Shown one piece after another: positions 1 through 55,851 of a stretch of 55,851 nt of DNA. The notes under the pieces were generated by a model. That model made no database searches. It was not told the origin of the DNA and worked only from the letters and a program-made list of their open reading frames with translations. The position numbers and the translations under genes were made by a program. How positions within the stretch are numbered: the stretch's first letter is position 1; each line of letters opens with the position of its first letter. The DNA comes from a candidate division FCPU426 bacterium (lineage in GTDB: Bacteria > Oederibacteriota > Muellerivitia > Muellerivitales > Muellerivitaceae): NCBI GenBank assembly GCA_963796105.1, contig CAWCKJ010000005.1, positions 1-55,851 on the forward strand, in the 5' to 3' direction.

Positions 1-98
1 CGCCGGTTGAAAAGTGTGACGGTGGGCGGTCCAAAAGTGTGACACCCCCCGCCTTCCACGAGCCTTACGGTTCATGGTCGTTGGTTTGTCTTTAGTCT

Positions 99-875
99 TT
101 ACCCTTCCTTCTTGTCTTTGTGCCTTAGCCGTTTTTTCGATTCTGTTAATCTATAACTTTGGCCGTTGGCCTCCAGAATATGCACCCGATGGGTCAAACG
201 GTCAATAAGAGCCCCCGTCATCCTCTCAGAACCCATGATTTCCACCCAGTTTTCGAAGGGCAGGTTGGTCGTTACCAGCAGGCTGGTCCGCTCGTAGGCC
301 TTGCTGACAACCTCGAAGAGCAACTCGGCCCCCGCCTTGGTGAAAGGCACGTAACCCAGTTCATCCAGGACGATCAGATGGAGCCTGGCTAGCTGACGGT
401 GGAACTTGGCCAATTGTTTCTCCTCCCGGCGCTCCAGAAGCTCCGTCACTAGGCCGGTGACGGAGAAGAACTTTACCGCTCGGCCCTGGCAACAGGCCTG
501 GAAGGCTAGGGCCGAGGCCGGATGGGTTTTACCCGTTCCGGAGTTGCCGATCAGCAGGATGTTTTCTTTTTTGTCCATGTACTCGCCCCGCATGAGTTCC
601 CGGATTAATTCCTGGTTGATCGAGGGCTGGGCCTTGAAATCAAATGTGTCCAAAGTCTTGAGCACGGGAAAACCGGCATCCCGGATGCGCCTCTCCTTGG
701 CCCGGCGCTCCCGATCCAGAAGCTCTAACTCGGCCAGCTTGAGAAGGTACTGGGGATAGTCGCTGCGCTCAGTGCGGCAGAGCTGGGCCATCTTGTCGTA
801 CTCGCGCTGCATCGTGGGCAGTTTGAGTTTTTTGAGATGATGTTCCAGTAAGAGGGTCTTTTTTGATTCGCTCAT
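99..875 (-). CDS. istB: IS21 helper ATPase IstB
   Basis: LKKLKL N-terminus, Walker A GNSGTGKT, LIVLDELGY, TTNLPF, ALIDRLTH, GQSYR motifs. Confidence 0.95.
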   Translation of the reverse strand: MSESKKTLLLEHHLKKLKLPTMQREYDKMAQLCRTERSDYPQYLLKLAELELLDRERRAKERRIRDAGFPVLKTLDTFDFKAQPSINQELIRELMRGEYMDKKENILLIGNSGTGKTHPASALAFQACCQGRAVKFFSVTGLVTELLERREEKQLAKFHRQLARLHLIVLDELGYVPFTKAGAELLFEVVSKAYERTSLLVTTNLPFENWVEIMGSERMTGALIDRLTHRVHILEANGQSYRLTESKKRLRHKDKKEG

Positions 876-2431
876 GCTTCACCTCCCACGGGCATCAGTT
901 CGCGGTAGGCCGAAAGATCCGTCCGGGCCACCTGAACATGACGCAAGTGCTCACGACCGGCAAGGCTGAAGGTGGTTAGCCTGAAATCTTCCCTGGAGTA
1001 GAGAAGTTGAGCGACAGCGTCTCGGGTATAGATCTCCATCCCCACGGCCTTCTTCACTGCCCGGTGGAGCCTGCCCATGGAATGTTTTTCCAAAAGCCTC
1101 ATCGTCTTGATGAATTCCCGTGTTCCCTCGCCGTGGAGCTTTTCCTTGGATTTCATACGGCGGTGCAGAAGGGTGAAACTTTCCGGAAGATTCCAGTCTT
1201 CCAGGGGTCTGGCATGATCAAATGCTCCCGGTTTTCCCTCCAAGATCGCCAAATAATGCACTGGATTGAAGGATATGCCTTCCTTGCACCAAAGGCGATC
1301 ATGCTTCGCAATACGTTTGTCCCTGTAGAAAACATCCACCCGGTCGATGTATCCCTTCACCACTACAGGATGGTGTGCCCACTCCGAAGGCACAGAATAG
1401 TCGTTGGTGTCGAAACGCACCAGGGACGAGGACGTTGCCGTTGTGGACTGCTTCAGACAGGCGTCAAAAGATGTGGCCGGCAAAGGCCGGAATTTGGCCT
1501 TATCCTCGTCAAGAAGCTGTTTTTTGGGGAGGAACTTGCCGCGCAATTTTCGTTCGAGATCCTCGCGGCATTTCACTTTCAATTGTTCGTTTAGTTCTTC
1601 TAGGGTTCCCACTTGCGGCACTGGCACCATGAAATTTAGCCGGACATATTTCACCCCGCCTTCCACGACACCTTTTTCATTTCCACGGCGTATCGTGCAA
1701 AAGTGGTGATCAAAGAGATAGTGGCTTTCCAACTGCTGAAAACTCCGTGCCAACACCCGTTTATGCACCCCGATAATTTTCGTCACGAGGGTTTTGGCGT
1801 TGTCGTAACTGATCCGCCAGGGCACTCCACCAAAGTATTCAAAAGCCCGGATGTGGCCTTCCCACACAAACTCCGTACTCTCTCGCTCAAACATCTGTAC
1901 GAAAAAGGCATCCGAATAGGGCAAGGCCATTACAAAAAACGGACGTTTGACCAACACACCGTTGAGCTTCACCAAGGCGTGCCCAAAATCCACCTGCGCC
2001 TCGCCGGGTCGGTGGATCAAAGGTACGAACACCTCGCTATTTCTCTTTTTAATCCCCCGGACCGCTCTTTTTACCTGGGTATAACAGCCGGTGTATCCAT
2101 CTTCGGCTTTCAGGCGTTCAAAAATGCGCTTAGCGCTGTGGCGCTGTTTTTTGTGGACGTGCTTGTCGTCCTCCAGGATTTGCTTGATCCGACCCAGGAA
2201 AGGCCCTACCTTCGGTTGGGGCCTCTCTTGACTCATTTGGTAACCTGGAGGCTCACTATTGGCGAGTATTTTCTTGAGGGTTTCCCAGTGAATGCCTTCT
2301 TCTGCCATCACCTGGCGCTTGGGAACGCCCTCCACCAGGATTTTCTTGCGGATTTTCGTCCATTTGTCCATGTCTTTGTACACTCCTTTTCCTTCCGGTT
2401 TCTGTAGTTCCATTTTCTGGAACCACATCAT
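872..2431 (-). CDS. istA: IS21 transposase IstA (true start probably near 2371)
   Basis: PGEAQVDFG, GGVP..ISYDN, EKGVVEGGV DDE motifs; FDTNDYSVP. Confidence 0.95.
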   Translation of the reverse strand: MMWFQKMELQKPEGKGVYKDMDKWTKIRKKILVEGVPKRQVMAEEGIHWETLKKILANSEPPGYQMSQERPQPKVGPFLGRIKQILEDDKHVHKKQRHSAKRIFERLKAEDGYTGCYTQVKRAVRGIKKRNSEVFVPLIHRPGEAQVDFGHALVKLNGVLVKRPFFVMALPYSDAFFVQMFERESTEFVWEGHIRAFEYFGGVPWRISYDNAKTLVTKIIGVHKRVLARSFQQLESHYLFDHHFCTIRRGNEKGVVEGGVKYVRLNFMVPVPQVGTLEELNEQLKVKCREDLERKLRGKFLPKKQLLDEDKAKFRPLPATSFDACLKQSTTATSSSLVRFDTNDYSVPSEWAHHPVVVKGYIDRVDVFYRDKRIAKHDRLWCKEGISFNPVHYLAILEGKPGAFDHARPLEDWNLPESFTLLHRRMKSKEKLHGEGTREFIKTMRLLEKHSMGRLHRAVKKAVGMEIYTRDAVAQLLYSREDFRLTTFSLAGREHLRHVQVARTDLSAYRELMPVGGEA

Positions 2432-2512
2432 CCCGGAAAATCGGGGAGCGTCACACTTTTCGACCGCCTTTTTTGCCCTCTAGACCGTCACACTTTTGGA
2501 ACGGCGTTTACA

Positions 2513-2688
2513 TTCCTATGGATGGGGAAAGTCGCCCGGCCGTCCTGGAGGCATGTTTGCGACACGGTTTATCGGCTTACGATGCCGCCTACTTGGTTTT
2601 GGCCGACTTGCGCGGGATTTCTCTGTTGAGCGCGGACCCCGACCTTCTCTCCCTGCGTTCCCGCTTTTCCTGGATCAAGCCGATTTAG
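2513..2688 (+). pseudogene. 3' half of a PIN-domain (VapC-like) gene interrupted by IS21
   Basis: LSAYDAAYLVLA...LLSAD is the C-terminal PIN motif; the frame begins at the IS end. Confidence 0.8.
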
Positions 2689-2706
2689 GATTATGTAATT
2701 GGTGGT

Positions 2707-2922
2707 TTAATACCAACTGTAAAGAACGCTGGGATGGATCGCCATGGCTTTGGCGATTTTCACGGTATTCTTGACCGTCACGCTATATTCCCCGCGTTCG
2801 ATATTCCCGATATAGTTCCGGCTCAAACCGGTCTTTTCGGCAAGAGCTTCCTGGGATAGGCCTTTTCTTACCCTGATTTTCCTGAGGGTTTCCCCGAATT
2901 TGATGTCCGCGTTGTTTTTCAC
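2707..2922 (-). CDS. XRE-family HTH regulator (C-protein-like)
   Basis: FGETLRKIR..KGLSQEALAEKTGLSRNYIGNIERGE. Confidence 0.9.
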   Translation of the reverse strand: MKNNADIKFGETLRKIRVRKGLSQEALAEKTGLSRNYIGNIERGEYSVTVKNTVKIAKAMAIHPSVLYSWY

Positions 2923-2955
2923 GAGGACAGATTAGAAATCTTGAATTATAAAGGC

Positions 2956-2973
2956 TACCAAGTATACTTGGTA
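2956..2973. promoter_or_regulatory. Perfect 18-bp palindrome TACCAAGTATACTTGGTA, putative XRE operator
   Basis: Lies between the divergent starts at 2922(-) and 2976(+). Confidence 0.65.
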
Positions 2974-2975
2974 TT

Positions 2976-3218
2976 ATGGATATAAACCCCGGAATTCTCC
3001 ATATTTATCCCTCCTCAGCCAACCGGGAAGGGGCCTATATCGTAGGTGACGAAGAAGGGCTTTTTGACCTTTGGCTGGCAATAGGGGAATCCATCATATC
3101 CGGCAAAGGGCAGGGAAGCGCCGACGTCCAGACCGGCCAGGGCACCCGGTACCCCATCCACATCATCCAAGTTGACCGGGAATCACACTTCCTCAAACAA
3201 TTCGCCCCTGTTCTTTAA
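2976..3218 (+). CDS. Hypothetical protein
   Basis: 80-aa ORF divergent from the XRE gene. Confidence 0.55.
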   Translation: MDINPGILHIYPSSANREGAYIVGDEEGLFDLWLAIGESIISGKGQGSADVQTGQGTRYPIHIIQVDRESHFLKQFAPVL

Positions 3219-3315
3219 ATCTATTGAATCGTGAAACTTGAATTTAACTCGTTTCATGCAAAAGTTTTTTAAAGCGGTATTCTTTTTATAAGAGCAGTGT
3301 TTGCCGGGGTGTGCC

Positions 3316-3558
3316 ATGGAAAAGAAGGAACTAAAACGTTGCTATATCCTTCAAAAGGACATCTACCTGATCCATGAGGTAGACCGGATTAACCGTGGGG
3401 ATAAGGTCATTTTAGGCAGTCGTAATCGAAGGTGCAGCGATTCTCCAAGTTGCGATAATCAAAAACTAAAATGTAAGTGGGTTTCGTCGGATTACATTTA
3501 CGACGGTATGAACCCAAAAAACTTACCTCCACCGGACGAAAACCCTCTCAATAATTAA
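3316..3558 (+). CDS. Small Cys-containing hypothetical protein
   Basis: ATG at 3316 after GGGG; four Cys. Confidence 0.5.
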   Translation: MEKKELKRCYILQKDIYLIHEVDRINRGDKVILGSRNRRCSDSPSCDNQKLKCKWVSSDYIYDGMNPKNLPPPDENPLNN

Positions 3559-3562
3559 TTCC

Positions 3563-4144
3563 TCATTCATGGGATGTATTGAAGTGGACTTTATTGCCTA
3601 TATTGTCATCCACCGGGAAGATTTTAGAAGCGTGTTGTTGTAACACCATATCTAGGTCGATCACTTTATCGGCGAAACGGATCAATTCCCGGGGTTGAAC
3701 ATCAGGAAATAGGGCTATTTCAATATGCTTTCCGGTTTGTTTAACCAATTCCATTACGGGCGAATAATCGTCATCCTCGGTCACGAGAATGGCGGTGTCA
3801 TATAAATCCCGCGCCGCGTAAAAGACCAATTCGGAGGACAGCAAGACTTCTACACCCTTTTCATGGTAACTACTTTTATCGTGGTTAAGCACCATGCGCC
3901 CCATTCTTGTTTCCAGATAGGGTGTACGGTCGAGGGAATCCAGGAAGGGAAGCTGGGTTTTAGCTTTTTCAGGGAAGTTTTTCTGGTCGTAGGCGACGTT
4001 ATAATAATAAGCCCGCTGTAATTTCCGGTCCGGGCCTACCAAGGCGGAACTTAGTTGGAAGTAATCAACTCTTGTCGCCCGGTTATTCCGCTTGAGACCA
4101 AAATAGAAGTTATTTCCATCGATAAAAACACAAACTCGTTCCAT
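3563..4144 (-). CDS. NYN-domain (LabA/DUF88) protein
   Basis: VFIDGNNF, RAYYY, EKGVEV, LVTEDDDY motifs. Confidence 0.9.
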   Translation of the reverse strand: MERVCVFIDGNNFYFGLKRNNRATRVDYFQLSSALVGPDRKLQRAYYYNVAYDQKNFPEKAKTQLPFLDSLDRTPYLETRMGRMVLNHDKSSYHEKGVEVLLSSELVFYAARDLYDTAILVTEDDDYSPVMELVKQTGKHIEIALFPDVQPRELIRFADKVIDLDMVLQQHASKIFPVDDNIGNKVHFNTSHE

Positions 4145-4492
4145 TTATATTTATTTCCTTCCTTCATATTGAAAGTGGGACTTTATTTAGATGGCTTTTA
4201 TTGTAACCCCACGATTCACGCTGAATCTTTGAGGTCGGAGACTGCTTTGCACCGATCCTCATATTTTTATAATCATGGTGAAGCCGGTGCTATGCCACTT
4301 ACCAATTAATTCATAAAATTAGAAAAGTGGTATGTAGCTTTATTTTTAATTTTTAGCAGTCTCCAATTATAAAAAAAGGGGGTTTTATTACAATGTATTA
4401 GACGTTGGGTAATGCCCCAAAAAGGTCGTGTCAACAACCAACACATAGATATAATTGCCTAGTTTTATCCCCTTCATTTTGGCGAGGTTTTA

Positions 4493-4681
4493 ATGGCGGT
4501 ATTTAAGGTCGGTGACCCGGTGGTTCATATTGTTTCTCAGGAAGAGGGAGTAGTGAAAAGTTTGCACCTATTTCGTGTCGGGACCAACACCGGAGAGAGC
4601 CTTTTGGTGACGGTAGGGAAGGAAGACAAAGTTTGGCTTTCCGACGAAACAGCCATTTTGGATCACTCGAATAGGCATTAG
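4493..4681 (+). CDS. Small SH3/KOW-like hypothetical protein
   Basis: FKVGDPVVH...GVV pattern; GAGG RBS. Confidence 0.6.
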   Translation: MAVFKVGDPVVHIVSQEEGVVKSLHLFRVGTNTGESLLVTVGKEDKVWLSDETAILDHSNRH

Positions 4682-5150
4682 TCCTATATTAGGGGCTGTC
4701 ATGGCCAGCCTTTTGACTAACGCACCATGTTTCGCCCACTTGAGAGCGGGCGACTTGGTAAATCGTCAACGTAAAGGGGTTTCTTTTGGGTGATCGGCGG
4801 TGCTTTGGATACCCGGATACCACCTTAAAAATAACTTATGCCTAAAAATATTGAAATAAATGACTGGGTCCAACACCAACGATTTAAGCTTATCGGCCAG
4901 GTGATAAAAATCGTGCGCTCGAATAAGGACCACAATACCATCCTGAAAGTCTGGACCAGCGACCAGCTCCCCCTGCAAACGTGGGAAGAAGAGAACGTGA
5001 CCTTTATGAAGAAAGGCAACGGTAGGGAAGAAAAATAAATTCTATCTTTCCGACGAAATAACGATTTTTGACTCTTCGAACAGGCGTTAGTCCTATTATT
5101 TATGTGCTGGCATGGCCAGCCGATTGACTAACGCACCATGCTTCGCCCAC
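4637..5150 (+). repeat. Diverged ~104-bp direct repeat (4637-4739 and 5046-5150): ORF 3' end plus structured downstream element
   Basis: CTTTCCGACGAAA...TTAGTCC...CATGGCCAGCC..TTGACTAACGCACCATG.TTCGCCCAC in both copies. Confidence 0.85.
4838..5038 (+). CDS. Small SH3-like hypothetical protein
   Basis: IEINDWVQH...IGQVIK pattern. Confidence 0.5.
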   Translation: MPKNIEINDWVQHQRFKLIGQVIKIVRSNKDHNTILKVWTSDQLPLQTWEEENVTFMKKGNGREEK

Positions 5151-5350
5151 ATTGGAGCCTTTTATAATGGCTCCAACACACTCAAGGCTTGCGCCTCAAC
5201 TTGAGGTTTCGGCACAGAGGCTTGTGGGCGGGCGGCAGGGCATTATTCCAGCCGCTATAGACGTTGGCAGTCTCGACGCAGGGGTTGAGGACTGATATAA
5301 TTTTCAGAAGCTGGTAGTCAGCTTGTAATCTGGAACCTAAAGAGGCGCAA

Positions 5351-5605
5351 ATGTTAGTGGAATATATCCAGGCCGCGCTTGAACGCGCACATTATGAGAA
5401 GATCAGGGATAAAGAACCCTTCTATGCCGAGATTCCGGCCCTTCGGGGAGTTTGGGCCACAGGTAAATCCCTTGAAGAATGTCGGCGTAATTTGACCGAA
5501 ACAATCGAGGGATGGATAATCGTCCGCCTCCGGAAGGGCCTCTCCATTCCCAAGATCAAGGGTCTGACAATCAAATCCGCCACCCGCATTCCCATTCATG
5601 CCTAG
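5351..5605 (+). CDS. hicB: HicB-family antitoxin (short form)
   Basis: FYAEIPALRGVWATGKSLEECRRNL.E.IEGWI. Confidence 0.9.
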   Translation: MLVEYIQAALERAHYEKIRDKEPFYAEIPALRGVWATGKSLEECRRNLTETIEGWIIVRLRKGLSIPKIKGLTIKSATRIPIHA

Positions 5606-5819
5606 ACTCAAGCCGGTTTCCTGGCGCGAGTTGATCCAGAAACTAAAAATTCTCGGTTTTGAGGGCCCCTATCAGGGCGGCAAACACCCCTATATGGTGC
5701 GGGGGAACATGGTTCTAACCATTCCGAACATCCATCGCGGGGAAATTTCTGTGGACCTTGTGTTGCGCCTTCTTCGGCAGGGGGGTATTTCCCGGCAGGA
5801 ATGGCTTAATTCTAATTAA
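5598..5819 (+). CDS. hicA: HicA-family mRNA interferase toxin
   Basis: ELIQKLKILGF..GGKHPYM..LTIPN.H..EI; overlaps hicB. Confidence 0.9.
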   Translation: MPRLKPVSWRELIQKLKILGFEGPYQGGKHPYMVRGNMVLTIPNIHRGEISVDLVLRLLRQGGISRQEWLNSN

Positions 5820-5867
5820 TCCCGCTCAACTTATCCCAATGAAGCACTAAACTTTTTTTTCTGCGGT

Positions 5868-6509
5868 TTGCAGGAGATTATTTTGTATTCCACAAACATC
5901 AAACCCATTTATTCCCCTGAACATCACCAGGCTGGTCTAAAGACCCTAGAAGCTCTCTGGTCGCGGGGTATCGCACCCGCTCAGGCCAAAACCCATTGGT
6001 TTTTTACTTGGTACACCCTTCATAACTGCAATATGAGAAACGCATCAAAAGTTACTCGCTTACACCGCAATACACTCTACTCCTATTTCAATACTTCCCT
6101 GGGTTTGAAATCTTTAATACCTTTTCGGCGTCTCTGGAATAAAAACATGAAGGTGAATCCCTCGGAACCCTTTGAAGGCAATTTCCACCAGTTTTGGAAA
6201 AATATACGTTTCAAATTTGACCTTAGCGCAATAGATAACGCCGCTCTAATCGGCCTTTGGAGAACGGGTTTTCCGGCCAGGATGCTTCCACCTTGTTTTG
6301 TCCTTTGGGCTTTGCGAAACGGTAAATCCCGTGATTACATCCTTAATAAATTTGAAATCACCCATAGGAACACCATCTATTATCACTTTTGGAATTGGCG
6401 TCTTAAAAAGTCAAAAACCTATTATTGGTTGGGCCCTATGAACCCCACCCGGAGGGATTGGGGCCTAAAAGGGAAGAAAGGCCGTAAACAAAAAGCAATT
6501 GTTGCTTAA
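5868..6509 (+). CDS. Hypothetical protein with two HTH-like segments
   Basis: NASKVTRLHRNTLY and KFEITHRNTIY resemble Fis-type recognition helices. Confidence 0.5.
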   Translation: MQEIILYSTNIKPIYSPEHHQAGLKTLEALWSRGIAPAQAKTHWFFTWYTLHNCNMRNASKVTRLHRNTLYSYFNTSLGLKSLIPFRRLWNKNMKVNPSEPFEGNFHQFWKNIRFKFDLSAIDNAALIGLWRTGFPARMLPPCFVLWALRNGKSRDYILNKFEITHRNTIYYHFWNWRLKKSKTYYWLGPMNPTRRDWGLKGKKGRKQKAIVA

Positions 6510-7132
6510 GAACCTATTTTGGGGGCTGAATTCCAAAATTGGTTTGGTTTTTGTGGTGGACGTACTTTACTTGATTTCAAAACCCATCCAATGCCTGACT
6601 TATAGTATTGCCAAAGCCAATGTTGGATGAGCGATTGGGAACGGCCTAGCCGCTTTCCAACCACTTTGACTTTCATGCCTTCCGCAAGCCAGGCAAGTGC
6701 CTGAAGCTTTTCCTTTATCCAAATTTTTTCCTCTTTTTGCAAATAGGATTCAATCTCTTGGCGGTCCATATCCCGTTTTCTATTGGTATAAAAGCCATTT
6801 TTATCGATTGCAATGGTTGAGAAAGGTAGATAACTGGAAAATTTTATTTTTAGGAGTCTTATCGTTTGGGTCAACACATGGTCCAGGGATAATACGATTT
6901 CCAAAAATAAACGATCATTACGGATTTGCCCCATTTCATATTTTTTCCATTTGCCAAGCGTGCAGCCAAATTGGTTAGCGGCCTGTTTTAGGGTCATCCC
7001 CTTTTTTAAACGAAGTTCCCGGATCAACTCGCCAATTTTCTTTTCAAAATTCTTCCGTGATGCCGCCAATCTGATCCTGTAAAACTTCTTTGATGTGGAT
7101 AACTCATTTAAAGTGGGGGTTTGGGGGTCCAT
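6506..7132 (-). CDS. Double-HTH DNA-binding protein (XRE plus C-terminal HTH)
   Basis: IRELRLKKGMTLKQAA..WKKYEMG; VGKRLGRSQSLIQHW. Confidence 0.65.
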   Translation of the reverse strand: MDPQTPTLNELSTSKKFYRIRLAASRKNFEKKIGELIRELRLKKGMTLKQAANQFGCTLGKWKKYEMGQIRNDRLFLEIVLSLDHVLTQTIRLLKIKFSSYLPFSTIAIDKNGFYTNRKRDMDRQEIESYLQKEEKIWIKEKLQALAWLAEGMKVKVVGKRLGRSQSLIQHWLWQYYKSGIGWVLKSSKVRPPQKPNQFWNSAPKIGS

Positions 7133-7162
7133 ATATTAATGTCCTTTCACTTTCAACCGGCA

Positions 7163-7702
7163 TCAAAACCTATTCTCGTTAATCCACTTCTGAATTTCAT
7201 CCTCGACGGTAAAGGTTTGGAAAGGATCTTTGACGAAGGTCTCGTCCAGTAAATAAGCGTTGGCCTCAAGCGGGATGCGTTCGTATTTATCCATTCTTAA
7301 CAACCCCCGGACGTATTTATTTGCGAATTGCTTGTAACCCAGCTTTTGGTATTGAACCACATGGACAAGTTCGTGAAAAACAATCCTGGACTCCAATTCC
7401 CCAAAATAAACAACGACATCCAGGAAAGTAATAGCCCTCAAGTGAATAATCGAAAATTCCACGCCTTTTCGGTTCAATTCCACCAGGAAAGCCGGGCTTT
7501 CCAACGGCCCGTCCTTTTTTTGGAAAAACAAGGTGTGTTTCAGGATAAAGTCGTTGAAATAGGGACGGAAAGGTTTCAGTTGATCGGGTGGTAAAGGTGC
7601 CCCGTATGGGGCGTAAAACTCCCTTTGGGACTTGATGAAGTCGGCCGTCAGGCCTACGTAACGAATGATTTCACTCTCGGAAAAACTGCTTGTGAACATC
7701 AT
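7163..7702 (-). CDS. Putative zinc metallopeptidase (DUF4157-like)
   Basis: AITF, FHELVHVVQY (HExxH), PLEANAY. Confidence 0.75.
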   Translation of the reverse strand: MMFTSSFSESEIIRYVGLTADFIKSQREFYAPYGAPLPPDQLKPFRPYFNDFILKHTLFFQKKDGPLESPAFLVELNRKGVEFSIIHLRAITFLDVVVYFGELESRIVFHELVHVVQYQKLGYKQFANKYVRGLLRMDKYERIPLEANAYLLDETFVKDPFQTFTVEDEIQKWINENRF

Positions 7703-7762
7703 AAAATTACAGCCTTTTTTCTATCGGGGCATGACACCCCAGCCCAAAGCCCTTCTTTTCTT

Positions 7763-7978
7763 CTAAAGACCTTGAATCAAATCCTCCAACCGGCAACCAA
7801 GGGCATCGGCTATTTTCTTACCCGTCCGCAAGGTAACGCTTTTTTGGCCCCTTTCCAAAAGACCAATATAGGTTTGAGTTAGCCCGGCCAATTCCCCGAG
7901 TACCTTTTGCGTGAGTTTCTTGTTTAACCGTCTTTTTTTTAAGTTGTGGCCAAATATGGCATAAGTGGTGTCTTTCAC
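7763..7978 (-). CDS. XRE-family HTH regulator
   Basis: FGHNLKKRR..LTQKVLGELAGLTQTYIGLLERG. Confidence 0.9.
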   Translation of the reverse strand: MKDTTYAIFGHNLKKRRLNKKLTQKVLGELAGLTQTYIGLLERGQKSVTLRTGKKIADALGCRLEDLIQGL

Positions 7979-8011
7979 ATTGACAAGATTAATTCCAAGG
8001 TGTAGTTATCG

Positions 8012-8029
8012 TAGTAACTATAGTTACTA
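8012..8029. promoter_or_regulatory. Perfect 18-bp palindrome TAGTAACTATAGTTACTA, putative XRE operator
   Basis: 33 bp upstream of the XRE start, the same offset as the palindrome at 2956. Confidence 0.65.
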
Positions 8030-8080
8030 TTCTAAATTAGCGGTTTTTATTGGTGAATTAGTGTTCCAACCGCCTTTTGG

Positions 8081-8374
8081 GTGCATTCTATGGATCGCCT
8101 ATTCGAAATAGGGTCTATCGTGGATGATTGTTTGACAACGACAACGCTTGCCCGTGTGTACCCTCAGGAAAAGACGTTGGAGGAGAGATACCTTTCAAAA
8201 TCGGAAGTATCAGCCCGGCACCGCCTGATTCATATCGAATTAATGGAATTAGCCGACAAAGCCTTGCGGGGGAGGATTAAACCGCCTTTAACAGACGGGG
8301 AAGTGCTTTTTGTTTGCCGCCGGATCGAGATTTTTCTAATAGCCCGTGGCTTTTCGGTAAATATGACCCTTTAA
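8081..8374 (+). CDS. Hypothetical protein
   Basis: 97-aa ORF divergent from the XRE gene. Confidence 0.5.
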   Translation: MHSMDRLFEIGSIVDDCLTTTTLARVYPQEKTLEERYLSKSEVSARHRLIHIELMELADKALRGRIKPPLTDGEVLFVCRRIEIFLIARGFSVNMTL

Positions 8375-8487
8375 TCCTTTAATTCCTGCCGTACCTTAAC
8401 TTCGTTTAAAAAATCCTTAGTAATTCACACGATAATTGTTCAAAACCATAATTTGAAATTTCGCCTTATTGTCTGAACGCTAAATGC

Positions 8488-11400
8488 TTAACGAGCAATG
8501 ATCAATTTCCCTGTCTTCCTTTCTGTCCCGCCATTACCGTTTATCTCAAGGACACAGTAATAAAGCCCATTGGCTAGGCCGGATAGGTCATGGGTCACCG
8601 TGTTTACTCCGACGCTAGTGAGGCCATTGAACCGCGCCACTCGGCGGAAGGCCACGGTGAAAAGCTTGATCGTTACCTGGTTTGCGGGTCCTGAGAGGGT
8701 ATAGGAGAAGGTGACATTGTTTCCTATGACGGGGTTGGGATAAACCAAGAAGTTAGAGAGTGGGGAGTTGTGAGTGAAAGTCGGTGAAGGAGTAGAGGTT
8801 TGGGACGCCGTCAAGCTTGGCGTGGGAGTCGGCGTGGGCGTGTCGGATGCCGTTGGACTCGGGCTGGGAGTGAGCGTCGGCGAAAGCGTCGGGGTCGGCG
8901 TTGGCGTCAAGGTAGGGGTGTTGGTAGAAGAAACCGTAGGCGTAGCGGTCCACGTGTAAGAGACGGTAGCGGTGGGTGTATAGGTGCAGGTGTTGCCCAA
9001 GCCGTCCATGCAGGGTGTGCCGGTGGGTGTAATGGTGGGGGAGTCTGTAGGTGTGAATGAGGGTGAGGGTGACAGAGTAGCGGTGAAGGAAGGGGTAAAT
9101 GGGGGCGTAAACGTGGCGGTTGGAGTGGGCGTATTAGTCGGGGTGGTAGTAGGAGTTGAGGTGGCTGTTGAAGTAGAGGTAATGGTGGGGGTGTTGCTGA
9201 AGGTGGGGGTGCCCACGAATTCATTGAAGGTGGGGGTGGGCGTGATGGTGGGCACGGGGGTTGGGGAATAAAAAGTACCGGTGGGCGTGGCCGTAAAGGT
9301 AGAGGTAGGTGTCCAGGGCGGGCCAACAGTTATATCGTCCAAATACCAACCGCGGTAAGTGTTGCCTGTGGAGCCAACGTTGGCGAAAGCATTAAAATAA
9401 AACAAACACCCCGCCAATGACGAAAGGTCCAATTGATAGGATTGCCACGATGCTGTTGGGCTCCAAATGATAGTTACCGATGTTTGCCCTGTACCTGTAC
9501 CACAAGTGTATTTGGGAGCCGCACCGACTATGCCGTAATCATTTACTCCGTCCCCTTGGGCCCAAGATCGAAAATGAAGGAATTGGCCTGATGCGGGCGC
9601 ATTGAACTCTGGTGAAACAAGGAAAGGGGAAGTGGCCAAGCCTGCAGGGGCCGTGACGTGGTAGCTTCCCGTAGAGTCCAAACCATACCAAGCGGCCCAA
9701 GGGTGAGTGTAGCTGTTGGGATAGGGTGAGCTTAAGTCATTCACTGGATGCCAAAGGCCGCTAAAATCCCATGCTCCATTCGCCGTTGCGGTCCAATCCT
9801 CGAAATTAAAGGGGGAACCTACGGAAACATCGTCCACGTAGATCCCTCTTTCAGCGACAGCGCTTGAGGAAACGGATACGGAGAAATGGAATTGCTCGGG
9901 ATAACCAGGATTTCCCAAGGGTATGCTAACAGGTATCCAGGGTTGGTTGCCGAAGTTGTATATTTGTTGGCCAGGGTAGAAATTGGCAGTGCTCCAGATC
10001 GTTGTGGGATTATAACAGGGATACGAAGAACAGTTATATTCGATGATGTTAAGGGTGACGCCAGAACTAAACTGCCACCATACCCAAAAGTTTAGGAAAT
10101 TGCCGGGATTGATTGGGTAGATGGGACTAATGAGATCGCCTGAGTTGGCCCCACCGGTATAGTAGTTGCCTGTGGAATCCTGGCCGTACCAGGCGGACCA
10201 CGGAGGCGTATGGTTGTTGGGGTAGGGGGAAGTGAGGTCGTTGACCGGGTGCCAGAGGCCCTGGAAGGTCCAGCCCGAGAATTCGCCGTAGTTGGGGGTG
10301 ATGGTTGGAGTTGGTGTGATGGTATAGGTAGCTGTACCCGTAATGGTCGGCGTGGGGGTGTATGTTGGCCCCAAGGCGATGGCCGAGGCCTCGTTGGAAA
10401 CTACAGTGGTGTTGCCTTTGGCGTCAACCGCCTGGACCACGTAGTAATAGGTTTGGTTGGGATTAGTGGAAGTATCGGTAAAAGAAAGGGTGGAACCGTT
10501 GGACGTTTGGCCCAGCAGGTTATAAGGTCCGCCGGTGACGGTGGAACGGGAAACAAGATAATCGGAAGTGGCAAAGGCGGTGGTTTGTGGGGCCACCCAG
10601 TTGAGGGTGATGGTGTTCGTACCGCCAGTGGCGGATAAGCTCGAAGGCGGCCTGATTGCGGCCAGAGCCCTGAAACAGTTCATCTTTCCCCAGCCGGTGT
10701 AAATGTTGAATCCTCCACCCAATGGGTCAGCGGTGGTGTAGAGGCATTGGGTGACGGCGGCGGGGGACAATCCCAAGTCCAAAAGAATGGCGGCCATGGC
10801 CGAAATTTGCGGGGCGGCAGCGGAAGTTCCTATTCGGAATTCATAACAAGTGTTGCAATTATTAGAAGGGCCAAATATCCCAAAAGGGCAGACGGGAGCC
10901 ACCATTCCAATCCATGATCCATAATCGGAAAAGGAACAACGGTTTCCGGAATTGTCAATGGCTCCGGCACCTATAGCATTGGGATCACCACCTGGACTCA
11001 TTTGTATGGAACTGCCGTCGTTGCCCATGGCACCTACAACAAGTGAGCCGTTATTGAAAGCCTCATCGGTGTAGTATTGAAAAAGATCCGGATAATTGGC
11101 TCCAAAACTGCAATTAATACTTTTGGCGCCATTTTGAAACGCATAGTTAAAGGCCTCTTCAGCCCATAAGCCACTCGTTGCAAGGTTGTTCCCATAAATT
11201 CTTAATATCATTAGACCGCAATTCGCGCATACACCTATTCCACCTTGGTTGTTATTAACTGCGGCTCCTGCGATTCCGGCTACAGCAGTCCCATGTCCGT
11301 CTTCATCCGTTACTGAACTGGAACCGGTTGTAAAATCCCAGGTATTGTTAATTTTGGTAGCCAAATCTTCATGTGTTGTTAAGGCACCTGTATCAATAAC

Positions 11401-11919
11401 CGCGATAATAGCGGATGACCTTCCCAAGGAAGCATTGGCAATCCACGGATCGGTGCTGTTCCAAGCCTGATCCATATGCACGGAGTTGACGTTCCATTCG
11501 TCGTTACCGTTTTGGTAATTGGGGTCATTCGGGAATGGGTAAGGGGTGTAGGAATAAAGATGGGGAAAGTAATTGGGATAGACGCGCCTGAGGGAAGGAT
11601 GGTTTTTCAATTTGGTCACATGATCGAGGACCGTGCCGGAAGGAACTTTCAAAACCAAACCGTCAAAGTACGGCGGATGCTCAAACTCATAGCCCAGGCT
11701 TTTGACCAAGGCTTCACGGGACGCTTCAGGCATGGACTTGTCGAAATGCACCAGTACTTGGCTGTCGATGTAAGGCCGACCCTCACCATCCTTAGGAAAA
11801 GCCGAAAAGTCCTGTGTTGGAACGGGCATTATGGCCGAATTCTGAATGGTGCCGGCGAATGCAGGGAGAAATAACCCCAGCAATGAAAGAAAAAACAAGT
11901 GTTTTACTAAAGGTTTCAT
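8488..11919 (-). CDS. Secreted S8 (subtilisin-like) serine protease with FN3 domain, two beta-sandwich repeats, Pro/Thr linkers and a C-terminal Ig-like/sorting-type domain
   Basis: Signal peptide; IAVIDTG (Asp), GHGTAVAG (His), GTSAAAP (Ser); TPT repeats; VYPNP...LANGLYY C-terminus. Confidence 0.92.
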
Positions 11920-12018
11920 AAAGCATTTTCCTCAAAATCCTTTTAAATTATAGCACTTTTAAATTGCCTAAATTTTTATGAATATTTTGTTTTCCGTTTA
12001 ACCTTTTGAGGTACAAAT

Positions 12019-12354
12019 TTGGAACCCGCCAACCCCGAAAACCTTGTGAACCTGGCCACTATTTACCAGTGGGAAGGCAGAGGCGAAGAATCCCTCGGGT
12101 TATACAGAAAAGCCATCGATCAATATCCGCAGGAGCCGATTTATTACTTGAAGCTTGCGGACTTATATTTGGATAAGCACATGCCCGCTGAGGCTTTGGG
12201 GATGCTTGATGCCGGCATGGAATTAAATCCTAATAGCCCAAAGATTGTCCGTCAAATCGGCGAGGATTACGAAAGGGCTGGGAAGAAGGGTTTGGCGCAA
12301 CAGTGTTACTCCAAAGCCAGGGCCCTGTTATCAGGGTCCGGAACCAGCAAGTAA
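12019..12354 (+). pseudogene. TPR-repeat ORF, probably the 3' fragment of a longer gene
   Basis: Consecutive TPR helices; begins mid-repeat at a TTG with a weak start context. Confidence 0.55.
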
Positions 12355-12477
12355 TTTTAGTCGTTGACATAAGCGAGAGAAGTGCTTTTCGTTTGCCGCC
12401 GGGTCGAGATATTCCTGATCGCCCGTGGTTTTTCAATAAAAACAACCCTTTAATAGGGTTGTACCTAGAACAACCTT

Positions 12478-12840
12478 TTATTCCGCCTTGAAACCCCGCT
12501 TGATGGCCTCTTCCACGTTGGGAAAAGCCTTCAAGATGGTGTTGAATTCCAGCAACTCAAACACTTCCGTTACATCAGGGCTCATCCCGGATAATACCAA
12601 ATCTCCCTTTTGGGTCCGGATGCGTTTGATCTCGCTAACAAATATGCCCCAACCTGCGCTGGAAATGTAATCCACGTCCTTAAGATCCACCACCAGCTTG
12701 AATTTATTTTCGTTGAGGACCGATTGGAATTTTTTCTCAAACTCCGGCGCGGTCGTGGTGTCGATGAATCCCTTGACGGAGAGAAGAGTAATGCTCTTGT
12801 TTTTTGGGTGCTCGGATATGCTGACAGTTATACTTTCCAT
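12478..12840 (-). CDS. STAS-domain anti-sigma-factor antagonist
   Basis: GFIDTTTAPEF..LVVDLKDVDYISSAGWG; ATG at 12840 follows a GAGG RBS. Confidence 0.9.
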   Translation of the reverse strand: MESITVSISEHPKNKSITLLSVKGFIDTTTAPEFEKKFQSVLNENKFKLVVDLKDVDYISSAGWGIFVSEIKRIRTQKGDLVLSGMSPDVTEVFELLEFNTILKAFPNVEEAIKRGFKAE

Positions 12841-13216
12841 GCTTCCTCGCCCGTAATGGCCTAATGACGGCTTATTATCATCCCCCGCCTCTTTTCCAAG
12901 TCTATTTATTTCGAAATCGGACGTTTTTGACACTCCAATTTTCAATAACTGCACAGTATTCTCCCAACATTTACCCCAGACTTTAGAATTTCCCCTTTTT
13001 TCTTTTTAAATCAACGTTTAACAAAATAACTGCAACTATTTTGGCCCTTTTTAAAATTGCATAATGAAATCATTTTTAGGAAAAGCTTTTTTTAACAATT
13101 AAATTTATTACTTAATATTTATTTCCAAATATTTTTTTCTCGTGTTATATCCCTCTCACCCGCTCACTCAACACCGATCACATTCTATGTGTGTGAATTA
13201 CTTTCCAGGAGGTTTA

Positions 13217-13411
13217 ATGGGACGGATAAGAGTAATTAAAAGGATCAAGGTTGAACGCATTGATGCGAATATCTTGCCGATTCACAGGAAGAAATTGGAA
13301 AAGGAAATTTCCAAGAAAGCTTCCAAGGGTCAGAGGTTGACCATTTCCGACATCATTCGGGAAGAACTAGACGGCAGGTATCAAACCAAAATCAAGAACC
13401 AGCCGGTATAG
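13217..13411 (+). CDS. Small ribbon-helix-helix-like regulator heading the operon
   Basis: AGGAGG RBS; TISDIIREELD pattern. Confidence 0.55.
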   Translation: MGRIRVIKRIKVERIDANILPIHRKKLEKEISKKASKGQRLTISDIIREELDGRYQTKIKNQPV

Positions 13412-13422
13412 AGGGGGATTTT

Positions 13423-14490
13423 ATGAAAAAGATATTTGTATATAGCGCACCAGCCATTCTCTTTTCTGCCATTTTGGCAGTGTACTTTTTGGGGGGATGT
13501 AAAAAGGACAACAATCCTTTAGGTATGGTCGCTCCTAATGGATTTGACGTCCCCACCAGCACCCCCACTCCAACAACAGGCAGTTTCAACATTTACGTAG
13601 TGGACGGGACCAGCCCAATAAACGGAGTCACCGTATTCCTGGTAGATCCATCCGGCAATACCCTTTCATCCGTCACCCAGCCGGTCGTCGGATATGCAGC
13701 CTTTACCGTAAAAAATATCGCCAACGGCATTTGGACCGCCGGAGTCAGCCAACAATCATATTTTGGCTATAGCACTATTCCTATTACCGTTACCAACAAC
13801 ACAGCCGGGGATTATTACTTTACGGCCGCTTCCCAGAGCGTATCCGTATGGAATATTACAACGGCTCAAAGCTATCCCTATAACACGGGTACCGCTCTTT
13901 CCTATGGCGTCAGCTATATCCAGCCGGGTAACCTTAACGAACCCGTTTCTTTGTCCTATGGCTCTGCTGGAATTCTCCCCATAGGATGGGGTGTTACTTT
14001 TTATCCGCCTGTTTTAGGCACTGGGAACGGTGTTAATTCCGGAACCGTCACCGTAACTATTCCTCCCAGCCCATGCACCATTGACGTACCCGTATTTAAT
14101 TACATCGGAACAAAATTCAACAATCTCACAGTTACTTCTGATCCACAAACAATAACTAAAAACTTCACTTCCAATTTCAAATTAATTCAGACCTTTATAC
14201 GACCTTCGAGCGGTTTCATGGGTCCTGTAAGTCTATTAGTTTCATCAACAGATGATTGTGGTGTCACTTGGGATATTTCTTGGACTTACTACATTAACGG
14301 AAGCAAATACGTTTCCGGAAGTGGCGCTGCAAAGAACGGTTTGAGCATATATGTAGATACCGTTAATGATTCTGTTTCTGGTGTTTCTCTTGCGGCAACG
14401 GTGACAGGGAATGGTTACACATTTTCGGGTTCAGGTGCACCAACCTGGAACACGGGTAACGACACAACGATTATTAATGCTAATTTTTAG
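13423..14490 (+). CDS. Ser/Thr-rich beta-strand lipoprotein (Ig/prealbumin-like, adhesin-like)
   Basis: Lipobox LGGC; PTSTPTPT linker; PINGVTVFLVD. Confidence 0.7.
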   Translation: MKKIFVYSAPAILFSAILAVYFLGGCKKDNNPLGMVAPNGFDVPTSTPTPTTGSFNIYVVDGTSPINGVTVFLVDPSGNTLSSVTQPVVGYAAFTVKNIANGIWTAGVSQQSYFGYSTIPITVTNNTAGDYYFTAASQSVSVWNITTAQSYPYNTGTALSYGVSYIQPGNLNEPVSLSYGSAGILPIGWGVTFYPPVLGTGNGVNSGTVTVTIPPSPCTIDVPVFNYIGTKFNNLTVTSDPQTITKNFTSNFKLIQTFIRPSSGFMGPVSLLVSSTDDCGVTWDISWTYYINGSKYVSGSGAAKNGLSIYVDTVNDSVSGVSLAATVTGNGYTFSGSGAPTWNTGNDTTIINANF

Positions 14491-14499
14491 GGGGTTAAA

Positions 14500-15273
14500 A
14501 TGAAGTTTTTAAACTTCTCAATCATTTTTTGCTTGGTTTTGATCGGATGCGATGGAAAACAGGGTTCAACCGGCCCCCAGGGACCGCAAGGAAACCCTGG
14601 CCCTACAAGCTTTGAAATAACTTACCAAGACGGGGTTTTCCCCACCTCTACTTATGGTGGAACAACCAATACCTGGGTGGACGCATCTAATCCCACTACC
14701 TCACACTCGGGCGCGGCCTCTTTAAGAGTGGCAATGGGGCCTAATCCAGCAAATTCAGGTTCTTCTACATACAGCCGGGCATTAATTAAATTCGATATTT
14801 CTTCAATGCCCCAAAACGCAACTGTTTTAAAAGCCGCCTTGTTTCTTACAACCCAAACAACAACAAGTATTTCTAGTGGAGTCACCTATTTGATAGGTGT
14901 GAATGACATGAATGTGCCTTTAATGATTTCCGGTGGATGTACTTGGAACCTTGGGGCAAATTGGAATTTTTATAACGGATCTGGCTCATGGAGTACTTGC
15001 AATTTTGGAGGTGTGGGTTTTGTTAGAGGTTATCACTTTGTCTCAACCCCAATGGACTCCGTTACCTTCACTTCTTCTGCTAACGCCGCTTCAAAAACCT
15101 ATGCCTGGAACCTGACACCCTCGGTTGTCCAAGCCTGGATCACCGGGGTTAATGACGGCGTAGTTATCACCAGCAACAGCGACGCAGGGGAACCAACCGG
15201 GAATATTGATTTTTATCCTAACACCGACGCTACGGCCTCTTACCACCCGACGCTAGTTATTAGCTATTACTGA
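14500..15273 (+). CDS. Lipoprotein with short collagen-like repeat and DNRLRE/CBM96-like domain
   Basis: LIGC lipobox; GPQGPQGNPGP; RALIKFDISSMP..ATV..A.L; NLT..VQAW; PTLVISY. Confidence 0.75.
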   Translation: MKFLNFSIIFCLVLIGCDGKQGSTGPQGPQGNPGPTSFEITYQDGVFPTSTYGGTTNTWVDASNPTTSHSGAASLRVAMGPNPANSGSSTYSRALIKFDISSMPQNATVLKAALFLTTQTTTSISSGVTYLIGVNDMNVPLMISGGCTWNLGANWNFYNGSGSWSTCNFGGVGFVRGYHFVSTPMDSVTFTSSANAASKTYAWNLTPSVVQAWITGVNDGVVITSNSDAGEPTGNIDFYPNTDATASYHPTLVISYY

Positions 15274-15278
15274 CAACA

Positions 15279-15794
15279 ATGAAAGATATCGTTTCTACCC
15301 GGTTTGTTTATGAAAAAATATTTTTACTTCATGGTGTCAGGGTCATGCTGTCAACGGATTTGGCGGAGTTATACGGTGTTGAGCCAAGGGCTTTGATCCA
15401 AGGGGTTAAAAGAAATATCGAGAGATTCCCAAGTGATTTTATGTTCCTACTTACCACCAGGGAGCAGGAATCTCTAAGATCACAATTTGTGATCTTAGAA
15501 AAAGGAAGGGGGAAATATTCAAAATATCCTTCTTACGCCTTCACTGAGCAGGGCGTCGCCATGCTTTCCAGCGTTTTACGGAGCAAACAAGCCATCAGGG
15601 TCAACATCGAAATAATGCGGGCTTTCGCCCGGATGAAGGAAATCCTGGCCACCCATAAGGATTTGGCCCAAAAACTGGAAACCCTTGAGCGCAAATTCAA
15701 ATCCCACGACACCCAATTCAAAGTTGTTTTCGACGCCATCCGCGAATTAATGAATAAGCCGGATAAACCACAGAAAAGAATAGGTTACGTATGA
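15279..15794 (+). CDS. ORF6N-domain DNA-binding protein
   Basis: VMLSTDLAELYGVE..L.Q.VKRNIERFP.DFMF; PSYAFTEQGVAMLSSVL.S. Confidence 0.92.
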   Translation: MKDIVSTRFVYEKIFLLHGVRVMLSTDLAELYGVEPRALIQGVKRNIERFPSDFMFLLTTREQESLRSQFVILEKGRGKYSKYPSYAFTEQGVAMLSSVLRSKQAIRVNIEIMRAFARMKEILATHKDLAQKLETLERKFKSHDTQFKVVFDAIRELMNKPDKPQKRIGYV

Positions 15795-17071
15795 AAAATC
15801 GATATATTCTTACAACGCTATTTGTCCTTTTATTCACCCTACCGGGCATGGTTTTCGCCCAACAAACGCCAACGGTTAATCCGACCCCACAAACAACAAC
15901 ACCTAAAAAGAAAGCCAAAAAGAAAATAAAGGCGGTTTTGACACCCTCTCCCACTCCGACAGCCACCCCCCGGCCGAGGTGGATACCACCCCCGCCGATA
16001 GGGGACGATGACCGTTTCTTGAAGTATCAGTTATTTTCCGCTTTCCAAAGCGACATTAACGGTTCCTCTTTGGATACTTACGCGGACATTATTTTCCGCC
16101 GGAGGCTCGACCAGTATGACACAAGCGCGGAAGGGGATATCAGGGTAGGAAAAAGCTTTTCCAATTCCGACACGGCACAAACCTTGGAGTTGATGACAGG
16201 CAAAATATCCTATTCACCGCCCTTTCTCACCTTCACGGTTGGGCGTTTGAATATGGGTGAATCCCTTAGCCCGATGCAGTTTTTCGGGAATTACTCCACT
16301 ATGGGTATCACCAGGGCGGATGGCATTGAAGTAACCCTTCCCATTTCAGTAAGCTTGGGTGTCCAGGATTTAGAGAAGATCGAATCAACGTCAACGGCCT
16401 TGAGTTTTTATTACTTCCCAAGCCTTTTATCGGCCCAATATGTCAATTACGACACTTCCCAATCTTTCCTATTGGGCCAGTTAAGGATCGCGGTCTCTAT
16501 CTTCAATATGCCTTTTGTCTTCCGTTTCAACGGGGCAGGGACGTCTACCAATTACTTCACATACTCCTCTTTAAGCGGAAATATGGCCTACGACGGGGCG
16601 GTAGAGTGTACTTTTACCCCTGATTTCAACCTTTACGGCGAATTCGGCGACCAAAATTCCAACCTATTCTCCGAAACGGACGTTGTGGCTATCGGCTTGA
16701 AGGCCCGGAAGATATACACTTTTGGCGCTATTTCCATCGACCAGGCCGCCATTGAAATGCAATTACCTTTAACCAATTCCGAAAACAACATTTTCGTCGG
16801 CGGCAACCAGTTTTCCCCAAGTTTGGCCACTACCCCCCAGGAATCCTTTTTTGGCCATGTGAAAGCCAGGATTTCAGCCGTCAATATCCTCTTTTCCATC
16901 ACCAACACCCCCGGCGATTTCACTTTCGCGCGGGTGCTGTCCAACAATTCCGCCTTCCCGCTCTCCAATACCATCGGCTTGGCCAACCAGGTTCCCATCC
17001 TCGAGCTCCCGTTGGTTTCCAAGGGTTATGACAATTGGGCCTATAACCTGGCCTGCGAGGTCGAGTTTTGA
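15791..17071 (+). CDS. Secreted, probable outer-membrane beta-barrel protein
   Basis: Signal peptide, amphipathic beta pattern, C-terminal Phe. Confidence 0.6.
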   Translation: MKNRYILTTLFVLLFTLPGMVFAQQTPTVNPTPQTTTPKKKAKKKIKAVLTPSPTPTATPRPRWIPPPPIGDDDRFLKYQLFSAFQSDINGSSLDTYADIIFRRRLDQYDTSAEGDIRVGKSFSNSDTAQTLELMTGKISYSPPFLTFTVGRLNMGESLSPMQFFGNYSTMGITRADGIEVTLPISVSLGVQDLEKIESTSTALSFYYFPSLLSAQYVNYDTSQSFLLGQLRIAVSIFNMPFVFRFNGAGTSTNYFTYSSLSGNMAYDGAVECTFTPDFNLYGEFGDQNSNLFSETDVVAIGLKARKIYTFGAISIDQAAIEMQLPLTNSENNIFVGGNQFSPSLATTPQESFFGHVKARISAVNILFSITNTPGDFTFARVLSNNSAFPLSNTIGLANQVPILELPLVSKGYDNWAYNLACEVEF

Positions 17072-17586
17072 GATATGCGCCTTTCATTTTATTTTTTATT
17101 GTTTCCGCCGCTTATGCCTCAACGGACTTTCCGTCCTTTTTCCAGTTCCACGCGGACATGTTCAATGAGGTTTCACGGCGTTACAACGACCGGGAGGATT
17201 ACAAAATCAAGCTCTTGCCCGGGCAGAGCGTAGCCCGGAGGGCTTCTAACAGGCAAAAGAGAGGCGGTAAAGCCGGATCGGATTCATCCAACGTACCCCC
17301 GCCCGTGACCCAGGTTTTCAAGTTCAAGTCGGCCTGGTCGGATATGACCGCCACCATGACCAATTTCCACACTCACTTTGTCTTAAAAGTCGTTTCCACG
17401 GCGGCCGCCGAGAAGTGGATCCTTGAGAAGGACGACGCGGACAAAACGGTGATCGCCCAGGGCGGATTGAACGACCAGAACAGCTTCACCGTGGACCAGC
17501 CCGGCGAGTTCACGCCGGGCATGAATCTCAGGATTATGGTGATCGTGGACGGGGAGCAGTACCCCTCGATCCTACCCTTGAAATAG
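17068..17586 (+). CDS. Secreted hypothetical protein
   Basis: Signal peptide; overlaps the upstream stop. Confidence 0.65.
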   Translation: MRYAPFILFFIVSAAYASTDFPSFFQFHADMFNEVSRRYNDREDYKIKLLPGQSVARRASNRQKRGGKAGSDSSNVPPPVTQVFKFKSAWSDMTATMTNFHTHFVLKVVSTAAAEKWILEKDDADKTVIAQGGLNDQNSFTVDQPGEFTPGMNLRIMVIVDGEQYPSILPLK

Positions 17587-17596
17587 GAGTGACTTA

Positions 17597-18451
17597 ATGA
17601 AATTCAAAACCATAATCTTTTTGGCGATTTTTCTTTCCCCTTTCACCGCCTTCTCCGGGCCTTGCGCGGACGAGTTTTCCTCATTCAGCAAGTACCTTCA
17701 GGATAAATTCGCGCAATTCAAGAACGACCCCCAGTTGGGTTACTTGCGTTACGGCTCACCCGCGATAGCGGCCAGGTATGCCGGCAGGTCATCCAGGATG
17801 AAGTACAACTTGAACCAGTTCCCGGAGGGTGATTCCCGCAACTACGTCAAAGGCCAAATCATCCAGCAAATGGGTACTTTGGCCCAGGCTTTGGCCCAAA
17901 CGGCGGGAACCGCCTTGGCTTTCGACAACGCGAACCAATTAAAACAGCAAGCCTCCCAGCTCAACGCCTCAGGGGACCCCCAGCTCCAACAAATCGGCTC
18001 CGAAATGACCCAGGAGGCCGCGGCCATCGAGCAGGGGGATAGGGATCAGGCCGGACAGATCGCCAACCAGATTTCATCCACCCCCATGCCCTACGTTTCA
18101 TCCAGTTACACGCCAGGCACCCAGGAATCCGTTTTTGTTCAAGCTTTAAACACCGCCGTTTCGGGCATGGCCGTAGCGGCTTTGGGGGCTTTATCCAACG
18201 TCGCGGCCGCGAAGTTGCTTTCTACTTTGGGGCTTGGAAATGTGGGAATGGGCGGGATTTTAAGTACCGGGGCTTTGGGCTTGGCCAGCGGCCAGCCAGG
18301 AAGCTCCGTGGCCAACAACACAGGGGCCGCCGCCGCTTATAACGCGAGCGGCCAGGCCACCAACTACACCAACACGAAAATTAACGCTTTGACCGCGCCT
18401 TCCGGCCAACCGGCAGGCAATAGCGGTTCATTGCCGAGCGCAGGTCAATAA
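17597..18451 (+). CDS. Secreted helical, Gly/Ala-rich protein (possible VirB5/TrbJ-like)
   Basis: Signal peptide, Gln-rich helices; position next to the pilin-like gene. Family call is positional. Confidence 0.5.
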   Translation: MKFKTIIFLAIFLSPFTAFSGPCADEFSSFSKYLQDKFAQFKNDPQLGYLRYGSPAIAARYAGRSSRMKYNLNQFPEGDSRNYVKGQIIQQMGTLAQALAQTAGTALAFDNANQLKQQASQLNASGDPQLQQIGSEMTQEAAAIEQGDRDQAGQIANQISSTPMPYVSSSYTPGTQESVFVQALNTAVSGMAVAALGALSNVAAAKLLSTLGLGNVGMGGILSTGALGLASGQPGSSVANNTGAAAAYNASGQATNYTNTKINALTAPSGQPAGNSGSLPSAGQ

Positions 18452-18468
18452 AACCAGGAGGATCAAGG

Positions 18469-18810
18469 ATGAAAAGGAATATTTTAATCGGGGGTTTCTT
18501 TGCTTCTATTTTATTCGGGGCGGTTTCCCAATCCTGGGCCCTTGGAGTCCCGGGATTCCCTGCCTTAAATTCGGCTTTCGGCTTGATATCCGCCTTTTTC
18601 GTCGGGATTGTGGAAGCTTATTTGGTAATTCAACTTATTTTTCACATGGCCAAGCTCCATAGCGGCCAACCCGGAGAAAAGGAAAAGGTAGTTTGGTTGC
18701 TTTTCGCCATTTTCGCGGTGCCTTTCGTGCCTTCCGTTGCCCAATTCCTTTACGGCTTGTTTTTCTCGACGGGAGCCACCCCTTCCACCAACGTTTGGAA
18801 CGGCCAATAA
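18469..18810 (+). CDS. VirB2/TrbC-like pilin
   Basis: Signal peptide plus two hydrophobic helices with a charged loop; T4SS context. Confidence 0.6.
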   Translation: MKRNILIGGFFASILFGAVSQSWALGVPGFPALNSAFGLISAFFVGIVEAYLVIQLIFHMAKLHSGQPGEKEKVVWLLFAIFAVPFVPSVAQFLYGLFFSTGATPSTNVWNGQ

Positions 18811-18813
18811 CTC

Positions 18814-20700
18814 ATGAAGCGGTTAAAGGCCTTTTTCTTATTCTTTGCCGTTTTTCTGCTCGCCCGGACCGAATCCAGGGCCGGGCTTTTGGGTGACGAT
18901 CCGGGAGCCGTCACCACCGGCATTTGGAATTTCATCACGACCCACGCCTGGCACTTGATCTGCTCTTTTTTCCGTTGGGGGGCGGATTTCTTCGTCCAAG
19001 CCCTTTTCAAGGTTTACGGCTGGCTTGGAACCAGGCTTTTATACATCCCTGATTTCGCCGACCCCCAAACCTATTCAGGAGCGCCCGGAGCCTCCACTAT
19101 GGTTTTTAACGTCATGCACATCATGGAATGGATAGGTTTTATCCTTTTGGCGGTCATGTTCATGTTTTACATGGGCCGCCTTGCCCTGGGGCTCACGGGT
19201 CAGTCCTTTACCGTATTGACCCTGGCCCGGCTCATCGGACCAGTTCTCTTATTGTTCTCCTGGCCGACAATCGTCTCCGAATCTGCAAAGATTTCCACCA
19301 ACCTGGCTTTCTACCTTTACCACCAAAACCTTTTCAATACCCAGAACGTCCTGGACGGCCTCAACAACCTGGACGCCACCCAGCCCCTTGGCGGGGGTTC
19401 TGTCGGCCAGGCCCATAAGGCATCGTTGATTTACGAAGTCAATCTTTTGAAATATTTCGCCTATTCCCTCGCCACATTTTTGGGTGTCGTCGGCCTGATC
19501 TACGGCTGGTCCAGGATTAAGGAAGGGAAAAACGGTGGTTTCGGCATCCTGGCCACCGCTATGGCTTGCTTAATGATGATCTTTTTCACCCCTAACCTGA
19601 TCTCTTATTTCTCAAATACCGGCCAGCTTCAAAACTTGGGGACCGGACAAAACTCGGACGTCATGCCGGGCGGGACAGGCTCAAGCCAAAATTTCCCCAC
19701 GGCGAATTTCGTCCCCAACCAGGGCAATTTTGTCTTACCAGGGGAGCAGACCCCCTCCCAATTGGCAATCGCCGTCCCTAATACCGGCAGCAATCCACAG
19801 CCGGGCCCCACTTCCACATCCCAATACGATCCCCAGGACACTTTCCAAAACATCATTAGCTCGGTGGTTAAGTGTTTTGTCGCTTTATGGGGTCTCTTTA
19901 TTTGTATCGGGGTTTTAGTCGCGAAGGGTTATCAAATCTTCTCTATTTTCATCCTCTTCCTTTTGGGTTTCCCCTTGATAGGCCTTTTGGGCCACCCCTC
20001 GACGGAAAACATCACCCTGGGCGGCCTTAAACTTTTCCTGAAATTACATCTTTACGGCCCCATTTGGGGCCTGGCTTTACTGGCCATGAACTGCGTTATT
20101 TTCGCGCGGTGGGGCACGGAGGGCGGAGCTGGTACCGGATCCATCATGACGGCCTTCCTGATCTTGGCCGGGCTTTCCATCATCCAAAACACCCAGGATT
20201 TCGCGGGTATCTTCTCGAGTTTTAACTGGGGATCAGGCGGAGGCGCCCACGGCTTCATGCGGGACGCCATGGCCGGGGTCCGGACCGTGGCCGGGGTGGC
20301 GGCCGCATCGTCCGGAATTGTCACCCAAAAAGGGGCCGGTTTCGCGGGAGGGGCCGTTGTCGGAGCCGCCGCAGGGGCTCTCGGTTTGGTAGGTGGACCA
20401 GGCGCCGCCCTGGCAATGGCAAAAGCTGGTTACTCATTCGGTTCCAAGGCGGGGGAACATTCCAGTAAATCCATAAACGCTGTTTCAAATAATTTAGCCG
20501 GGAGGCACGGACAGGGTTTGGGTCCTTACATCCAAAACGTCTTTTCAAGTGGGGAAGATTCAAAAGGCAAAAGTGGTTATTCCCCGAGCAAGGCCTTTGC
20601 CGCCATCCGGTCGGCTAACTCTTCCTACAAAGGTTCCAAGAGCCCCTATGACATAAAAGGAAGCAAGGGTAAAGGAGGGGACCGTGGGGCGACCGCTTGA
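18814..20700 (+). CDS. VirB6/TrbL-like polytopic membrane protein
   Basis: Many TM segments; Gly/Ala-rich C-terminal tail; upstream of virB3/virB4-like genes. Confidence 0.65.
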   Translation: MKRLKAFFLFFAVFLLARTESRAGLLGDDPGAVTTGIWNFITTHAWHLICSFFRWGADFFVQALFKVYGWLGTRLLYIPDFADPQTYSGAPGASTMVFNVMHIMEWIGFILLAVMFMFYMGRLALGLTGQSFTVLTLARLIGPVLLLFSWPTIVSESAKISTNLAFYLYHQNLFNTQNVLDGLNNLDATQPLGGGSVGQAHKASLIYEVNLLKYFAYSLATFLGVVGLIYGWSRIKEGKNGGFGILATAMACLMMIFFTPNLISYFSNTGQLQNLGTGQNSDVMPGGTGSSQNFPTANFVPNQGNFVLPGEQTPSQLAIAVPNTGSNPQPGPTSTSQYDPQDTFQNIISSVVKCFVALWGLFICIGVLVAKGYQIFSIFILFLLGFPLIGLLGHPSTENITLGGLKLFLKLHLYGPIWGLALLAMNCVIFARWGTEGGAGTGSIMTAFLILAGLSIIQNTQDFAGIFSSFNWGSGGGAHGFMRDAMAGVRTVAGVAAASSGIVTQKGAGFAGGAVVGAAAGALGLVGGPGAALAMAKAGYSFGSKAGEHSSKSINAVSNNLAGRHGQGLGPYIQNVFSSGEDSKGKSGYSPSKAFAAIRSANSSYKGSKSPYDIKGSKGKGGDRGATA

Positions 20701-20968
20701 CGAACCATCCAAAGTCCTTGGCTTCATCCCTTTCAGCGACGCCATTTTTTTGGCGGCTTTTCTTTTCCTGGACGGGCTGTTTTTCCTTGCCATCAGCAAG
20801 AAACTGCCATTCCTTCCTTCCATCGGATTTACAGTCCTTATTTTTTTAACGGCCTTAACCGCCGTATTCCTGAAAAACATTTTCCCCAAGGGGTTTTTCC
20901 GGGGGATGCTTCGTTTTCACACTAACCCACACCTGAAGATACCAGGCCGGGAAAAGGCGGAGTTTTAA
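20684..20968 (+). CDS. VirB3/PrgI-like two-TM protein
   Basis: LDEP.KVLGF, two TMs, PKGF; directly precedes virB4. Confidence 0.6.
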   Translation: MGRPLDEPSKVLGFIPFSDAIFLAAFLFLDGLFFLAISKKLPFLPSIGFTVLIFLTALTAVFLKNIFPKGFFRGMLRFHTNPHLKIPGREKAEF

Positions 20969-20969
20969 T

Positions 20970-23537
20970 ATGGCCACCCAATCCATCGGCGTTCCAGCCG
21001 AAAACCTCAACCTTGCCCGTGTCGGCGACGGTTACATCGAACTTCGTAACCGCAGGTTTGCCGCCGTTTACCAGGTCACAGGCGGGGTGAACCCCCAGAC
21101 GGAGGACCAAAACTCAGTTTTGGCCAAGATTTCCACCTTTGAGAATGCCATCCGCCAGTTACGCCCCAACGAGGAAATCCAAATCATTCTACGGCGTGTC
21201 CCAGCGGACGATATGGTCCTGATCGACAATTTCAAATCAACCTGCCGTCCGGAGGCCGCCGAGGGTTTCCAAAATAACTTTGTCCAATACTACGAGGGTT
21301 TCATCTCGGATTTTGTCAAAAACAGGCGTCTTTGCGATTACGAGGTATTTCTTTTATTCAGCATCGATTTCAATCTAAAACCCCTTACTGAATCAGCCGT
21401 CAATTTGTTTTCAAAGATTTTCGGAAGCGGAGACTCCAAGCCCAAATCAACCGAGGAGCTGGTCCAGCAGTTAGAGGAAGTAATCAGAAGGGCCAAGGCC
21501 TGGGTCAACGTCCTTGGTGTTTCAGGCGTTATCGCCCGTGAACTAAAGGAATCTGAAATATACAGGCTTCTTTACTCAGAAATAAATCTTTTGAATTTCA
21601 AAGGCGACACTTCCGGCTTCAAGAACGCCGCGCCGGTGGCGGGCGGGCCTGGGAGCATGGAAACGCTCAGGGAAACCCTTTGCGTTCAGCCCATCCTCAC
21701 CATGCCTTCATCCTTGAAAATAGGTGAAAGACTTGTCAGGACCATGACAATCACCAATTTTCCCAACGTCCAAGGCCTAACCCATTTCCTTTCCCAATTC
21801 CTTCAACAAAACGAGGATTTCAAGGTTACGGTCTTTATCCGTGGCCTGGACCAGGAATTGGGGAAATCCATTATCAGGGGCCAAATGCGGATCGACCAGG
21901 CCACCAGCGACGAGGGCACTACCCCCAATTACGACGCCCACGCCAACATGGGGAACAGAAGCTCCGTTTTGGCCGCCATCGCCCAACGGGAAACGGGCTT
22001 GGCCCGGATTTCCATGTTCATTTCAGTATTCGGCGACAACGAGAAGGATTTAAAGAACAACTACGAGAATTTCGTTTCCCGGTTCGAGGGAATCCACCGT
22101 TACGACGGCTATTACCAGCAGGAGGAGCTTTTCTTTTCCTCACTCCCCTTATGTTCCAACATCACCCGGGACCGGGTCGAGCGTTTGCAAACAACAACGG
22201 ATATCGCCAATTGCTGGCCCTTTTTCATTGATAGCCTCACTTTCGACAAGGGGGTCCTGGTGGGCCACACGGCAGGAAACCAGCCTCTCATGCTTAACCC
22301 CTGGTCGAGCGTGGTTGAGAATTACAACATCGGCATTTTCGGCTCACCCGGAAGCGGGAAAAGTTTCGGCACCCAGCTCATCCTTACCAGGCTGATGCCG
22401 CGCGCCCCCGAAGTCATGGTGATCGACCGATCCGGCTGTTATAAGACCCTTTGCGATGTTGCCGGCGGGGAATACATCTATTTCGACCTGAAATGCGACA
22501 AGCACATAAACGCCTTCGACTGCCCGGAGGAAAGTTACGTCAAAAGGGGTGTCGTCTCGGAGGACCAGGAGGAAACCGTCCTGGGTTACCTCACGACCCT
22601 TTTGACCGAAACGGGGGAGAAGGCCTTAAAGAACGCGGAGACGGCCGTTCTCCTGGAAGCGATCAAAAAGACCTACAAGACCAAATACGACGAGACGAAA
22701 GGCCGGGAAGGGGGTCCCCAGTTCCCACTTTTGAGGGATTTCAGGAAAGTCATTTCCGACATGGCCAAGGATAAGAACCGCTCAGAATCGGCACGTGAAT
22801 TATCGTCCGCTTTCGCGGACATCCTTTCGCAATTTGTTGAAGACGGCACCTACGCCAACATTACCGACCGGGAAACCAATATCGACCGCAACAGCAAATT
22901 CATCGTTTTCGACACTTCATTGGGAGCCAAGCGCGAAAAAATCAAGGCTTTGGTCACCTACATTACCTCCACCTATTGTTTCGCCCGGGCCAGGCTTTGC
23001 CAAAAAGAAGGGAAATTCCCCATCATCGTCATAGACGAGTTTTGGGACCTTCTATCCTTCCCGGCCGGGCAGGATTTCGCGGATATTCTTTCCAGGACTT
23101 CCCGCCATTTGTCCCTTTGCACCATCTACGCCACCCAGAAAATAGCCGACTGCATGGCCACCGAGAAGGCGAAAACAGCCCTCGACAACGCCGCCACGAA
23201 AATTTTTATGAAGCTAGGCGACGCCGACCGGGCCTTATGTGTGAAAGCCTTTGAATTGGGGGACAAAGAGGCGGCGATCATCTCCGACCTCTTTATGTTA
23301 AAAGGCGTCCACAGCAAGTGCTTCATCAAGAGCACCGCCCGGCAGGGCTTGGCCTTCATTTGCCCCGATCCAGTCTCCTATTGGATCTCCACATCCCACC
23401 CCCTGGACAAGCCCAGGCGCGAGAAATACATGAATCATTTCAACCCCGACAACAACGTCGAAGGGACTTGGAGGGCCATCTACCAACTGGTGGAGGACGA
23501 GTTTTATAACCGCGATCCTGAATTTTTAAGGAGTTAA
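20970..23537 (+). CDS. virB4: VirB4-family conjugation/T4SS ATPase
   Basis: NYNIGIFGSPGSGKS (Walker A), VMVIDR, INAFD, IIVIDEFW (Walker B), SRH...ATQ. Confidence 0.9.
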   Translation: MATQSIGVPAENLNLARVGDGYIELRNRRFAAVYQVTGGVNPQTEDQNSVLAKISTFENAIRQLRPNEEIQIILRRVPADDMVLIDNFKSTCRPEAAEGFQNNFVQYYEGFISDFVKNRRLCDYEVFLLFSIDFNLKPLTESAVNLFSKIFGSGDSKPKSTEELVQQLEEVIRRAKAWVNVLGVSGVIARELKESEIYRLLYSEINLLNFKGDTSGFKNAAPVAGGPGSMETLRETLCVQPILTMPSSLKIGERLVRTMTITNFPNVQGLTHFLSQFLQQNEDFKVTVFIRGLDQELGKSIIRGQMRIDQATSDEGTTPNYDAHANMGNRSSVLAAIAQRETGLARISMFISVFGDNEKDLKNNYENFVSRFEGIHRYDGYYQQEELFFSSLPLCSNITRDRVERLQTTTDIANCWPFFIDSLTFDKGVLVGHTAGNQPLMLNPWSSVVENYNIGIFGSPGSGKSFGTQLILTRLMPRAPEVMVIDRSGCYKTLCDVAGGEYIYFDLKCDKHINAFDCPEESYVKRGVVSEDQEETVLGYLTTLLTETGEKALKNAETAVLLEAIKKTYKTKYDETKGREGGPQFPLLRDFRKVISDMAKDKNRSESARELSSAFADILSQFVEDGTYANITDRETNIDRNSKFIVFDTSLGAKREKIKALVTYITSTYCFARARLCQKEGKFPIIVIDEFWDLLSFPAGQDFADILSRTSRHLSLCTIYATQKIADCMATEKAKTALDNAATKIFMKLGDADRALCVKAFELGDKEAAIISDLFMLKGVHSKCFIKSTARQGLAFICPDPVSYWISTSHPLDKPRREKYMNHFNPDNNVEGTWRAIYQLVEDEFYNRDPEFLRS

Positions 23538-23538
23538 T

Positions 23539-24099
23539 ATGAAAATTACTCAAATTGCTAAAAAAGAAACCTCGAATTTTTCGAAGATTATTCTCGGTAT
23601 TGGCCTTGTAATAGTTTTACTTGGATTTTCGATTTTTATGCACCGGGGGACGTTCAAGCTCAATTTACCAGACTTTACCTCGTCCAGCTCGTCGGGGGCG
23701 ATCCCCGCCGACCAGGTCCACCAATACCTGGAATTCGCTCAGAAAGTCGCCATTTCCATCTGCAACATCGGTTTTCACAACGTCCAAACCTACCTGGCCG
23801 ACAACAGCAAGTATTTCGCCCAGGACGTTTTATACGACTTCCAGAACAACTTTTTCACGATGGACTTACAGCGCCAGATCACCGACCAAAAACTTTACTG
23901 CACGGCCCAGAACGTCGTTGCTTCCCAGACCAAGGTTCACGGGGACCAGGTTGCGTGCTGGTTTTCCGGCGACATGGAATACACCTCACAGTTGAACAAC
24001 TCCTCCATCCACGTCCCCTTTTCTTTCAGGCTGATCACTCAAAAATACCCCGAAGGGTTTAAAGTCGTCGGGTTTTACATGGCCACGGATCAAAAATGA
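23539..24099 (+). CDS. Bitopic VirB8/TcpC-like protein
   Basis: Single N-terminal TM followed by an NTF2-like alpha/beta pattern; follows virB4. Confidence 0.5.
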   Translation: MKITQIAKKETSNFSKIILGIGLVIVLLGFSIFMHRGTFKLNLPDFTSSSSSGAIPADQVHQYLEFAQKVAISICNIGFHNVQTYLADNSKYFAQDVLYDFQNNFFTMDLQRQITDQKLYCTAQNVVASQTKVHGDQVACWFSGDMEYTSQLNNSSIHVPFSFRLITQKYPEGFKVVGFYMATDQK

Positions 24100-25592
24100 G
24101 CACCGATCAGGTTCACGAAATAAACCCCGAAAGGGCGCGTAATTGCCTTGTCCAGGCCAACTTCCTCAAGGAGGAAGGGAAGTTCAACGAGGCCTTGGAG
24201 CTTTGCGACCAGGTTATCAACAAATTCGAGCCTACCAACATCAAGGCTTACCTTTTAGCGGCTGAAATCTTCCTGGACAACGGCCCCGCCGGGGAAGCGA
24301 AGAATGTCGCGAAAGAATATAAAATCCCGGTGAAGGCCAAGCCCAGCGACTACACCCAGGAGGAAGTGAAGATTTTGATGTGCCTGGCCCGCTCCCAATT
24401 CCAGCTTAAAGAATATGGGGATTGCTCAATTACGATTAAACGAATCCTGGAAATGGACCACGGCTACCTGGACGCGGTGGAGCTTGAGGCGGATATAAAG
24501 CTTGAAAATAAACATTACCCGGAAGCGATCAAGGCCTACCGGAGCCTTCTAAACCGGGGCCACAACACGAACAACATGTACTTTTCCCTCGGCGCGGCTT
24601 ACCTGGAGAAGGGTGAATATCCCCAGGCCTATTACTACCTGAACCTTTTGATAAAGGCCGGGCTTACGGACCCGGCTTTGGAGACTTTATTCAAGCAGGC
24701 CAGGAAACACGTCACCAATATGGTCATCAAAACAGATAAAAGCATGAATTATTTCGAGAGTTGGTTGCTGAGAATTATTCCCTTTTGGGCCGTGGACCGC
24801 ATCAACACTTACGTCACCAACATCGTGACCGAGCAGAAAACAGCGGAAGCACTCTACACGGACCCCATGACGGGCCTTTTCTCCAAAACCGCCGTGGATG
24901 TTTACCTTCCGAATTACCATGCCAAGGTTACGGCCCCCCAGGCGTTTTACATCTGCCGTTTGGATATCGACTATTTCAAGAGCATCAACGATTGTTTGGG
25001 CCACGAAGTGGGGGACCGGGTCATTGTGGCTTTTGGGAAATTGTTGAAAGAGCATTTCCCCAACCGGGCCTTTCGTGTTGGCGGTGACGAGTTCCTATGG
25101 GCTTTTGAGGGGACCGAGTTCGAGGCAAAGGAGAAGGGAAGGCATTTCAGGGAAGCGGTCGAGAATAACATCAAACCAACCATAAACATGGAATTGACGG
25201 CTTCCCCAATCCGGGACGCCGTTACAGGCGCCCACATCACTCTTCCCTGGAACATCACTTGTTCCCAAGGAATCGCTGAATGGCCGTCCACCAAATCCTT
25301 CCCGGAGGTCGAAAGGGACGCGGACGCCAACCAATACCAGGCCAAGCTTCCTATCAACGGCAAGAACGCGGTTTTTTATAACATGAAAATGGAGGTGAAG
25401 GGGGAGAGGCCCATCGGTTACACCGTCAACCTTCTCATTATTCTTACGGAGGAAGCCACCTCCAGGAATTACAAGAGCTGGTGGGAAATGAAGGATTCTT
25501 TAAAATCATCCCCAGAAATTTTGACCATTCTTGAAAAAGCCATGATTAAGGCCGACGCCGAAAAGCAAAAGCATTTATCAGTGGTTAAATAA
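24096..25592 (+). CDS. TPR-repeat diguanylate cyclase
   Basis: N-terminal TPRs; TDPMTGL, DIDYFKSINDCLGHEVGD, RVGGDEF. Confidence 0.9.
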   Translation: MSTDQVHEINPERARNCLVQANFLKEEGKFNEALELCDQVINKFEPTNIKAYLLAAEIFLDNGPAGEAKNVAKEYKIPVKAKPSDYTQEEVKILMCLARSQFQLKEYGDCSITIKRILEMDHGYLDAVELEADIKLENKHYPEAIKAYRSLLNRGHNTNNMYFSLGAAYLEKGEYPQAYYYLNLLIKAGLTDPALETLFKQARKHVTNMVIKTDKSMNYFESWLLRIIPFWAVDRINTYVTNIVTEQKTAEALYTDPMTGLFSKTAVDVYLPNYHAKVTAPQAFYICRLDIDYFKSINDCLGHEVGDRVIVAFGKLLKEHFPNRAFRVGGDEFLWAFEGTEFEAKEKGRHFREAVENNIKPTINMELTASPIRDAVTGAHITLPWNITCSQGIAEWPSTKSFPEVERDADANQYQAKLPINGKNAVFYNMKMEVKGERPIGYTVNLLIILTEEATSRNYKSWWEMKDSLKSSPEILTILEKAMIKADAEKQKHLSVVK

Positions 25593-25656
25593 GCCCAATT
25601 ACGGCTCTCCCCATACTCTAAAAAAGAGTAAAATCTCTTAAATCAGGGTAAAAGAA

Positions 25657-25686
25657 TTGTCCAATATGGGGTTCCAGATTGTACAA
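25657..25686 (+). repeat. 30-bp palindromic site, copy A (TTGTCCAATATGGGGTTCCAGATTGTACAA)
   Basis: Matches consensus TTGTCCAC-N3-GGGGACCC-N3-GTGGACAA. Confidence 0.75.
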
Positions 25687-25727
25687 AGGGGGAAGGTTAG
25701 ATAGTGGCAAATAAAAAGGAAGTTGTG

Positions 25728-25982
25728 ATGAAGATAAACATCAAAGCGTTCGGATTGACTTGTGGTTTGTTGTGGGGCCTGGGAGTTTTAGGCTTAACTT
25801 GGTGGGTCATCCTTTTCGAGGGGTCAACCCACGACCTGATGTTGCTTGGACACATCTACCGGGGTTATGACATTAGCCCCGCCGGAAGTTTGATTGGGGC
25901 TGCTTATGGCCTGGTGGATGGAGGGGTGGGCGGAGTCGTTTTCGCCTGGCTTTATAACGTTCTCTGCGTCAGGTTCAAATGA
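25728..25982 (+). CDS. Small two-TM membrane protein
   Basis: KAFGLTCGLLWG...YRGY.ISP.GSLIG..YG.VDG..GG..FAWLYN. Confidence 0.8.
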   Translation: MKINIKAFGLTCGLLWGLGVLGLTWWVILFEGSTHDLMLLGHIYRGYDISPAGSLIGAAYGLVDGGVGGVVFAWLYNVLCVRFK

Positions 25983-26001
25983 TCAGGGGTTGAGGGATAA
26001 G

Positions 26002-26031
26002 TTGTCCACGATGGGGACCCGTCGTGGACAA
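26002..26031 (+). repeat. 30-bp palindromic site, copy B (TTGTCCACGATGGGGACCCGTCGTGGACAA)
   Basis: Near-perfect 11-8-11 inverted repeat. Confidence 0.9.
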
Positions 26032-26239
26032 TCTTTTTGCTCTATTTTTGGGGGTGCCCGGCTCCTAAATCTCCGACTTAACGGGTTTATCTTCCCGGTC
26101 ATAGGCAAGATAGACTGGCAATGGAATAGAAAAAGAGTGGGGGTGATATAATAAAAGATAAGTACCCGGTAATGTTGTTGGACAAAGTCACCCGGGAAAT
26201 TCCAGATCATTCGTTGGAAGACAGTGTGTTGGAGGGAGT

Positions 26240-26890
26240 ATGGTTATGTACCGTTTGACTTATCCTCTGTTGCTGGTTTGCTTGTTTCTTGTGGGATGCT
26301 CGGCTCCATCCATCCCCTCTATTCCCGTAGGTCCCAAGCCGCATTATGTTGATGTCACCGCCTCTTTTGAAAGGCAGAATGGTAACCCTGGATACGTTTC
26401 CGTCACGATCACGGTCGATTCCCAAACGAACACGACAGCCGCGGTCGTTTTGACGGGCCCCGGTAGTCCGGTCACTATTCCTTACAACACCGGTTATGTT
26501 AAATATTACTTATGGGGACCGACTTATACGGCGGGTCAAACTTATACCCTCACCACCCAAGAGGGGAATACCGGTTCCACCACATCGACGGTGGTTGCCC
26601 CGGGCAACATTACGGAAGGTGCGAACGGTTCCCAAACCTCTTGGACCTACGATGGGCAAGTGGACGCCATCTCTGTCCTGCAAAATTCTTCTACATCCTA
26701 TACTTTCATCGCCACCGCGCCCATTGTTTCGCCTTTCCCGATACCCGGGTATGCCTATCCTTCAACCGGAACTTATGTACTCGACACCAACATCAGTAAT
26801 TCCTCTGGCATTTCAAAAGTTTCGGGAAATATCAGTACTTCCGGGTCATTCTGGGTTACAGATGATTTATTCACCACTATTACCAAGTGA
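26240..26890 (+). CDS. Ser/Thr-rich lipoprotein
   Basis: LVGC lipobox; GGAGG RBS. Confidence 0.75.
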   Translation: MVMYRLTYPLLLVCLFLVGCSAPSIPSIPVGPKPHYVDVTASFERQNGNPGYVSVTITVDSQTNTTAAVVLTGPGSPVTIPYNTGYVKYYLWGPTYTAGQTYTLTTQEGNTGSTTSTVVAPGNITEGANGSQTSWTYDGQVDAISVLQNSSTSYTFIATAPIVSPFPIPGYAYPSTGTYVLDTNISNSSGISKVSGNISTSGSFWVTDDLFTTITK

Positions 26891-27018
26891 GTTCTTTCGC
26901 CCTAGTAACAAAGGGGCCAGTGATTAGACCCCCTTTATCAACTGTTCAAAACAGTTGGCACAACCAACCCCTGCCGTTCCCCTTGTAGCAACTGTCTTTC
27001 AGTTGGCATTCTCCCCCA

Positions 27019-27135
27019 TATGAAAATGGGCGAGAGGTACAAAATAATTTAGAAGAATCAAAAAAATGGTTTGAGAAAGAAGTTGCCCAAGGAGATTAAA
27101 ATTCAAAGGAAGCTTTAAATCGGCTTAATCAATAA
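27019..27135 (+). pseudogene. Sel1-repeat gene 3' remnant
   Basis: Reads YENGREVQNNLEESKKWFEKEVAQGD*NSKEALNRLNQ*, with an internal stop; ends 2 bp before copy C. Confidence 0.65.
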
Positions 27136-27137
27136 GC

Positions 27138-27167
27138 TTGTCCACGACGGGGACCCATCGTGAACAG
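27138..27167 (+). repeat. 30-bp palindromic site, copy C (TTGTCCACGACGGGGACCCATCGTGAACAG)
   Basis: Matches consensus. Confidence 0.9.
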
Positions 27168-27194
27168 GGAATATCTGTTTTGAAGGTAACTAGG

Positions 27195-27794
27195 ATGAAA
27201 ATATTAAGGGCATTAATTATTTACGCAATCTTATTAACCGGTTTGCCTTTGCTGGGGCGGACTGAAATGCCGAACCCTCAAATCGCCGACTCTCAGACCC
27301 ATAATTCCTTTTTCGTCAAAGCCAGTGGAGGATTCGATTATTCGGAAACCACCTTACTTCGTTACAATCAGACGCAAATGGCACCATATGCAAGCGAAAT
27401 AGATATTAATATAAATGGCTTTAACCACTTCACCGGCTCCATAGCAGCAGGAATTGATTTTCCGGGTTGGCTCTCCTTATTCGCCAGCAGTGAATGGTAC
27501 TTAAAGGATTGGGCGATGATGGTAAACGGCCAATACACTTACCGGAAACTGGGCCTGGTTCAACCATACTTTTACTTAGGATTAGGGATGGATGTTAACG
27601 GGCAGGACTTGGGGCCTGCGCTACAACTGGGTTTGGGGGCTAATGTACCATTGGACAAAAACTTTTCTGTCTATTTGGAAGGCAAATCCTTTTTCACCGT
27701 GATCTTTAACAACAATAATGATCAACCCTCTCTCAATTTCTACCAATGGGAAATTTATCTTCCGCTTATGGCGGGTTTGAAAGTTAACCTTTGA
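27195..27794 (+). CDS. Small outer-membrane beta-barrel protein
   Basis: Signal peptide; QPYFYLGLG, GLGANVPL, AGLKVNL. Confidence 0.75.
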   Translation: MKILRALIIYAILLTGLPLLGRTEMPNPQIADSQTHNSFFVKASGGFDYSETTLLRYNQTQMAPYASEIDININGFNHFTGSIAAGIDFPGWLSLFASSEWYLKDWAMMVNGQYTYRKLGLVQPYFYLGLGMDVNGQDLGPALQLGLGANVPLDKNFSVYLEGKSFFTVIFNNNNDQPSLNFYQWEIYLPLMAGLKVNL

Positions 27795-27820
27795 ACACTA
27801 CAACAACGTGAATTTTTATA

Positions 27821-27850
27821 AAGTCCACGACGGGGACCCGCATTGGACAG
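27821..27850 (+). repeat. 30-bp palindromic site, copy D (AAGTCCACGACGGGGACCCGCATTGGACAG)
   Basis: Matches consensus. Confidence 0.85.
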
Positions 27851-27892
27851 CTAAAAGGTGAAGATTATGCCGATGTTATGGGAGGTAATTAA

Positions 27893-28360
27893 TTGGGGCA
27901 TCAACTTAACTTTTTTTTAACTCCCCCGGATTTGAAAGAACTTGAAGATCGAATCCGTCAAAAAGAAAACGTTTTGTTTTTAATGGATAATATGAAAGAA
28001 CCAAAACCGAAAACCTTAACTATTGATGATATTGAACAAAGTGGTCTTTTTTTGAATTTGGCCCGGCCTGATGATCACAAGAAAATAAAAATGGAGTTTG
28101 TGCCGGCGCAAAAACATTGGACTTTCGAGAAGTTTCATTCCCCTTTGGTTGAATACGACCGCTGTTTCTTTGATGGTAAAGTTCTTCGACGTGGCAGACT
28201 TTACTACATTGACGGAGCCTATAATAAAAAGGGTGAGTGGGTCGATAAGTCCGATGATTTTAAAAATTGGGAACAGGGAATCCGACGGCCCAGCGGTTCC
28301 GCCTCAAAGTTAATTCGAATTCTTAAATCCCATCCGGAACTAATCTCAGAAATACGCTAG
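27893..28360 (+). CDS. Hypothetical (immunity-like) protein fused to the C-terminal half of an HTH antitoxin
   Basis: GGAGG RBS; tail NWEQGIRRPSGSASKLIRIL is typical of MqsA/HigA-like HTH C-termini. Confidence 0.6.
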   Translation: MGHQLNFFLTPPDLKELEDRIRQKENVLFLMDNMKEPKPKTLTIDDIEQSGLFLNLARPDDHKKIKMEFVPAQKHWTFEKFHSPLVEYDRCFFDGKVLRRGRLYYIDGAYNKKGEWVDKSDDFKNWEQGIRRPSGSASKLIRILKSHPELISEIR

Positions 28361-28364
28361 TTCA

Positions 28365-28394
28365 TTGTCCACGAAGGGGACCCAAAGTGGATAA
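28365..28394 (+). repeat. 30-bp palindromic site, copy E (TTGTCCACGAAGGGGACCCAAAGTGGATAA)
   Basis: Matches consensus; 4 bp after the stop codon. Confidence 0.88.
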
Positions 28395-28585
28395 GGGTGA
28401 AGAAGGCCGATGGGCTGTCCAATTCATGGGCCTGAATCGCAAGAAAAACAGAGGACCTTTCACGAGTGGGGCCTTCAAGTAAATCGTTGGGTTTGAAACC
28501 TTCGACCACATAAAAGCGTCTAATGATAGTCGCCTCTTGGATTAGGGGCATGATTGAAGTTCATTTTAAATTCAAGGAGAGATAC

Positions 28586-28903
28586 ATGAAAATCAATTGG
28601 CGCAGGACTTTGTTGGCGGCAGGATTGGCAATCGCTGTGGCGACGCCGTTTATCGCGAAAGGCGCCGGAATCGACTTGACGATCAATATCAACGACGATA
28701 ACGAAACCCATTTCCATTTCAAGGATCAGACCATCAAGCATCATTCGGAAATGTGGAAAGCCGCCAAGGCCTTGGCCAATGCCAAAAAGTGCCTTTGGAA
28801 AGCCAAGGGTGATTTCGGCGGGCACCGTGAAACCGCCATCCAGAATATCAACGCGGCCCTGGATGAGATCAGGCTGGCCGACGATCACGCTATGGGGCGT
28901 TAA
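28586..28903 (+). CDS. Small secreted helical protein
   Basis: AAGGAG RBS; signal peptide; KAKGDFGGHRETAI motif. Confidence 0.75.
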   Translation: MKINWRRTLLAAGLAIAVATPFIAKGAGIDLTININDDNETHFHFKDQTIKHHSEMWKAAKALANAKKCLWKAKGDFGGHRETAIQNINAALDEIRLADDHAMGR

Positions 28904-28920
28904 TAAAAATATTATTTATG

Positions 28921-28956
28921 AAGGCTGTCCTATGAAGGGGCAGCCTTTATTATTTA
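28921..28956 (+). terminator. Probable intrinsic terminator
   Basis: AAGGCTGTCC-loop-GGGCAGCCTT followed by TATTATTT. Confidence 0.65.
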
Positions 28957-29148
28957 ACCCTGTTTTTTCCTCGCGACCAGAAATCCTCTTGTTGCAATGT
29001 TCCTAAATCAGGCCGAAAAGGTCCTGTTTTCCCGTAGCGCGATTGGTGAATCTACCATTAAAAGTTGTCGAAACAACCAATAATAGGTTGATGCATTGGT
29101 GATTCAAGTCGAAAAAGCCTTAAAGCGTTGATTGCAGAAACCGGGTAG

Positions 29149-29188
29149 CTGTTCACGAGGGGGAGCCTCGCGCACCGCAGCGCGAGGC
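29149..29188 (+). repeat. 30-bp-site copy F: left arm and core present; right arm replaced by a GC hairpin
   Basis: CTGTTCACGAG-GGGGAGCC, then GCCTCGCGC-ACCGCA-GCGCGAGGC. Confidence 0.6.
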
Positions 29189-29315
29189 AGGGGAATTGAA
29201 TATATAAAAGGCAAATCACCAGGACATGTTTCCAGGGAATGTTATTTGAGAAATTTCAGATAATTAAAGGCTTAACGGATCCGGTTTAAAATACCCATGG
29301 GAAAGAACGGACTTT

Positions 29316-30323
29316 ATGAAAACGCCACATAACTTGAAGCGCGACCTTTATCAAATCGCGGCGGGAATTGTCTTATTTCTCCTACCCATCGGGGTCCAGG
29401 CTTTTGATTTTACTCCCGACGCTTCCCGGGTGGTTTCGGACCCCTCCTATTTGCCCTTGGGGGGCCAGCTTTACGGCAGCACCGAATATACCTACGGTAA
29501 TACCGGCTCGAACACGGATAATTCATTGGGGGCGCTCAAAAGTTCGAACTCGACTCTTTCGAACACGGTCAACCAGGCTTTGGAGTACGGCCTCACCAGC
29601 GATTTCGCCCTGCGGGTCAGCGATTCTTATGAGTGGCCCTCCTCAACGACCAGTTACCCGGACGGCACGATTATGGTGACTCACTCCGACGGTTTTATCG
29701 ATCCGACTTTTGAGGCGATCTGGCGCGCGCTGGACCAGAAAGACCATGCCATGAACTGGGACCTTCTGGTGACTTACGCCCCCAACTTGTTTAACGCCCA
29801 ATCGGCGGACCCGACGGAAAACGGAACCGTGGCGCGGGGAGGCGATACGGAAACCTTCGGCACCGCGATCAGCCAGAAACTGAAGGATTTTACTTTTTAT
29901 TTTGAAGGCACCATGACCTACCTGGACAACCGGTCGGTTTTTAACCCGGGCAACAATATCACCACCAATTACGATCCCAGCTGGCAGTATTATATTGACG
30001 CGTCGACCCAGATGCGCTTTAGCCGGCAATGGTCCCTCAATTTGAGCTACTCCGAAACCTTCAACGACAATGTCAGCGCCTCTTACGTCAACAGCAGGGG
30101 CAACCTCATCAGCTCCATCAGCCAGCCAGGGGAGGTATTTGTATTTACAGCGGCTCTCAATTTTCATGCTGTCCCCAACCGATGCGTACTCTCGTTTATC
30201 TATAACCATTACTTCTACGACGGTGTCAGTTACACCAACGATACCGTGCCGAGCAACAGTACCTTTACGAATGGAAAAGGTGAGGATGTATTCAACGGAG
30301 AATTGCGCTATGTCTTTAATTAA
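29316..30323 (+). CDS. Outer-membrane beta-barrel protein
   Basis: Signal peptide; EYGLTSDF; terminal LRYVFN. Confidence 0.75.
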   Translation: MKTPHNLKRDLYQIAAGIVLFLLPIGVQAFDFTPDASRVVSDPSYLPLGGQLYGSTEYTYGNTGSNTDNSLGALKSSNSTLSNTVNQALEYGLTSDFALRVSDSYEWPSSTTSYPDGTIMVTHSDGFIDPTFEAIWRALDQKDHAMNWDLLVTYAPNLFNAQSADPTENGTVARGGDTETFGTAISQKLKDFTFYFEGTMTYLDNRSVFNPGNNITTNYDPSWQYYIDASTQMRFSRQWSLNLSYSETFNDNVSASYVNSRGNLISSISQPGEVFVFTAALNFHAVPNRCVLSFIYNHYFYDGVSYTNDTVPSNSTFTNGKGEDVFNGELRYVFN

Positions 30324-30386
30324 CCGAAGAGGTTAAGCAACGCTTTAAAACGGGACTGCCTCATCCCAAATGGGATAAGAAAAGCG

Positions 30387-30416
30387 TTGTCTACTCAGGG
30401 GAGCCGGATTGGACGA
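30387..30416 (+). repeat. 30-bp palindromic site, copy G (TTGTCTACTCAGGGGAGCCGGATTGGACGA)
   Basis: Degenerate match to consensus. Confidence 0.7.
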
Positions 30417-30477
30417 TCGAATTTAAGGTTTTTACCTTTGTTGATTTTATAAAAATACCATGTTATATAATCCACTA

Positions 30478-30527
30478 ATGGGATGGAGTTCCCTTTAGCT
30501 GCCTTCTGGGGCTAATGACTCCTACTG
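30478..30527 (+). ncRNA. Fluoride (crcB) riboswitch 1
   Basis: GGGATGGAGTTCCC...GCTAATGACTCCTAC matches the crcB aptamer; a TTGATT/TATAAT-like promoter lies just upstream. Confidence 0.9.
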
Positions 30528-30558
30528 CTCATTTTTTTAAAGCGGTGGAGTTTTTTAT
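30519..30558 (+). terminator. Riboswitch expression-platform terminator
   Basis: CTCCTACTGCT/AGCGGTGGAG stem overlaps the aptamer 3' end and is followed by TTTTTT. Confidence 0.7.
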
Positions 30559-30642
30559 TAACATTAAAGAACCAGCCGCCAAGCGGGTTTTTTTATGTCC
30601 GCACCAAATCCCGGAAAGCACCATTGAAAGGGAAACTTCATC

Positions 30643-31848
30643 ATGGAACAAATCTTTACTATCGCTGCAATATGGCTTGGGTTGTCAATTCTTTCCGCTG
30701 TCATAGCATTCCACCTCAAGATTTCCATCGCCTTGGTTGAAATCTGTGTGGGCGTGGCCGTAGCCGCAGTGGCGGCTTTTTTCGGCAATGAGGAAGCATT
30801 GGGCTCCAACCAGGAATGGCTGCGTTTTTTAGCCTCATCCGGGGCCGTCCTGCTTACATTCCTGGCTGGCGCAGAACTTGAGCCCGATGTAATGCGAAAG
30901 AAGTTCAAAGAGGTGACTGTTGTTGGCCTGTTTGGTTTCTTCGCGCCTTTTCTTGGCTGCGCGGCCATTGCCCGCTATTTCCTGGGTTGGGAACTCCAAG
31001 CCAGCCTGCTTTGCGGAGTGGCGCTTTCGACCACTTCGATGGCGGTCGTCTATGCGGTGATGCTGGAAACCGGCTTCAACAAGACCGGATTCGGCAAAGG
31101 CATTCTTGGCGCTTGTTTCATTAACGATCTTGGGACAGTTATTGCCCTCGGTTTGCTGTTCGCCCCATTCACCTACAAGACAGTCGTTTTTGTCGTGGTT
31201 TCCGCCTTTGTGTTGGCGGTCCTGCCGTTCTTAAGCCGTGGGTTGCAGAATACCTATGGCAATCGCACTGCCGCAATCAGGACGAAATGGGTGGTTCTCG
31301 TGCTTTTCGCATTGGGGTCACTGGCGCTTTGGTCCGGCAGCGAGGCGGTTCTTCCCGCGTACTTAGTCGGAATGGTCTTAGCCGAATTCACAAACAGCGA
31401 TGCCCATTGGATTCATCGCTTGCGGACCCTAACCGTTGGCTTCCTCACCCCTTTTTATTTCATCCGGGCCGGAACACTGGTTTCCTTGCCCGCCTTGGTT
31501 TCAGCGCCCTTTATTTTCATCGCTCTTTTGGTGGGAAAGGTTTTCTCCAAGATTTTTGGGCTATATCCCGTAATCGGGCGGTTTAGACGAAACCACGACG
31601 AACGCTGGTATTACACTTTGATGATGTCCACGGGACTTACGTTCGGGACAATATCCGCATTGTATGGATTCTCCCATAATATCGTAACGCGGGACCAATA
31701 TTCCTTTTTGGTGGCCGTAGTCATTGCCAGCGCCATTGTTCCAACACTTATTGCAGGAAAGGTTTTCTTCCCAAGGCACCTCCTTCCCCAACCAAGTAGG
31801 CGTGCTGAAACGGTGTCCGATGAAGACTTAATGGATGAAGAGGGGTAA
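30643..31848 (+). CDS. Cation:proton antiporter (CPA2/Kef-type)
   Basis: About 12 TMs; LTFLAGAE, ALSTTSMAVV, INDLG, PFYF. Confidence 0.92.
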   Translation: MEQIFTIAAIWLGLSILSAVIAFHLKISIALVEICVGVAVAAVAAFFGNEEALGSNQEWLRFLASSGAVLLTFLAGAELEPDVMRKKFKEVTVVGLFGFFAPFLGCAAIARYFLGWELQASLLCGVALSTTSMAVVYAVMLETGFNKTGFGKGILGACFINDLGTVIALGLLFAPFTYKTVVFVVVSAFVLAVLPFLSRGLQNTYGNRTAAIRTKWVVLVLFALGSLALWSGSEAVLPAYLVGMVLAEFTNSDAHWIHRLRTLTVGFLTPFYFIRAGTLVSLPALVSAPFIFIALLVGKVFSKIFGLYPVIGRFRRNHDERWYYTLMMSTGLTFGTISALYGFSHNIVTRDQYSFLVAVVIASAIVPTLIAGKVFFPRHLLPQPSRRAETVSDEDLMDEEG

Positions 31849-31925
31849 CTGACGGCCAACTCCCACATCATTCGCCGAGTGTTTAATGGTTTGATTTATT
31901 GATCTGATGGAATAAAATTCCTTTT

Positions 31926-31973
31926 GGGGATGGAGTTCCCCTTAAACCGCCTTCAGGGCTGATGACTCCTATC
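31926..31973 (+). ncRNA. Fluoride (crcB) riboswitch 2
   Basis: GGGGATGGAGTTCCCC-TTAAACCGC...GCTGATGACTCCTA. Confidence 0.92.
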
Positions 31974-32066
31974 GCGGCAGTTCCGTGGCGGGTGTCAGAG
32001 GCCTCCTTCCAAGCCTTCCATGTGACGCCGTTAGATGTTTTTCCTTACTTAGTTTAGAACGGCGGC

Positions 32067-33815
32067 GTGGTCATGAACCCTGTTTTCCAGGAACAACCGG
32101 ACACTAACACAAAAGTCCCAAAAACCGGCCAACCATTCCAACCATGGGTGGCGGAAGTCCTATCGTTCATCGGCTCCGCCAGTCGCCGTTTCTCCATTCC
32201 TGCTCTGCTGCCTCCCCTTCAAAAACTTTCCGAGTTTAACCAGGAATTCGGTTCTCTGGACATTGTGCTTTTGGGAAGATTTAAGGCGGGGAAAAGTTCT
32301 CTCTTAAACTCCCTTTTGAATCTGGAAATTCTTCCCACGGACGTGTTGCCAGCTACGGCAGTCGTCACCCGTGTTATGGCCGGTATTTCAGATCGCATGA
32401 CTGTCTATTTCCGGGACGGCAGAATTGAAAATACGTCCCCGCGCTTTATTGCCCAATTCGCAACTGAAAAGGACAATCCCGAGAACCAAAAGGAAGTCGT
32501 CCGGGTGGATGTCGAATTGGAAGGAATCGGGTCTTGGGAGGGCGTCCGCTGGGTGGACTCACCGGGCATCGGAAGCCTACATGCCCATAACACGGAAGCC
32601 ACATTGGACTGGCTGCCCAAAGTGGGGGTGGCGCTGATGGCGGTGTCCGCTGACCACCCGCTCTCCGAGGATGACCTGTCCTTGATACAACAGTTGGAAG
32701 AACACACCCCCAAGACGCTACTTTTGGTGACCAAAGCCGACCTTGTCGCAAAGGAACAAATGGACTCCATCCTAGGATATGTCCGATCCCAGTTGAAGAA
32801 CCGTCTTGGTCGTGAAATTCCGGTTATTCCCGTTTCCATAAAGTCGGGATACGAAGCGACTCGGGAATACCTTCGTCGTTTTCTAATTGACCAACTGATA
32901 TCCAACCGTTTCTCCGAATCGGAGGGAATTCTCCGGTATAAGCTCCAAGCCTTATTGAAGACTTGCCGCAGCTTTCTGGAATTGGCGTTGCAGGTGGCTC
33001 TGGCCGGGCAAAAGGCGCGCCAGGAACTTTCCGGTTTGATAAATGAGGAATGGCAGTCCCTTTCCATGTTGGAAAACGAGATGTACAACTTACAAGATAT
33101 TGCGAGCCACCGGATCAGGCAGGCGCTTGAGGAGCGACTTCTCCCGTATAGGGAGGGAATTGCGCGTGAACTGCAATTGGAATTGGAAGTTGAAATGAGT
33201 GGATGGAGAAGTCATCTAGGAAAGGAAACCGCGAAATACCAGGCCTGGCTGGAAGCGCGGTTAACCGAAAAGCTCGAACAGCTGGGCCGTGAAAACATCC
33301 AAGTCGGTGATACCCATGTCCGGGAAATCGAGTCTTCCGTGAACCGCTCGGCTAGGGCATTTGCAGCTCGAATATCCGATAAAGTCCGGGAGGCCCTGCA
33401 TTTCGAATATACCGGTCCTGTTTTTGGTGGTGAGGTGGTTCTCCCGGAAAAACCGTCCATGCACTTGGGAAACGTGTTTGATACCCCCTTTGAAGGTGTC
33501 TGGTTCCTGGTGCCCATGTGGATTTTCCGGCCCCTCATACACCGGCATTTTCTACATACCATCCCCTGGCAGGTGGAGAAGCACCTCTACCGCCTATGCT
33601 CCGAATGGACGGAAGCCATGATGGAAGCTGTTCAAAGCATGGCGAAGGATTTCCAGCACCATGTCAGGGACGAGATGGAAACCTTCCAGGGGCTGCTGGA
33701 AGCCAGCCGGGATTCGGGGGAGGACCTCCGTATGGCGTTGGAACAGCTAGGAAAATTTGAGCGATCTGTTCAAAAAAGAACGGATTCGGGACAAGTCGAT
33801 CAAGGGAACGTTTAG
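32067..33815 (+). CDS. Bacterial dynamin-like GTPase
   Basis: GRFKAGKSS (G1), LPAT (G2), DSPG (G3), TKAD (G4); long helical C-terminus. Confidence 0.9.
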   Translation: MVMNPVFQEQPDTNTKVPKTGQPFQPWVAEVLSFIGSASRRFSIPALLPPLQKLSEFNQEFGSLDIVLLGRFKAGKSSLLNSLLNLEILPTDVLPATAVVTRVMAGISDRMTVYFRDGRIENTSPRFIAQFATEKDNPENQKEVVRVDVELEGIGSWEGVRWVDSPGIGSLHAHNTEATLDWLPKVGVALMAVSADHPLSEDDLSLIQQLEEHTPKTLLLVTKADLVAKEQMDSILGYVRSQLKNRLGREIPVIPVSIKSGYEATREYLRRFLIDQLISNRFSESEGILRYKLQALLKTCRSFLELALQVALAGQKARQELSGLINEEWQSLSMLENEMYNLQDIASHRIRQALEERLLPYREGIARELQLELEVEMSGWRSHLGKETAKYQAWLEARLTEKLEQLGRENIQVGDTHVREIESSVNRSARAFAARISDKVREALHFEYTGPVFGGEVVLPEKPSMHLGNVFDTPFEGVWFLVPMWIFRPLIHRHFLHTIPWQVEKHLYRLCSEWTEAMMEAVQSMAKDFQHHVRDEMETFQGLLEASRDSGEDLRMALEQLGKFERSVQKRTDSGQVDQGNV

Positions 33816-34245
33816 GCGAACGGATTTTGTACCCTTGCTTTGCGTTATGAAACGTTGGGTACGCACCGAAAAAGGTCTTCCAAACATGCCAATTAAAGGC
33901 CGAAAAAGAAAAGACAGGGAAATCCTTAGGGAAGACGCCCTCAGGCCAAGCCCTTATCTAGGCTATGGATATCTTAACCTGGGGAATTATTTCCTTCAGC
34001 ACAGAGCCTTTAAATTGGCGGAAACCCAGTTCCGCCGTGCCATTTGGCTCAACCCATACGAGCCCAAATTTTTATACGAACTGGCCGTTTGTCTTTTTGA
34101 ACAGGGGCGATTGGAGGAGGCCATGAAAGTGGCTTCAAGAGTGAAAAAGACCGGGAAATTCGATTCGCTTGTCGATGAACTCTTGGAACTTTTAGGACGA
34201 TCCCATCGGCGACGAAGCCGCATGGAAGGTCTCGGAGGCGGGTAA
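33757..34245 (+). CDS. TPR protein (start possibly ~33886)
   Basis: YLNLGNYF..AETQFRRAIWLNP TPR helices. Confidence 0.7.
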   Translation: MSDLFKKERIRDKSIKGTFRRTDFVPLLCVMKRWVRTEKGLPNMPIKGRKRKDREILREDALRPSPYLGYGYLNLGNYFLQHRAFKLAETQFRRAIWLNPYEPKFLYELAVCLFEQGRLEEAMKVASRVKKTGKFDSLVDELLELLGRSHRRRSRMEGLGGG

Positions 34246-34247
34246 AC

Positions 34248-34916
34248 ATGGAAAAACACATGCCATATTTCAAAGTATTGGAGACACTTCAAAAGGCCAG
34301 AGGTTGCGCCTTGTGCGTCTTGGAAAAGGAAGCGATGCATGCCAACTTCGATGCTTTATTGTACGAAAACGTCAACAACCCTGGAACACGCAATGACTTG
34401 CGGGAATCGCGTGGGTATTGTCCGTACCATGCGCATGTTCTGGTTGGCTTCCATGATACATTGGCGCTTTCCATCCTTTACAAGGATCAAGCATTGTTAG
34501 CCGCCGATTTCTTGGAAAAATATACGACGCGCAAGAACCTCCTGGCCGAATGGACCAAGCATGAGATATGTCCCGGCTGTCGAAAAACGGTTGAAATCCG
34601 ACGGCATTATATCGGTATCCTGGTGGAGGGACTGGCGCAACCCGAAATGCGGGAGGCTTTCCTTAAAAACTTTCATCTCTGCCTCAACCATTTTTTAATG
34701 CTTATGGATGCACTTCATGACGATGCATTCAAGGGGCTATTGGCGGAAAAGATGAAAAAACGCTTATCCGATCTGGCGGACAGGTTGGAGAAATATTGCC
34801 AGGACTGCCAAAAGAACGCAGAAGGGGAGGTTGTCGATTCACCCCACCGGTTTGCCTGGAGGGAAGCCGTTGAAACAGCAGTGGGGAAGAAAGGTGTTTT
34901 TGAGCCGCTTTTATGA
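34248..34916 (+). CDS. Cys/His-rich DUF6062-like protein
   Basis: CALC, YENVN.P..R..L..SRGYC..HA, CPGC, LCLNH. Confidence 0.8.
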   Translation: MEKHMPYFKVLETLQKARGCALCVLEKEAMHANFDALLYENVNNPGTRNDLRESRGYCPYHAHVLVGFHDTLALSILYKDQALLAADFLEKYTTRKNLLAEWTKHEICPGCRKTVEIRRHYIGILVEGLAQPEMREAFLKNFHLCLNHFLMLMDALHDDAFKGLLAEKMKKRLSDLADRLEKYCQDCQKNAEGEVVDSPHRFAWREAVETAVGKKGVFEPLL

Positions 34917-35173
34917 AGATAAAATGAACTATTTTCGATAACCTAAGATCAATTCCCAAAAAGGGATAGGGTGTTTGGTGAGTCTTCAGGTGTTCGAGGG
35001 TTGGGCTACTTTTTAACGAATATGTTTATCTTACGGCTTTCCAGGGCCTTATGTTTTTCTTTGGGAAATGAGGAAACCCTTAACCAAACCACCTTTAACC
35101 TTTTTATTCGTCCAATGATTGACTTTCCCTACCAAGGTTGCCATCATAAACGCCAGTTTCACAGGGAGTTTTG

Positions 35174-35464
35174 ATGCGTTCGCGCAAATGGATCAAATTC
35201 ACGGCTATTTTTGTTTTCCTGGCTTTCGCCGGTGTGGACCTCGCCGAAAATTATGTCCACCACCATCATGAAAAAGCTGAAGAAAGCGATTGCGCTTACT
35301 GTAGTTTTCACAAAGCGGTCTGTAACTCGGATTTTTCCGCTGCTCCCGTCGAGATTGTCCCGATTTTCGCGTTGTTTTTCGCTGTCTTGGTTTTTATTCC
35401 GTCGTTCCGCAGTACCAAATTCTCGTTTCATTTTGGCCGTGCCCCTCCTGCCGTCCTTTCATAA
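35174..35464 (+). CDS. DUF2946/CruR-like leader peptide with His cluster, CxxC and C-terminal RAPP
   Basis: TM-HHHH..DCAYC-TM-GRAPP. Confidence 0.75.
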   Translation: MRSRKWIKFTAIFVFLAFAGVDLAENYVHHHHEKAEESDCAYCSFHKAVCNSDFSAAPVEIVPIFALFFAVLVFIPSFRSTKFSFHFGRAPPAVLS

Positions 35465-35654
35465 CCTTCAAACGGGAAAACAACCGATAGGGTAGCGTTA
35501 GTGCCTTAAACACTTCCGCTTATTCCGGCATATCAACATAAATTCCGGATTTTCCCAAGCTCATATTCCCGGCCATTTTCCCGTTCGATCCAAGGCATAT
35601 CCCTGTTTATTCCCAATGATTCTTTTATTAACCGATTAAAGGCACGAGGGAAAA

Positions 35655-36350
35655 ATGAAAGTTCTTGAAATCAAAAATTTAAAAAAATCCTACCCGTCGC
35701 CGGAGGGCGACGAACAACTGGTTGTCAACGTGGATTATTTCTCCCTGGGCCAGGCTGAGCAATTGGCCTTGGCGGGCGAGAGCGGATCAGGAAAAACGAC
35801 GTTTTTAAACCTTATCGCCGGGATATTGAAAGCCGACAAGGGAAGCATCCGGCTGGCGGGGCAGGAAATGGAAACCTTGTCAGAAAGCTCAAGGGATACG
35901 GTCCGCGCACAATCACTGGGTTATATCTTCCAAACTTTCAACCTTTTGCAGGGCTATACAGCCTTGGAGAACGTGGAATTGGGAATGATGTTCGGCCAAG
36001 GAGTTGACGCGGCCTACGCGAGAACATTACTGGAGAAGGTCGGGTTAGAAGAACGACTTCAATATCTTCCGAGGCAGATGTCGGTCGGGCAACAGCAGAG
36101 AGTCGCGGTGGCCAGGGCTTTGGCCAACCATCCACAACTGGTTTTGGCAGATGAACCCACGGGCCACTTGGACCATGTCAGGGCCATGGAATCCCTTTCA
36201 CTTATTCGCAGGATTTGCCAGGGAAACGGGGCTGCCCTTCTTCTGGTTAGCCATGACCGTGAGATTTTATCGAAGTTCGAGAGGGTGGAAAACTTAAGCC
36301 ATATCAACCGCGCTGTTGAGGCGGTCGGGAGAGAGGGGGCCCGGAGATGA
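35655..36350 (+). CDS. ABC ATPase (LolD/MacB-type)
   Basis: GESGSGKT, MSVGQQQRVA, LADEPTG, SHD. Confidence 0.95.
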   Translation: MKVLEIKNLKKSYPSPEGDEQLVVNVDYFSLGQAEQLALAGESGSGKTTFLNLIAGILKADKGSIRLAGQEMETLSESSRDTVRAQSLGYIFQTFNLLQGYTALENVELGMMFGQGVDAAYARTLLEKVGLEERLQYLPRQMSVGQQQRVAVARALANHPQLVLADEPTGHLDHVRAMESLSLIRRICQGNGAALLLVSHDREILSKFERVENLSHINRAVEAVGREGARR

Positions 36351-37621
36351 ACCCCTTTAAGAAATTAAAAAACCTGGTTTTCCTGGTCAAACGAAGCATG
36401 AGGCAGCATGCCCTTTCAACTGCGATCACGGTGGTTTCGGTGGCACTGGCGACCGGATTGACCATGTCAGTCTTTTCCATCCAGCACCAGACCCGGGGTG
36501 CTTTCACGGGCGGCCAAGCGGGGTTTGACGCGGTTTTGGGCGCCAGGGGAAGCCAACTCCAACTGGTCCTGAACGCGGTTTTCCAATTGGAAACATCCCC
36601 CGGCAACATCCCCTGGTCGCTTTACGAGGTGGTGAAAAAAGACCCGAGGGTGGAACTGGCCGTTCCCTACGCGGTGGGTGACAACTATATCGGTTACCGA
36701 ATCGTCGGGACGACCGGGGATATATTCACGAAATTCGAATACCAAAACGGCCGGCACCTTTCGGCCCAGCCAGGCGGAAGGGTGTTCGATCCGGCGAAAA
36801 GGGAGGCCGTGATCGGCAGTTTTGCGGCGCGGAAACTAAACCTCCAGGTGGGCTCCACATTCAAACCATACCACGGGCTTTTCTTTGACCCCAACATGCA
36901 GCATGAGGAAGTGTTCCAGGTGGTGGGTATCCTCCAACCGACGAATACGCCCTCAGACCGGGTCATTTGGATTCCCATCGATGACGTTTATCGCATGAAG
37001 GGCCATGTTCTCCGGGGAACGGGGAAAGAGTATGTGGCCAAGGAGGGCGTGGAAATACCGGATGCCGACAAGGAAGTCTCCGCCGTCATGTTGAAATTCT
37101 ACAGTCCCCAGGCGGGCTTCATGCTGGACCAGACCATCAACCGCCAGGGAAAGGTGGCTACCCTGGCCTGGCCTATAGGGAAGGTGATGGCCGAGCTGTT
37201 CGACAAGATGGGATGGGTGACGAAAATCCTCACGCTGGTGGCCTACCTGGTGATGTTGGTGGCAGCCGCCTCCATCCTTTCCAGCCTGTACAACACGCTG
37301 AATGAGCGGAGGCGGGAGTTCGCCATTTTGCGGTCCCTGGGCGCGAGGCGTTCCACAGTGTTTTCTGCCATCGTGCTGGAAGCAACCGCAATCGCTGGGT
37401 TGGGCTCCCTCGCCGGGTACGGCATCTACCTTGCCATTTTTTCAGTAACCGCCGTGGTGGTGCGCCAGCAGACGGGTGTGGTGCTGGATGTGTTCCAGTT
37501 TCACCCGTCCCTGTTATCCGTGCCCGTCGGCATGACGGTCTTAGGTGCTATTTCCGGGCTCGTCCCGGCCCTCAGGGCTTATTCCACCGACGTGGCTCGT
37601 AATTTGGACCCCTTGTCTTAA
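36347..37621 (+). CDS. ABC permease (MacB/FtsX-type)
   Basis: GARGSQLQLVLN, ERRREFAILRSLGA. Confidence 0.92.
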   Translation: MNPFKKLKNLVFLVKRSMRQHALSTAITVVSVALATGLTMSVFSIQHQTRGAFTGGQAGFDAVLGARGSQLQLVLNAVFQLETSPGNIPWSLYEVVKKDPRVELAVPYAVGDNYIGYRIVGTTGDIFTKFEYQNGRHLSAQPGGRVFDPAKREAVIGSFAARKLNLQVGSTFKPYHGLFFDPNMQHEEVFQVVGILQPTNTPSDRVIWIPIDDVYRMKGHVLRGTGKEYVAKEGVEIPDADKEVSAVMLKFYSPQAGFMLDQTINRQGKVATLAWPIGKVMAELFDKMGWVTKILTLVAYLVMLVAAASILSSLYNTLNERRREFAILRSLGARRSTVFSAIVLEATAIAGLGSLAGYGIYLAIFSVTAVVVRQQTGVVLDVFQFHPSLLSVPVGMTVLGAISGLVPALRAYSTDVARNLDPLS

Positions 37622-37645
37622 CCCGAACATATAAGGAGTAACGAG

Positions 37646-38134
37646 ATGAAAAAAATTAACCCATTCGACGGTTTGGTTACCGCTGCGATCTTGTCGTTAT
37701 TTTTTTTACCAGCCGCTCAAGTCTCAGCCCATGAACACCATCCACCCCACCATGGAACGCTGGTGGAATTGGGTGAGGAATTCGCCCATGTGGAACTTCT
37801 TTTGGATTCCTCAACAGGGGAACTGGACGCTTTCGTCCTGGACGGGGAGGCAGAAGATCCCGTGAGGATTTCCCAACCGTCGATCCAAATCAAGGTGAAA
37901 GGAAAAGGCGGGTCTTACGTGATGAAGCTTGTTCCCATAGCCGATGCTTTGACGGGGGAGGTCGTCGGCAACACTTCCGAATACCGGGGAATTTCGAAAA
38001 AACTTAAGGGTGTGAACAAATTCAAGGGAACCATCGCTTATATCAAGGCGAAGGGCGAAGCCTTTAAAAACGTATGGTTTCTCTATCCCGAGGGAAACGA
38101 GGGCGTGAAGCCCTCGGACCATTCGGAAAAATAA
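37646..38134 (+). CDS. His-rich periplasmic metal-binding protein
   Basis: Signal peptide; HEHHPPHHG..ELG..AHVE. Confidence 0.75.
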   Translation: MKKINPFDGLVTAAILSLFFLPAAQVSAHEHHPPHHGTLVELGEEFAHVELLLDSSTGELDAFVLDGEAEDPVRISQPSIQIKVKGKGGSYVMKLVPIADALTGEVVGNTSEYRGISKKLKGVNKFKGTIAYIKAKGEAFKNVWFLYPEGNEGVKPSDHSEK

Positions 38135-38146
38135 GGAAGGGAAAAA

Positions 38147-38779
38147 GTGCTTGAGCATAAATTGGGGTTTCGCGGGGCCGCATTGGTTGCCTTTGGCCTT
38201 ATTTGGCTGGGCCTGATTCTATTGCTACTCGTCATTCCTGGCGAAATTATGGAAATGAGACGCGACGTGTCAAAACCAAGGACCCGTTTTTCCGAAGTGG
38301 ACGGCTATTTAAAGGTCGGTTTCGACTTGCTCAGTTCCTACCCGATTGATTCCCCCGACGACATGGAGGACATGAACACCCGCCGGGATGATTTGAACAG
38401 TGATCCGTTTGAGCCGAAAGTGAAGGCTCGGAAAAAGCAACAGGTAGTCCCGGAATTCATCCGGGCTTTGGACGGCCGAAAGGTCATGGTGGAAGGTTTC
38501 ATGATCCCTATGCTCTCGGAGAAGTACCGGGTGTTGTCATTCATCCTCGCCCAAAGCCAGATGACCTGTTGCTTCGGCATCGCCCCCAAGTTGAACCAAT
38601 GGATCGACGTCACGATGGAAAAGGGAAAGTCAACCGAGTGGAAGATGGATGTCCCGATCACGATATTCGGGACTTTAAGCGTGGGCACGAAATACGACCG
38701 GCAAAACAAGGGATGGTGCCTTTACCGGATGGTTTCCGACAAGGTCGGGATTCCATCCGAGAAGGCATGGTTTTATTGA
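38147..38779 (+). CDS. DUF3299-like protein, paralogue 1
   Basis: ALDG.KV..GFMIP..FIL...CCFG..P..NQWI.V. Confidence 0.8.
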   Translation: MLEHKLGFRGAALVAFGLIWLGLILLLLVIPGEIMEMRRDVSKPRTRFSEVDGYLKVGFDLLSSYPIDSPDDMEDMNTRRDDLNSDPFEPKVKARKKQQVVPEFIRALDGRKVMVEGFMIPMLSEKYRVLSFILAQSQMTCCFGIAPKLNQWIDVTMEKGKSTEWKMDVPITIFGTLSVGTKYDRQNKGWCLYRMVSDKVGIPSEKAWFY

Positions 38780-38806
38780 GGCTCAAGCGCGAATGAGGAG
38801 TCAATT

Positions 38807-39430
38807 TTGAAAAATAATTCCCTTAGAAAAAAGTTAGTTTTCAATATTCGGTTAGGGCTTTTGCTGGGGGTGGGTTTAATGATTTCCGCCAATCCCATCA
38901 CGGGCCAACCGGCCGGACCAGCGCCGACGATCTACCCGATCACGGCGGTGGACCTGAAATCCGCCCCCATCACCGTTTATCCCAAACTAGAAGGCCATCC
39001 GTTCGTGACATGGGACACCCTTGCGCATTTCCGCTATGACGCGCCCGAAATCGAGGAGGAGATCGATCCCAGATTGAGGTTGAAGAAAAATAAATTCCCC
39101 GTTCCAGCATTCATCAAGAGATTGGACAGGGTGAATATCGCGGTCGTGGGTTTCATGATTCCCCTGGACACGAACGAGGCCGGGGACAAGGCCACCTCCT
39201 TCATCCTGGCCAGGAGCCAGGCGACCTGCTGTTACGGGATCACCCCCAAAATGAACGAGTGGATGTTCGTGCGCATGGGCGGTGGGATGGACGCCGACGC
39301 TGTGATGGATGTGCCCGTGACGGTCTTCGGCACGCTCTCCGTTGGGGAGAAAAAAAAGGCCGATATGGGCTGGAGCCTTTACCGGATGGTGGCGGACAAG
39401 GTCCTTGCCCCCAAGGAAACCATATGGTGA
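38807..39430 (+). CDS. DUF3299-like protein, paralogue 2
   Basis: Same motif (TCCYG). Confidence 0.8.
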   Translation: MKNNSLRKKLVFNIRLGLLLGVGLMISANPITGQPAGPAPTIYPITAVDLKSAPITVYPKLEGHPFVTWDTLAHFRYDAPEIEEEIDPRLRLKKNKFPVPAFIKRLDRVNIAVVGFMIPLDTNEAGDKATSFILARSQATCCYGITPKMNEWMFVRMGGGMDADAVMDVPVTVFGTLSVGEKKKADMGWSLYRMVADKVLAPKETIW

Positions 39431-39451
39431 ACGGACGGAAAGGTACCTGAC

Positions 39452-40183
39452 ATGAAAGTCTATGTCCGCAACATTTGGCCCGGGAAGAAGAGGGTGAAAG
39501 TTGAGTACCAATCCTCCATCCCCCCGAGGGACTCAAGTTTTTGGGCCATCATTGTTTTTACCGGGGTAGTTGGGTTGGTCATGTTCCTGGTCCTTTTGAA
39601 GGGATCCTATACCCCGTCCATGACCCGATGGTGGAAGGACCAGGCCCACAGGGAGGAAGCCGGGAAAACCTATGCCTTGAACCCGAAGGAACCAAAGAGT
39701 CCGGCCGGATCGGCGGGGTTGAAAATCCCTTACCCTAAAGTCGGGGATTATTTCCAATTGGGTTTCGACACCTTGAGCGGTTTCCCCTCCGGAAAACCGG
39801 CGTTAAATGGCCCTGGGTCGGGCGTCGGCCCAAAAGCCGAAGCTCCGTTTTCAAAAGTCCCGTCCGACATCCGGGCTTTGGACGGACAAAAAATATCGGT
39901 GGTGGGTTTCATGATCCCCATGACAGTGGAGAAAAACAACGCCCGCACCTTCATCCTGGCGCAAAGCCGGGCCACCTGCTGTTACGGCGCGGTTCCAAAC
40001 CTTAACCAGTGGATTTACGTGGACATGGCCCGGGGAAAAACCGCCGAGGCGATCATGGACGTGCCGGTCACGGTTTTCGGCACGTTGAAAGTGGGGACAC
40101 AGTTCGATGAGCGAAGCACCGGTTGGTGCCTTTACCGGATGACGTCCGACAAAGTCGCGTGGCCGAGGAAAGCATGGTTTTGA
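39452..40183 (+). CDS. DUF3299-like protein, paralogue 3
   Basis: Same motif (TCCYG). Confidence 0.8.
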   Translation: MKVYVRNIWPGKKRVKVEYQSSIPPRDSSFWAIIVFTGVVGLVMFLVLLKGSYTPSMTRWWKDQAHREEAGKTYALNPKEPKSPAGSAGLKIPYPKVGDYFQLGFDTLSGFPSGKPALNGPGSGVGPKAEAPFSKVPSDIRALDGQKISVVGFMIPMTVEKNNARTFILAQSRATCCYGAVPNLNQWIYVDMARGKTAEAIMDVPVTVFGTLKVGTQFDERSTGWCLYRMTSDKVAWPRKAWF

Positions 40184-40200
40184 GACTTAAGGGGGATTCA

Positions 40201-40491
40201 TTGGAATTTAAGAAAATTGTTTTTAAATCGTCCCTGGTGGCATTGGCTTTGGTTTTTTTGCTGATCATGACCGGGGAAGGATTTTTCCATAGGCACCACG
40301 GTTCCGAGTCGGAGCGGGATTGCCCCTATTGCCAATGGTGCCATTCGGGGTCCCAAGGCACTGAAGTGTTAATTCGACCAATGCTTTTTCCTGTTTTTAT
40401 TGTTGCTCTACTTTTTATTAAAAAATTTGAAGTCGCTTTTGCAAGTTTCTTTTTCAACTCCGGAAGGTCCCCGCCTCAAAACCTCTTGTAA
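40201..40491 (+). CDS. Second DUF2946/CruR-like leader peptide (RSPP)
   Basis: TTG start after GGGGGA; TM-HRHH..DCPYC-TM-GRSPP. Confidence 0.7.
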   Translation: MEFKKIVFKSSLVALALVFLLIMTGEGFFHRHHGSESERDCPYCQWCHSGSQGTEVLIRPMLFPVFIVALLFIKKFEVAFASFFFNSGRSPPQNLL

Positions 40492-40536
40492 CGAAACATC
40501 AACGGCCTTCACAGGCCGAAATTTCAAGGAGGAAGA

Positions 40537-41625
40537 ATGAAATCATTTATTCGCTTATTTGTTTGTTGTATTACCCTCGTTTTCGCTGTGCTTCCCCTGC
40601 ACGCCCAAACCCGGTCGATCATCTCGAACTTGGCCAATCCGGCCATCGGCATGAGCGCGCTGTTTTTGGCCCAGGCCGCGCCGGATTTGAACACACCCGG
40701 TTCCACCGGGCCAAGTTTCCAGGAAGCGGAAATCAGCGTCATTTCCACCGTGGACCCGCTTTGGACTCTGGCGGGCAACTTCACCTTCGACGCGGAGACC
40801 GGCGTGGCGGAGGAAGCATACGCCACCACCACCGGCATTCCTAACATCCTGATCAAGGTCGGGGAATTTCGCGCGGCTTTCGGGAAGCACGGTATGCTCC
40901 ACACCCATGCCTTCCCCTTCATCCAGGCGCCGCTCATTATGTCTAACAGCGTCGGGGAGGAGGGATACAAGAACGCGGGCCTGGAAGCGGCCTGGATGAC
41001 CCCCCTGCCCTGGTTCTGCGAGCTGACCCTGGGCGGGTATCGGCAGGTAGAGGCCACGCCGGACCATCCCCTCGATTTCAACGGGGGTTCCACCGGCAGC
41101 ATCCCCTACCTCGTCCACCTGAAAAACCTCTTTGACGTGGATGAAAACACGACCATGGAATTGGGCGCGTCCGATTTAACCGGAATGGGGGACGACGGTC
41201 TGCACCACGCGGTTTATGGGGCCGACCTCACTTTCCGAAATGTCCCGCTTCGGCGATCCAACGAGCGGGGATGGATCCTCCAGGGGGAATACATCAAAAA
41301 GGTTTCATACAACGACAGCGTCTATAACCAGGAATCGGACGGGTGGTACGGTTCATTCCAGTACCGCTGGGGACAGGAATGGTGGTCCGGCGTCCGGGTG
41401 GAGGAGGCATTCAATAGTGTCTCCGACGTTGCCGACAACCCAACGGACACCTACCTCTCTGGCCATGTTCAGCGGGCCTCCGCCAATATCGCCTGGCTTC
41501 CCTCGGAATTCTCCGAGATGAAACTGGAATACGGCTTGACTCGGAACGACGCGGGCACAGTGGACAATCGGGTGATGCTCCAATTCAACTACATCATCGG
41601 TTTCCACCCGCCACATGCGTACTAA
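40537..41625 (+). CDS. Outer-membrane metal-uptake beta-barrel
   Basis: NPAIG, EEAY, FGK..LHTH.FPF, PSEFS, terminal GFHPPHAY. Confidence 0.8.
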   Translation: MKSFIRLFVCCITLVFAVLPLHAQTRSIISNLANPAIGMSALFLAQAAPDLNTPGSTGPSFQEAEISVISTVDPLWTLAGNFTFDAETGVAEEAYATTTGIPNILIKVGEFRAAFGKHGMLHTHAFPFIQAPLIMSNSVGEEGYKNAGLEAAWMTPLPWFCELTLGGYRQVEATPDHPLDFNGGSTGSIPYLVHLKNLFDVDENTTMELGASDLTGMGDDGLHHAVYGADLTFRNVPLRRSNERGWILQGEYIKKVSYNDSVYNQESDGWYGSFQYRWGQEWWSGVRVEEAFNSVSDVADNPTDTYLSGHVQRASANIAWLPSEFSEMKLEYGLTRNDAGTVDNRVMLQFNYIIGFHPPHAY

Positions 41626-41671
41626 AAAGGAGCCGCAAATGTTTAATACCAACAACTTTCAGGAGGATTTC

Positions 41672-42586
41672 ATGAAATCGTCGATGAAGCTATTTTTGAG
41701 TTTTGCCTTTTGTCTCTTCACCATGCCCGCCTTCGCGGATTTGAAGGTGGCGACGTCTCTATCGGATCTGGCTTCGGTAGCCCAATCCGTGGGAGGCAAG
41801 CATGTGACGGCCATTAGTCTTTGCAAGGGTTACGAGGATCCGCACTTCGTGCCGGCCAAGCCCAGCCTAATGAAGGCCATTCAGGACGCCGACGTCTTCG
41901 TGTCGGTCGGCCTAGAGCTGGATGGGGGCTGGCTGCCGCTGGTCATCCCGGGGAGCCGAAACCCTAAAATCCAACCTGGTGCCAAGGGCTTTATTGACGC
42001 CTCCGAGGGGATTGAGGTGCTGGACAAGCCCGTGGGCACGGTCAGCCGCGCCGAGGGCGATATCCATCCCCTGGGCAACCCGCATTACTATTCCGATCCG
42101 GGGAACCTGGAAATTGTCGCCGACCATTTGGCCAACATTTTTAGGGAATTGGATCCGGCGAACGCCGACGAGTACCAGGCCAACGCCAAGGCCTTCGACG
42201 CGAAAATGGAGAAGGCCATCAAGGGCTGGAAGGCCCAATTGAAGCCCTATAAGGGCGCCAAGCTCGTGACCTACCACGAGAACTTCAAATACTTTACCGA
42301 GCGGTTCGGTTTGAAGCTCTTCGGGACCGTGGAACCCAAGCCCGGTATTCCACCCAACCCCCGGTACTTATCCGAAACCGCCGAGGCCATGAAGTCGGCC
42401 GGTGTCAAAGTGGTGTTGTACCAGCCCTATTACGAGGCCGACGAGGCTCAAGCGCTGGCTAAAAAGGCGGGCGCCACGGCCTACGAAATTCCTAACGAAG
42501 TTGGCGGGGTGCCGGAAGCCAAGGATGTTTTTTCCAAGTTCGACTTCATCGTGTCGATCTTGGCCAAAGCCCTAGGGGGTAATTAA
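41672..42586 (+). CDS. ZnuA/TroA-family metal ABC substrate-binding protein
   Basis: DPHF, GDIHPLGNPHY, YH, EPKPG. Confidence 0.92.
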   Translation: MKSSMKLFLSFAFCLFTMPAFADLKVATSLSDLASVAQSVGGKHVTAISLCKGYEDPHFVPAKPSLMKAIQDADVFVSVGLELDGGWLPLVIPGSRNPKIQPGAKGFIDASEGIEVLDKPVGTVSRAEGDIHPLGNPHYYSDPGNLEIVADHLANIFRELDPANADEYQANAKAFDAKMEKAIKGWKAQLKPYKGAKLVTYHENFKYFTERFGLKLFGTVEPKPGIPPNPRYLSETAEAMKSAGVKVVLYQPYYEADEAQALAKKAGATAYEIPNEVGGVPEAKDVFSKFDFIVSILAKALGGN

Positions 42587-42591
42587 GAGTC

Positions 42592-43431
42592 ATGTCCAAC
42601 TTCATCGCCGTGATGGGTCTTCCGATCCTGGCCTGTGTTTTATTGGTCCTGATCCACCCAACCTTAGGGACTCATGTCTTGGCCCGGGGCGTCATTTTCG
42701 TGGATCTGGCCCTGGCCCAAATCGCCGCCATGGGGCAAAGCGTGGCTTTCCTAATGGGGGCCGAGCCCCATGACCCGAGCACTTATTATTGGTCTTTCGT
42801 CCTCACCTTGCTGGGCGCGGCGCTTTTCAGTTTCCTGTGGGACCGGAATCATTCGGTCCTGCAGGAAGCCTTTATCGGTATCGCCTTTTCGCTTGCCACC
42901 GCGGCTTCCCTCCTGCTTTTGGCCAACGCGCCGCACGGCGCCGAGCACGTGCAGCACTCTCTCAGTGGGGAAGCCTTAGGCTGGGTGACGGCAAAGGACA
43001 TCGGGTTGATGGCTTTCTTTTATAGCATCGTGGGATTGTTTCTTTATTGGAACCGAAAAACTCTCACCCTCTGTTCCACCAACCCCCATGAAGCCAACCG
43101 CCAGGGTATTTCGGTGAAACTTTGGGATTTCCTTTTTTACGCTGCTTTTGGGCTGGTTGTCACCAGCTCCGTGAAAATCAGCGGCGTATTGGCTGTTTTT
43201 TCCTATTTGATCGTTCCTCTGGTTTGCGCTACCCTTTTGGGGTTTAAGGGCCCCACACGTCTTTTCTGGGCCTGGGGAATCGGCTTTTTGGTTTCAATAT
43301 TGGGCGCCTGGTTGTCCTATACCCGGGACCTTCCGATGGGGGCCTCCATTGTTTGCGTTTTCGGGCTGGCGGTTATCGTGATTTCCATCGCGACCCGGAT
43401 GAAAAACGCCGATTACGGGAGGCTGAAATAA
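42592..43431 (+). CDS. ZnuB-family metal ABC permease
   Basis: RGVIFVDLALAQ, EAFIG, GVLAVFSYLIVP. Confidence 0.9.
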   Translation: MSNFIAVMGLPILACVLLVLIHPTLGTHVLARGVIFVDLALAQIAAMGQSVAFLMGAEPHDPSTYYWSFVLTLLGAALFSFLWDRNHSVLQEAFIGIAFSLATAASLLLLANAPHGAEHVQHSLSGEALGWVTAKDIGLMAFFYSIVGLFLYWNRKTLTLCSTNPHEANRQGISVKLWDFLFYAAFGLVVTSSVKISGVLAVFSYLIVPLVCATLLGFKGPTRLFWAWGIGFLVSILGAWLSYTRDLPMGASIVCVFGLAVIVISIATRMKNADYGRLK

Positions 43432-43620
43432 TAAAATATTGTCCCCCCATCAGTTCACAGTGAAAGCAACACACATTCGTTTCTGGGTCTGCACTGAAAA
43501 CAAACGGACTGAACGGACCGGTTGTTTCCTATTCTACCCATGCAGAAAATAATAAACCTTTAAGGAATCCGAATCTCTGAAACGTCTCACATTTTTAAAA
43601 GAAAATGAAAGGGTAAAATT

Positions 43621-43845
43621 ATGAAAAAAACAGATAAGCAAATCATACTTAAATTCGGGGCGAACGTCCGAAAGATCCGTAAAATACATGGCTGGTCTCA
43701 GGAGAAGTTGGGCAACCAGTCGGGTTTGGCGGCCAACTTCATCGGTTTCGTGGAACGCGGCGAGAGAAGCATCACGCTTAAGAATATCGTCAAGATCCAC
43801 AAAGCTTTGCGTTGTCCTATCAACAAACTCTTCGAGGGAATTTAA
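43621..43845 (+). CDS. XRE-family HTH regulator
   Basis: FGANVRKIR..GWSQEKL..FIGFVERGER. Confidence 0.9.
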   Translation: MKKTDKQIILKFGANVRKIRKIHGWSQEKLGNQSGLAANFIGFVERGERSITLKNIVKIHKALRCPINKLFEGI

Positions 43846-44046
43846 AATAAAGTGTTTTCATGATGGACTTCACCACTTGGTTGGTTCCTTCAGCCATGCT
43901 TGATTCCGATAGAATTCCGTAGCGTCCCGTTGTGGTAATTCCTTAGAGTGCAACCTCGCTAGAGTTGCGGTGGTTCATTAATTCTTGTCTACCCCGAAAT
44001 GGACAGGTGATCTTGAAAGGGTTATGAGGAAGGAAGATAGGAAAAA

Positions 44047-44310
44047 ATGTTTTGCAAGCATTTAAGGTTAAGACAACTAAGGACAACCGGAGAAAAGGGC
44101 AGTCAAGTTGATGACGCCCAAACCGCTAATTGCAGGTTTAAGCTGACGGGAGAAGATAAGGCAAAAGAGGTTTATTTGAAGCTTTTAGAAATGGGAATAG
44201 AGAAGGGCGCTGATCCTGGAGTTTATTGTCCCTTTTACCCTAAAGGTAGCTACTCAACATGTCCTTGGTATACGCGGGACTATGAATTAAAAGATCCTTT
44301 GAATGTTTAA
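44047..44310 (+). CDS. Small Cys-containing hypothetical protein in an integron-cassette-like unit
   Basis: Preceded by GTTATGA (44021); its stop codon lies inside GTTTAAC of the downstream attC-like site. Confidence 0.6.
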   Translation: MFCKHLRLRQLRTTGEKGSQVDDAQTANCRFKLTGEDKAKEVYLKLLEMGIEKGADPGVYCPFYPKGSYSTCPWYTRDYELKDPLNV

Positions 44311-44359
44311 CCCCGGCGACCATGTTGGCTGATATGCCCGTGGGCATGGTGGGTTATGC
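44305..44359 (+). other. attC-like site (55 bp)
   Basis: GTTTAAC...ACCATG...CATGGT..GTTATGC; core boxes and inner stem are complementary. Confidence 0.55.
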
Positions 44360-44369
44360 GGCCAAAAAG

Positions 44370-44399
44370 TTGTCCATTCCGGGGACCCTTCGTGAACAA
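44370..44399 (+). repeat. 30-bp palindromic site, copy H (TTGTCCATTCCGGGGACCCTTCGTGAACAA)
   Basis: Matches consensus in the same orientation; 73 bp upstream of cas1. Confidence 0.85.
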
Positions 44400-44472
44400 C
44401 GAAAATGATGGATAATGGTAGCCGGGCATCTTCCGTACAAAGATGGTTTACAAAATTTGGGGGGCAGATCAC

Positions 44473-45483
44473 ATGGACTTGCTTATTGATACTTACGGTA
44501 CCAAGATCGGCGTAAATGGTGAGCGCATCGTCCTTTCTTTTCCGAAAGTTAAAGAGAAAAAAGAATACCCAATCCACAGACTGGAGAAAATAGTCATACT
44601 GCGGCCGGCCTCGCTCACGACTCACGCGGTTCAGCTCGCGATTGAGCACGATGTTGATATCGTCTATCTCGGTTCTTTTGGCAAGCCCATCGGAAGACTA
44701 TTTTCAAGCGAACCAAAAGGGTTGGCGAGTCTTCGTAAAGCGCAACTGGAAGCGTCAACTTCGCTTGAGCGATCGTTCAAAATCGCAAAAGAATTAGTGC
44801 GGGGCAAATGCGCTAATCAGCTCGATCTACTCCGATATCTCGCGTACCGATATAAAAAGGATGTGGGGACCGAACTCTTACAAGCGCAGACCCTTTTTGA
44901 TGTCTTGGACAATGTCCCGTGTTCGGAGAAAGGCAAGGAGCAACTCCTTGGTACGGAAGGATACATCGCGGACAAATATTTCAGCGGGTTAAAAAAATTC
45001 TATAGATTCCCGGGCCGAAAACCGCAAGGCAGGGACCAGTTTAACAGCGTACTGAATTATGGTTACGGCATCCTTTACAATGAAGTCGAACGGGCATGCC
45101 TTTACGTCGGTCTTGATCCATATCTCGGCCTCTACCACAGTGAACGCTATGGTAAGCCTGCCCTCGTGCTCGATCTTGTCGAAGAATTCCGCGTACCAAT
45201 CGTCGACTCGGTGCTTTTCCCGCTTTTCATAGAAAAGAAACTGAGCCAACGGAAATATTTTGAAAAAACCGCGGTCGGGCAATATCTGTTATCGCCTGAG
45301 GGAAAAAGCGTTGTGGTGGGGGCGATCATGAGGCGGTTGAATGAAACGACGGCATGGCGGGGGAAACAATATACTCTTAAGCAGATCATAGATAACCAGA
45401 TTAGGGCGTTGGCACGTCACTTTGTCGAAAAGGAGGACAAGTACAACCCGTTTCGTGCGGAAAAACTTTTTTCGATATCATGA
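44473..45483 (+). CDS. cas1: CRISPR-associated integrase Cas1
   Basis: LLGTEG (Glu), FNSVLNYGYGILY, GLDPYLGLYH (His), LVLDLVEEFR.PIVD; catalytic set appears intact. Confidence 0.95.
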   Translation: MDLLIDTYGTKIGVNGERIVLSFPKVKEKKEYPIHRLEKIVILRPASLTTHAVQLAIEHDVDIVYLGSFGKPIGRLFSSEPKGLASLRKAQLEASTSLERSFKIAKELVRGKCANQLDLLRYLAYRYKKDVGTELLQAQTLFDVLDNVPCSEKGKEQLLGTEGYIADKYFSGLKKFYRFPGRKPQGRDQFNSVLNYGYGILYNEVERACLYVGLDPYLGLYHSERYGKPALVLDLVEEFRVPIVDSVLFPLFIEKKLSQRKYFEKTAVGQYLLSPEGKSVVVGAIMRRLNETTAWRGKQYTLKQIIDNQIRALARHFVEKEDKYNPFRAEKLFSIS

Positions 45484-45815
45484 ACAATTTCAATGCCATC
45501 ACCCTAGTATCGTGGGAAACGCGTGACTGGCGGCATCGGGACAAGGCGGTTCTGTGGTGCAAGAATTATGGTCTCAAGCCGATTTTACGGAATATGTATA
45601 TCGGAAAATTGTATTCAAAAGAACGGGACAAACTCGAGAATAAATTCAAGGGGACATTCGCAAAGAAGACCGAAAAGTTTTTTATCAGCACGCTCTGTCG
45701 GTCGTGCTTTGAAAATTCGGTTTTCAGTGGTACGCTAAGTTCTATGAAAGATGATGTCGACATTGAAACTGCGTTTGAACTTATCCAAATCAGGCCGAAT
45801 TCGGCGAAACGTTGA
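45480..45815 (+). CDS. cas2: Divergent Cas2
   Basis: Overlaps the cas1 stop; pattern LVSWET..RDKAVLWCKNYGL..ILRNMYIG.L and LCRSC. The canonical YD is replaced by WE. Confidence 0.7.
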   Translation: MNNFNAITLVSWETRDWRHRDKAVLWCKNYGLKPILRNMYIGKLYSKERDKLENKFKGTFAKKTEKFFISTLCRSCFENSVFSGTLSSMKDDVDIETAFELIQIRPNSAKR

Positions 45816-45835
45816 AAAATTGCAATAATTGCAGG

Positions 45836-45874
45836 CTCCTGCACATGCCTGTCGCAAAAAGGATGGTGTGCAAC
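45836..45874 (+). CRISPR. CRISPR-like repeat, copy 1 (CTCCTGCACATGCCTGTCGCAAAAAGGATGGTGTGCAAC)
   Basis: 20 bp after cas2; TGCAC/GTGCA terminal dyad; ends in TGCAAC like type V-F-style repeats. No normal-length spacer follows. Confidence 0.6.
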
Positions 45875-46360
45875 AACGGTGGTGATGTAGGGGCGTATCA
45901 ATATTGCGGCCCTGTAGCTAATATTATGAGATCCTCACATTCCATCAAAACTTCTCTCTCACCAACGTATACACCTACCCCAAACAGTAATAACTTTTTA
46001 GACATGAAATATATTTCATCAGAAAATACTCCGAGTCCAACACCGTCGCCTAGTGCAACATCTTCAGATATCATGGTTCCCGTTGTGGCAGCTCCAAACA
46101 TCTCCCGTAATGGTGCGCCAATTCATCTCCACTTTAACTTGGTAAGTTCCGCGTCGGTACGTCTGGCCATTTACAACTTAATGGGGGAGTTGATTTTGGA
46201 AAAATCCATCAATGGAAATATTGGCCTCAATGATTTGGTTTGGAACCTGAAAAACCGATCAAAAATAAGTGTGGCCAGCGGACTTTACATCTACTCAATC
46301 CTAATCGACGATGGTAATAATCGAAGTCAGTTAAAGGGTAAGTTGGTTGTTATTCGTTGA
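45875..46360 (+). pseudogene. 3' fragment of a secreted protein (DVGAYQY motif, Pro/Thr linker, FlgD/Ig-like C-terminal domain)
   Basis: Starts mid-protein exactly at the repeat end; AAPN..IYNLMGE..WNLKN..VASGLYIY. Confidence 0.75.
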
Positions 46361-46422
46361 TGAGTTTCTCATTTAACAACAATTAAGTGTCCTACCTGAA
46401 ATATTTTACTTACAAATAAAAT

Positions 46423-48606
46423 TCATAACGTGCCGTTTATGGCTTTTGCCCCGAGTGTATCTAAGCTTTGCATTTCCCTTGGAGATATCTGGAGGAAGGA
46501 ATCCATTTTTGCCGCTTTAAGGAATGCTTCTTTTGCCTCGGCATAATGTCCGAACTTCGCGTAAATAAGAGCCAAGTCATAATAAATAAGCCCATTAGAT
46601 CCATCTTGAATCGCTTTTTGAAATACCGGGAGCGCCATTTCATATTGGTAGTTTAAACAATAAAGGTGACCAAGTTTGCACCAGTAGTAAAACCGCAGGA
46701 ATGGATTTTCTTGAAAAATAGATTCTCGATCCCTGAGGTATTTAATAATACAGTCGTAGGGTTGACGTGTAGGTTGATTGAATTGAAGGTAATCCGATTC
46801 CTGAAAAGTCCTGTCAGCTTCTTCCCAACTATCTAGGATGCTTTGGTTTTTAGGAGTTAATGGAATAGCGACAAAAAGGCTATTATCTGCGGGAATATGA
46901 CTTTTAATTGTGTATAAATTTGCATCGGGGAACAAACGGGATAATAGAGGCTGGGCCCATTCGTCGGTTGTGATGGCGGCCCAGCTTGCTTTATTTGGAG
47001 TTAGGTCTTGGTTTACGAGGGTATTAAAAGCATAAGTCCCAAAGGTCATATAACATGGGAACCAATAACTTGTGAAATAATAGGATATTACCCGGCCAGA
47101 GGCGTCGGTAACAGGCGTGAAACCCGGATTGTCGCGATCAAGGCAAAAGTCGGAATAAACTCTTCCGGGACCTTGGGTTTGTCCCTGTTTGATAAGATTA
47201 TTGCAAATCCATACTGTTGAATTAGAGGCGGAATATTCCTTTTCGGCGGCGGCCATGCTTTTATTTAAATTGGTCCAGTCCAAGAAAATAGATATGAAAA
47301 ATAATCCCAGGACAAAAGGAACCCTTGCATGCACCCATGGAAATTCTTGCCAAAGGACGGAGAATCCCAAGGCTGCAACAACGATAAACAGGGGCATCAA
47401 GGTAGCCACGTGATACCAGTTTGCGTTGTGGATGAAGAGGCATGGAACAAATAAAACAATGAAACCAATGAAAAGCCATTTGACTTCGGGAAGATTGCGT
47501 ATAAGGATTGTTTCTACAGAACCTAGCAGGAATAGACTTCCCAAAATCGGGTTTAAAAACCCACCCCACTGCGGTTTATATCCGAATTGTCTAGTGGCCC
47601 CGGTCCAAAGAAAACTTGTAAGGTAATTAATATTTTGACTTAAATCCCAAAGGATAGTTCGTTCTGGAAGGTTCCCTGGATGGAAAATTCCCTTAATGTA
47701 ATCACCGAAACCTTCCCTTAAAGCTTCGATTGCTAACGGAAGGACGGTGAGGAAAACGGCTGTAAGTACAAGCGAAATAAGACCTTTTCCCTTTGACCCT
47801 GAATGCTTGCTGATTATCCATACTGCTGGAAAAAGCCATAGAACAACTAGGGGCCAAGCGTAGTATGTGTAAAAACCCGCCCCCAGGCAGACTCCCAAAG
47901 CAAGAGCGAAAATTATTCGATTTCGTGTAAGTTTCGCCTTCGTGTACTTGGCGAGAAGCCAAAAGGCCAGGGATTCCCAAAATACCATAAGAACAGCGTT
48001 GTGAGAAAAACGCCCCAGGAACACAGGCCAAAATCCTACGGCCAATAAGATGAGGCAAACAAAAGATATAGACCGGGAAGTTACTTCTCGAAAGGATTCG
48101 TAAAAAAATAATATGCTGATGAAAGACAGAAGGGCAGGTACAAGCCAAAGGTTAAAGACGGACACGCCCGCGAACTTGAATACACAGGCCAACAACCAGA
48201 TGTAAAAAGGAGGCATTTGACTTGAATAGTAAAAAGCGTCCCAAGACCAATGGTTGTTCATGTGAATGGCGTTGTAGGCGTTGATGACCTCATCAGGAAT
48301 GGGAAAGGTTAAATAGGAAGTTAATTTATAGAAACGCACGGCCAGGGCGAGAACTAGAGCCAAGGCCACCATCCAGGACGCCGGGGTAAAAAATTCTCTC
48401 GTATAAATTGGAGCTTCCTCGGGCGTAGAAGGAGTTTGGTTTTTTACATAAAACCAACCCATGATTCCTAAACCCAGAAGGCCTATTGCGATTTTGAGGG
48501 GCCACGTCAAGGGTGAATAAGCTAGTAGTGAGTTGAGCCCAACTAAGAGCAGGAAGCAGTTGAAAGGTCTGGTAAAAAAAGGAATCATTAAAAGCCACCT
48601 ATTCAA
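46423..48606 (-). CDS. GT-C (ArnT/PMT, family 39-like) glycosyltransferase with C-terminal TPR
   Basis: RFYKL..PDE, PPFY, multiple TMs, GFYTY, terminal TPRs. Confidence 0.8.
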   Translation of the reverse strand: MNRWLLMIPFFTRPFNCFLLLVGLNSLLAYSPLTWPLKIAIGLLGLGIMGWFYVKNQTPSTPEEAPIYTREFFTPASWMVALALVLALAVRFYKLTSYLTFPIPDEVINAYNAIHMNNHWSWDAFYYSSQMPPFYIWLLACVFKFAGVSVFNLWLVPALLSFISILFFYESFREVTSRSISFVCLILLAVGFWPVFLGRFSHNAVLMVFWESLAFWLLAKYTKAKLTRNRIIFALALGVCLGAGFYTYYAWPLVVLWLFPAVWIISKHSGSKGKGLISLVLTAVFLTVLPLAIEALREGFGDYIKGIFHPGNLPERTILWDLSQNINYLTSFLWTGATRQFGYKPQWGGFLNPILGSLFLLGSVETILIRNLPEVKWLFIGFIVLFVPCLFIHNANWYHVATLMPLFIVVAALGFSVLWQEFPWVHARVPFVLGLFFISIFLDWTNLNKSMAAAEKEYSASNSTVWICNNLIKQGQTQGPGRVYSDFCLDRDNPGFTPVTDASGRVISYYFTSYWFPCYMTFGTYAFNTLVNQDLTPNKASWAAITTDEWAQPLLSRLFPDANLYTIKSHIPADNSLFVAIPLTPKNQSILDSWEEADRTFQESDYLQFNQPTRQPYDCIIKYLRDRESIFQENPFLRFYYWCKLGHLYCLNYQYEMALPVFQKAIQDGSNGLIYYDLALIYAKFGHYAEAKEAFLKAAKMDSFLQISPREMQSLDTLGAKAINGTL

Positions 48607-48679
48607 TAAAGCTGATGAATAATTGTTCAGTAATTATATTAGTAAATTCGATTTTAACATTAGGAGTTATATTTATTCG

Positions 48680-49375
48680 ATCTCCTAGCCGGGTGGCGAT
48701 CTCCCGGGCCACCCAAGGGAAGGGAAAAGACCCTTCCCATTGCGCTAACGGCTTGTTTTGCTGTTAGCACAACCACCCATTTGACTAACGTCCAAGGGCG
48801 ATAAAAATCATCGAACCACCCTCACCGCCTTGTGGGCGGTGACGAGGTGTCCATCCCTAGCCCGGTGGGAGATCCCCCCGGAAGCAAATAGCTTATTGCT
48901 ATTTGCACAACCATAGTGCGGTCATCCGCCTTGTGGGCGTTCGACCAGGTGCCCCCACATCGAGCGACAACGTGGAAGAAAACCGAATCCGGGGGCGGCG
49001 TCACCAACTCTTATTGAGTTGGCATTATCAACCTTCACCCCTCTTTACCGAATCTTTGTATTAATGATTCGGCACAACCAAGTCTCGTGTTTCGCCTTGA
49101 AGTCTCAACACAGGGGTTGTGGGTGAGGGCGGATAAACGCCGTTGGGAACGGTCAGCGCCTTTCCAACAGGCCAGGCCGGGCCTCGTTCCTCGTCTTATC
49201 CGGCCTAAAACATGGCCTGCCGGAATCCCAATAATGCTTAAACAACGACGCACTTCCCCCCGGACTCAATTTTCCATAGCCAACACCTCTTATCGCTCCG
49301 TTTGCGCCCCCAAGGATTTTGTGAGGGGGCGCACCCGGAGGGTGCTCTCTCCTCTAACAACGAAAAGGAGTAAAA
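48680..49375. other. Hairpin-dense non-coding region with internal repeats and an attC-like site at 49072-49122
   Basis: At least eight stems; repeated CCTAGCC.GGTGG..ATC, GCACAACCA (three times), CCGCCTTGTGGGCG (twice). Confidence 0.7.
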
Positions 49376-49414
49376 CTCCTGCACATGCCTGTCGCAAAAA
49401 GGATGGTGTGCAAC
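49376..49414 (+). CRISPR. CRISPR-like repeat, copy 2 (identical to 45836-45874)
   Basis: 39/39 identity with copy 1. Confidence 0.6.
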
Positions 49415-49891
49415 CGAATAACATTCGAATCTTTGGATGAACTTAGGGATATTTTTTGGGTTTCAGATTTTGAGATGCGGTCAGGAATTACACCTTCAAT
49501 TAAGGCGGAATACCTGGAAGGGAAGCTGAATAAGGAAAGATGGCGCTCTAATGGGGCCAATCCAAATCCAAAAGGAAGAAGAACACCTGATGGATATTTT
49601 GAGGCAGACATTGAAGGTCGAAGAGTCTCTTTTACACTTGAACTTGAGAACCATCATTACAACGACACTATTCTTCAAAGAATGATCGATAATTTAAAGA
49701 ATGGCTTTCCTCGTGCCCTCAAACTAATCGTTTCCGCCACTCCTGGAAATGCGGTCCGGATGATCCGTTCCCTTCAAACTAGGATTAAACCCGACGAACA
49801 GCAACAATGGTTCGTTTCCGATTTTGAGAGGGTAACCACCAAACCGTTTAAAAAATGCTGGCACCAATTGAATAAACCATTGGCGGATTAG
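49415..49891 (+). pseudogene. 3' fragment of a replication-relaxation (Replic_Relax-like, PD-(D/E)xK) gene
   Basis: RTPDGYF...LELEN; the N-terminal wHTH and His motif expected before RITFE are missing; begins at the repeat end. Confidence 0.6.
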
Positions 49892-49922
49892 TCGAAATAT
49901 CGAAAAACGGCCCTTGAAATAG

Positions 49923-49940
49923 TGTCAACCATAGGCGACA
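49923..49940. promoter_or_regulatory. Imperfect palindrome TGTCAACCATAGGCGACA, putative TA operator
   Basis: Lies between a TTGAAA -35-like box and the RBS of the toxin gene. Confidence 0.5.
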
Positions 49941-49957
49941 ATGAAAAGGAGAGGTAA

Positions 49958-50308
49958 TTGGAAACAACACCTTTTGAATTAAAGGATTATGAAACACCGG
50001 ATGGGCGGTGTCCTTACCAGGAATGGTATTCGGAGTTAATTAAAAAAGACCTAAGGTCTGCAACCGCTTTAGAAAATAGGGTTAGGCGGTTAGAAAATGG
50101 CTTGCTTGGGGATTATGACGACGTTCAGGACGGTATCCTTGAACTCAGAATTCATGTAGGCCAAGGTTTTCGCATATATGTCCGTAGGATTGGTAGAACC
50201 ATGATGCTTTTGCTTTCCGGCGGGGAAAAGAAAACCCAGGACCAAGATGTTAAAAAAGCCAAGGAATATTGGAACGAATTTAAAAGTAGAAATAAAGGAG
50301 TAAAGTAA
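49958..50308 (+). CDS. RelE/ParE-superfamily addiction-module toxin
   Basis: G.CPYQEW..L, RVRRLENGLLGD, ELRIHVG.GFRIY, LLSGG.KKTQ..D. Confidence 0.9.
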   Translation: METTPFELKDYETPDGRCPYQEWYSELIKKDLRSATALENRVRRLENGLLGDYDDVQDGILELRIHVGQGFRIYVRRIGRTMMLLLSGGEKKTQDQDVKKAKEYWNEFKSRNKGVK

Positions 50309-50607
50309 TGAAAGGCATTAGAGACCATAAATCAGCGATCATTGAACATTTAAAAACCAATGAGAACTTCCGAAAAGCTTACCTAAATGAAGCCCTTAAC
50401 GAGGATGAACCTGCGGTTGTTCTTTCTATGCTTCGCGACATCGTAGATGCGACTAGGGGGTTCACAAAACTTGCAAAAGAAACAGGCTTGGCTAGGCAAA
50501 GTCTTTATAAAGTCTTGTCTGAAAAAGGGAATCCTGAATTTGGAAGTGTTTGGAAGATCGTCCGCATATTGCGGAAAAAGAATCAAGCTTTGGTGAATGC
50601 TCGGTAA
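50308..50607 (+). CDS. Addiction-module HTH antitoxin
   Basis: AYLNEAL..LRDIVDA.RGFTKLAKETGL.RQSLYKVLS..GNP.F. Confidence 0.9.
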   Translation: MKGIRDHKSAIIEHLKTNENFRKAYLNEALNEDEPAVVLSMLRDIVDATRGFTKLAKETGLARQSLYKVLSEKGNPEFGSVWKIVRILRKKNQALVNAR

Positions 50608-50611
50608 AATT

Positions 50612-52636
50612 TCATTTACCACCGTGTGGAAGGCTTTCTAAAATGTTTTGAGCCGAAGGATTGCTCGGATCGTTTTTCAAGACACGTTCCAAGCATAGTC
50701 TGGCTTCGTCGTACCGTTTAGCTAAGTAATAAAAGACGCCGAGTTTGTAGTAAAGGTCGAAATATTTCCCGCCTGATAGATTTAATGCTTCCAAGAAAAA
50801 TGCCTCGGCAGTTTGAGGATGGTTTTCCAATAAAAAAAAAGTCCCCATATTTGAAATCCCGATGGGATAATTCGCCCGCGTGTAAAAACCCATCAATAAA
50901 AAATCCCATATAGTGGGTTCGGGAAGTTTGATGAATTCAGTTGCCCTTTCCAGGACCTGATTCTGGATATTGTATTCGGCCATAATTCTGGAATCGTCAA
51001 GGGTCGGTACTTGAGGCGCATAACCTTTTTTCAAATAAATTACGGTATTCTCATCCAAGTAAACCGGTCGCCAATCACTGTTATTTTGGAGATCAGCGAC
51101 CCAACTCGTGGATATAGCTGGATTGAAAAATAGAATATTTGCGGAATTTTGGTCCGCCAAGGATGTTATTTTTCCTGTGTACTGGGCTGAAATGTATTCT
51201 GTGAATAGTTTCTCGCCCATTACCTCCAGACGGCCATCGATAAATACCTTTTGAGGACCTTTCCAGTCCAACCAGCCTCCCGGATTCAAAGCATTTAATA
51301 TCCTTCCATCTAAATGGTTTTGAATAAGGAAATCCGTGGCCCGAACGGGTTGACTTTCATCGTTCACCCCAAGGCCGAAGCGTTCGGTTCGGCGGTCGTC
51401 CACATAATAGGCGTTTGTGATAACCCGCAAACCTAGACCCGAAAGTAGAGTTATTAGGATCAACGCAACCCATGATCTGGATAGAATCCCTTCTGTTATT
51501 TTGCGTAACCATGCCCATTCCAGGTCCTTCAAACAAGCGGCCGTAATGGGCAGGCAAATGAGGATGAAAAGCGGAATGTTCCGTACGGCGTTTGCGGATA
51601 AATAAAAGAAAATGGCGACCAGGAAAAACTCGTGAATTTTCCGTTTCTTCCAGGTGATCAAGATCAAAAACAATAAAAGGAAACTGAATAGCTTACAACC
51701 CCATAACTGGGCAACCGGCATAATGGGAATGTCGTAATGGACCCAAGGGGACATGAATTCATTTATATTTGAATGGAAAAGTTTAGTGTGAAGTGTCTGC
51801 CAAAGTTGGAACGGGAATAATATCCCTCGGAAAAAATATGGGTTTAACAGGCATAAAACCATAGCCAGGCCCGAAAACCGCACCAACTTCGAATCTGCCC
51901 GGCGTTGATGGAAGATACCAGAAACCAAAAAACCAACCATCAATCCCCAACCCAGGATAAATAAACCTTCCATGTTGGCCCAAACAACCTGGAGGATTGG
52001 AAGAAGGAATAGAAAATCCCTTTTCCGGGCCGTTCTTTGCTCCAATGTCCAAAGCATAACACTCATAAGCAACCAACTAATGATTTCGGGCCGGACCTGG
52101 AAACGAATTTCACATTCCCATATAGCCCATGCAAACAATAGTGTGGATATCCATGTAGGCGCACCGGTCAATCGAAGACGTGCCCATAGAAATGAAAAGA
52201 CCGCGATTATTAAAACAACATTAAATAATGTAAGTAGCGGATAGCTGCCGGAAATAAAGAGCAGGTAAAGAACGACTTGATAAAGCCAATGGCCATCAAC
52301 ATAATCGTGATCGGGAACTGTGTAGGTGAAGGTATCCTTTGCGGGGAAACTATGATTTTGAAGTATCCACTGGCCACTCCTTAGGTGAAAACCCAAATCC
52401 AAGTCTTGAATGGTATGTGCGCTTAATAGGGCCAGTAGGAGGAAACAAGAAATAAGTGCCCAGGACCAAGGATTAATAAAAAAAGATCGGATTGAGGCCG
52501 AAAGAGGACGGGTTTGTAGGGAAGATTGAGTTGACATTAGGTGGATTATAACAAACGTTCCATATTTCAAATGGAGAAGAGATATTGAACTAGGGAGACC
52601 AAACAACAACCTTCTAAAAGCCCGATTTAAATCCAT
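50612..52636 (-). CDS. Polytopic GT-C-like membrane protein with C-terminal TPR (start probably ~52537)
   Basis: DLDLGFHLRSGQWI, RPE, WANMEG, NPY, I.EF.SP, FIDGRLE. Confidence 0.8.
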   Translation of the reverse strand: MDLNRAFRRLLFGLPSSISLLHLKYGTFVIIHLMSTQSSLQTRPLSASIRSFFINPWSWALISCFLLLALLSAHTIQDLDLGFHLRSGQWILQNHSFPAKDTFTYTVPDHDYVDGHWLYQVVLYLLFISGSYPLLTLFNVVLIIAVFSFLWARLRLTGAPTWISTLLFAWAIWECEIRFQVRPEIISWLLMSVMLWTLEQRTARKRDFLFLLPILQVVWANMEGLFILGWGLMVGFLVSGIFHQRRADSKLVRFSGLAMVLCLLNPYFFRGILFPFQLWQTLHTKLFHSNINEFMSPWVHYDIPIMPVAQLWGCKLFSFLLLFLILITWKKRKIHEFFLVAIFFYLSANAVRNIPLFILICLPITAACLKDLEWAWLRKITEGILSRSWVALILITLLSGLGLRVITNAYYVDDRRTERFGLGVNDESQPVRATDFLIQNHLDGRILNALNPGGWLDWKGPQKVFIDGRLEVMGEKLFTEYISAQYTGKITSLADQNSANILFFNPAISTSWVADLQNNSDWRPVYLDENTVIYLKKGYAPQVPTLDDSRIMAEYNIQNQVLERATEFIKLPEPTIWDFLLMGFYTRANYPIGISNMGTFFLLENHPQTAEAFFLEALNLSGGKYFDLYYKLGVFYYLAKRYDEARLCLERVLKNDPSNPSAQNILESLPHGGK

Positions 52637-52798
52637 CTATTATCGATATCGGGTCAATTTGAAAGAACATGTTATGATTTTGGGGATTAAAAAAGAATCA
52701 ACCTTTGGTTCACGCTCGGTAAAATTCCATAAGAGGGTTAGGAAGCCTAAATATGTTGCTATTTCGATATAGCGTTTAACCCGTGAAACCGAATTTTA

Positions 52799-52980
52799 CT
52801 TGCCTATACGGAAAGCGCATCTTAAGTTGGATTCTACTGGTGCACTCATGACACAAGTCTCCCCCTCTGAAAGAGGGGGAATAAGGGGAAGTTAGCCTTT
52901 TATCAACGACAAATACCCCCCCACCCCCCTTTTCAAAGGGGGGCAAAGAATTCGTGAGATGCACTTTCCGTATAGGCATG
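52799..52980. mobile_element. 182-bp MITE with 26-bp terminal inverted repeats and 8-bp target-site duplication
   Basis: CTTGCCTATACGGAAAGCGCATCTTA / TGAGATGCACTTTCCGTATAGGCATG (3 mismatches); GAATTTTA flanks both sides (52791-52798, 52981-52988). Confidence 0.88.
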
Positions 52981-53060
52981 GAATTTTAATATAGACAATG
53001 AATATTCATTGATGTATTAACCGTAGTGATTTTCATCACTTTTATTTTGGTGGTTTTCAA

Positions 53061-53270
53061 ATGGACGAATTCATATTTGAACACGCACCTACAGGAAAAA
53101 GATCAAAAATTAAGGCAAATAACTCAGATATAGCCATGATCCTTTGTTTCCAGATAAATGGCTGGTTACCAGGTGAAATCCTTTATCTTGGTCGTGCTTC
53201 CACTGTCGAAAACCTCTCCTTTTTAAAATACAGAGACGAACTCCATTACATCCCCGGTGGTCGTTTCTAA
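53061..53270 (+). CDS. Hypothetical protein
   Basis: 69-aa ORF with a GGTGG RBS-like sequence. Confidence 0.4.
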   Translation: MDEFIFEHAPTGKRSKIKANNSDIAMILCFQINGWLPGEILYLGRASTVENLSFLKYRDELHYIPGGRF

Positions 53271-53493
53271 AAAATTGCCTAAATTCGGGGAATCTTTTTT
53301 TTCAAGAAAGATACCCTTTTGAAGCGTAAAAACAGGAGAAGTAATATAATTAGATGACAAATTAAGTTGGGATCATTAGGGCCAACCTCAGTAACTGATA
53401 AATCCATAAAAAAATATAACGAGACGGGGAATAAAACCGCGCATACCACCACTATATAGCAGAGATAAAGTCGTTTCTGTTTGGAGGCCACTC

Positions 53494-54588
53494 ATGGGAA
53501 TCAAGAATTTTTGGACAGCGGGAATTTTATTAATAGTGTTTGTCTTGCCATTGGCTTGCCAACGTTACCTTCCTACCGCACCCAAACCAAAGGGAATAAC
53601 CACACCCAATGGTGGTGTGGTATCGACTATTGCGGGGTCTGTTAGTGCGTTCGCTAACGGAACGGGAACTGGTGCAGCTTTCAATTGGCCCGCTGGTATA
53701 GCTGTCGATGCCTCTGATAATTTGTACATCGCAGATGCTGGCAATCAATTAATCCGGTTAATAACAACCGGAGCCGTGGTTTCGACTATAGCTGGTCAAG
53801 TTGGGGTTACTGGTTCTATGAACGCAACTGGAACTTCAGCATCTTTCTTTGATCCAAGCGGAGTCGCCGTTGATACCTCGGGAAATATATACGTTGCGGA
53901 TTACGCCAACTCACTTATTCGTAAAATCACATCGGGTGGCGTGGTTTCGACCCTGGCGGGTCAAGTTGGGGTTACAGGAGCTACTAATGCGACGGGGACT
54001 TCTGCGTCATTTAATTATCCTGAAGGAGTCGCGGTGGACACCTCTGGAAATGTATATGTCGCTGACACTGGTAATAATCTGATCCGGGTTATCTCTCCGG
54101 GGGGTGTTGTGTCAACTTTGGCGGGACAGGCTGGTGTTACAGGTGCCACTAACGCAACGGGCACTTCAGCATCTTTCAATAATCCCTATGGGGTTGCGGT
54201 TGACACTTCCGGAAATGTGTACGTCGCGGACACTGGTAATAATTTGATCCGGGTTATCACCTCAGGGGGTGTTGTGTCAACTTTGGCGGGATCAGGATCA
54301 GTTGGTTCGGCCAATGGAACAGGATCAGCTGCGTCGTTTAATAATCCTTATGGGGTCGCTGTTGACTCTTCCGGAAATGTATACGTCGCGGACACTTACA
54401 ATAATCTAATCCGGAAAGTAACTCTTGGGGGCGTTGTTACTACTTTGGCTGGATCAGGATCCATAGGGTCCGCAAATGGCACGGGAACGGCAGCTTCATT
54501 CTTTGCTCCTAATGGAGTCGCTGTTGACGTTTCCGGTGTTGTTTTCGTTGCAGATAGCGGCAACTACATAATCCGAGAAATTCAATAG
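53494..54588 (+). CDS. NHL-repeat beta-propeller lipoprotein
   Basis: Lipobox PLAC; six F..P.GVAVD.SGNVYVAD..N..IR repeats. Confidence 0.92.
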   Translation: MGIKNFWTAGILLIVFVLPLACQRYLPTAPKPKGITTPNGGVVSTIAGSVSAFANGTGTGAAFNWPAGIAVDASDNLYIADAGNQLIRLITTGAVVSTIAGQVGVTGSMNATGTSASFFDPSGVAVDTSGNIYVADYANSLIRKITSGGVVSTLAGQVGVTGATNATGTSASFNYPEGVAVDTSGNVYVADTGNNLIRVISPGGVVSTLAGQAGVTGATNATGTSASFNNPYGVAVDTSGNVYVADTGNNLIRVITSGGVVSTLAGSGSVGSANGTGSAASFNNPYGVAVDSSGNVYVADTYNNLIRKVTLGGVVTTLAGSGSIGSANGTGTAASFFAPNGVAVDVSGVVFVADSGNYIIREIQ

Positions 54589-54990
54589 TTATGTTTTAAG
54601 GTGTTTAAGATATTTAATCGTGAAACAGGTAACATTATTAATCCGATAACTTTTAACAAATACTCTTCCGCCGTAAAACTGCACGATAATTGACTTTTTT
54701 GCTTTATTGCGTGTAAAACATTCTGCCTAAATTGCACTTATTATGGCTATTTTTATTTTTTTCGAAAAATTAAACGGTTAACTCAAGTCATAATTTGCTC
54801 CTCCATAACAATCCGTAATAATTACTAGAAGAATGTTCCTTTTTTATTTATTAAAAATAGAAACGTTAAAACTAAATTTTCCTTTTTTGTTTTGATTTTA
54901 TTTTTTTAAGGACTAGTATTTTTCCCTGGCAGTATCTTTTTCAGCAACGTCTGACATTTGTAAGTTGATTTATAGTGGTTGGAGGCAGTG

Positions 54991-55851
54991 ATGCGCAGAG
55001 ATTATTATTTTTTTATTTCTGTTTTTTCACTCATAACATTTTTTGGTTTAAGCTCTTTAGCTTATTGTCAAAATAGTGGCGCGGTATCCACTCTTGCGGG
55101 GTCGGCAGGGGTTAGTGCTTTCGCGGACGGAACAGGGAACGCCGCTGCATTTAATTGGCCCTTTGAATTAACGGTCGATTCGTCCAGTAATATTTACATT
55201 GCTGATTCCGGCAATCAAATAATCCGGAAAATTACTTCTGGGGTCGTGGTTACCACTTTTGCAGGCCAAGTCGGAATTATAGGTTCAACCAACGGAACGG
55301 GAACTGCCGCTTCCTTCTTTAACCCTTCAGGAATCTCCTTCGATTCGGCCGGAAATATTTATGTAGCGGACACGCTCAACAATCTGATTAGAGAAATTAC
55401 CCCTGGTGGTGTAGTGACAACCCTGGCAGGGTCGGCGGGTGTCACGGGTTCAACCAATGGGACTGGATCAGCCGCTTCTTTTAATAACCCTTATGGAGTT
55501 GCCGTTGATTCTAACGGCAATGTCTACGTCGCGGACACTCTCAACAATCTGATTAGGGAAATTACCCCTGGTGGTGTAGTGACAACCCTGGCAGGGTCGG
55601 CGGGTGTCACGGGTTCAACCAATGGGACTGGATCAGCTGCTTCTTTTAATAACCCTTATGGAGTTGCCGTTGATTCTAACGGCAATGTCTACGTCGCGGA
55701 CACTGGAAATAACCTTATACGGGAAATTGCCCCAGGGGGTGTTGTGTCTACTCTGGTGGGGTCTGGGTCTGCTGGATCATCCAATGGGACGGGAATTGCA
55801 GCGTCGTTTAATGGACCTTATGGAGTCGCGGTTGGTACTTCCGGAAATGTA
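54991..55851 (+). CDS. Second NHL-repeat protein, running off the window end
   Basis: GGAGG RBS, ATG at 54991, open frame with the same NHL repeats. Confidence 0.88.
   Translation, partial: MRRDYYFFISVFSLITFFGLSSLAYCQNSGAVSTLAGSAGVSAFADGTGNAAAFNWPFELTVDSSSNIYIADSGNQIIRKITSGVVVTTFAGQVGIIGSTNGTGTAASFFNPSGISFDSAGNIYVADTLNNLIREITPGGVVTTLAGSAGVTGSTNGTGSAASFNNPYGVAVDSNGNVYVADTLNNLIREITPGGVVTTLAGSAGVTGSTNGTGSAASFNNPYGVAVDSNGNVYVADTGNNLIREIAPGGVVSTLVGSGSAGSSNGTGIAASFNGPYGVAVGTSGNV

Follow-up and report, generated by a model that had tools for sequence, protein, structure and literature searches.

Integrons are the textbook platform on which genes are stockpiled; to our knowledge, all of them depend on IntI and on folded attC sites, and we know of no settled answer to the question of how integron cassettes are first made. 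In other systems, serine recombinases (CcrA/B/C of SCC, and XisF) move cassettes between directly repeated sites, and in pdif modules (XerC/XerD) and lox/FRT systems short dyad sites flank gene-sized modules while the enzyme acts in trans.

Published accounts report that half of CALINs occur in genomes without IntI (PMC4889954) and that group II introns home to attC sites (PMC3001079). For the large serine integrases, published work describes a recombinase domain that contacts about 13 bp per half site (PMC3783163) and an LI integrase that, once deprived of its coiled coil, is promiscuous between site types and inefficient in intermolecular recombination (PMC5499577).

Here we analyse a window of 55,851 nucleotides (the whole of the stretch studied, contig CAWCKJ010000005.1 of a candidate division FCPU426 bacterium) in which 30-bp palindromes separate a series of genes. 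We consider it probable that a gene-cassette array is held together at these palindromes and that a short serine recombinase cuts and rejoins them at a central GA. A literature search, with most subscription journals outside its reach, found no description of such a cassette system or of kilobase CRISPR spacers.

The sites and what they punctuate

An earlier note on this DNA had placed eight copies of the palindrome in an array, and all eight coordinates are correct, as seven full sites and one half site; a matrix scan places the seven full sites on the + strand, in the shared orientation that had been claimed. The proposed 11-8-11 layout gives way to inverted 14-bp arms flanking GA (14-2-14; consensus TTGTCCACGACGGG-GA-CCCGTCGTGGACAA), and the "N3" positions of the earlier pattern are conserved in the left arm and variable in the right. 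The literal pattern, at up to three mismatches, gave six strand-matches at four places in the window and none in 100 shuffles, and the matrix, derived from 413 non-redundant sites, gave no score above 5 bits in the window outside the seven full sites. The features are as follows.

13423..25592, +, VirB4-type conjugation operon (VirB4/TraC-type matches below cut-off)
25657..25686, +, site A, 20.8 bits; decayed 14-2-14 with core GT; array start
25728..25982, +, cassette A-B, holin_4-family membrane protein, 84 aa (NF037947, 78.5 bits, cut-off 70)
26002..26031, +, site B, 50.8 bits; near-consensus, 0 mismatches
26246..26890, +, cassette B-C, probable lipoprotein, 214 aa (signal peptide followed by Cys)
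27138..27167, +, site C, 47.7 bits
27195..27794, +, cassette C-D, 199-aa probable outer-membrane barrel
27821..27850, +, site D, 37.4 bits
27868..28360, +, interval D-E, frameshifted ORF joined to the 3' end of an HTH antitoxin packet (translations; match to locus L138)
28365..28394, +, site E, 37.9 bits
28586..28903, +, cassette E-F, protein of 105 aa, probably exported
29149..29164, +, site F, half site: left arm and GA, then an unrelated hairpin
29316..30323, +, cassette F-G, protein of 335 aa, probably exported or in the outer membrane
30387..30416, +, site G, 25.3 bits; decayed; closes the tight cluster
30417..44369, +, G-H, composite 14-kb fluoride/metal-transport block (riboswitches, Pfam matches)
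44370..44399, +, site H, 36.3 bits; 5' joint of the cas1-cas2 packet
44443..45483, +, cas1, 346 aa (PF01867, E 3e-68; TIGR00287, 251 bits)
45480..45815, +, cas2-like ORF, 111 aa, so called solely for its position and resemblance
45838..45874, +, 37-bp CRISPR-type repeat (second family), copy 1, directly past cas2
49378..49414, +, 37-bp repeat, copy 2, 3.5 kb downstream

Site A begins 64 bases past the last stop of the operon at 25592, in agreement with the roughly 65 bp first given. The operon is 85–93% identical to an element in genome G001; in G001 and G026, members of this element family bear the short recombinase. We rejected the idea that the whole conjugative element is a giant cassette with site A as its end, because on contig C14 of this genome (G000), in G001 and in G026 this operon has no site after it. 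Between A and G, the claim of one gene per interval stands in general and fails for D-E, which holds no single intact gene. The final 149 bases of D-E are 92.6% like the L138 antitoxin packet, and site E has its left arm in common with that packet and a different right arm; the interval likely arose by a deletion that took out one site. Site F scores 17.9 of 29.6 as a half site and below 5 as a full one, and the stop of cassette C-D lies 26 bases ahead of site D. Family searches (Pfam, NCBIfam) gave no match for the genes of B-C, C-D, E-F and F-G, whose descriptions above are readings of the sequence. The fluoride character of G-H was confirmed by two riboswitches, at 30470 and 31917. As a module of the array, G-H is in doubt: the matrix scan found no site in its 14-kb interior and homologs of its pieces, lying separately on contigs C3, C11 and C4, start without a full site, so that its reading as one mobile cassette lacks support.

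A scan of the genome and its relatives, which the earlier note had suggested, found 49 copies at 20 bits or more in this genome, clustered in co-oriented arrays, and none in the reversed genome. The site is family-wide (26 of 30 family genomes and the one sister-family genome, 0 of 29 others; reversed-pattern control, 0). Adjacent sites are co-oriented in 301 of 315 pairs, with mixed orientation in two of the ten clusters of G000; the largest ORF runs forward in 277 of 297 intervals and is the only one in 171 of 301. The median distance from stop codon to site is 20 bp and the median interval 861 bp; the sites punctuate arrayed accessory genes. Group II introns lie just behind the site in 18 cases and inside it in 3, among 453 junctions. 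No exact match to the 30-bp site was found in viral contigs, and comparison of neighbours found no common gene upstream of the arrays. Neither a promoter nor an attI-like entry site was found; a promoter scan gave 8 promoter-like matches against 7.5 expected. No joints were seen in three sequencing runs, all from one study and with short contigs and sparse cover (5–7% of words).

This architecture resembles integrons and CALINs in its co-oriented, mostly single-gene cassettes with a site just past the stop codon. The likeness extends to the many toxin-antitoxin pairs and arrays without a nearby enzyme (PMC4889954) and to the targeting of the sites by group II introns (PMC3001079). Unlike integrons, this genome yielded no IntI (best TIGR02249 match 67 bits, cut-off 265), and the candidate serine recombinase is convergent at the array tail rather than divergent at the head. 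The comparison of upstream neighbours and the promoter scan showed no attI or Pc. That the sites are not attC, as the earlier note held, is borne out by a regular-expression test of 453 junctions, in which RYYYAAC...GTTRRRY boxes occurred at 2 in the forward and at 2 in the reverse direction (control, 1).

Exchange at the centre of the site

In an arm-linkage test (flanks at least 95% identical, introns excluded), sites with only the right flank in common had an identical right arm in 92% of 12 clusters (chance 2.6%) and an identical left arm in 19% (chance 11%); those sharing only the left flank had an identical left arm in 83% of 12 clusters and an identical right arm in 21%. At 85% flank identity the right arm was identical in only 63% of 17 clusters, and arms are therefore also replaced over time. 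By itself, linkage confines the crossover to no less than the stretch from the variable outer part of the left arm to position 20, and its assignment to GA depends on half sites. In 60 cases a strong left arm has a poorly matching partner; in this set, which includes chance matches, intron insertions and 1-bp indels, positions 13–16 read G (49), G (42), G (40) and A (37), and position 17 is divided between C (24) and G (24). Right halves that are genuine orphans are few, about 3 among 69 rows. Cassette A-B offers an example within the window: copies 91–95% identical lie behind other sites (C6:189752-189420, L012, L077), and both the C6 copy and a contig of sequencing run X2 lose the match at 26017, the A of site B's GA.

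Because arms stay with their own sides in new joints and half sites break after GA, exchange is central; arm linkage and half sites together point to a crossover at GA, positions 15–16. Sequence comparison of these junctions shows what makes up a cassette: a single gene or a toxin-antitoxin pair, preceded by the right arm of one site and followed by the left arm of the next. A cassette here bears a half site at each end, since a fixed 30-bp site is exchanged at its centre. The earlier note had proposed looking for modules that change neighbours at the site, and had named sites in both orientations, or breakpoints elsewhere, as the contrary pattern; the arrays are co-oriented and recurring modules switch neighbours at the site centre.

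The candidate recombinase and competing explanations

The earlier note had inferred a recombinase encoded outside the window, and in relatives a candidate does adjoin the arrays: a serine recombinase of ~277 aa (for example L122:1465-2301) with a catalytic and a recombinase domain (4 of 4 short proteins pass the cut-offs for PF00239 and PF07508). Going by Pfam and alignment, the short proteins have no zinc ribbon (no PF13408, which the 510- and 607-aa relatives possess) and no coiled coil, and end just ahead of the CGHCG motif of long relatives; PDB sequence matches cover the catalytic domain only. A site lies behind 9 of 11 near-complete short genes, and for 8 of these its distance from the stop codon is 7–35 bp; the other two genes have an intron-interrupted and a contig-cut site, and six more C-terminal fragments also adjoin sites. 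None was found behind 72 longer relatives, of which 32 have at least 1 kb downstream. The possibility of a site hidden in the coding sequence of full-length recombinases was discarded (none inside or behind the 72), and no other palindromic arrays were found behind the intermediate-length relatives L170, L172 and L173. In a quick tree the short form groups as a single clade (SH-aLRT 100); it retains YVRVSS, with the catalytic serine, and DRLYRN, is 50–61% identical to its nearest full-length relatives across the part in common, and is under purifying selection (median dN/dS 0.074, from the 28 of 45 pairs that are unsaturated).

The full short gene was found in only 5 of 31 family genomes, against sites in 27 of 31; pattern matches per genome have a median of 65 with the gene and 4.5 in the 24 without gene or fragment, a comparison confounded by kinship and assembly quality. 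The two serine recombinases of G000 are both full-length (607 and 510 aa), and no recurring recombinase was found adjoining the window array or other G000 arrays. Searches of this assembly did not find the short recombinase, which leaves the window array as an orphan. Adjacency and domain logic make the link between enzyme and site likely, with the short enzyme as candidate.

With the large serine integrases (LI/A118, phiC31, Bxb1) the candidate shares its catalytic and recombinase domains, and the 14-bp arm agrees with the 13-bp contact area of the recombinase domain (PMC3783163); we propose GA as the counterpart of their orientation-setting central crossover dinucleotide. It differs from them in lacking zinc ribbon and coiled coil, and its sites are dozens of copies of a single symmetric type, 30 bp long, rather than a single attP/attB pair. 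Its best NCBIfam matches are the CcrA/B/C and XisF family models (CcrB, 75 bits), well short of cut-off (the three Ccr scores, 75, 70 and 30 bits against 900, 700 and 900; cut-offs given for the CcrA/B/C and XisF comparison, 900, 700 and 375 bits). It is about half the length of those proteins and, unlike SCC, the system consists of gene-sized cassettes in many arrays and not of large islands at one locus.

The likeness to lox, FRT and pdif drawn in the earlier note implies a tyrosine recombinase; what the data agree with is a serine recombinase whose core is the 2-bp GA. A reading of the sites as 11-8-11 or 12-6-12 targets of a tyrosine recombinase in trans (XerC/D, a RIT triad or other), with the serine gene a passenger, could draw on the 36 PF00589 matches in G000, some within a few kb of sites (e.g., the RIT triad at C4:40640-43922), and on the conservation of positions 12–19, because of which linkage leaves a 6–8-bp overlap possible. 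We nevertheless judge it very unlikely, given that clustering of 1021 proteins found no tyrosine recombinase recurring beside relatives' arrays, IntI was not found, half sites break after position 16 and not 18–19, and the short serine gene, itself under purifying selection, adjoins a site in 9 of 11 cases. The mostly co-oriented neighbouring sites are a further difference from pdif, lox and FRT.

We give still less credence to two other readings. In one, the sites are REP-like single-strand hairpins that an HUH (RAYT-type) enzyme copies or cuts, with hairpin-directed exchange as the means by which modules move. The consensus does form a long hairpin (site B, -12.2 kcal/mol), group II introns enter just behind or inside the site, and what we take to be RAYT-like ORFs lie near some arrays. 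Yet many sites fold poorly (H -1.9, G -2.9, E -3.0), exchange falls mid-palindrome and not at the hairpin foot, and a cassette's own arms pair no better than arms in place (11.02 vs 11.03 of 14); no attC-like pairing rule was seen. In the other, about as improbable, the palindrome serves regulation, as a transcription-factor operator, a DnaA-box pair or a terminator, and ordinary homologous recombination between short repeats does the shuffling. The position of sites shortly past stop codons, the terminator-like score of site B and an arm that matches what we presume to be the DnaA box in 8 of 9 bases would suit it; against it, a terminator-like score was confined to 1 of the 7 sites of the region scanned, G makes up 90% and A 2% at position 9, half sites meet at GA without further homology, and the sites punctuate accessory genes in arrays. 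That the sites are CRISPR-type repeats placed by the neighbouring Cas1-Cas2 is barely credible and already largely refuted: site H does lie 43 bases ahead of cas1, but this Cas1 has its own near-invariant 37-bp repeat and was found in only 5 of 31 family genomes, three of its copies (G026, G030, G000 C4) have no upstream site, the 30-bp sites are arm hybrids rather than duplicated units, their 861-bp spacing is unlike the near-identical repeats and 30–45-bp spacers of a CRISPR array, and the window has no Rfam CRISPR match.

A Cas1-Cas2 cassette and the proposed mechanism

Site H begins, as the earlier note had it, a cas1-cas2 module: a 1.5-kb cas1-cas2-repeat packet that is 97–98% identical across three genera. 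The cas1 gene is about 100% identical in G002 and G025; the cas2-like ORF, for which Pfam and NCBIfam gave no match, is 92–93% identical in the packet's other copies. The right arm of site H is the same in G002 and three G025 copies, and left arms and upstream DNA differ. Judged by these comparisons, the unit behind site H is one of the cassettes. The genome holds 14 copies of its 37-bp repeat, neighbours lying 1.3–6.9 kb apart.

The integron-analogous stacking first suggested for this locus is supported by the co-oriented arrays, the neighbour changes at the site centre and the adjoining recombinase. In the mechanism that we favour, each 14-bp arm of double-stranded DNA would be bound by one recombinase subunit. 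Lacking both zinc ribbon and coiled coil, the enzyme would make no distinction between sites; DNA between co-oriented sites would therefore be excised as a circle carrying one site and re-inserted at any site, and the non-palindromic GA would hold all cassettes in one direction. Integration should need an extra trick, because the LI integrase without its coiled coil is inefficient intermolecularly. Occasional crossover at look-alike sequences may seed new arrays and leave half sites such as F. The short enzyme travels on a conjugative-type element, and the orphan window array may either await the enzyme in trans or be frozen.

A bolder and distinctly tentative extension, which we think may well prove wrong, would make this a third integron route. 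A large serine integrase would have lost its zinc ribbon and coiled coil and become a symmetric shuffler of the 30-bp site; new cassettes would be made by crossover at the GA of ribosome-binding GGAGG look-alikes just 5' of genes, from which forward, promoter-poor, single-gene cassettes would follow. The Cas1-Cas2 unit would insert kilobase pieces between 37-bp repeats and spread across genera as a cassette, the products of each machine sitting within the other's arrays. The making of cassettes in this way draws slender support from a post hoc count, in which 5 of 7 GAGG half sites have a long ORF (predicted start) 6–9 bases on, against 9% of 243 ordinary sites at that distance.

If the cassette reading is true, the architecture of integrons has been reached from a serine recombinase and a 30-bp double-stranded site, a case of convergent evolution, and the platform would escape tools that search for intI and attC. 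The half sites would offer a testable route to the genesis of integron cassettes. A natural ~277-aa enzyme with one short symmetric site would be a test of directionality without zinc ribbon and coiled coil, and could serve as a compact DNA-stacking tool. What this window would add is an effector-less Cas1-Cas2 unit for kilobase capture that moves across genera as a cassette.

The 30-bp site and its arrays

We found all eight sites that the earlier note had placed in the window (A–H, at 25657, 26002, 27138, 27821, 28365, 29149, 30387 and 44370). The literal pattern, allowing at most three mismatches, gave six strand-matches at four places and none in 100 shuffles of the window; a matrix built from 413 non-redundant sites recovered seven full sites, all on the + strand (20.8–50.8 bits), and site F (29149) comprises the left arm and GA only. 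The palindrome and its asymmetric centre stand as first described, but the proposed 11-8-11 layout gives way to a consensus of inverted 14-bp arms either side of an asymmetric GA, TTGTCCACGACGGG-GA-CCCGTCGTGGACAA, with a tightly conserved left arm and a right arm variable at positions 20–23 and 30. After its GA, site F continues into a GC-rich hairpin (window 29165–29200), and similar hairpins follow the GA of other half sites (the window's genome, G000, contig C6 near 185650 and 188800; loci L014, L026, L105 and L137), looking as if a REP-like element had served as a pseudo-site.

G000 carries 49 sites at a threshold of at least 20 bits (vs. none in the reversed genome), 39 of them in 10 clusters, of which eight have a single orientation. 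The pattern is present in 26 of 30 other family genomes, 1/1 from the sister family and 0/29 others, and in locus L057, whose record is titled Candidatus Firestonebacteria. Across G000 and loci L001–L106, 301 of 315 adjacent pairs within 6 kb share one orientation. Intervals have a median length of 861 bp, and 171 of 301 contain a single ORF. In 277 of 297, the longest ORF runs forward; the median distance between the last stop and the site that follows is 20 bp. Integron cassette arrays are built in the same way. Neither a promoter nor an entry site was identified for the present arrays. Among their contents are numerous toxin-antitoxin pairs, as well as group II introns that encode reverse transcriptase and maturase domains; these introns lie directly behind the site in 18, and inside it in 3, of 453 junctions. 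At least two lineages of these introns target the site: one inserts directly after it, the other within the right arm (L012, L014, L027, L038; G000 C4:35647 and 39555), the two G000 copies having no reverse transcriptase ORF. At L015:8250–12724, two cassette rows point apart, and two cassettes are duplicated in inverted orientation on either side of intron remnants.

Contents of the window array and positions of the 37-bp repeats
Intervals A–G: a holin_4-family protein, three probably exported proteins, a probable barrel and, in D–E, a damaged chimera
Window 30470–30531 and 31917–31978: fluoride riboswitches, before a cation/proton antiporter gene and a dynamin-family GTPase gene
Window 45838–45874 and 49378–49414; G000 C6:78386–82698; relative G025, C3 60721–75250: near-invariant 37-bp CRISPR-type repeats with kilobase inserts, behind cas1-cas2

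One + strand gene per A–G interval, mostly for envelope proteins, had been claimed; the holin_4-family, exported and barrel proteins agree with this (the exported proteins and barrel having no family hits) and the D–E chimera does not. G–H is a composite 14-kb block with both riboswitches and no internal site. At L144:5250–5640 (relative G001, C16), DNA homologous to the metal-uptake block of the window (from 34954) begins ~240 bp after a site that has lost 1 bp.

The point of exchange

We compared 453 non-redundant junctions, using pairs that share one 100-bp flank only, excluding intron starts and counting clusters. When the right flank was shared (≥95% identity), the right arm was identical in 92% of 12 clusters (2.6% expected by chance), the left arm in 19% (11% by chance); when the left flank was shared at that level, the left arm was identical in 83% of 12 clusters and the right arm in 21%. 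The earlier note had suggested checking whether modules change at the site core: neighbours switch at the centre, each arm staying with its own flank at ≥95% flank identity. At 85% flank identity, own-side arm identity drops to 63% of 17 (right) and 56% of 24 (left) clusters, such that arms also drift or get replaced.

Strong 12-bp arms with a poor partner number 60 of 419; some of these are chance hits or stem from intron insertions or 1-bp indels, and clear right-half orphans are few. In these half sites, positions 13–16 keep GGGA (49, 42, 40 and 37 of 60) and position 17 is C as often as G, which appears to narrow the exchange point to the centre of the site, after GA. In the window, the match of cassette A–B to its G000 C6 copy and to one contig of sequencing run X2 ends at 26017, the A of the site B core, and a G001 junction matches site E in the left arm and the DNA upstream but not in the right arm. 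From arm linkage, half sites and window breakpoints, a cassette therefore consists of right arm, gene and left arm. Where half sites continue GAGG (L042, L046, L101, G000 C4:678514), a long ORF starts 6–9 bases on in 5/7, possibly reflecting crossover at ribosome-binding sites.

A short serine recombinase

The feature is real, and the central proposal of recombinase-driven cassette stacking, with the enzyme encoded outside the window, holds once the lox/pdif-like tyrosine class is replaced by serine. No tyrosine recombinase recurring beside arrays was found; as for the suggested check of site copies near either recombinase type, a short serine gene adjoins arrays in relatives. A resolvase-domain search of the family returned this 275–281-aa protein, which ends 7–35 bp from an array's last site and points at the array. 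It has catalytic and recombinase domains and ends just before the zinc ribbon of full-length relatives. Our tree of 89 proteins held 11 near-complete short, 72 long, 3 intermediate and 3 contig-cut forms. A site accompanies 9/11 near-complete short forms (the others: one intron-interrupted, one contig-cut site), 0/72 long forms (32 with at least 1 kb of downstream sequence) and none of the intermediate or contig-cut forms. Six further C-terminal fragments abut sites; of four others, one is 441 bp away from a site, another 2.5 kb away from a weak one, a third has no site and the fourth stops at a contig end. That short forms are integrases broken by insertion was rejected, as they form a single clade (SH-aLRT 100, quick tree) under purifying selection (median dN/dS 0.074, 28/45 pairs); they are a distinct gene family.

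The full short gene was found in 5/31 family genomes and 0/68 outside the family; most site-bearing genomes lack it in their assemblies, and it was not found in that of G000. Integron arrays without an enzyme are likewise common (PMC4889954). In G001 and relative G026, the gene is carried on a VirB4-type element. G000 has the G001 element on C14 (98–99.9% identical, the match stopping ~1.4 kb short of the gene) and in the window (85–93%, stopping ~9 kb short), which puts the window array on the right kind of element. A TPR-GGDEF gene (window 24096–25592) ends the VirB4-type operon, as in G001, G026 and G000 C14. A 234-bp stretch (window 49139–49371), 94% like DNA upstream of the G001 short recombinase and repeated on G000 C14 and C4, sits within the insert between two 37-bp repeats.

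We consider an integron-like cassette system run by a serine recombinase the probable reading, with a putative mechanism. The short enzyme would need only the 14-bp arms, any site could recombine with any other, cassettes would be excised as circles and then re-inserted, the GA core would keep them aligned, and crossover at look-alike sequences would give rise to new arrays and to half sites. Its sequence-based support is layout, central exchange, enzyme adjacency and domain loss. The recombinase domain of LI integrase touches ~13 bp of each half site, and orientation is dictated by the central dinucleotide (PMC3783163); removal of the coiled coil leads to site pairs being treated alike and to weaker intermolecular reactions (PMC5499577). 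Single-strand folding is weak in several sites, and as these barely fold, double-strand recognition is favoured over an attC-type hairpin. Two findings speak against this reading: the gene is missing from most assemblies that carry sites, and neither promoter nor entry site was identified.

This system works like an integron, yet IntI was not found in G000, and attC boxes, whose lack had already been claimed, match only 2 forward and 2 reverse of the 453 junctions (control 1). The short enzyme is a derivative of large serine integrases in which two of their defining domains are missing, and it scores far below Ccr recombinase cut-offs. No description of such a cassette system, or of kilobase spacers, was found in a literature search that covered few subscription papers.

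The Cas1-Cas2 unit and the 37-bp repeats

A stretch of 1,505 bp, running from site H through the 37-bp repeat after cas2, is 97–98% identical in other genomes. In relative G002 and three G025 copies, cas1 lies behind a site at equal distance; the right arm is shared, and the left arms and the DNA before them differ. These genomes span three genera. On G025:C15, where the unit has two repeats, the next site follows after 2.5 kb and closes it. No site lies upstream of the copies in G026 and relative G030 or of the fragment on G000 C4, so the unit exists outside arrays too.

The 37-bp repeat is a separate family, with 14 copies in G000 whose neighbours lie 1.3–6.9 kb apart. Copies split the short recombinase gene at L160 and cas1 at G025:C3, and at L236 (G026:C8 42206–44801) two repeats surround 2.6 kb holding two 30-bp sites, a cassette and a short recombinase cut mid-gene. 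What appear to be products of each machine lie inside the other's arrays, and the window ties the serine-recombinase cassette system to Cas1-Cas2 kilobase arrays.

Follow-up and report, generated by a model that had tools for sequence, protein, structure and literature searches.

A stretch of 55,851 nucleotides from a candidate division FCPU426 bacterium (the window) carries an effector-less module of 1.5 kb, in which cas1, cas2 and a leader precede a 37-bp repeat. We consider it likely, with a probability of roughly three in four, that the Cas1-Cas2 pair integrates long broken DNA at this repeat without a length limit, a reading drawn from comparative sequence analysis. In the mechanism that we propose, Cas1-Cas2 would be the acting enzyme and would join both ends of long, randomly broken DNA to the two edges of the repeat. 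The repeat would be duplicated as in CRISPR adaptation, and arrays of gene-bearing inserts would grow. The altered Cas2 would no longer thread one short duplex between two Cas1 sites; two distant DNA ends would be held with the middle looped out. The inserts would be supplied by broken chromosomal DNA and incoming DNA of close relatives. A preliminary description of this DNA had raised the idea of a Cas1-Cas2 module that lost its length ruler and captures random multikilobase fragments, and this idea is now supported by the arrays, the Cas1 clade, the symmetric insert ends, an end-to-end match to a source, and PAM-free cuts.

The module and the DNA behind its repeats

The cas1 gene (44443..45483, forward strand; likely start 44473) is intact (Pfam Cas_Cas1, E 3e-68; TIGR00287, E 2e-74), and its product retains E172, H232, D244, and E247 in 40/40 aligned homologues. 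We take E172, H232, and E247 to be the catalytic triad. The adjoining cas2 (45480..45815, forward strand) is divergent (Pfam, E 0.014; PADLOC Cas2b, E 1.2e-7), and a profile of 14 homologues matches solved Cas2 chains with a best E of 7.7e-5. In its product, W12 stands where the YD motif normally has Tyr, the acidic residue varies, and a CxxC motif is invariant. The locus, therefore, has what a CRISPR system has at this point, a cas1 with intact metal-binding residues and a cas2. The 49 window ORFs scanned include no match to a Cas effector, Cas4, or PolB family. On all of these points (an intact-looking cas1, a divergent cas2, and no effector, Cas4, or PolB gene in the window), the preliminary description was right. 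A scan for promoters and terminators gave no excess over shuffled sequences.

A 22-bp leader ending in GGCT (45816..45837, forward strand) separates cas2 from repeat 1 (45838..45874, forward strand), which has an inner TGCACA/TGTGCA dyad and the 3′ end TGCAAC. Repeat 2 (49378..49414, forward strand) is identical. The four end bases of the leader are the same or similar before the first repeats of clade loci and are missing before later repeats, so that only first repeats carry a leader. Direct repeats of 25–40 bp behind a leader, as in CRISPR arrays, are thus present. The repeat had earlier been given as 39 bp, and the 39-bp stretches at 45836 and 49376 are indeed identical, 3,501 bp apart and without a third copy in the window, but comparison of 64 copies gives a conserved unit of 37 bp. 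The other two bases agree by chance, which brings insert 1 to 3,503 bp. The repeat folds no better than shuffled sequences (z −1.35). An in-frame fusion from an ATG within the repeat holds for both window copies but not in general; since long open frames occur in all three frames among the 64 copies, we regard it as chance.

Insert 1 (45875..49377) carries gene families typical of the genus. We found no close match for it in the host's own genome and 30 family genomes (31 searched), the best matches reaching 65–69% over the large gene in the host's own and a same-genus genome. The insert opens with the 5′-truncated, 161-codon tail of a large secreted protein (45875..46360, forward strand), where the open frame extends 32 codons upstream compared with 258–2,580 in the 14 best-matching genomic paralogues; the start in midgene noticed earlier is thereby confirmed. 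The gene for a membrane glycosyltransferase-like protein with TPR (46423..48606, reverse strand; 727 aa; PMT_2, E 1e-8) is whole, again as first described. It is the sole whole gene of insert 1 and lies antisense, contrary to the general bias of inserts given below.

DNA beyond repeat 2 runs to the contig end (49415..55851) with no closing repeat. Over its first 4,851 bp, it duplicates a stretch of the host's own contig C6 (C6:319259-324108) at 99.9% identity. A relaxase-like gene (49415..49891, forward strand) begins the copy and is cut at codon 112, holding residues 112–269 of an intact 269-aa ORF that lies downstream of a coupling-protein gene on C6. The earlier reading of this piece as a Replic_Relax-like tail stands as regards the midgene cut; as to the name, the ORF has no Pfam match, and Replic_Relax is carried by 17–29% of the members of its language-model neighbors. 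The copied DNA also contains a RelE/ParE-type bacterial toxin–antitoxin pair (49958..50607, forward strand).

The left boundary of the module is a 30-bp dyad site of 11-8-11 bp (44370..44399, forward strand). The 1.5-kb cas1-cas2-repeat unit recurs at 97–98% identity in five other unrelated contexts with sharp boundaries, the identity beginning at 44369–44371; among these copies, the left arm of the dyad varies, and its core and right arm are invariant. The dyad family has 42 sites in the genome compared with 0 in one shuffled 1.6-Mb contig, and single genes lie between these sites, much as cassettes do. We propose that a separate recombinase would carry the module between 30-bp dyad sites in this host family, in the manner of a cassette. 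Tyrosine recombinase domains (PF00589) have 36 matches in the genome and 0 on the contig with the module.

Arrays and insert ends in related genomes

The 64 repeat copies come from four related genomes and define 45 same-strand gaps of 30–26,097 bp (median 1,856), in place of the near-constant spacers of tens of bases found in CRISPR arrays; only 2 of the 45 are 38 bp or shorter, the 30- and 38-bp gaps of genome G022. Runs of same-strand repeats reach 11 copies. Repeat boundaries are exact with unrelated DNA on either side, and inserts follow the repeat with no base between, often starting in midgene and without a short spacer remnant. Insertion sequence elements occur within inserts. In the window genome, 12 of 14 repeats lie away from intact cas1-cas2, and leaderless orphan arrays are present; one inverted repeat pair occurs in genome G041, and the flank past the last repeat varies between arrays. 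Because of the variable terminal flanks, the distant repeats, and the inverted pair, some gaps may have arisen by rearrangement instead of capture.

Where sources could be traced, they were the host's own DNA, other arrays, and the cas1 gene (one insert, which could also be a piece of a longer fragment), and some inserts overlap other inserts in the same genome. An 885-bp insert of G041 is 100% identical from end to end to the interior of an insert in genome G002, in reverse orientation. For three G041 stretches, we found mostly no source in five genomes (its own and four related), and since most inserts have no traceable source, contiguity at both ends is clean for one insert only. Of 40 inserts, 32 read in the direction of the cas genes, with the same direction in all 4 genomes, which suggests a filter for codirectional genes among the inserts retained. 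If so, the array would be an integron-like gene store.

A single base preference with rotational symmetry marks both ends of the inserts (64 left and 53 right ends compared, r 0.62), with G at position 3 in 4/117 ends and T at position 5 in 61/117. None of 3,000 random offsets reached this r, and reversing the sequence without complementing it gave r −0.08. When each genome was left out in turn, the junction ranked 1st, 2nd, 3rd, and 1st among 280 offsets, the junctions being incompletely independent because the four genomes are related. The preference is weak at individual sites: the three scored ends of the window fall at the 93rd and 96th percentiles and, for the first junction, only at the 65th. 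At 31 Patescibacteria-type junctions, the signal stood ∼2 SD over background and was not the top offset. No shared motif that could serve as a PAM was found outside 13 traceable cuts. The symmetric ends, the reversed 885-bp end-to-end match, and the PAM-free cuts are evidence for what would be two-ended integration of the Cas1 type.

The Cas1 clade and its relation to known systems

The module's Cas1 belongs to a clade found mostly in Patescibacteria (SH-aLRT 99 in a quick tree). Its nearest sampled relatives, at 35–37% identity, include the type V-F (Cas14b) loci L063, L064, and L068. We infer that the clade adjoins type V-F from a fork that has no support in the quick tree, and the clade may descend from a type V-F–like adaptation module after loss of cas4 and cas12f. 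None of 32 clade loci has an ordinary array; 6 have at least two repeat copies, with gaps of at least 140 bp. In a control of 60 loci with Cas1 below 40% identity, 30 had ordinary arrays, 2 were ambiguous, and 28 had no repeat family. No match to an effector, Cas4, or PolB family was found among 161 neighboring ORFs from 21 clade loci (170 aa being the lower limit of the scan), with 14 unassigned ORFs rechecked in PADLOC; an effector of a new kind may still be present. The preliminary description had asked whether homologous loci share the missing effectors and the wide repeat spacing or are conventional type V systems; they have no recognized effector among the ORFs scanned, the 6 with at least two repeat copies have wide spacing, and they are not conventional type V systems. 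Two loci labeled as long gap by the automatic tree annotation proved otherwise: L074 is an ordinary array that was sampled unevenly, and L110 has a three-copy repeat that is not CRISPR-like.

In a profile comparison, the CRISPR Cas1 chains 4n06 and 7cr6 rank above 6opm, which we take to be a casposase; the tree itself holds no casposase. Viral contigs, phages, and plasmids yielded no clade member (best identity ∼33%). Sampling another 400 genomes from the phylum of genome G042 gave no match at E 1e-70, a result with no bearing on distribution. A degenerate repeat pattern found no match in five Patescibacteria-type genomes and is equally uninformative on distribution because it was blank even where repeats are known.

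We compared the module with the systems that it most resembles. With type V-F (Cas12f/Cas14b), it shares the cas1-cas2 order, the CxxC of Cas2, the Cas1 identity given above, and repeats of 37 bp that start with a TGCA motif, end in TGCAAC, and have 16/37 bases in common. However, the cas4 and cas12f that stand beside cas1-cas2 in L064 and L068 (both cas1-cas2-cas4-cas12f) are missing from the clade loci, and the module has neither a tracrRNA-sized gap (the leader is 22 bp) nor the YD motif of Cas2; type V-F spacing is 35–39 bp, whereas module gaps range from 30 bp to 26 kb. Canonical acquisition by Cas1-Cas2 in types I-D and I-E resembles the module in the putative joining of two 3′ ends to the repeat edges with duplication of the repeat. 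In a study of type I-D, Cas1-Cas2 without Cas4 takes mostly host DNA with no PAM selection, and loss of Cas4 moves the modal spacer length by just 1 bp (36 vs. 35) with no strand bias (PMC5896167). In contrast, lengths of module inserts cover three orders of magnitude, and the inserts that were retained show a gene-orientation bias.

Integrons consist of an IntI tyrosine recombinase and cassettes that each carry attC, with co-oriented accessory genes. The module resembles them in that an integrase adjoins accessory genes, most of them in one orientation, that are arrayed between repeated sites. It differs in that Cas1-Cas2 replaces IntI and each unit is a piece of DNA cut at random, with truncated genes at its edges and no attC of its own; IntI, attI, and attC cassettes are not what the locus has, the contig having no PF00589 match and the inserts ending in midgene. 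In the literature consulted, which lay outside subscription journals and supplements, no description of such arrays was found.

Alternative explanations and significance

An assembler could have joined unrelated contigs through the 37-bp repeat or through spacer–protospacer matches, a concern already voiced in the preliminary description. Both the contig and C6 end within the stretch that they have in common (4 differences over 4,852 bp), and 20 public runs, with no RNA run listed among them, hold a small share of the region, none of them half. No spanning read or independent contig was found for the window junctions; 4 runs cover the module and the repeat, and none covers insert 1. Yet genomes assembled separately show the same layout, as do distant Patescibacteria, and the symmetric end preference also speaks against misassembly. 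In other public runs, contigs diverge from the window precisely where the repeat begins or ends and show one repeat flanked on both sides by hundreds of unrelated bases; one of them matches a G041 junction over the repeat and 202 bp of insert with 0 mismatches. We therefore regard chimeric assembly as highly improbable in general; the caveat, much weakened, stays with the window itself because no available run holds this strain. It is just as hard to credit a decayed ordinary array with spacers replaced or expanded by mobile elements, or repeats that serve another host Cas system in trans. The insertion sequences within inserts, the two short gaps of G022, and the three complete CRISPR-Cas loci elsewhere in the host genome (type V-B, type I, and type I-E) would suit it, but the repeats of the host's three ordinary arrays are unrelated to the 37-bp repeat, repeats are near-identical and cas1 is intact across the clade, and inserts begin directly after the repeat with no spacer remnant.

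A casposon-like transposon driven by Cas1 would have the repeat as its right end and the dyad at 44370 as its left end, extra repeats being remnants of one-ended jumps. Casposons carry PolB, terminal inverted repeats, and 14–15-bp duplications (PMC6977970). They share with the module a Cas1-family enzyme that integrates both ends of long DNA with target duplication (for the module, a putative step), and three Patescibacteria copies (L013, L014, and L017) start just after a tRNA gene, a casposon-like position in the same source (PMC6977970). The sharp-edged recurrence of the module in five other contexts and the pairing of its outer ends at 6/8 bases in inverted orientation also fit. However, its flanks are not duplicated, later repeats have neither leader nor upstream module sequence, and the dyad is a 42-copy genome-wide site that is missing 5′ of cas1 in L049 and all Patescibacteria loci. 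Inserts have free, nonrepeated ends that share only a weak base bias, with one symmetric preference at both, the target is a fixed 37 bp, Cas2 is present, and no PolB was found among the window and clade-locus ORFs scanned. We hold such an element, which the preliminary description had offered as its other option, to be very unlikely. The same Cas1-Cas2 might instead act mainly within the chromosome that encodes it, linking its broken ends to the repeat edges; gaps would then be deletions, inversions, and duplications and the repeat a roaming recombination end. Own-genome DNA after repeat 2, variable terminal flanks, the inverted pair, leaderless orphan arrays, and overlapping inserts all speak for this, but for most tested G041 inserts neither the same genome nor four related ones hold a second copy, one insert is common to two genomes from end to end, and deletion and inversion alone would hardly yield as many as 11 same-strand repeats in a row. 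As the main account, we find it unlikely; its chemistry is that of ruler-less capture, and the two may coexist.

Constancy of spacer length is commonly regarded as intrinsic to the Cas1-Cas2 architecture. If ruler-less capture is real, a natural pair that inserts kilobases at a 37-bp site would show how the ruler arises and vanishes, and it would be a living reversal of the casposase-to-CRISPR transition proposed in the source consulted (PMC6977970). Such arrays escape CRISPR finders because their repeats are too widely spaced. As a site-specific integrase of two proteins, the pair would accept long DNA without special donor ends and would be, if the length limit is truly lost, a possible natural gene-capture system. 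With slightly better than even confidence, we propose that a CRISPR integrase lineage left immunity for ruler-less capture of any fragment of broken DNA, whether tens of bases or tens of kilobases long, with no need of end sequences or a PAM; that captured DNA is stacked at the 37-bp site as an integron-like store of expressed foreign genes; and that the module spreads as a cassette from ultra-small to large-genome soil bacteria. Capture of this kind would be an additional path for gene acquisition and genome rearrangement.

The cas1-cas2 locus and its host genome

The preliminary description had proposed an intact cas1 and a divergent cas2 with no effector, and all three points held. A full-length Cas1 is encoded at 44443/44473-45483, and E172, H232, D244, and E247 are unchanged in 40 of 40 homologues picked out of at least 120 matches listed. 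The cas2 gene (45480-45815) is matched weakly by Pfam and confirmed by PADLOC, and a 14-sequence profile retrieves solved Cas2 chains. No effector, Cas4, or PolB family was found among the 49 window ORFs scanned. The repeats, described earlier as identical 39-bp copies at 45836 and 49376, are indeed identical, but comparison of 64 copies sets the unit at 37 bp (45838-45874 and 49378-49414), making the leader 22 bp and the intervening DNA (insert 1, 45875..49377) 3,503 bp long. Truncated genes do lie directly 3′ of both repeats, as had been noted: a secreted-protein tail after repeat 1, with 32 codons upstream against 258-2,580 in the 14 best paralogues, and, after repeat 2, a relaxase-like ORF of which residues 112-269 are present. 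The noncoding end of insert 1 (48967-49377) is part of a repeated element that is matched at 82-94% on host contigs C4 and C14 and in related genomes.

The host genome (4.98 Mb in 16 contigs, the window being all of contig C5) contains 14 repeat copies, either in same-strand groups spaced 1.3-6.9 kb or as singletons; 12 of them lie away from any intact cas1-cas2, and two of those 12 adjoin cas fragments. The DNA after repeat 2 (from 49415) shows four differences in 4,852 bp from C6:319259-324108. This match begins at the first base 3′ of repeat 2, and upstream of the match point C6, C16, and C7 extend through the intact form of the truncated gene and are mutually homologous. A true duplication, of 6.4 kb or more, and two alleles of one locus would look alike here, because C5 and C6 both stop inside the common stretch. 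The host also has three ordinary CRISPR-Cas loci, of type V-B, type I with Cas7/Cas3/Cas4, and type I-E, with array repeats unrelated to the 37-bp repeat; "effector-less" is, therefore, true of the window's locus and not of the cell. The type V-B locus on C6 is complete (L129:4342-11734; Cas12b, a Cas4-Cas1 fusion, and a 14-repeat array) and lies ∼2.5 kb upstream of the point where the copied DNA originates.

Widely spaced repeats in relatives

The module stretch (44369/44371-45874), from a 30-bp dyad site through repeat 1, was found again at 97-98% identity in four loci (L007, L008, L009, and L011), with different flanks each time, and as a 5′-truncated copy in L010. At three or fewer mismatches, the related genomes G041, G022, G002, G023, and G011 contain 27, 13, 10, 2, and 0 repeat copies, and their longest same-strand run has 11 copies across 53 kb. 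The 45 same-strand gaps below 30 kb in the host (G000), G002, G022, and G041 range from 30 to 26,097 bp (median 1,856), the two shortest being 30 and 38 bp. At G041:C3:385264-393142, two repeats of the variant otherwise known from G022 and G000 sit among the local-variant repeats of an array, as though a piece of a foreign array had been captured.

Cas1 homologues with 57-72% identity come, among those named, mostly from Patescibacteria, and their loci are built alike: cas2 is followed by a short leader with GGCT, or a sequence close to it, as its last bases, and then by a related 37-bp repeat. L014 has eight repeats, 140-4,007 bp apart, L017 three, and L015 two. An ordinary array was present at 0 of 32 clade loci, many of them short contigs; among 60 control loci with Cas1 below 40% identity, 30 had one, 2 were ambiguous, and 28 had none. 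Of 180 neighboring ORFs listed by script, 8 overlapping or duplicate ones were dropped and 172 scanned; no effector, Cas4, or PolB was found among the 161 of these that came from 21 clade loci. In a quick tree of 94 rows, the clade has an SH-aLRT of 99, and an open fork joins it to L063/L064/L068/L069 and L073/L077; two of these loci, L064 and L068, combine cas1-cas2-cas4-cas12f with 37-bp repeats that end in TGCAAC. In clade Cas2, a W invariably replaces the Y of the YD motif found in the V-F relatives, and the acidic residue that follows is not conserved. The deepest-branching member, L058, carries 3′ of its first repeat an 892-aa ORF (L058:2353-5028) that matched no Pfam or PADLOC family and may be cargo or a novel partner.

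Insert ends and their explanation

Read inward, both insert ends are alike, with G scarce at position 3 (4/117) and T frequent at position 5 (61/117). Left- and right-end base deviations correlate with r = 0.62, a value reached by 0 of 3,000 random offsets, against −0.08 in the uncomplemented control. With three genomes for training and the fourth for testing, the junction came 1st, 2nd, 3rd, and 1st among 280 offsets. On the end-preference score, the window's own insert ends fall at the 65th, 93rd, and 96th percentiles. At 31 junctions in distant clade members, the signal was weaker and the junction was not the top offset.

Traceable insert sources are cut at arbitrary points, twice in mid-cas1 and, within one repeated element, at three separate positions, and the 13 traceable cuts have no flanking motif in common; for most inserts, the searched genomes yielded no source. 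An 885-bp insert (G041:C3:399838-400722) matches over its full length, at 100% identity, the interior of a 971-bp insert (G002:C4:58850-59820) that lies in reverse orientation and has 43 bp more at each end, an exact difference that may be chance or a symmetric-trimming footprint. Coding runs mainly in the cas direction in 32 of 40 inserts >500 bp (p = 2e-4, kinship ignored; 17:4, 4:1, 6:1, and 5:2 by genome). Cut genes directly 3′ of a repeat are sense in 22 cases and antisense in 3, compared with 665 and 733 at random sites, and those 5′ of a repeat divide 13 to 8. The whole gene of insert 1, which is antisense, is an exception to this bias.

The symmetric ends, the end-to-end source match, and the arbitrary cuts without a shared motif make the lost-ruler option of the preliminary description the best reading, at a probability of roughly three in four: Cas1-Cas2 would insert long pieces of DNA without a length limit, duplicating the repeat. 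Two-fold symmetric end preference is expected of a symmetric two-site integrase. It would not be left by a one-ended element, and a transposon end in the guise of the repeat is a poor fit and very improbable. Nor would an assembler produce it, and a chimeric assembly is about as improbable, although insert 1 of the window's strain was in no public run examined. Contigs from other runs, which are separate assemblies but possibly not independent of the assembled samples, part from the module into unrelated DNA precisely at 45874/45875 and 49378/49414. In one such run, the bare repeat has a depth of 79 compared with 6 for cas1. One contig joins a repeat to 202 bp of a G041 insert with no mismatch, and contigs 329-1,834 bp long have a single repeat each. 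A decayed array fits just as poorly as a chimera. The same Cas1-Cas2 chemistry acting on chromosomal breaks, giving deletions and inversions, would account for the terminal flanks that differ between arrays and for one inverted repeat pair in G041; it is unlikely to be the whole explanation but probably contributes alongside capture. A role of Cas2 in the integration of long fragments and a benefit to the host are both putative.

Cassette context and known systems

The module's left boundary (44370..44399) is a 30-bp dyad with 11-bp arms around an 8-bp asymmetric core, one of 42 such sites in the host. In the window these lie at 26002, 27138, 27821, 28365, and 44370; those at 26002-28365 separate single genes, mostly on the same strand, like cassette sites. 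This run lies immediately downstream of a conjugation gene cluster, and a higher-GC block between two dyad sites (35655-43431) encodes an ABC transporter, three DUF3299 paralogues, and a ZnuA/ABC-3 metal uptake set. Copies of the module differ in the left arm but share the core and right arm, the pattern that a crossover inside the dyad site would leave. The dyad family is also dense in G041, G002, and G022, where the module and arrays sit among same-strand dyads together with cas-less dyad-repeat units. In these mini units (G002:C4:58773-58849 and G022:C23:3917-4021), which are possibly nonautonomous array starters, the repeat follows the dyad within 10-40 bp, once with the leader. Judged from sequence, the module would travel cassette-wise through some recombinase. 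The dyad is absent from distant clade members, of which L013, L014, and L017 begin beside a tRNA 3′ end. Five others (L018, L050, L052, L057, and L060) begin in head-to-head arrangement with a recombinase gene; in the first three, the gene facing cas1 is Xer-like, and the gap includes a short sequence similar to the central part of the repeat.

The system resembles integrons in outcome only. It would operate as CRISPR adaptation does but falls outside CRISPR on spacer length and effector. In a type I-D system without Cas4, spacer length moves by only ∼1 bp (PMC5896167); loss of Cas4 alone, therefore, does not explain kilobase inserts. Casposases (PMC6977970 and PMC8987985) likewise handle long DNA, but the window's system is without PolB and terminal repeats. 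Our literature search found no description of such arrays. New here are the self-derived source cut in mid-gene and the source matched end to end, the symmetric end signature, the insert orientation bias, and the cassette context, as is the occurrence of such a system in a large-genome host that has other CRISPR systems.
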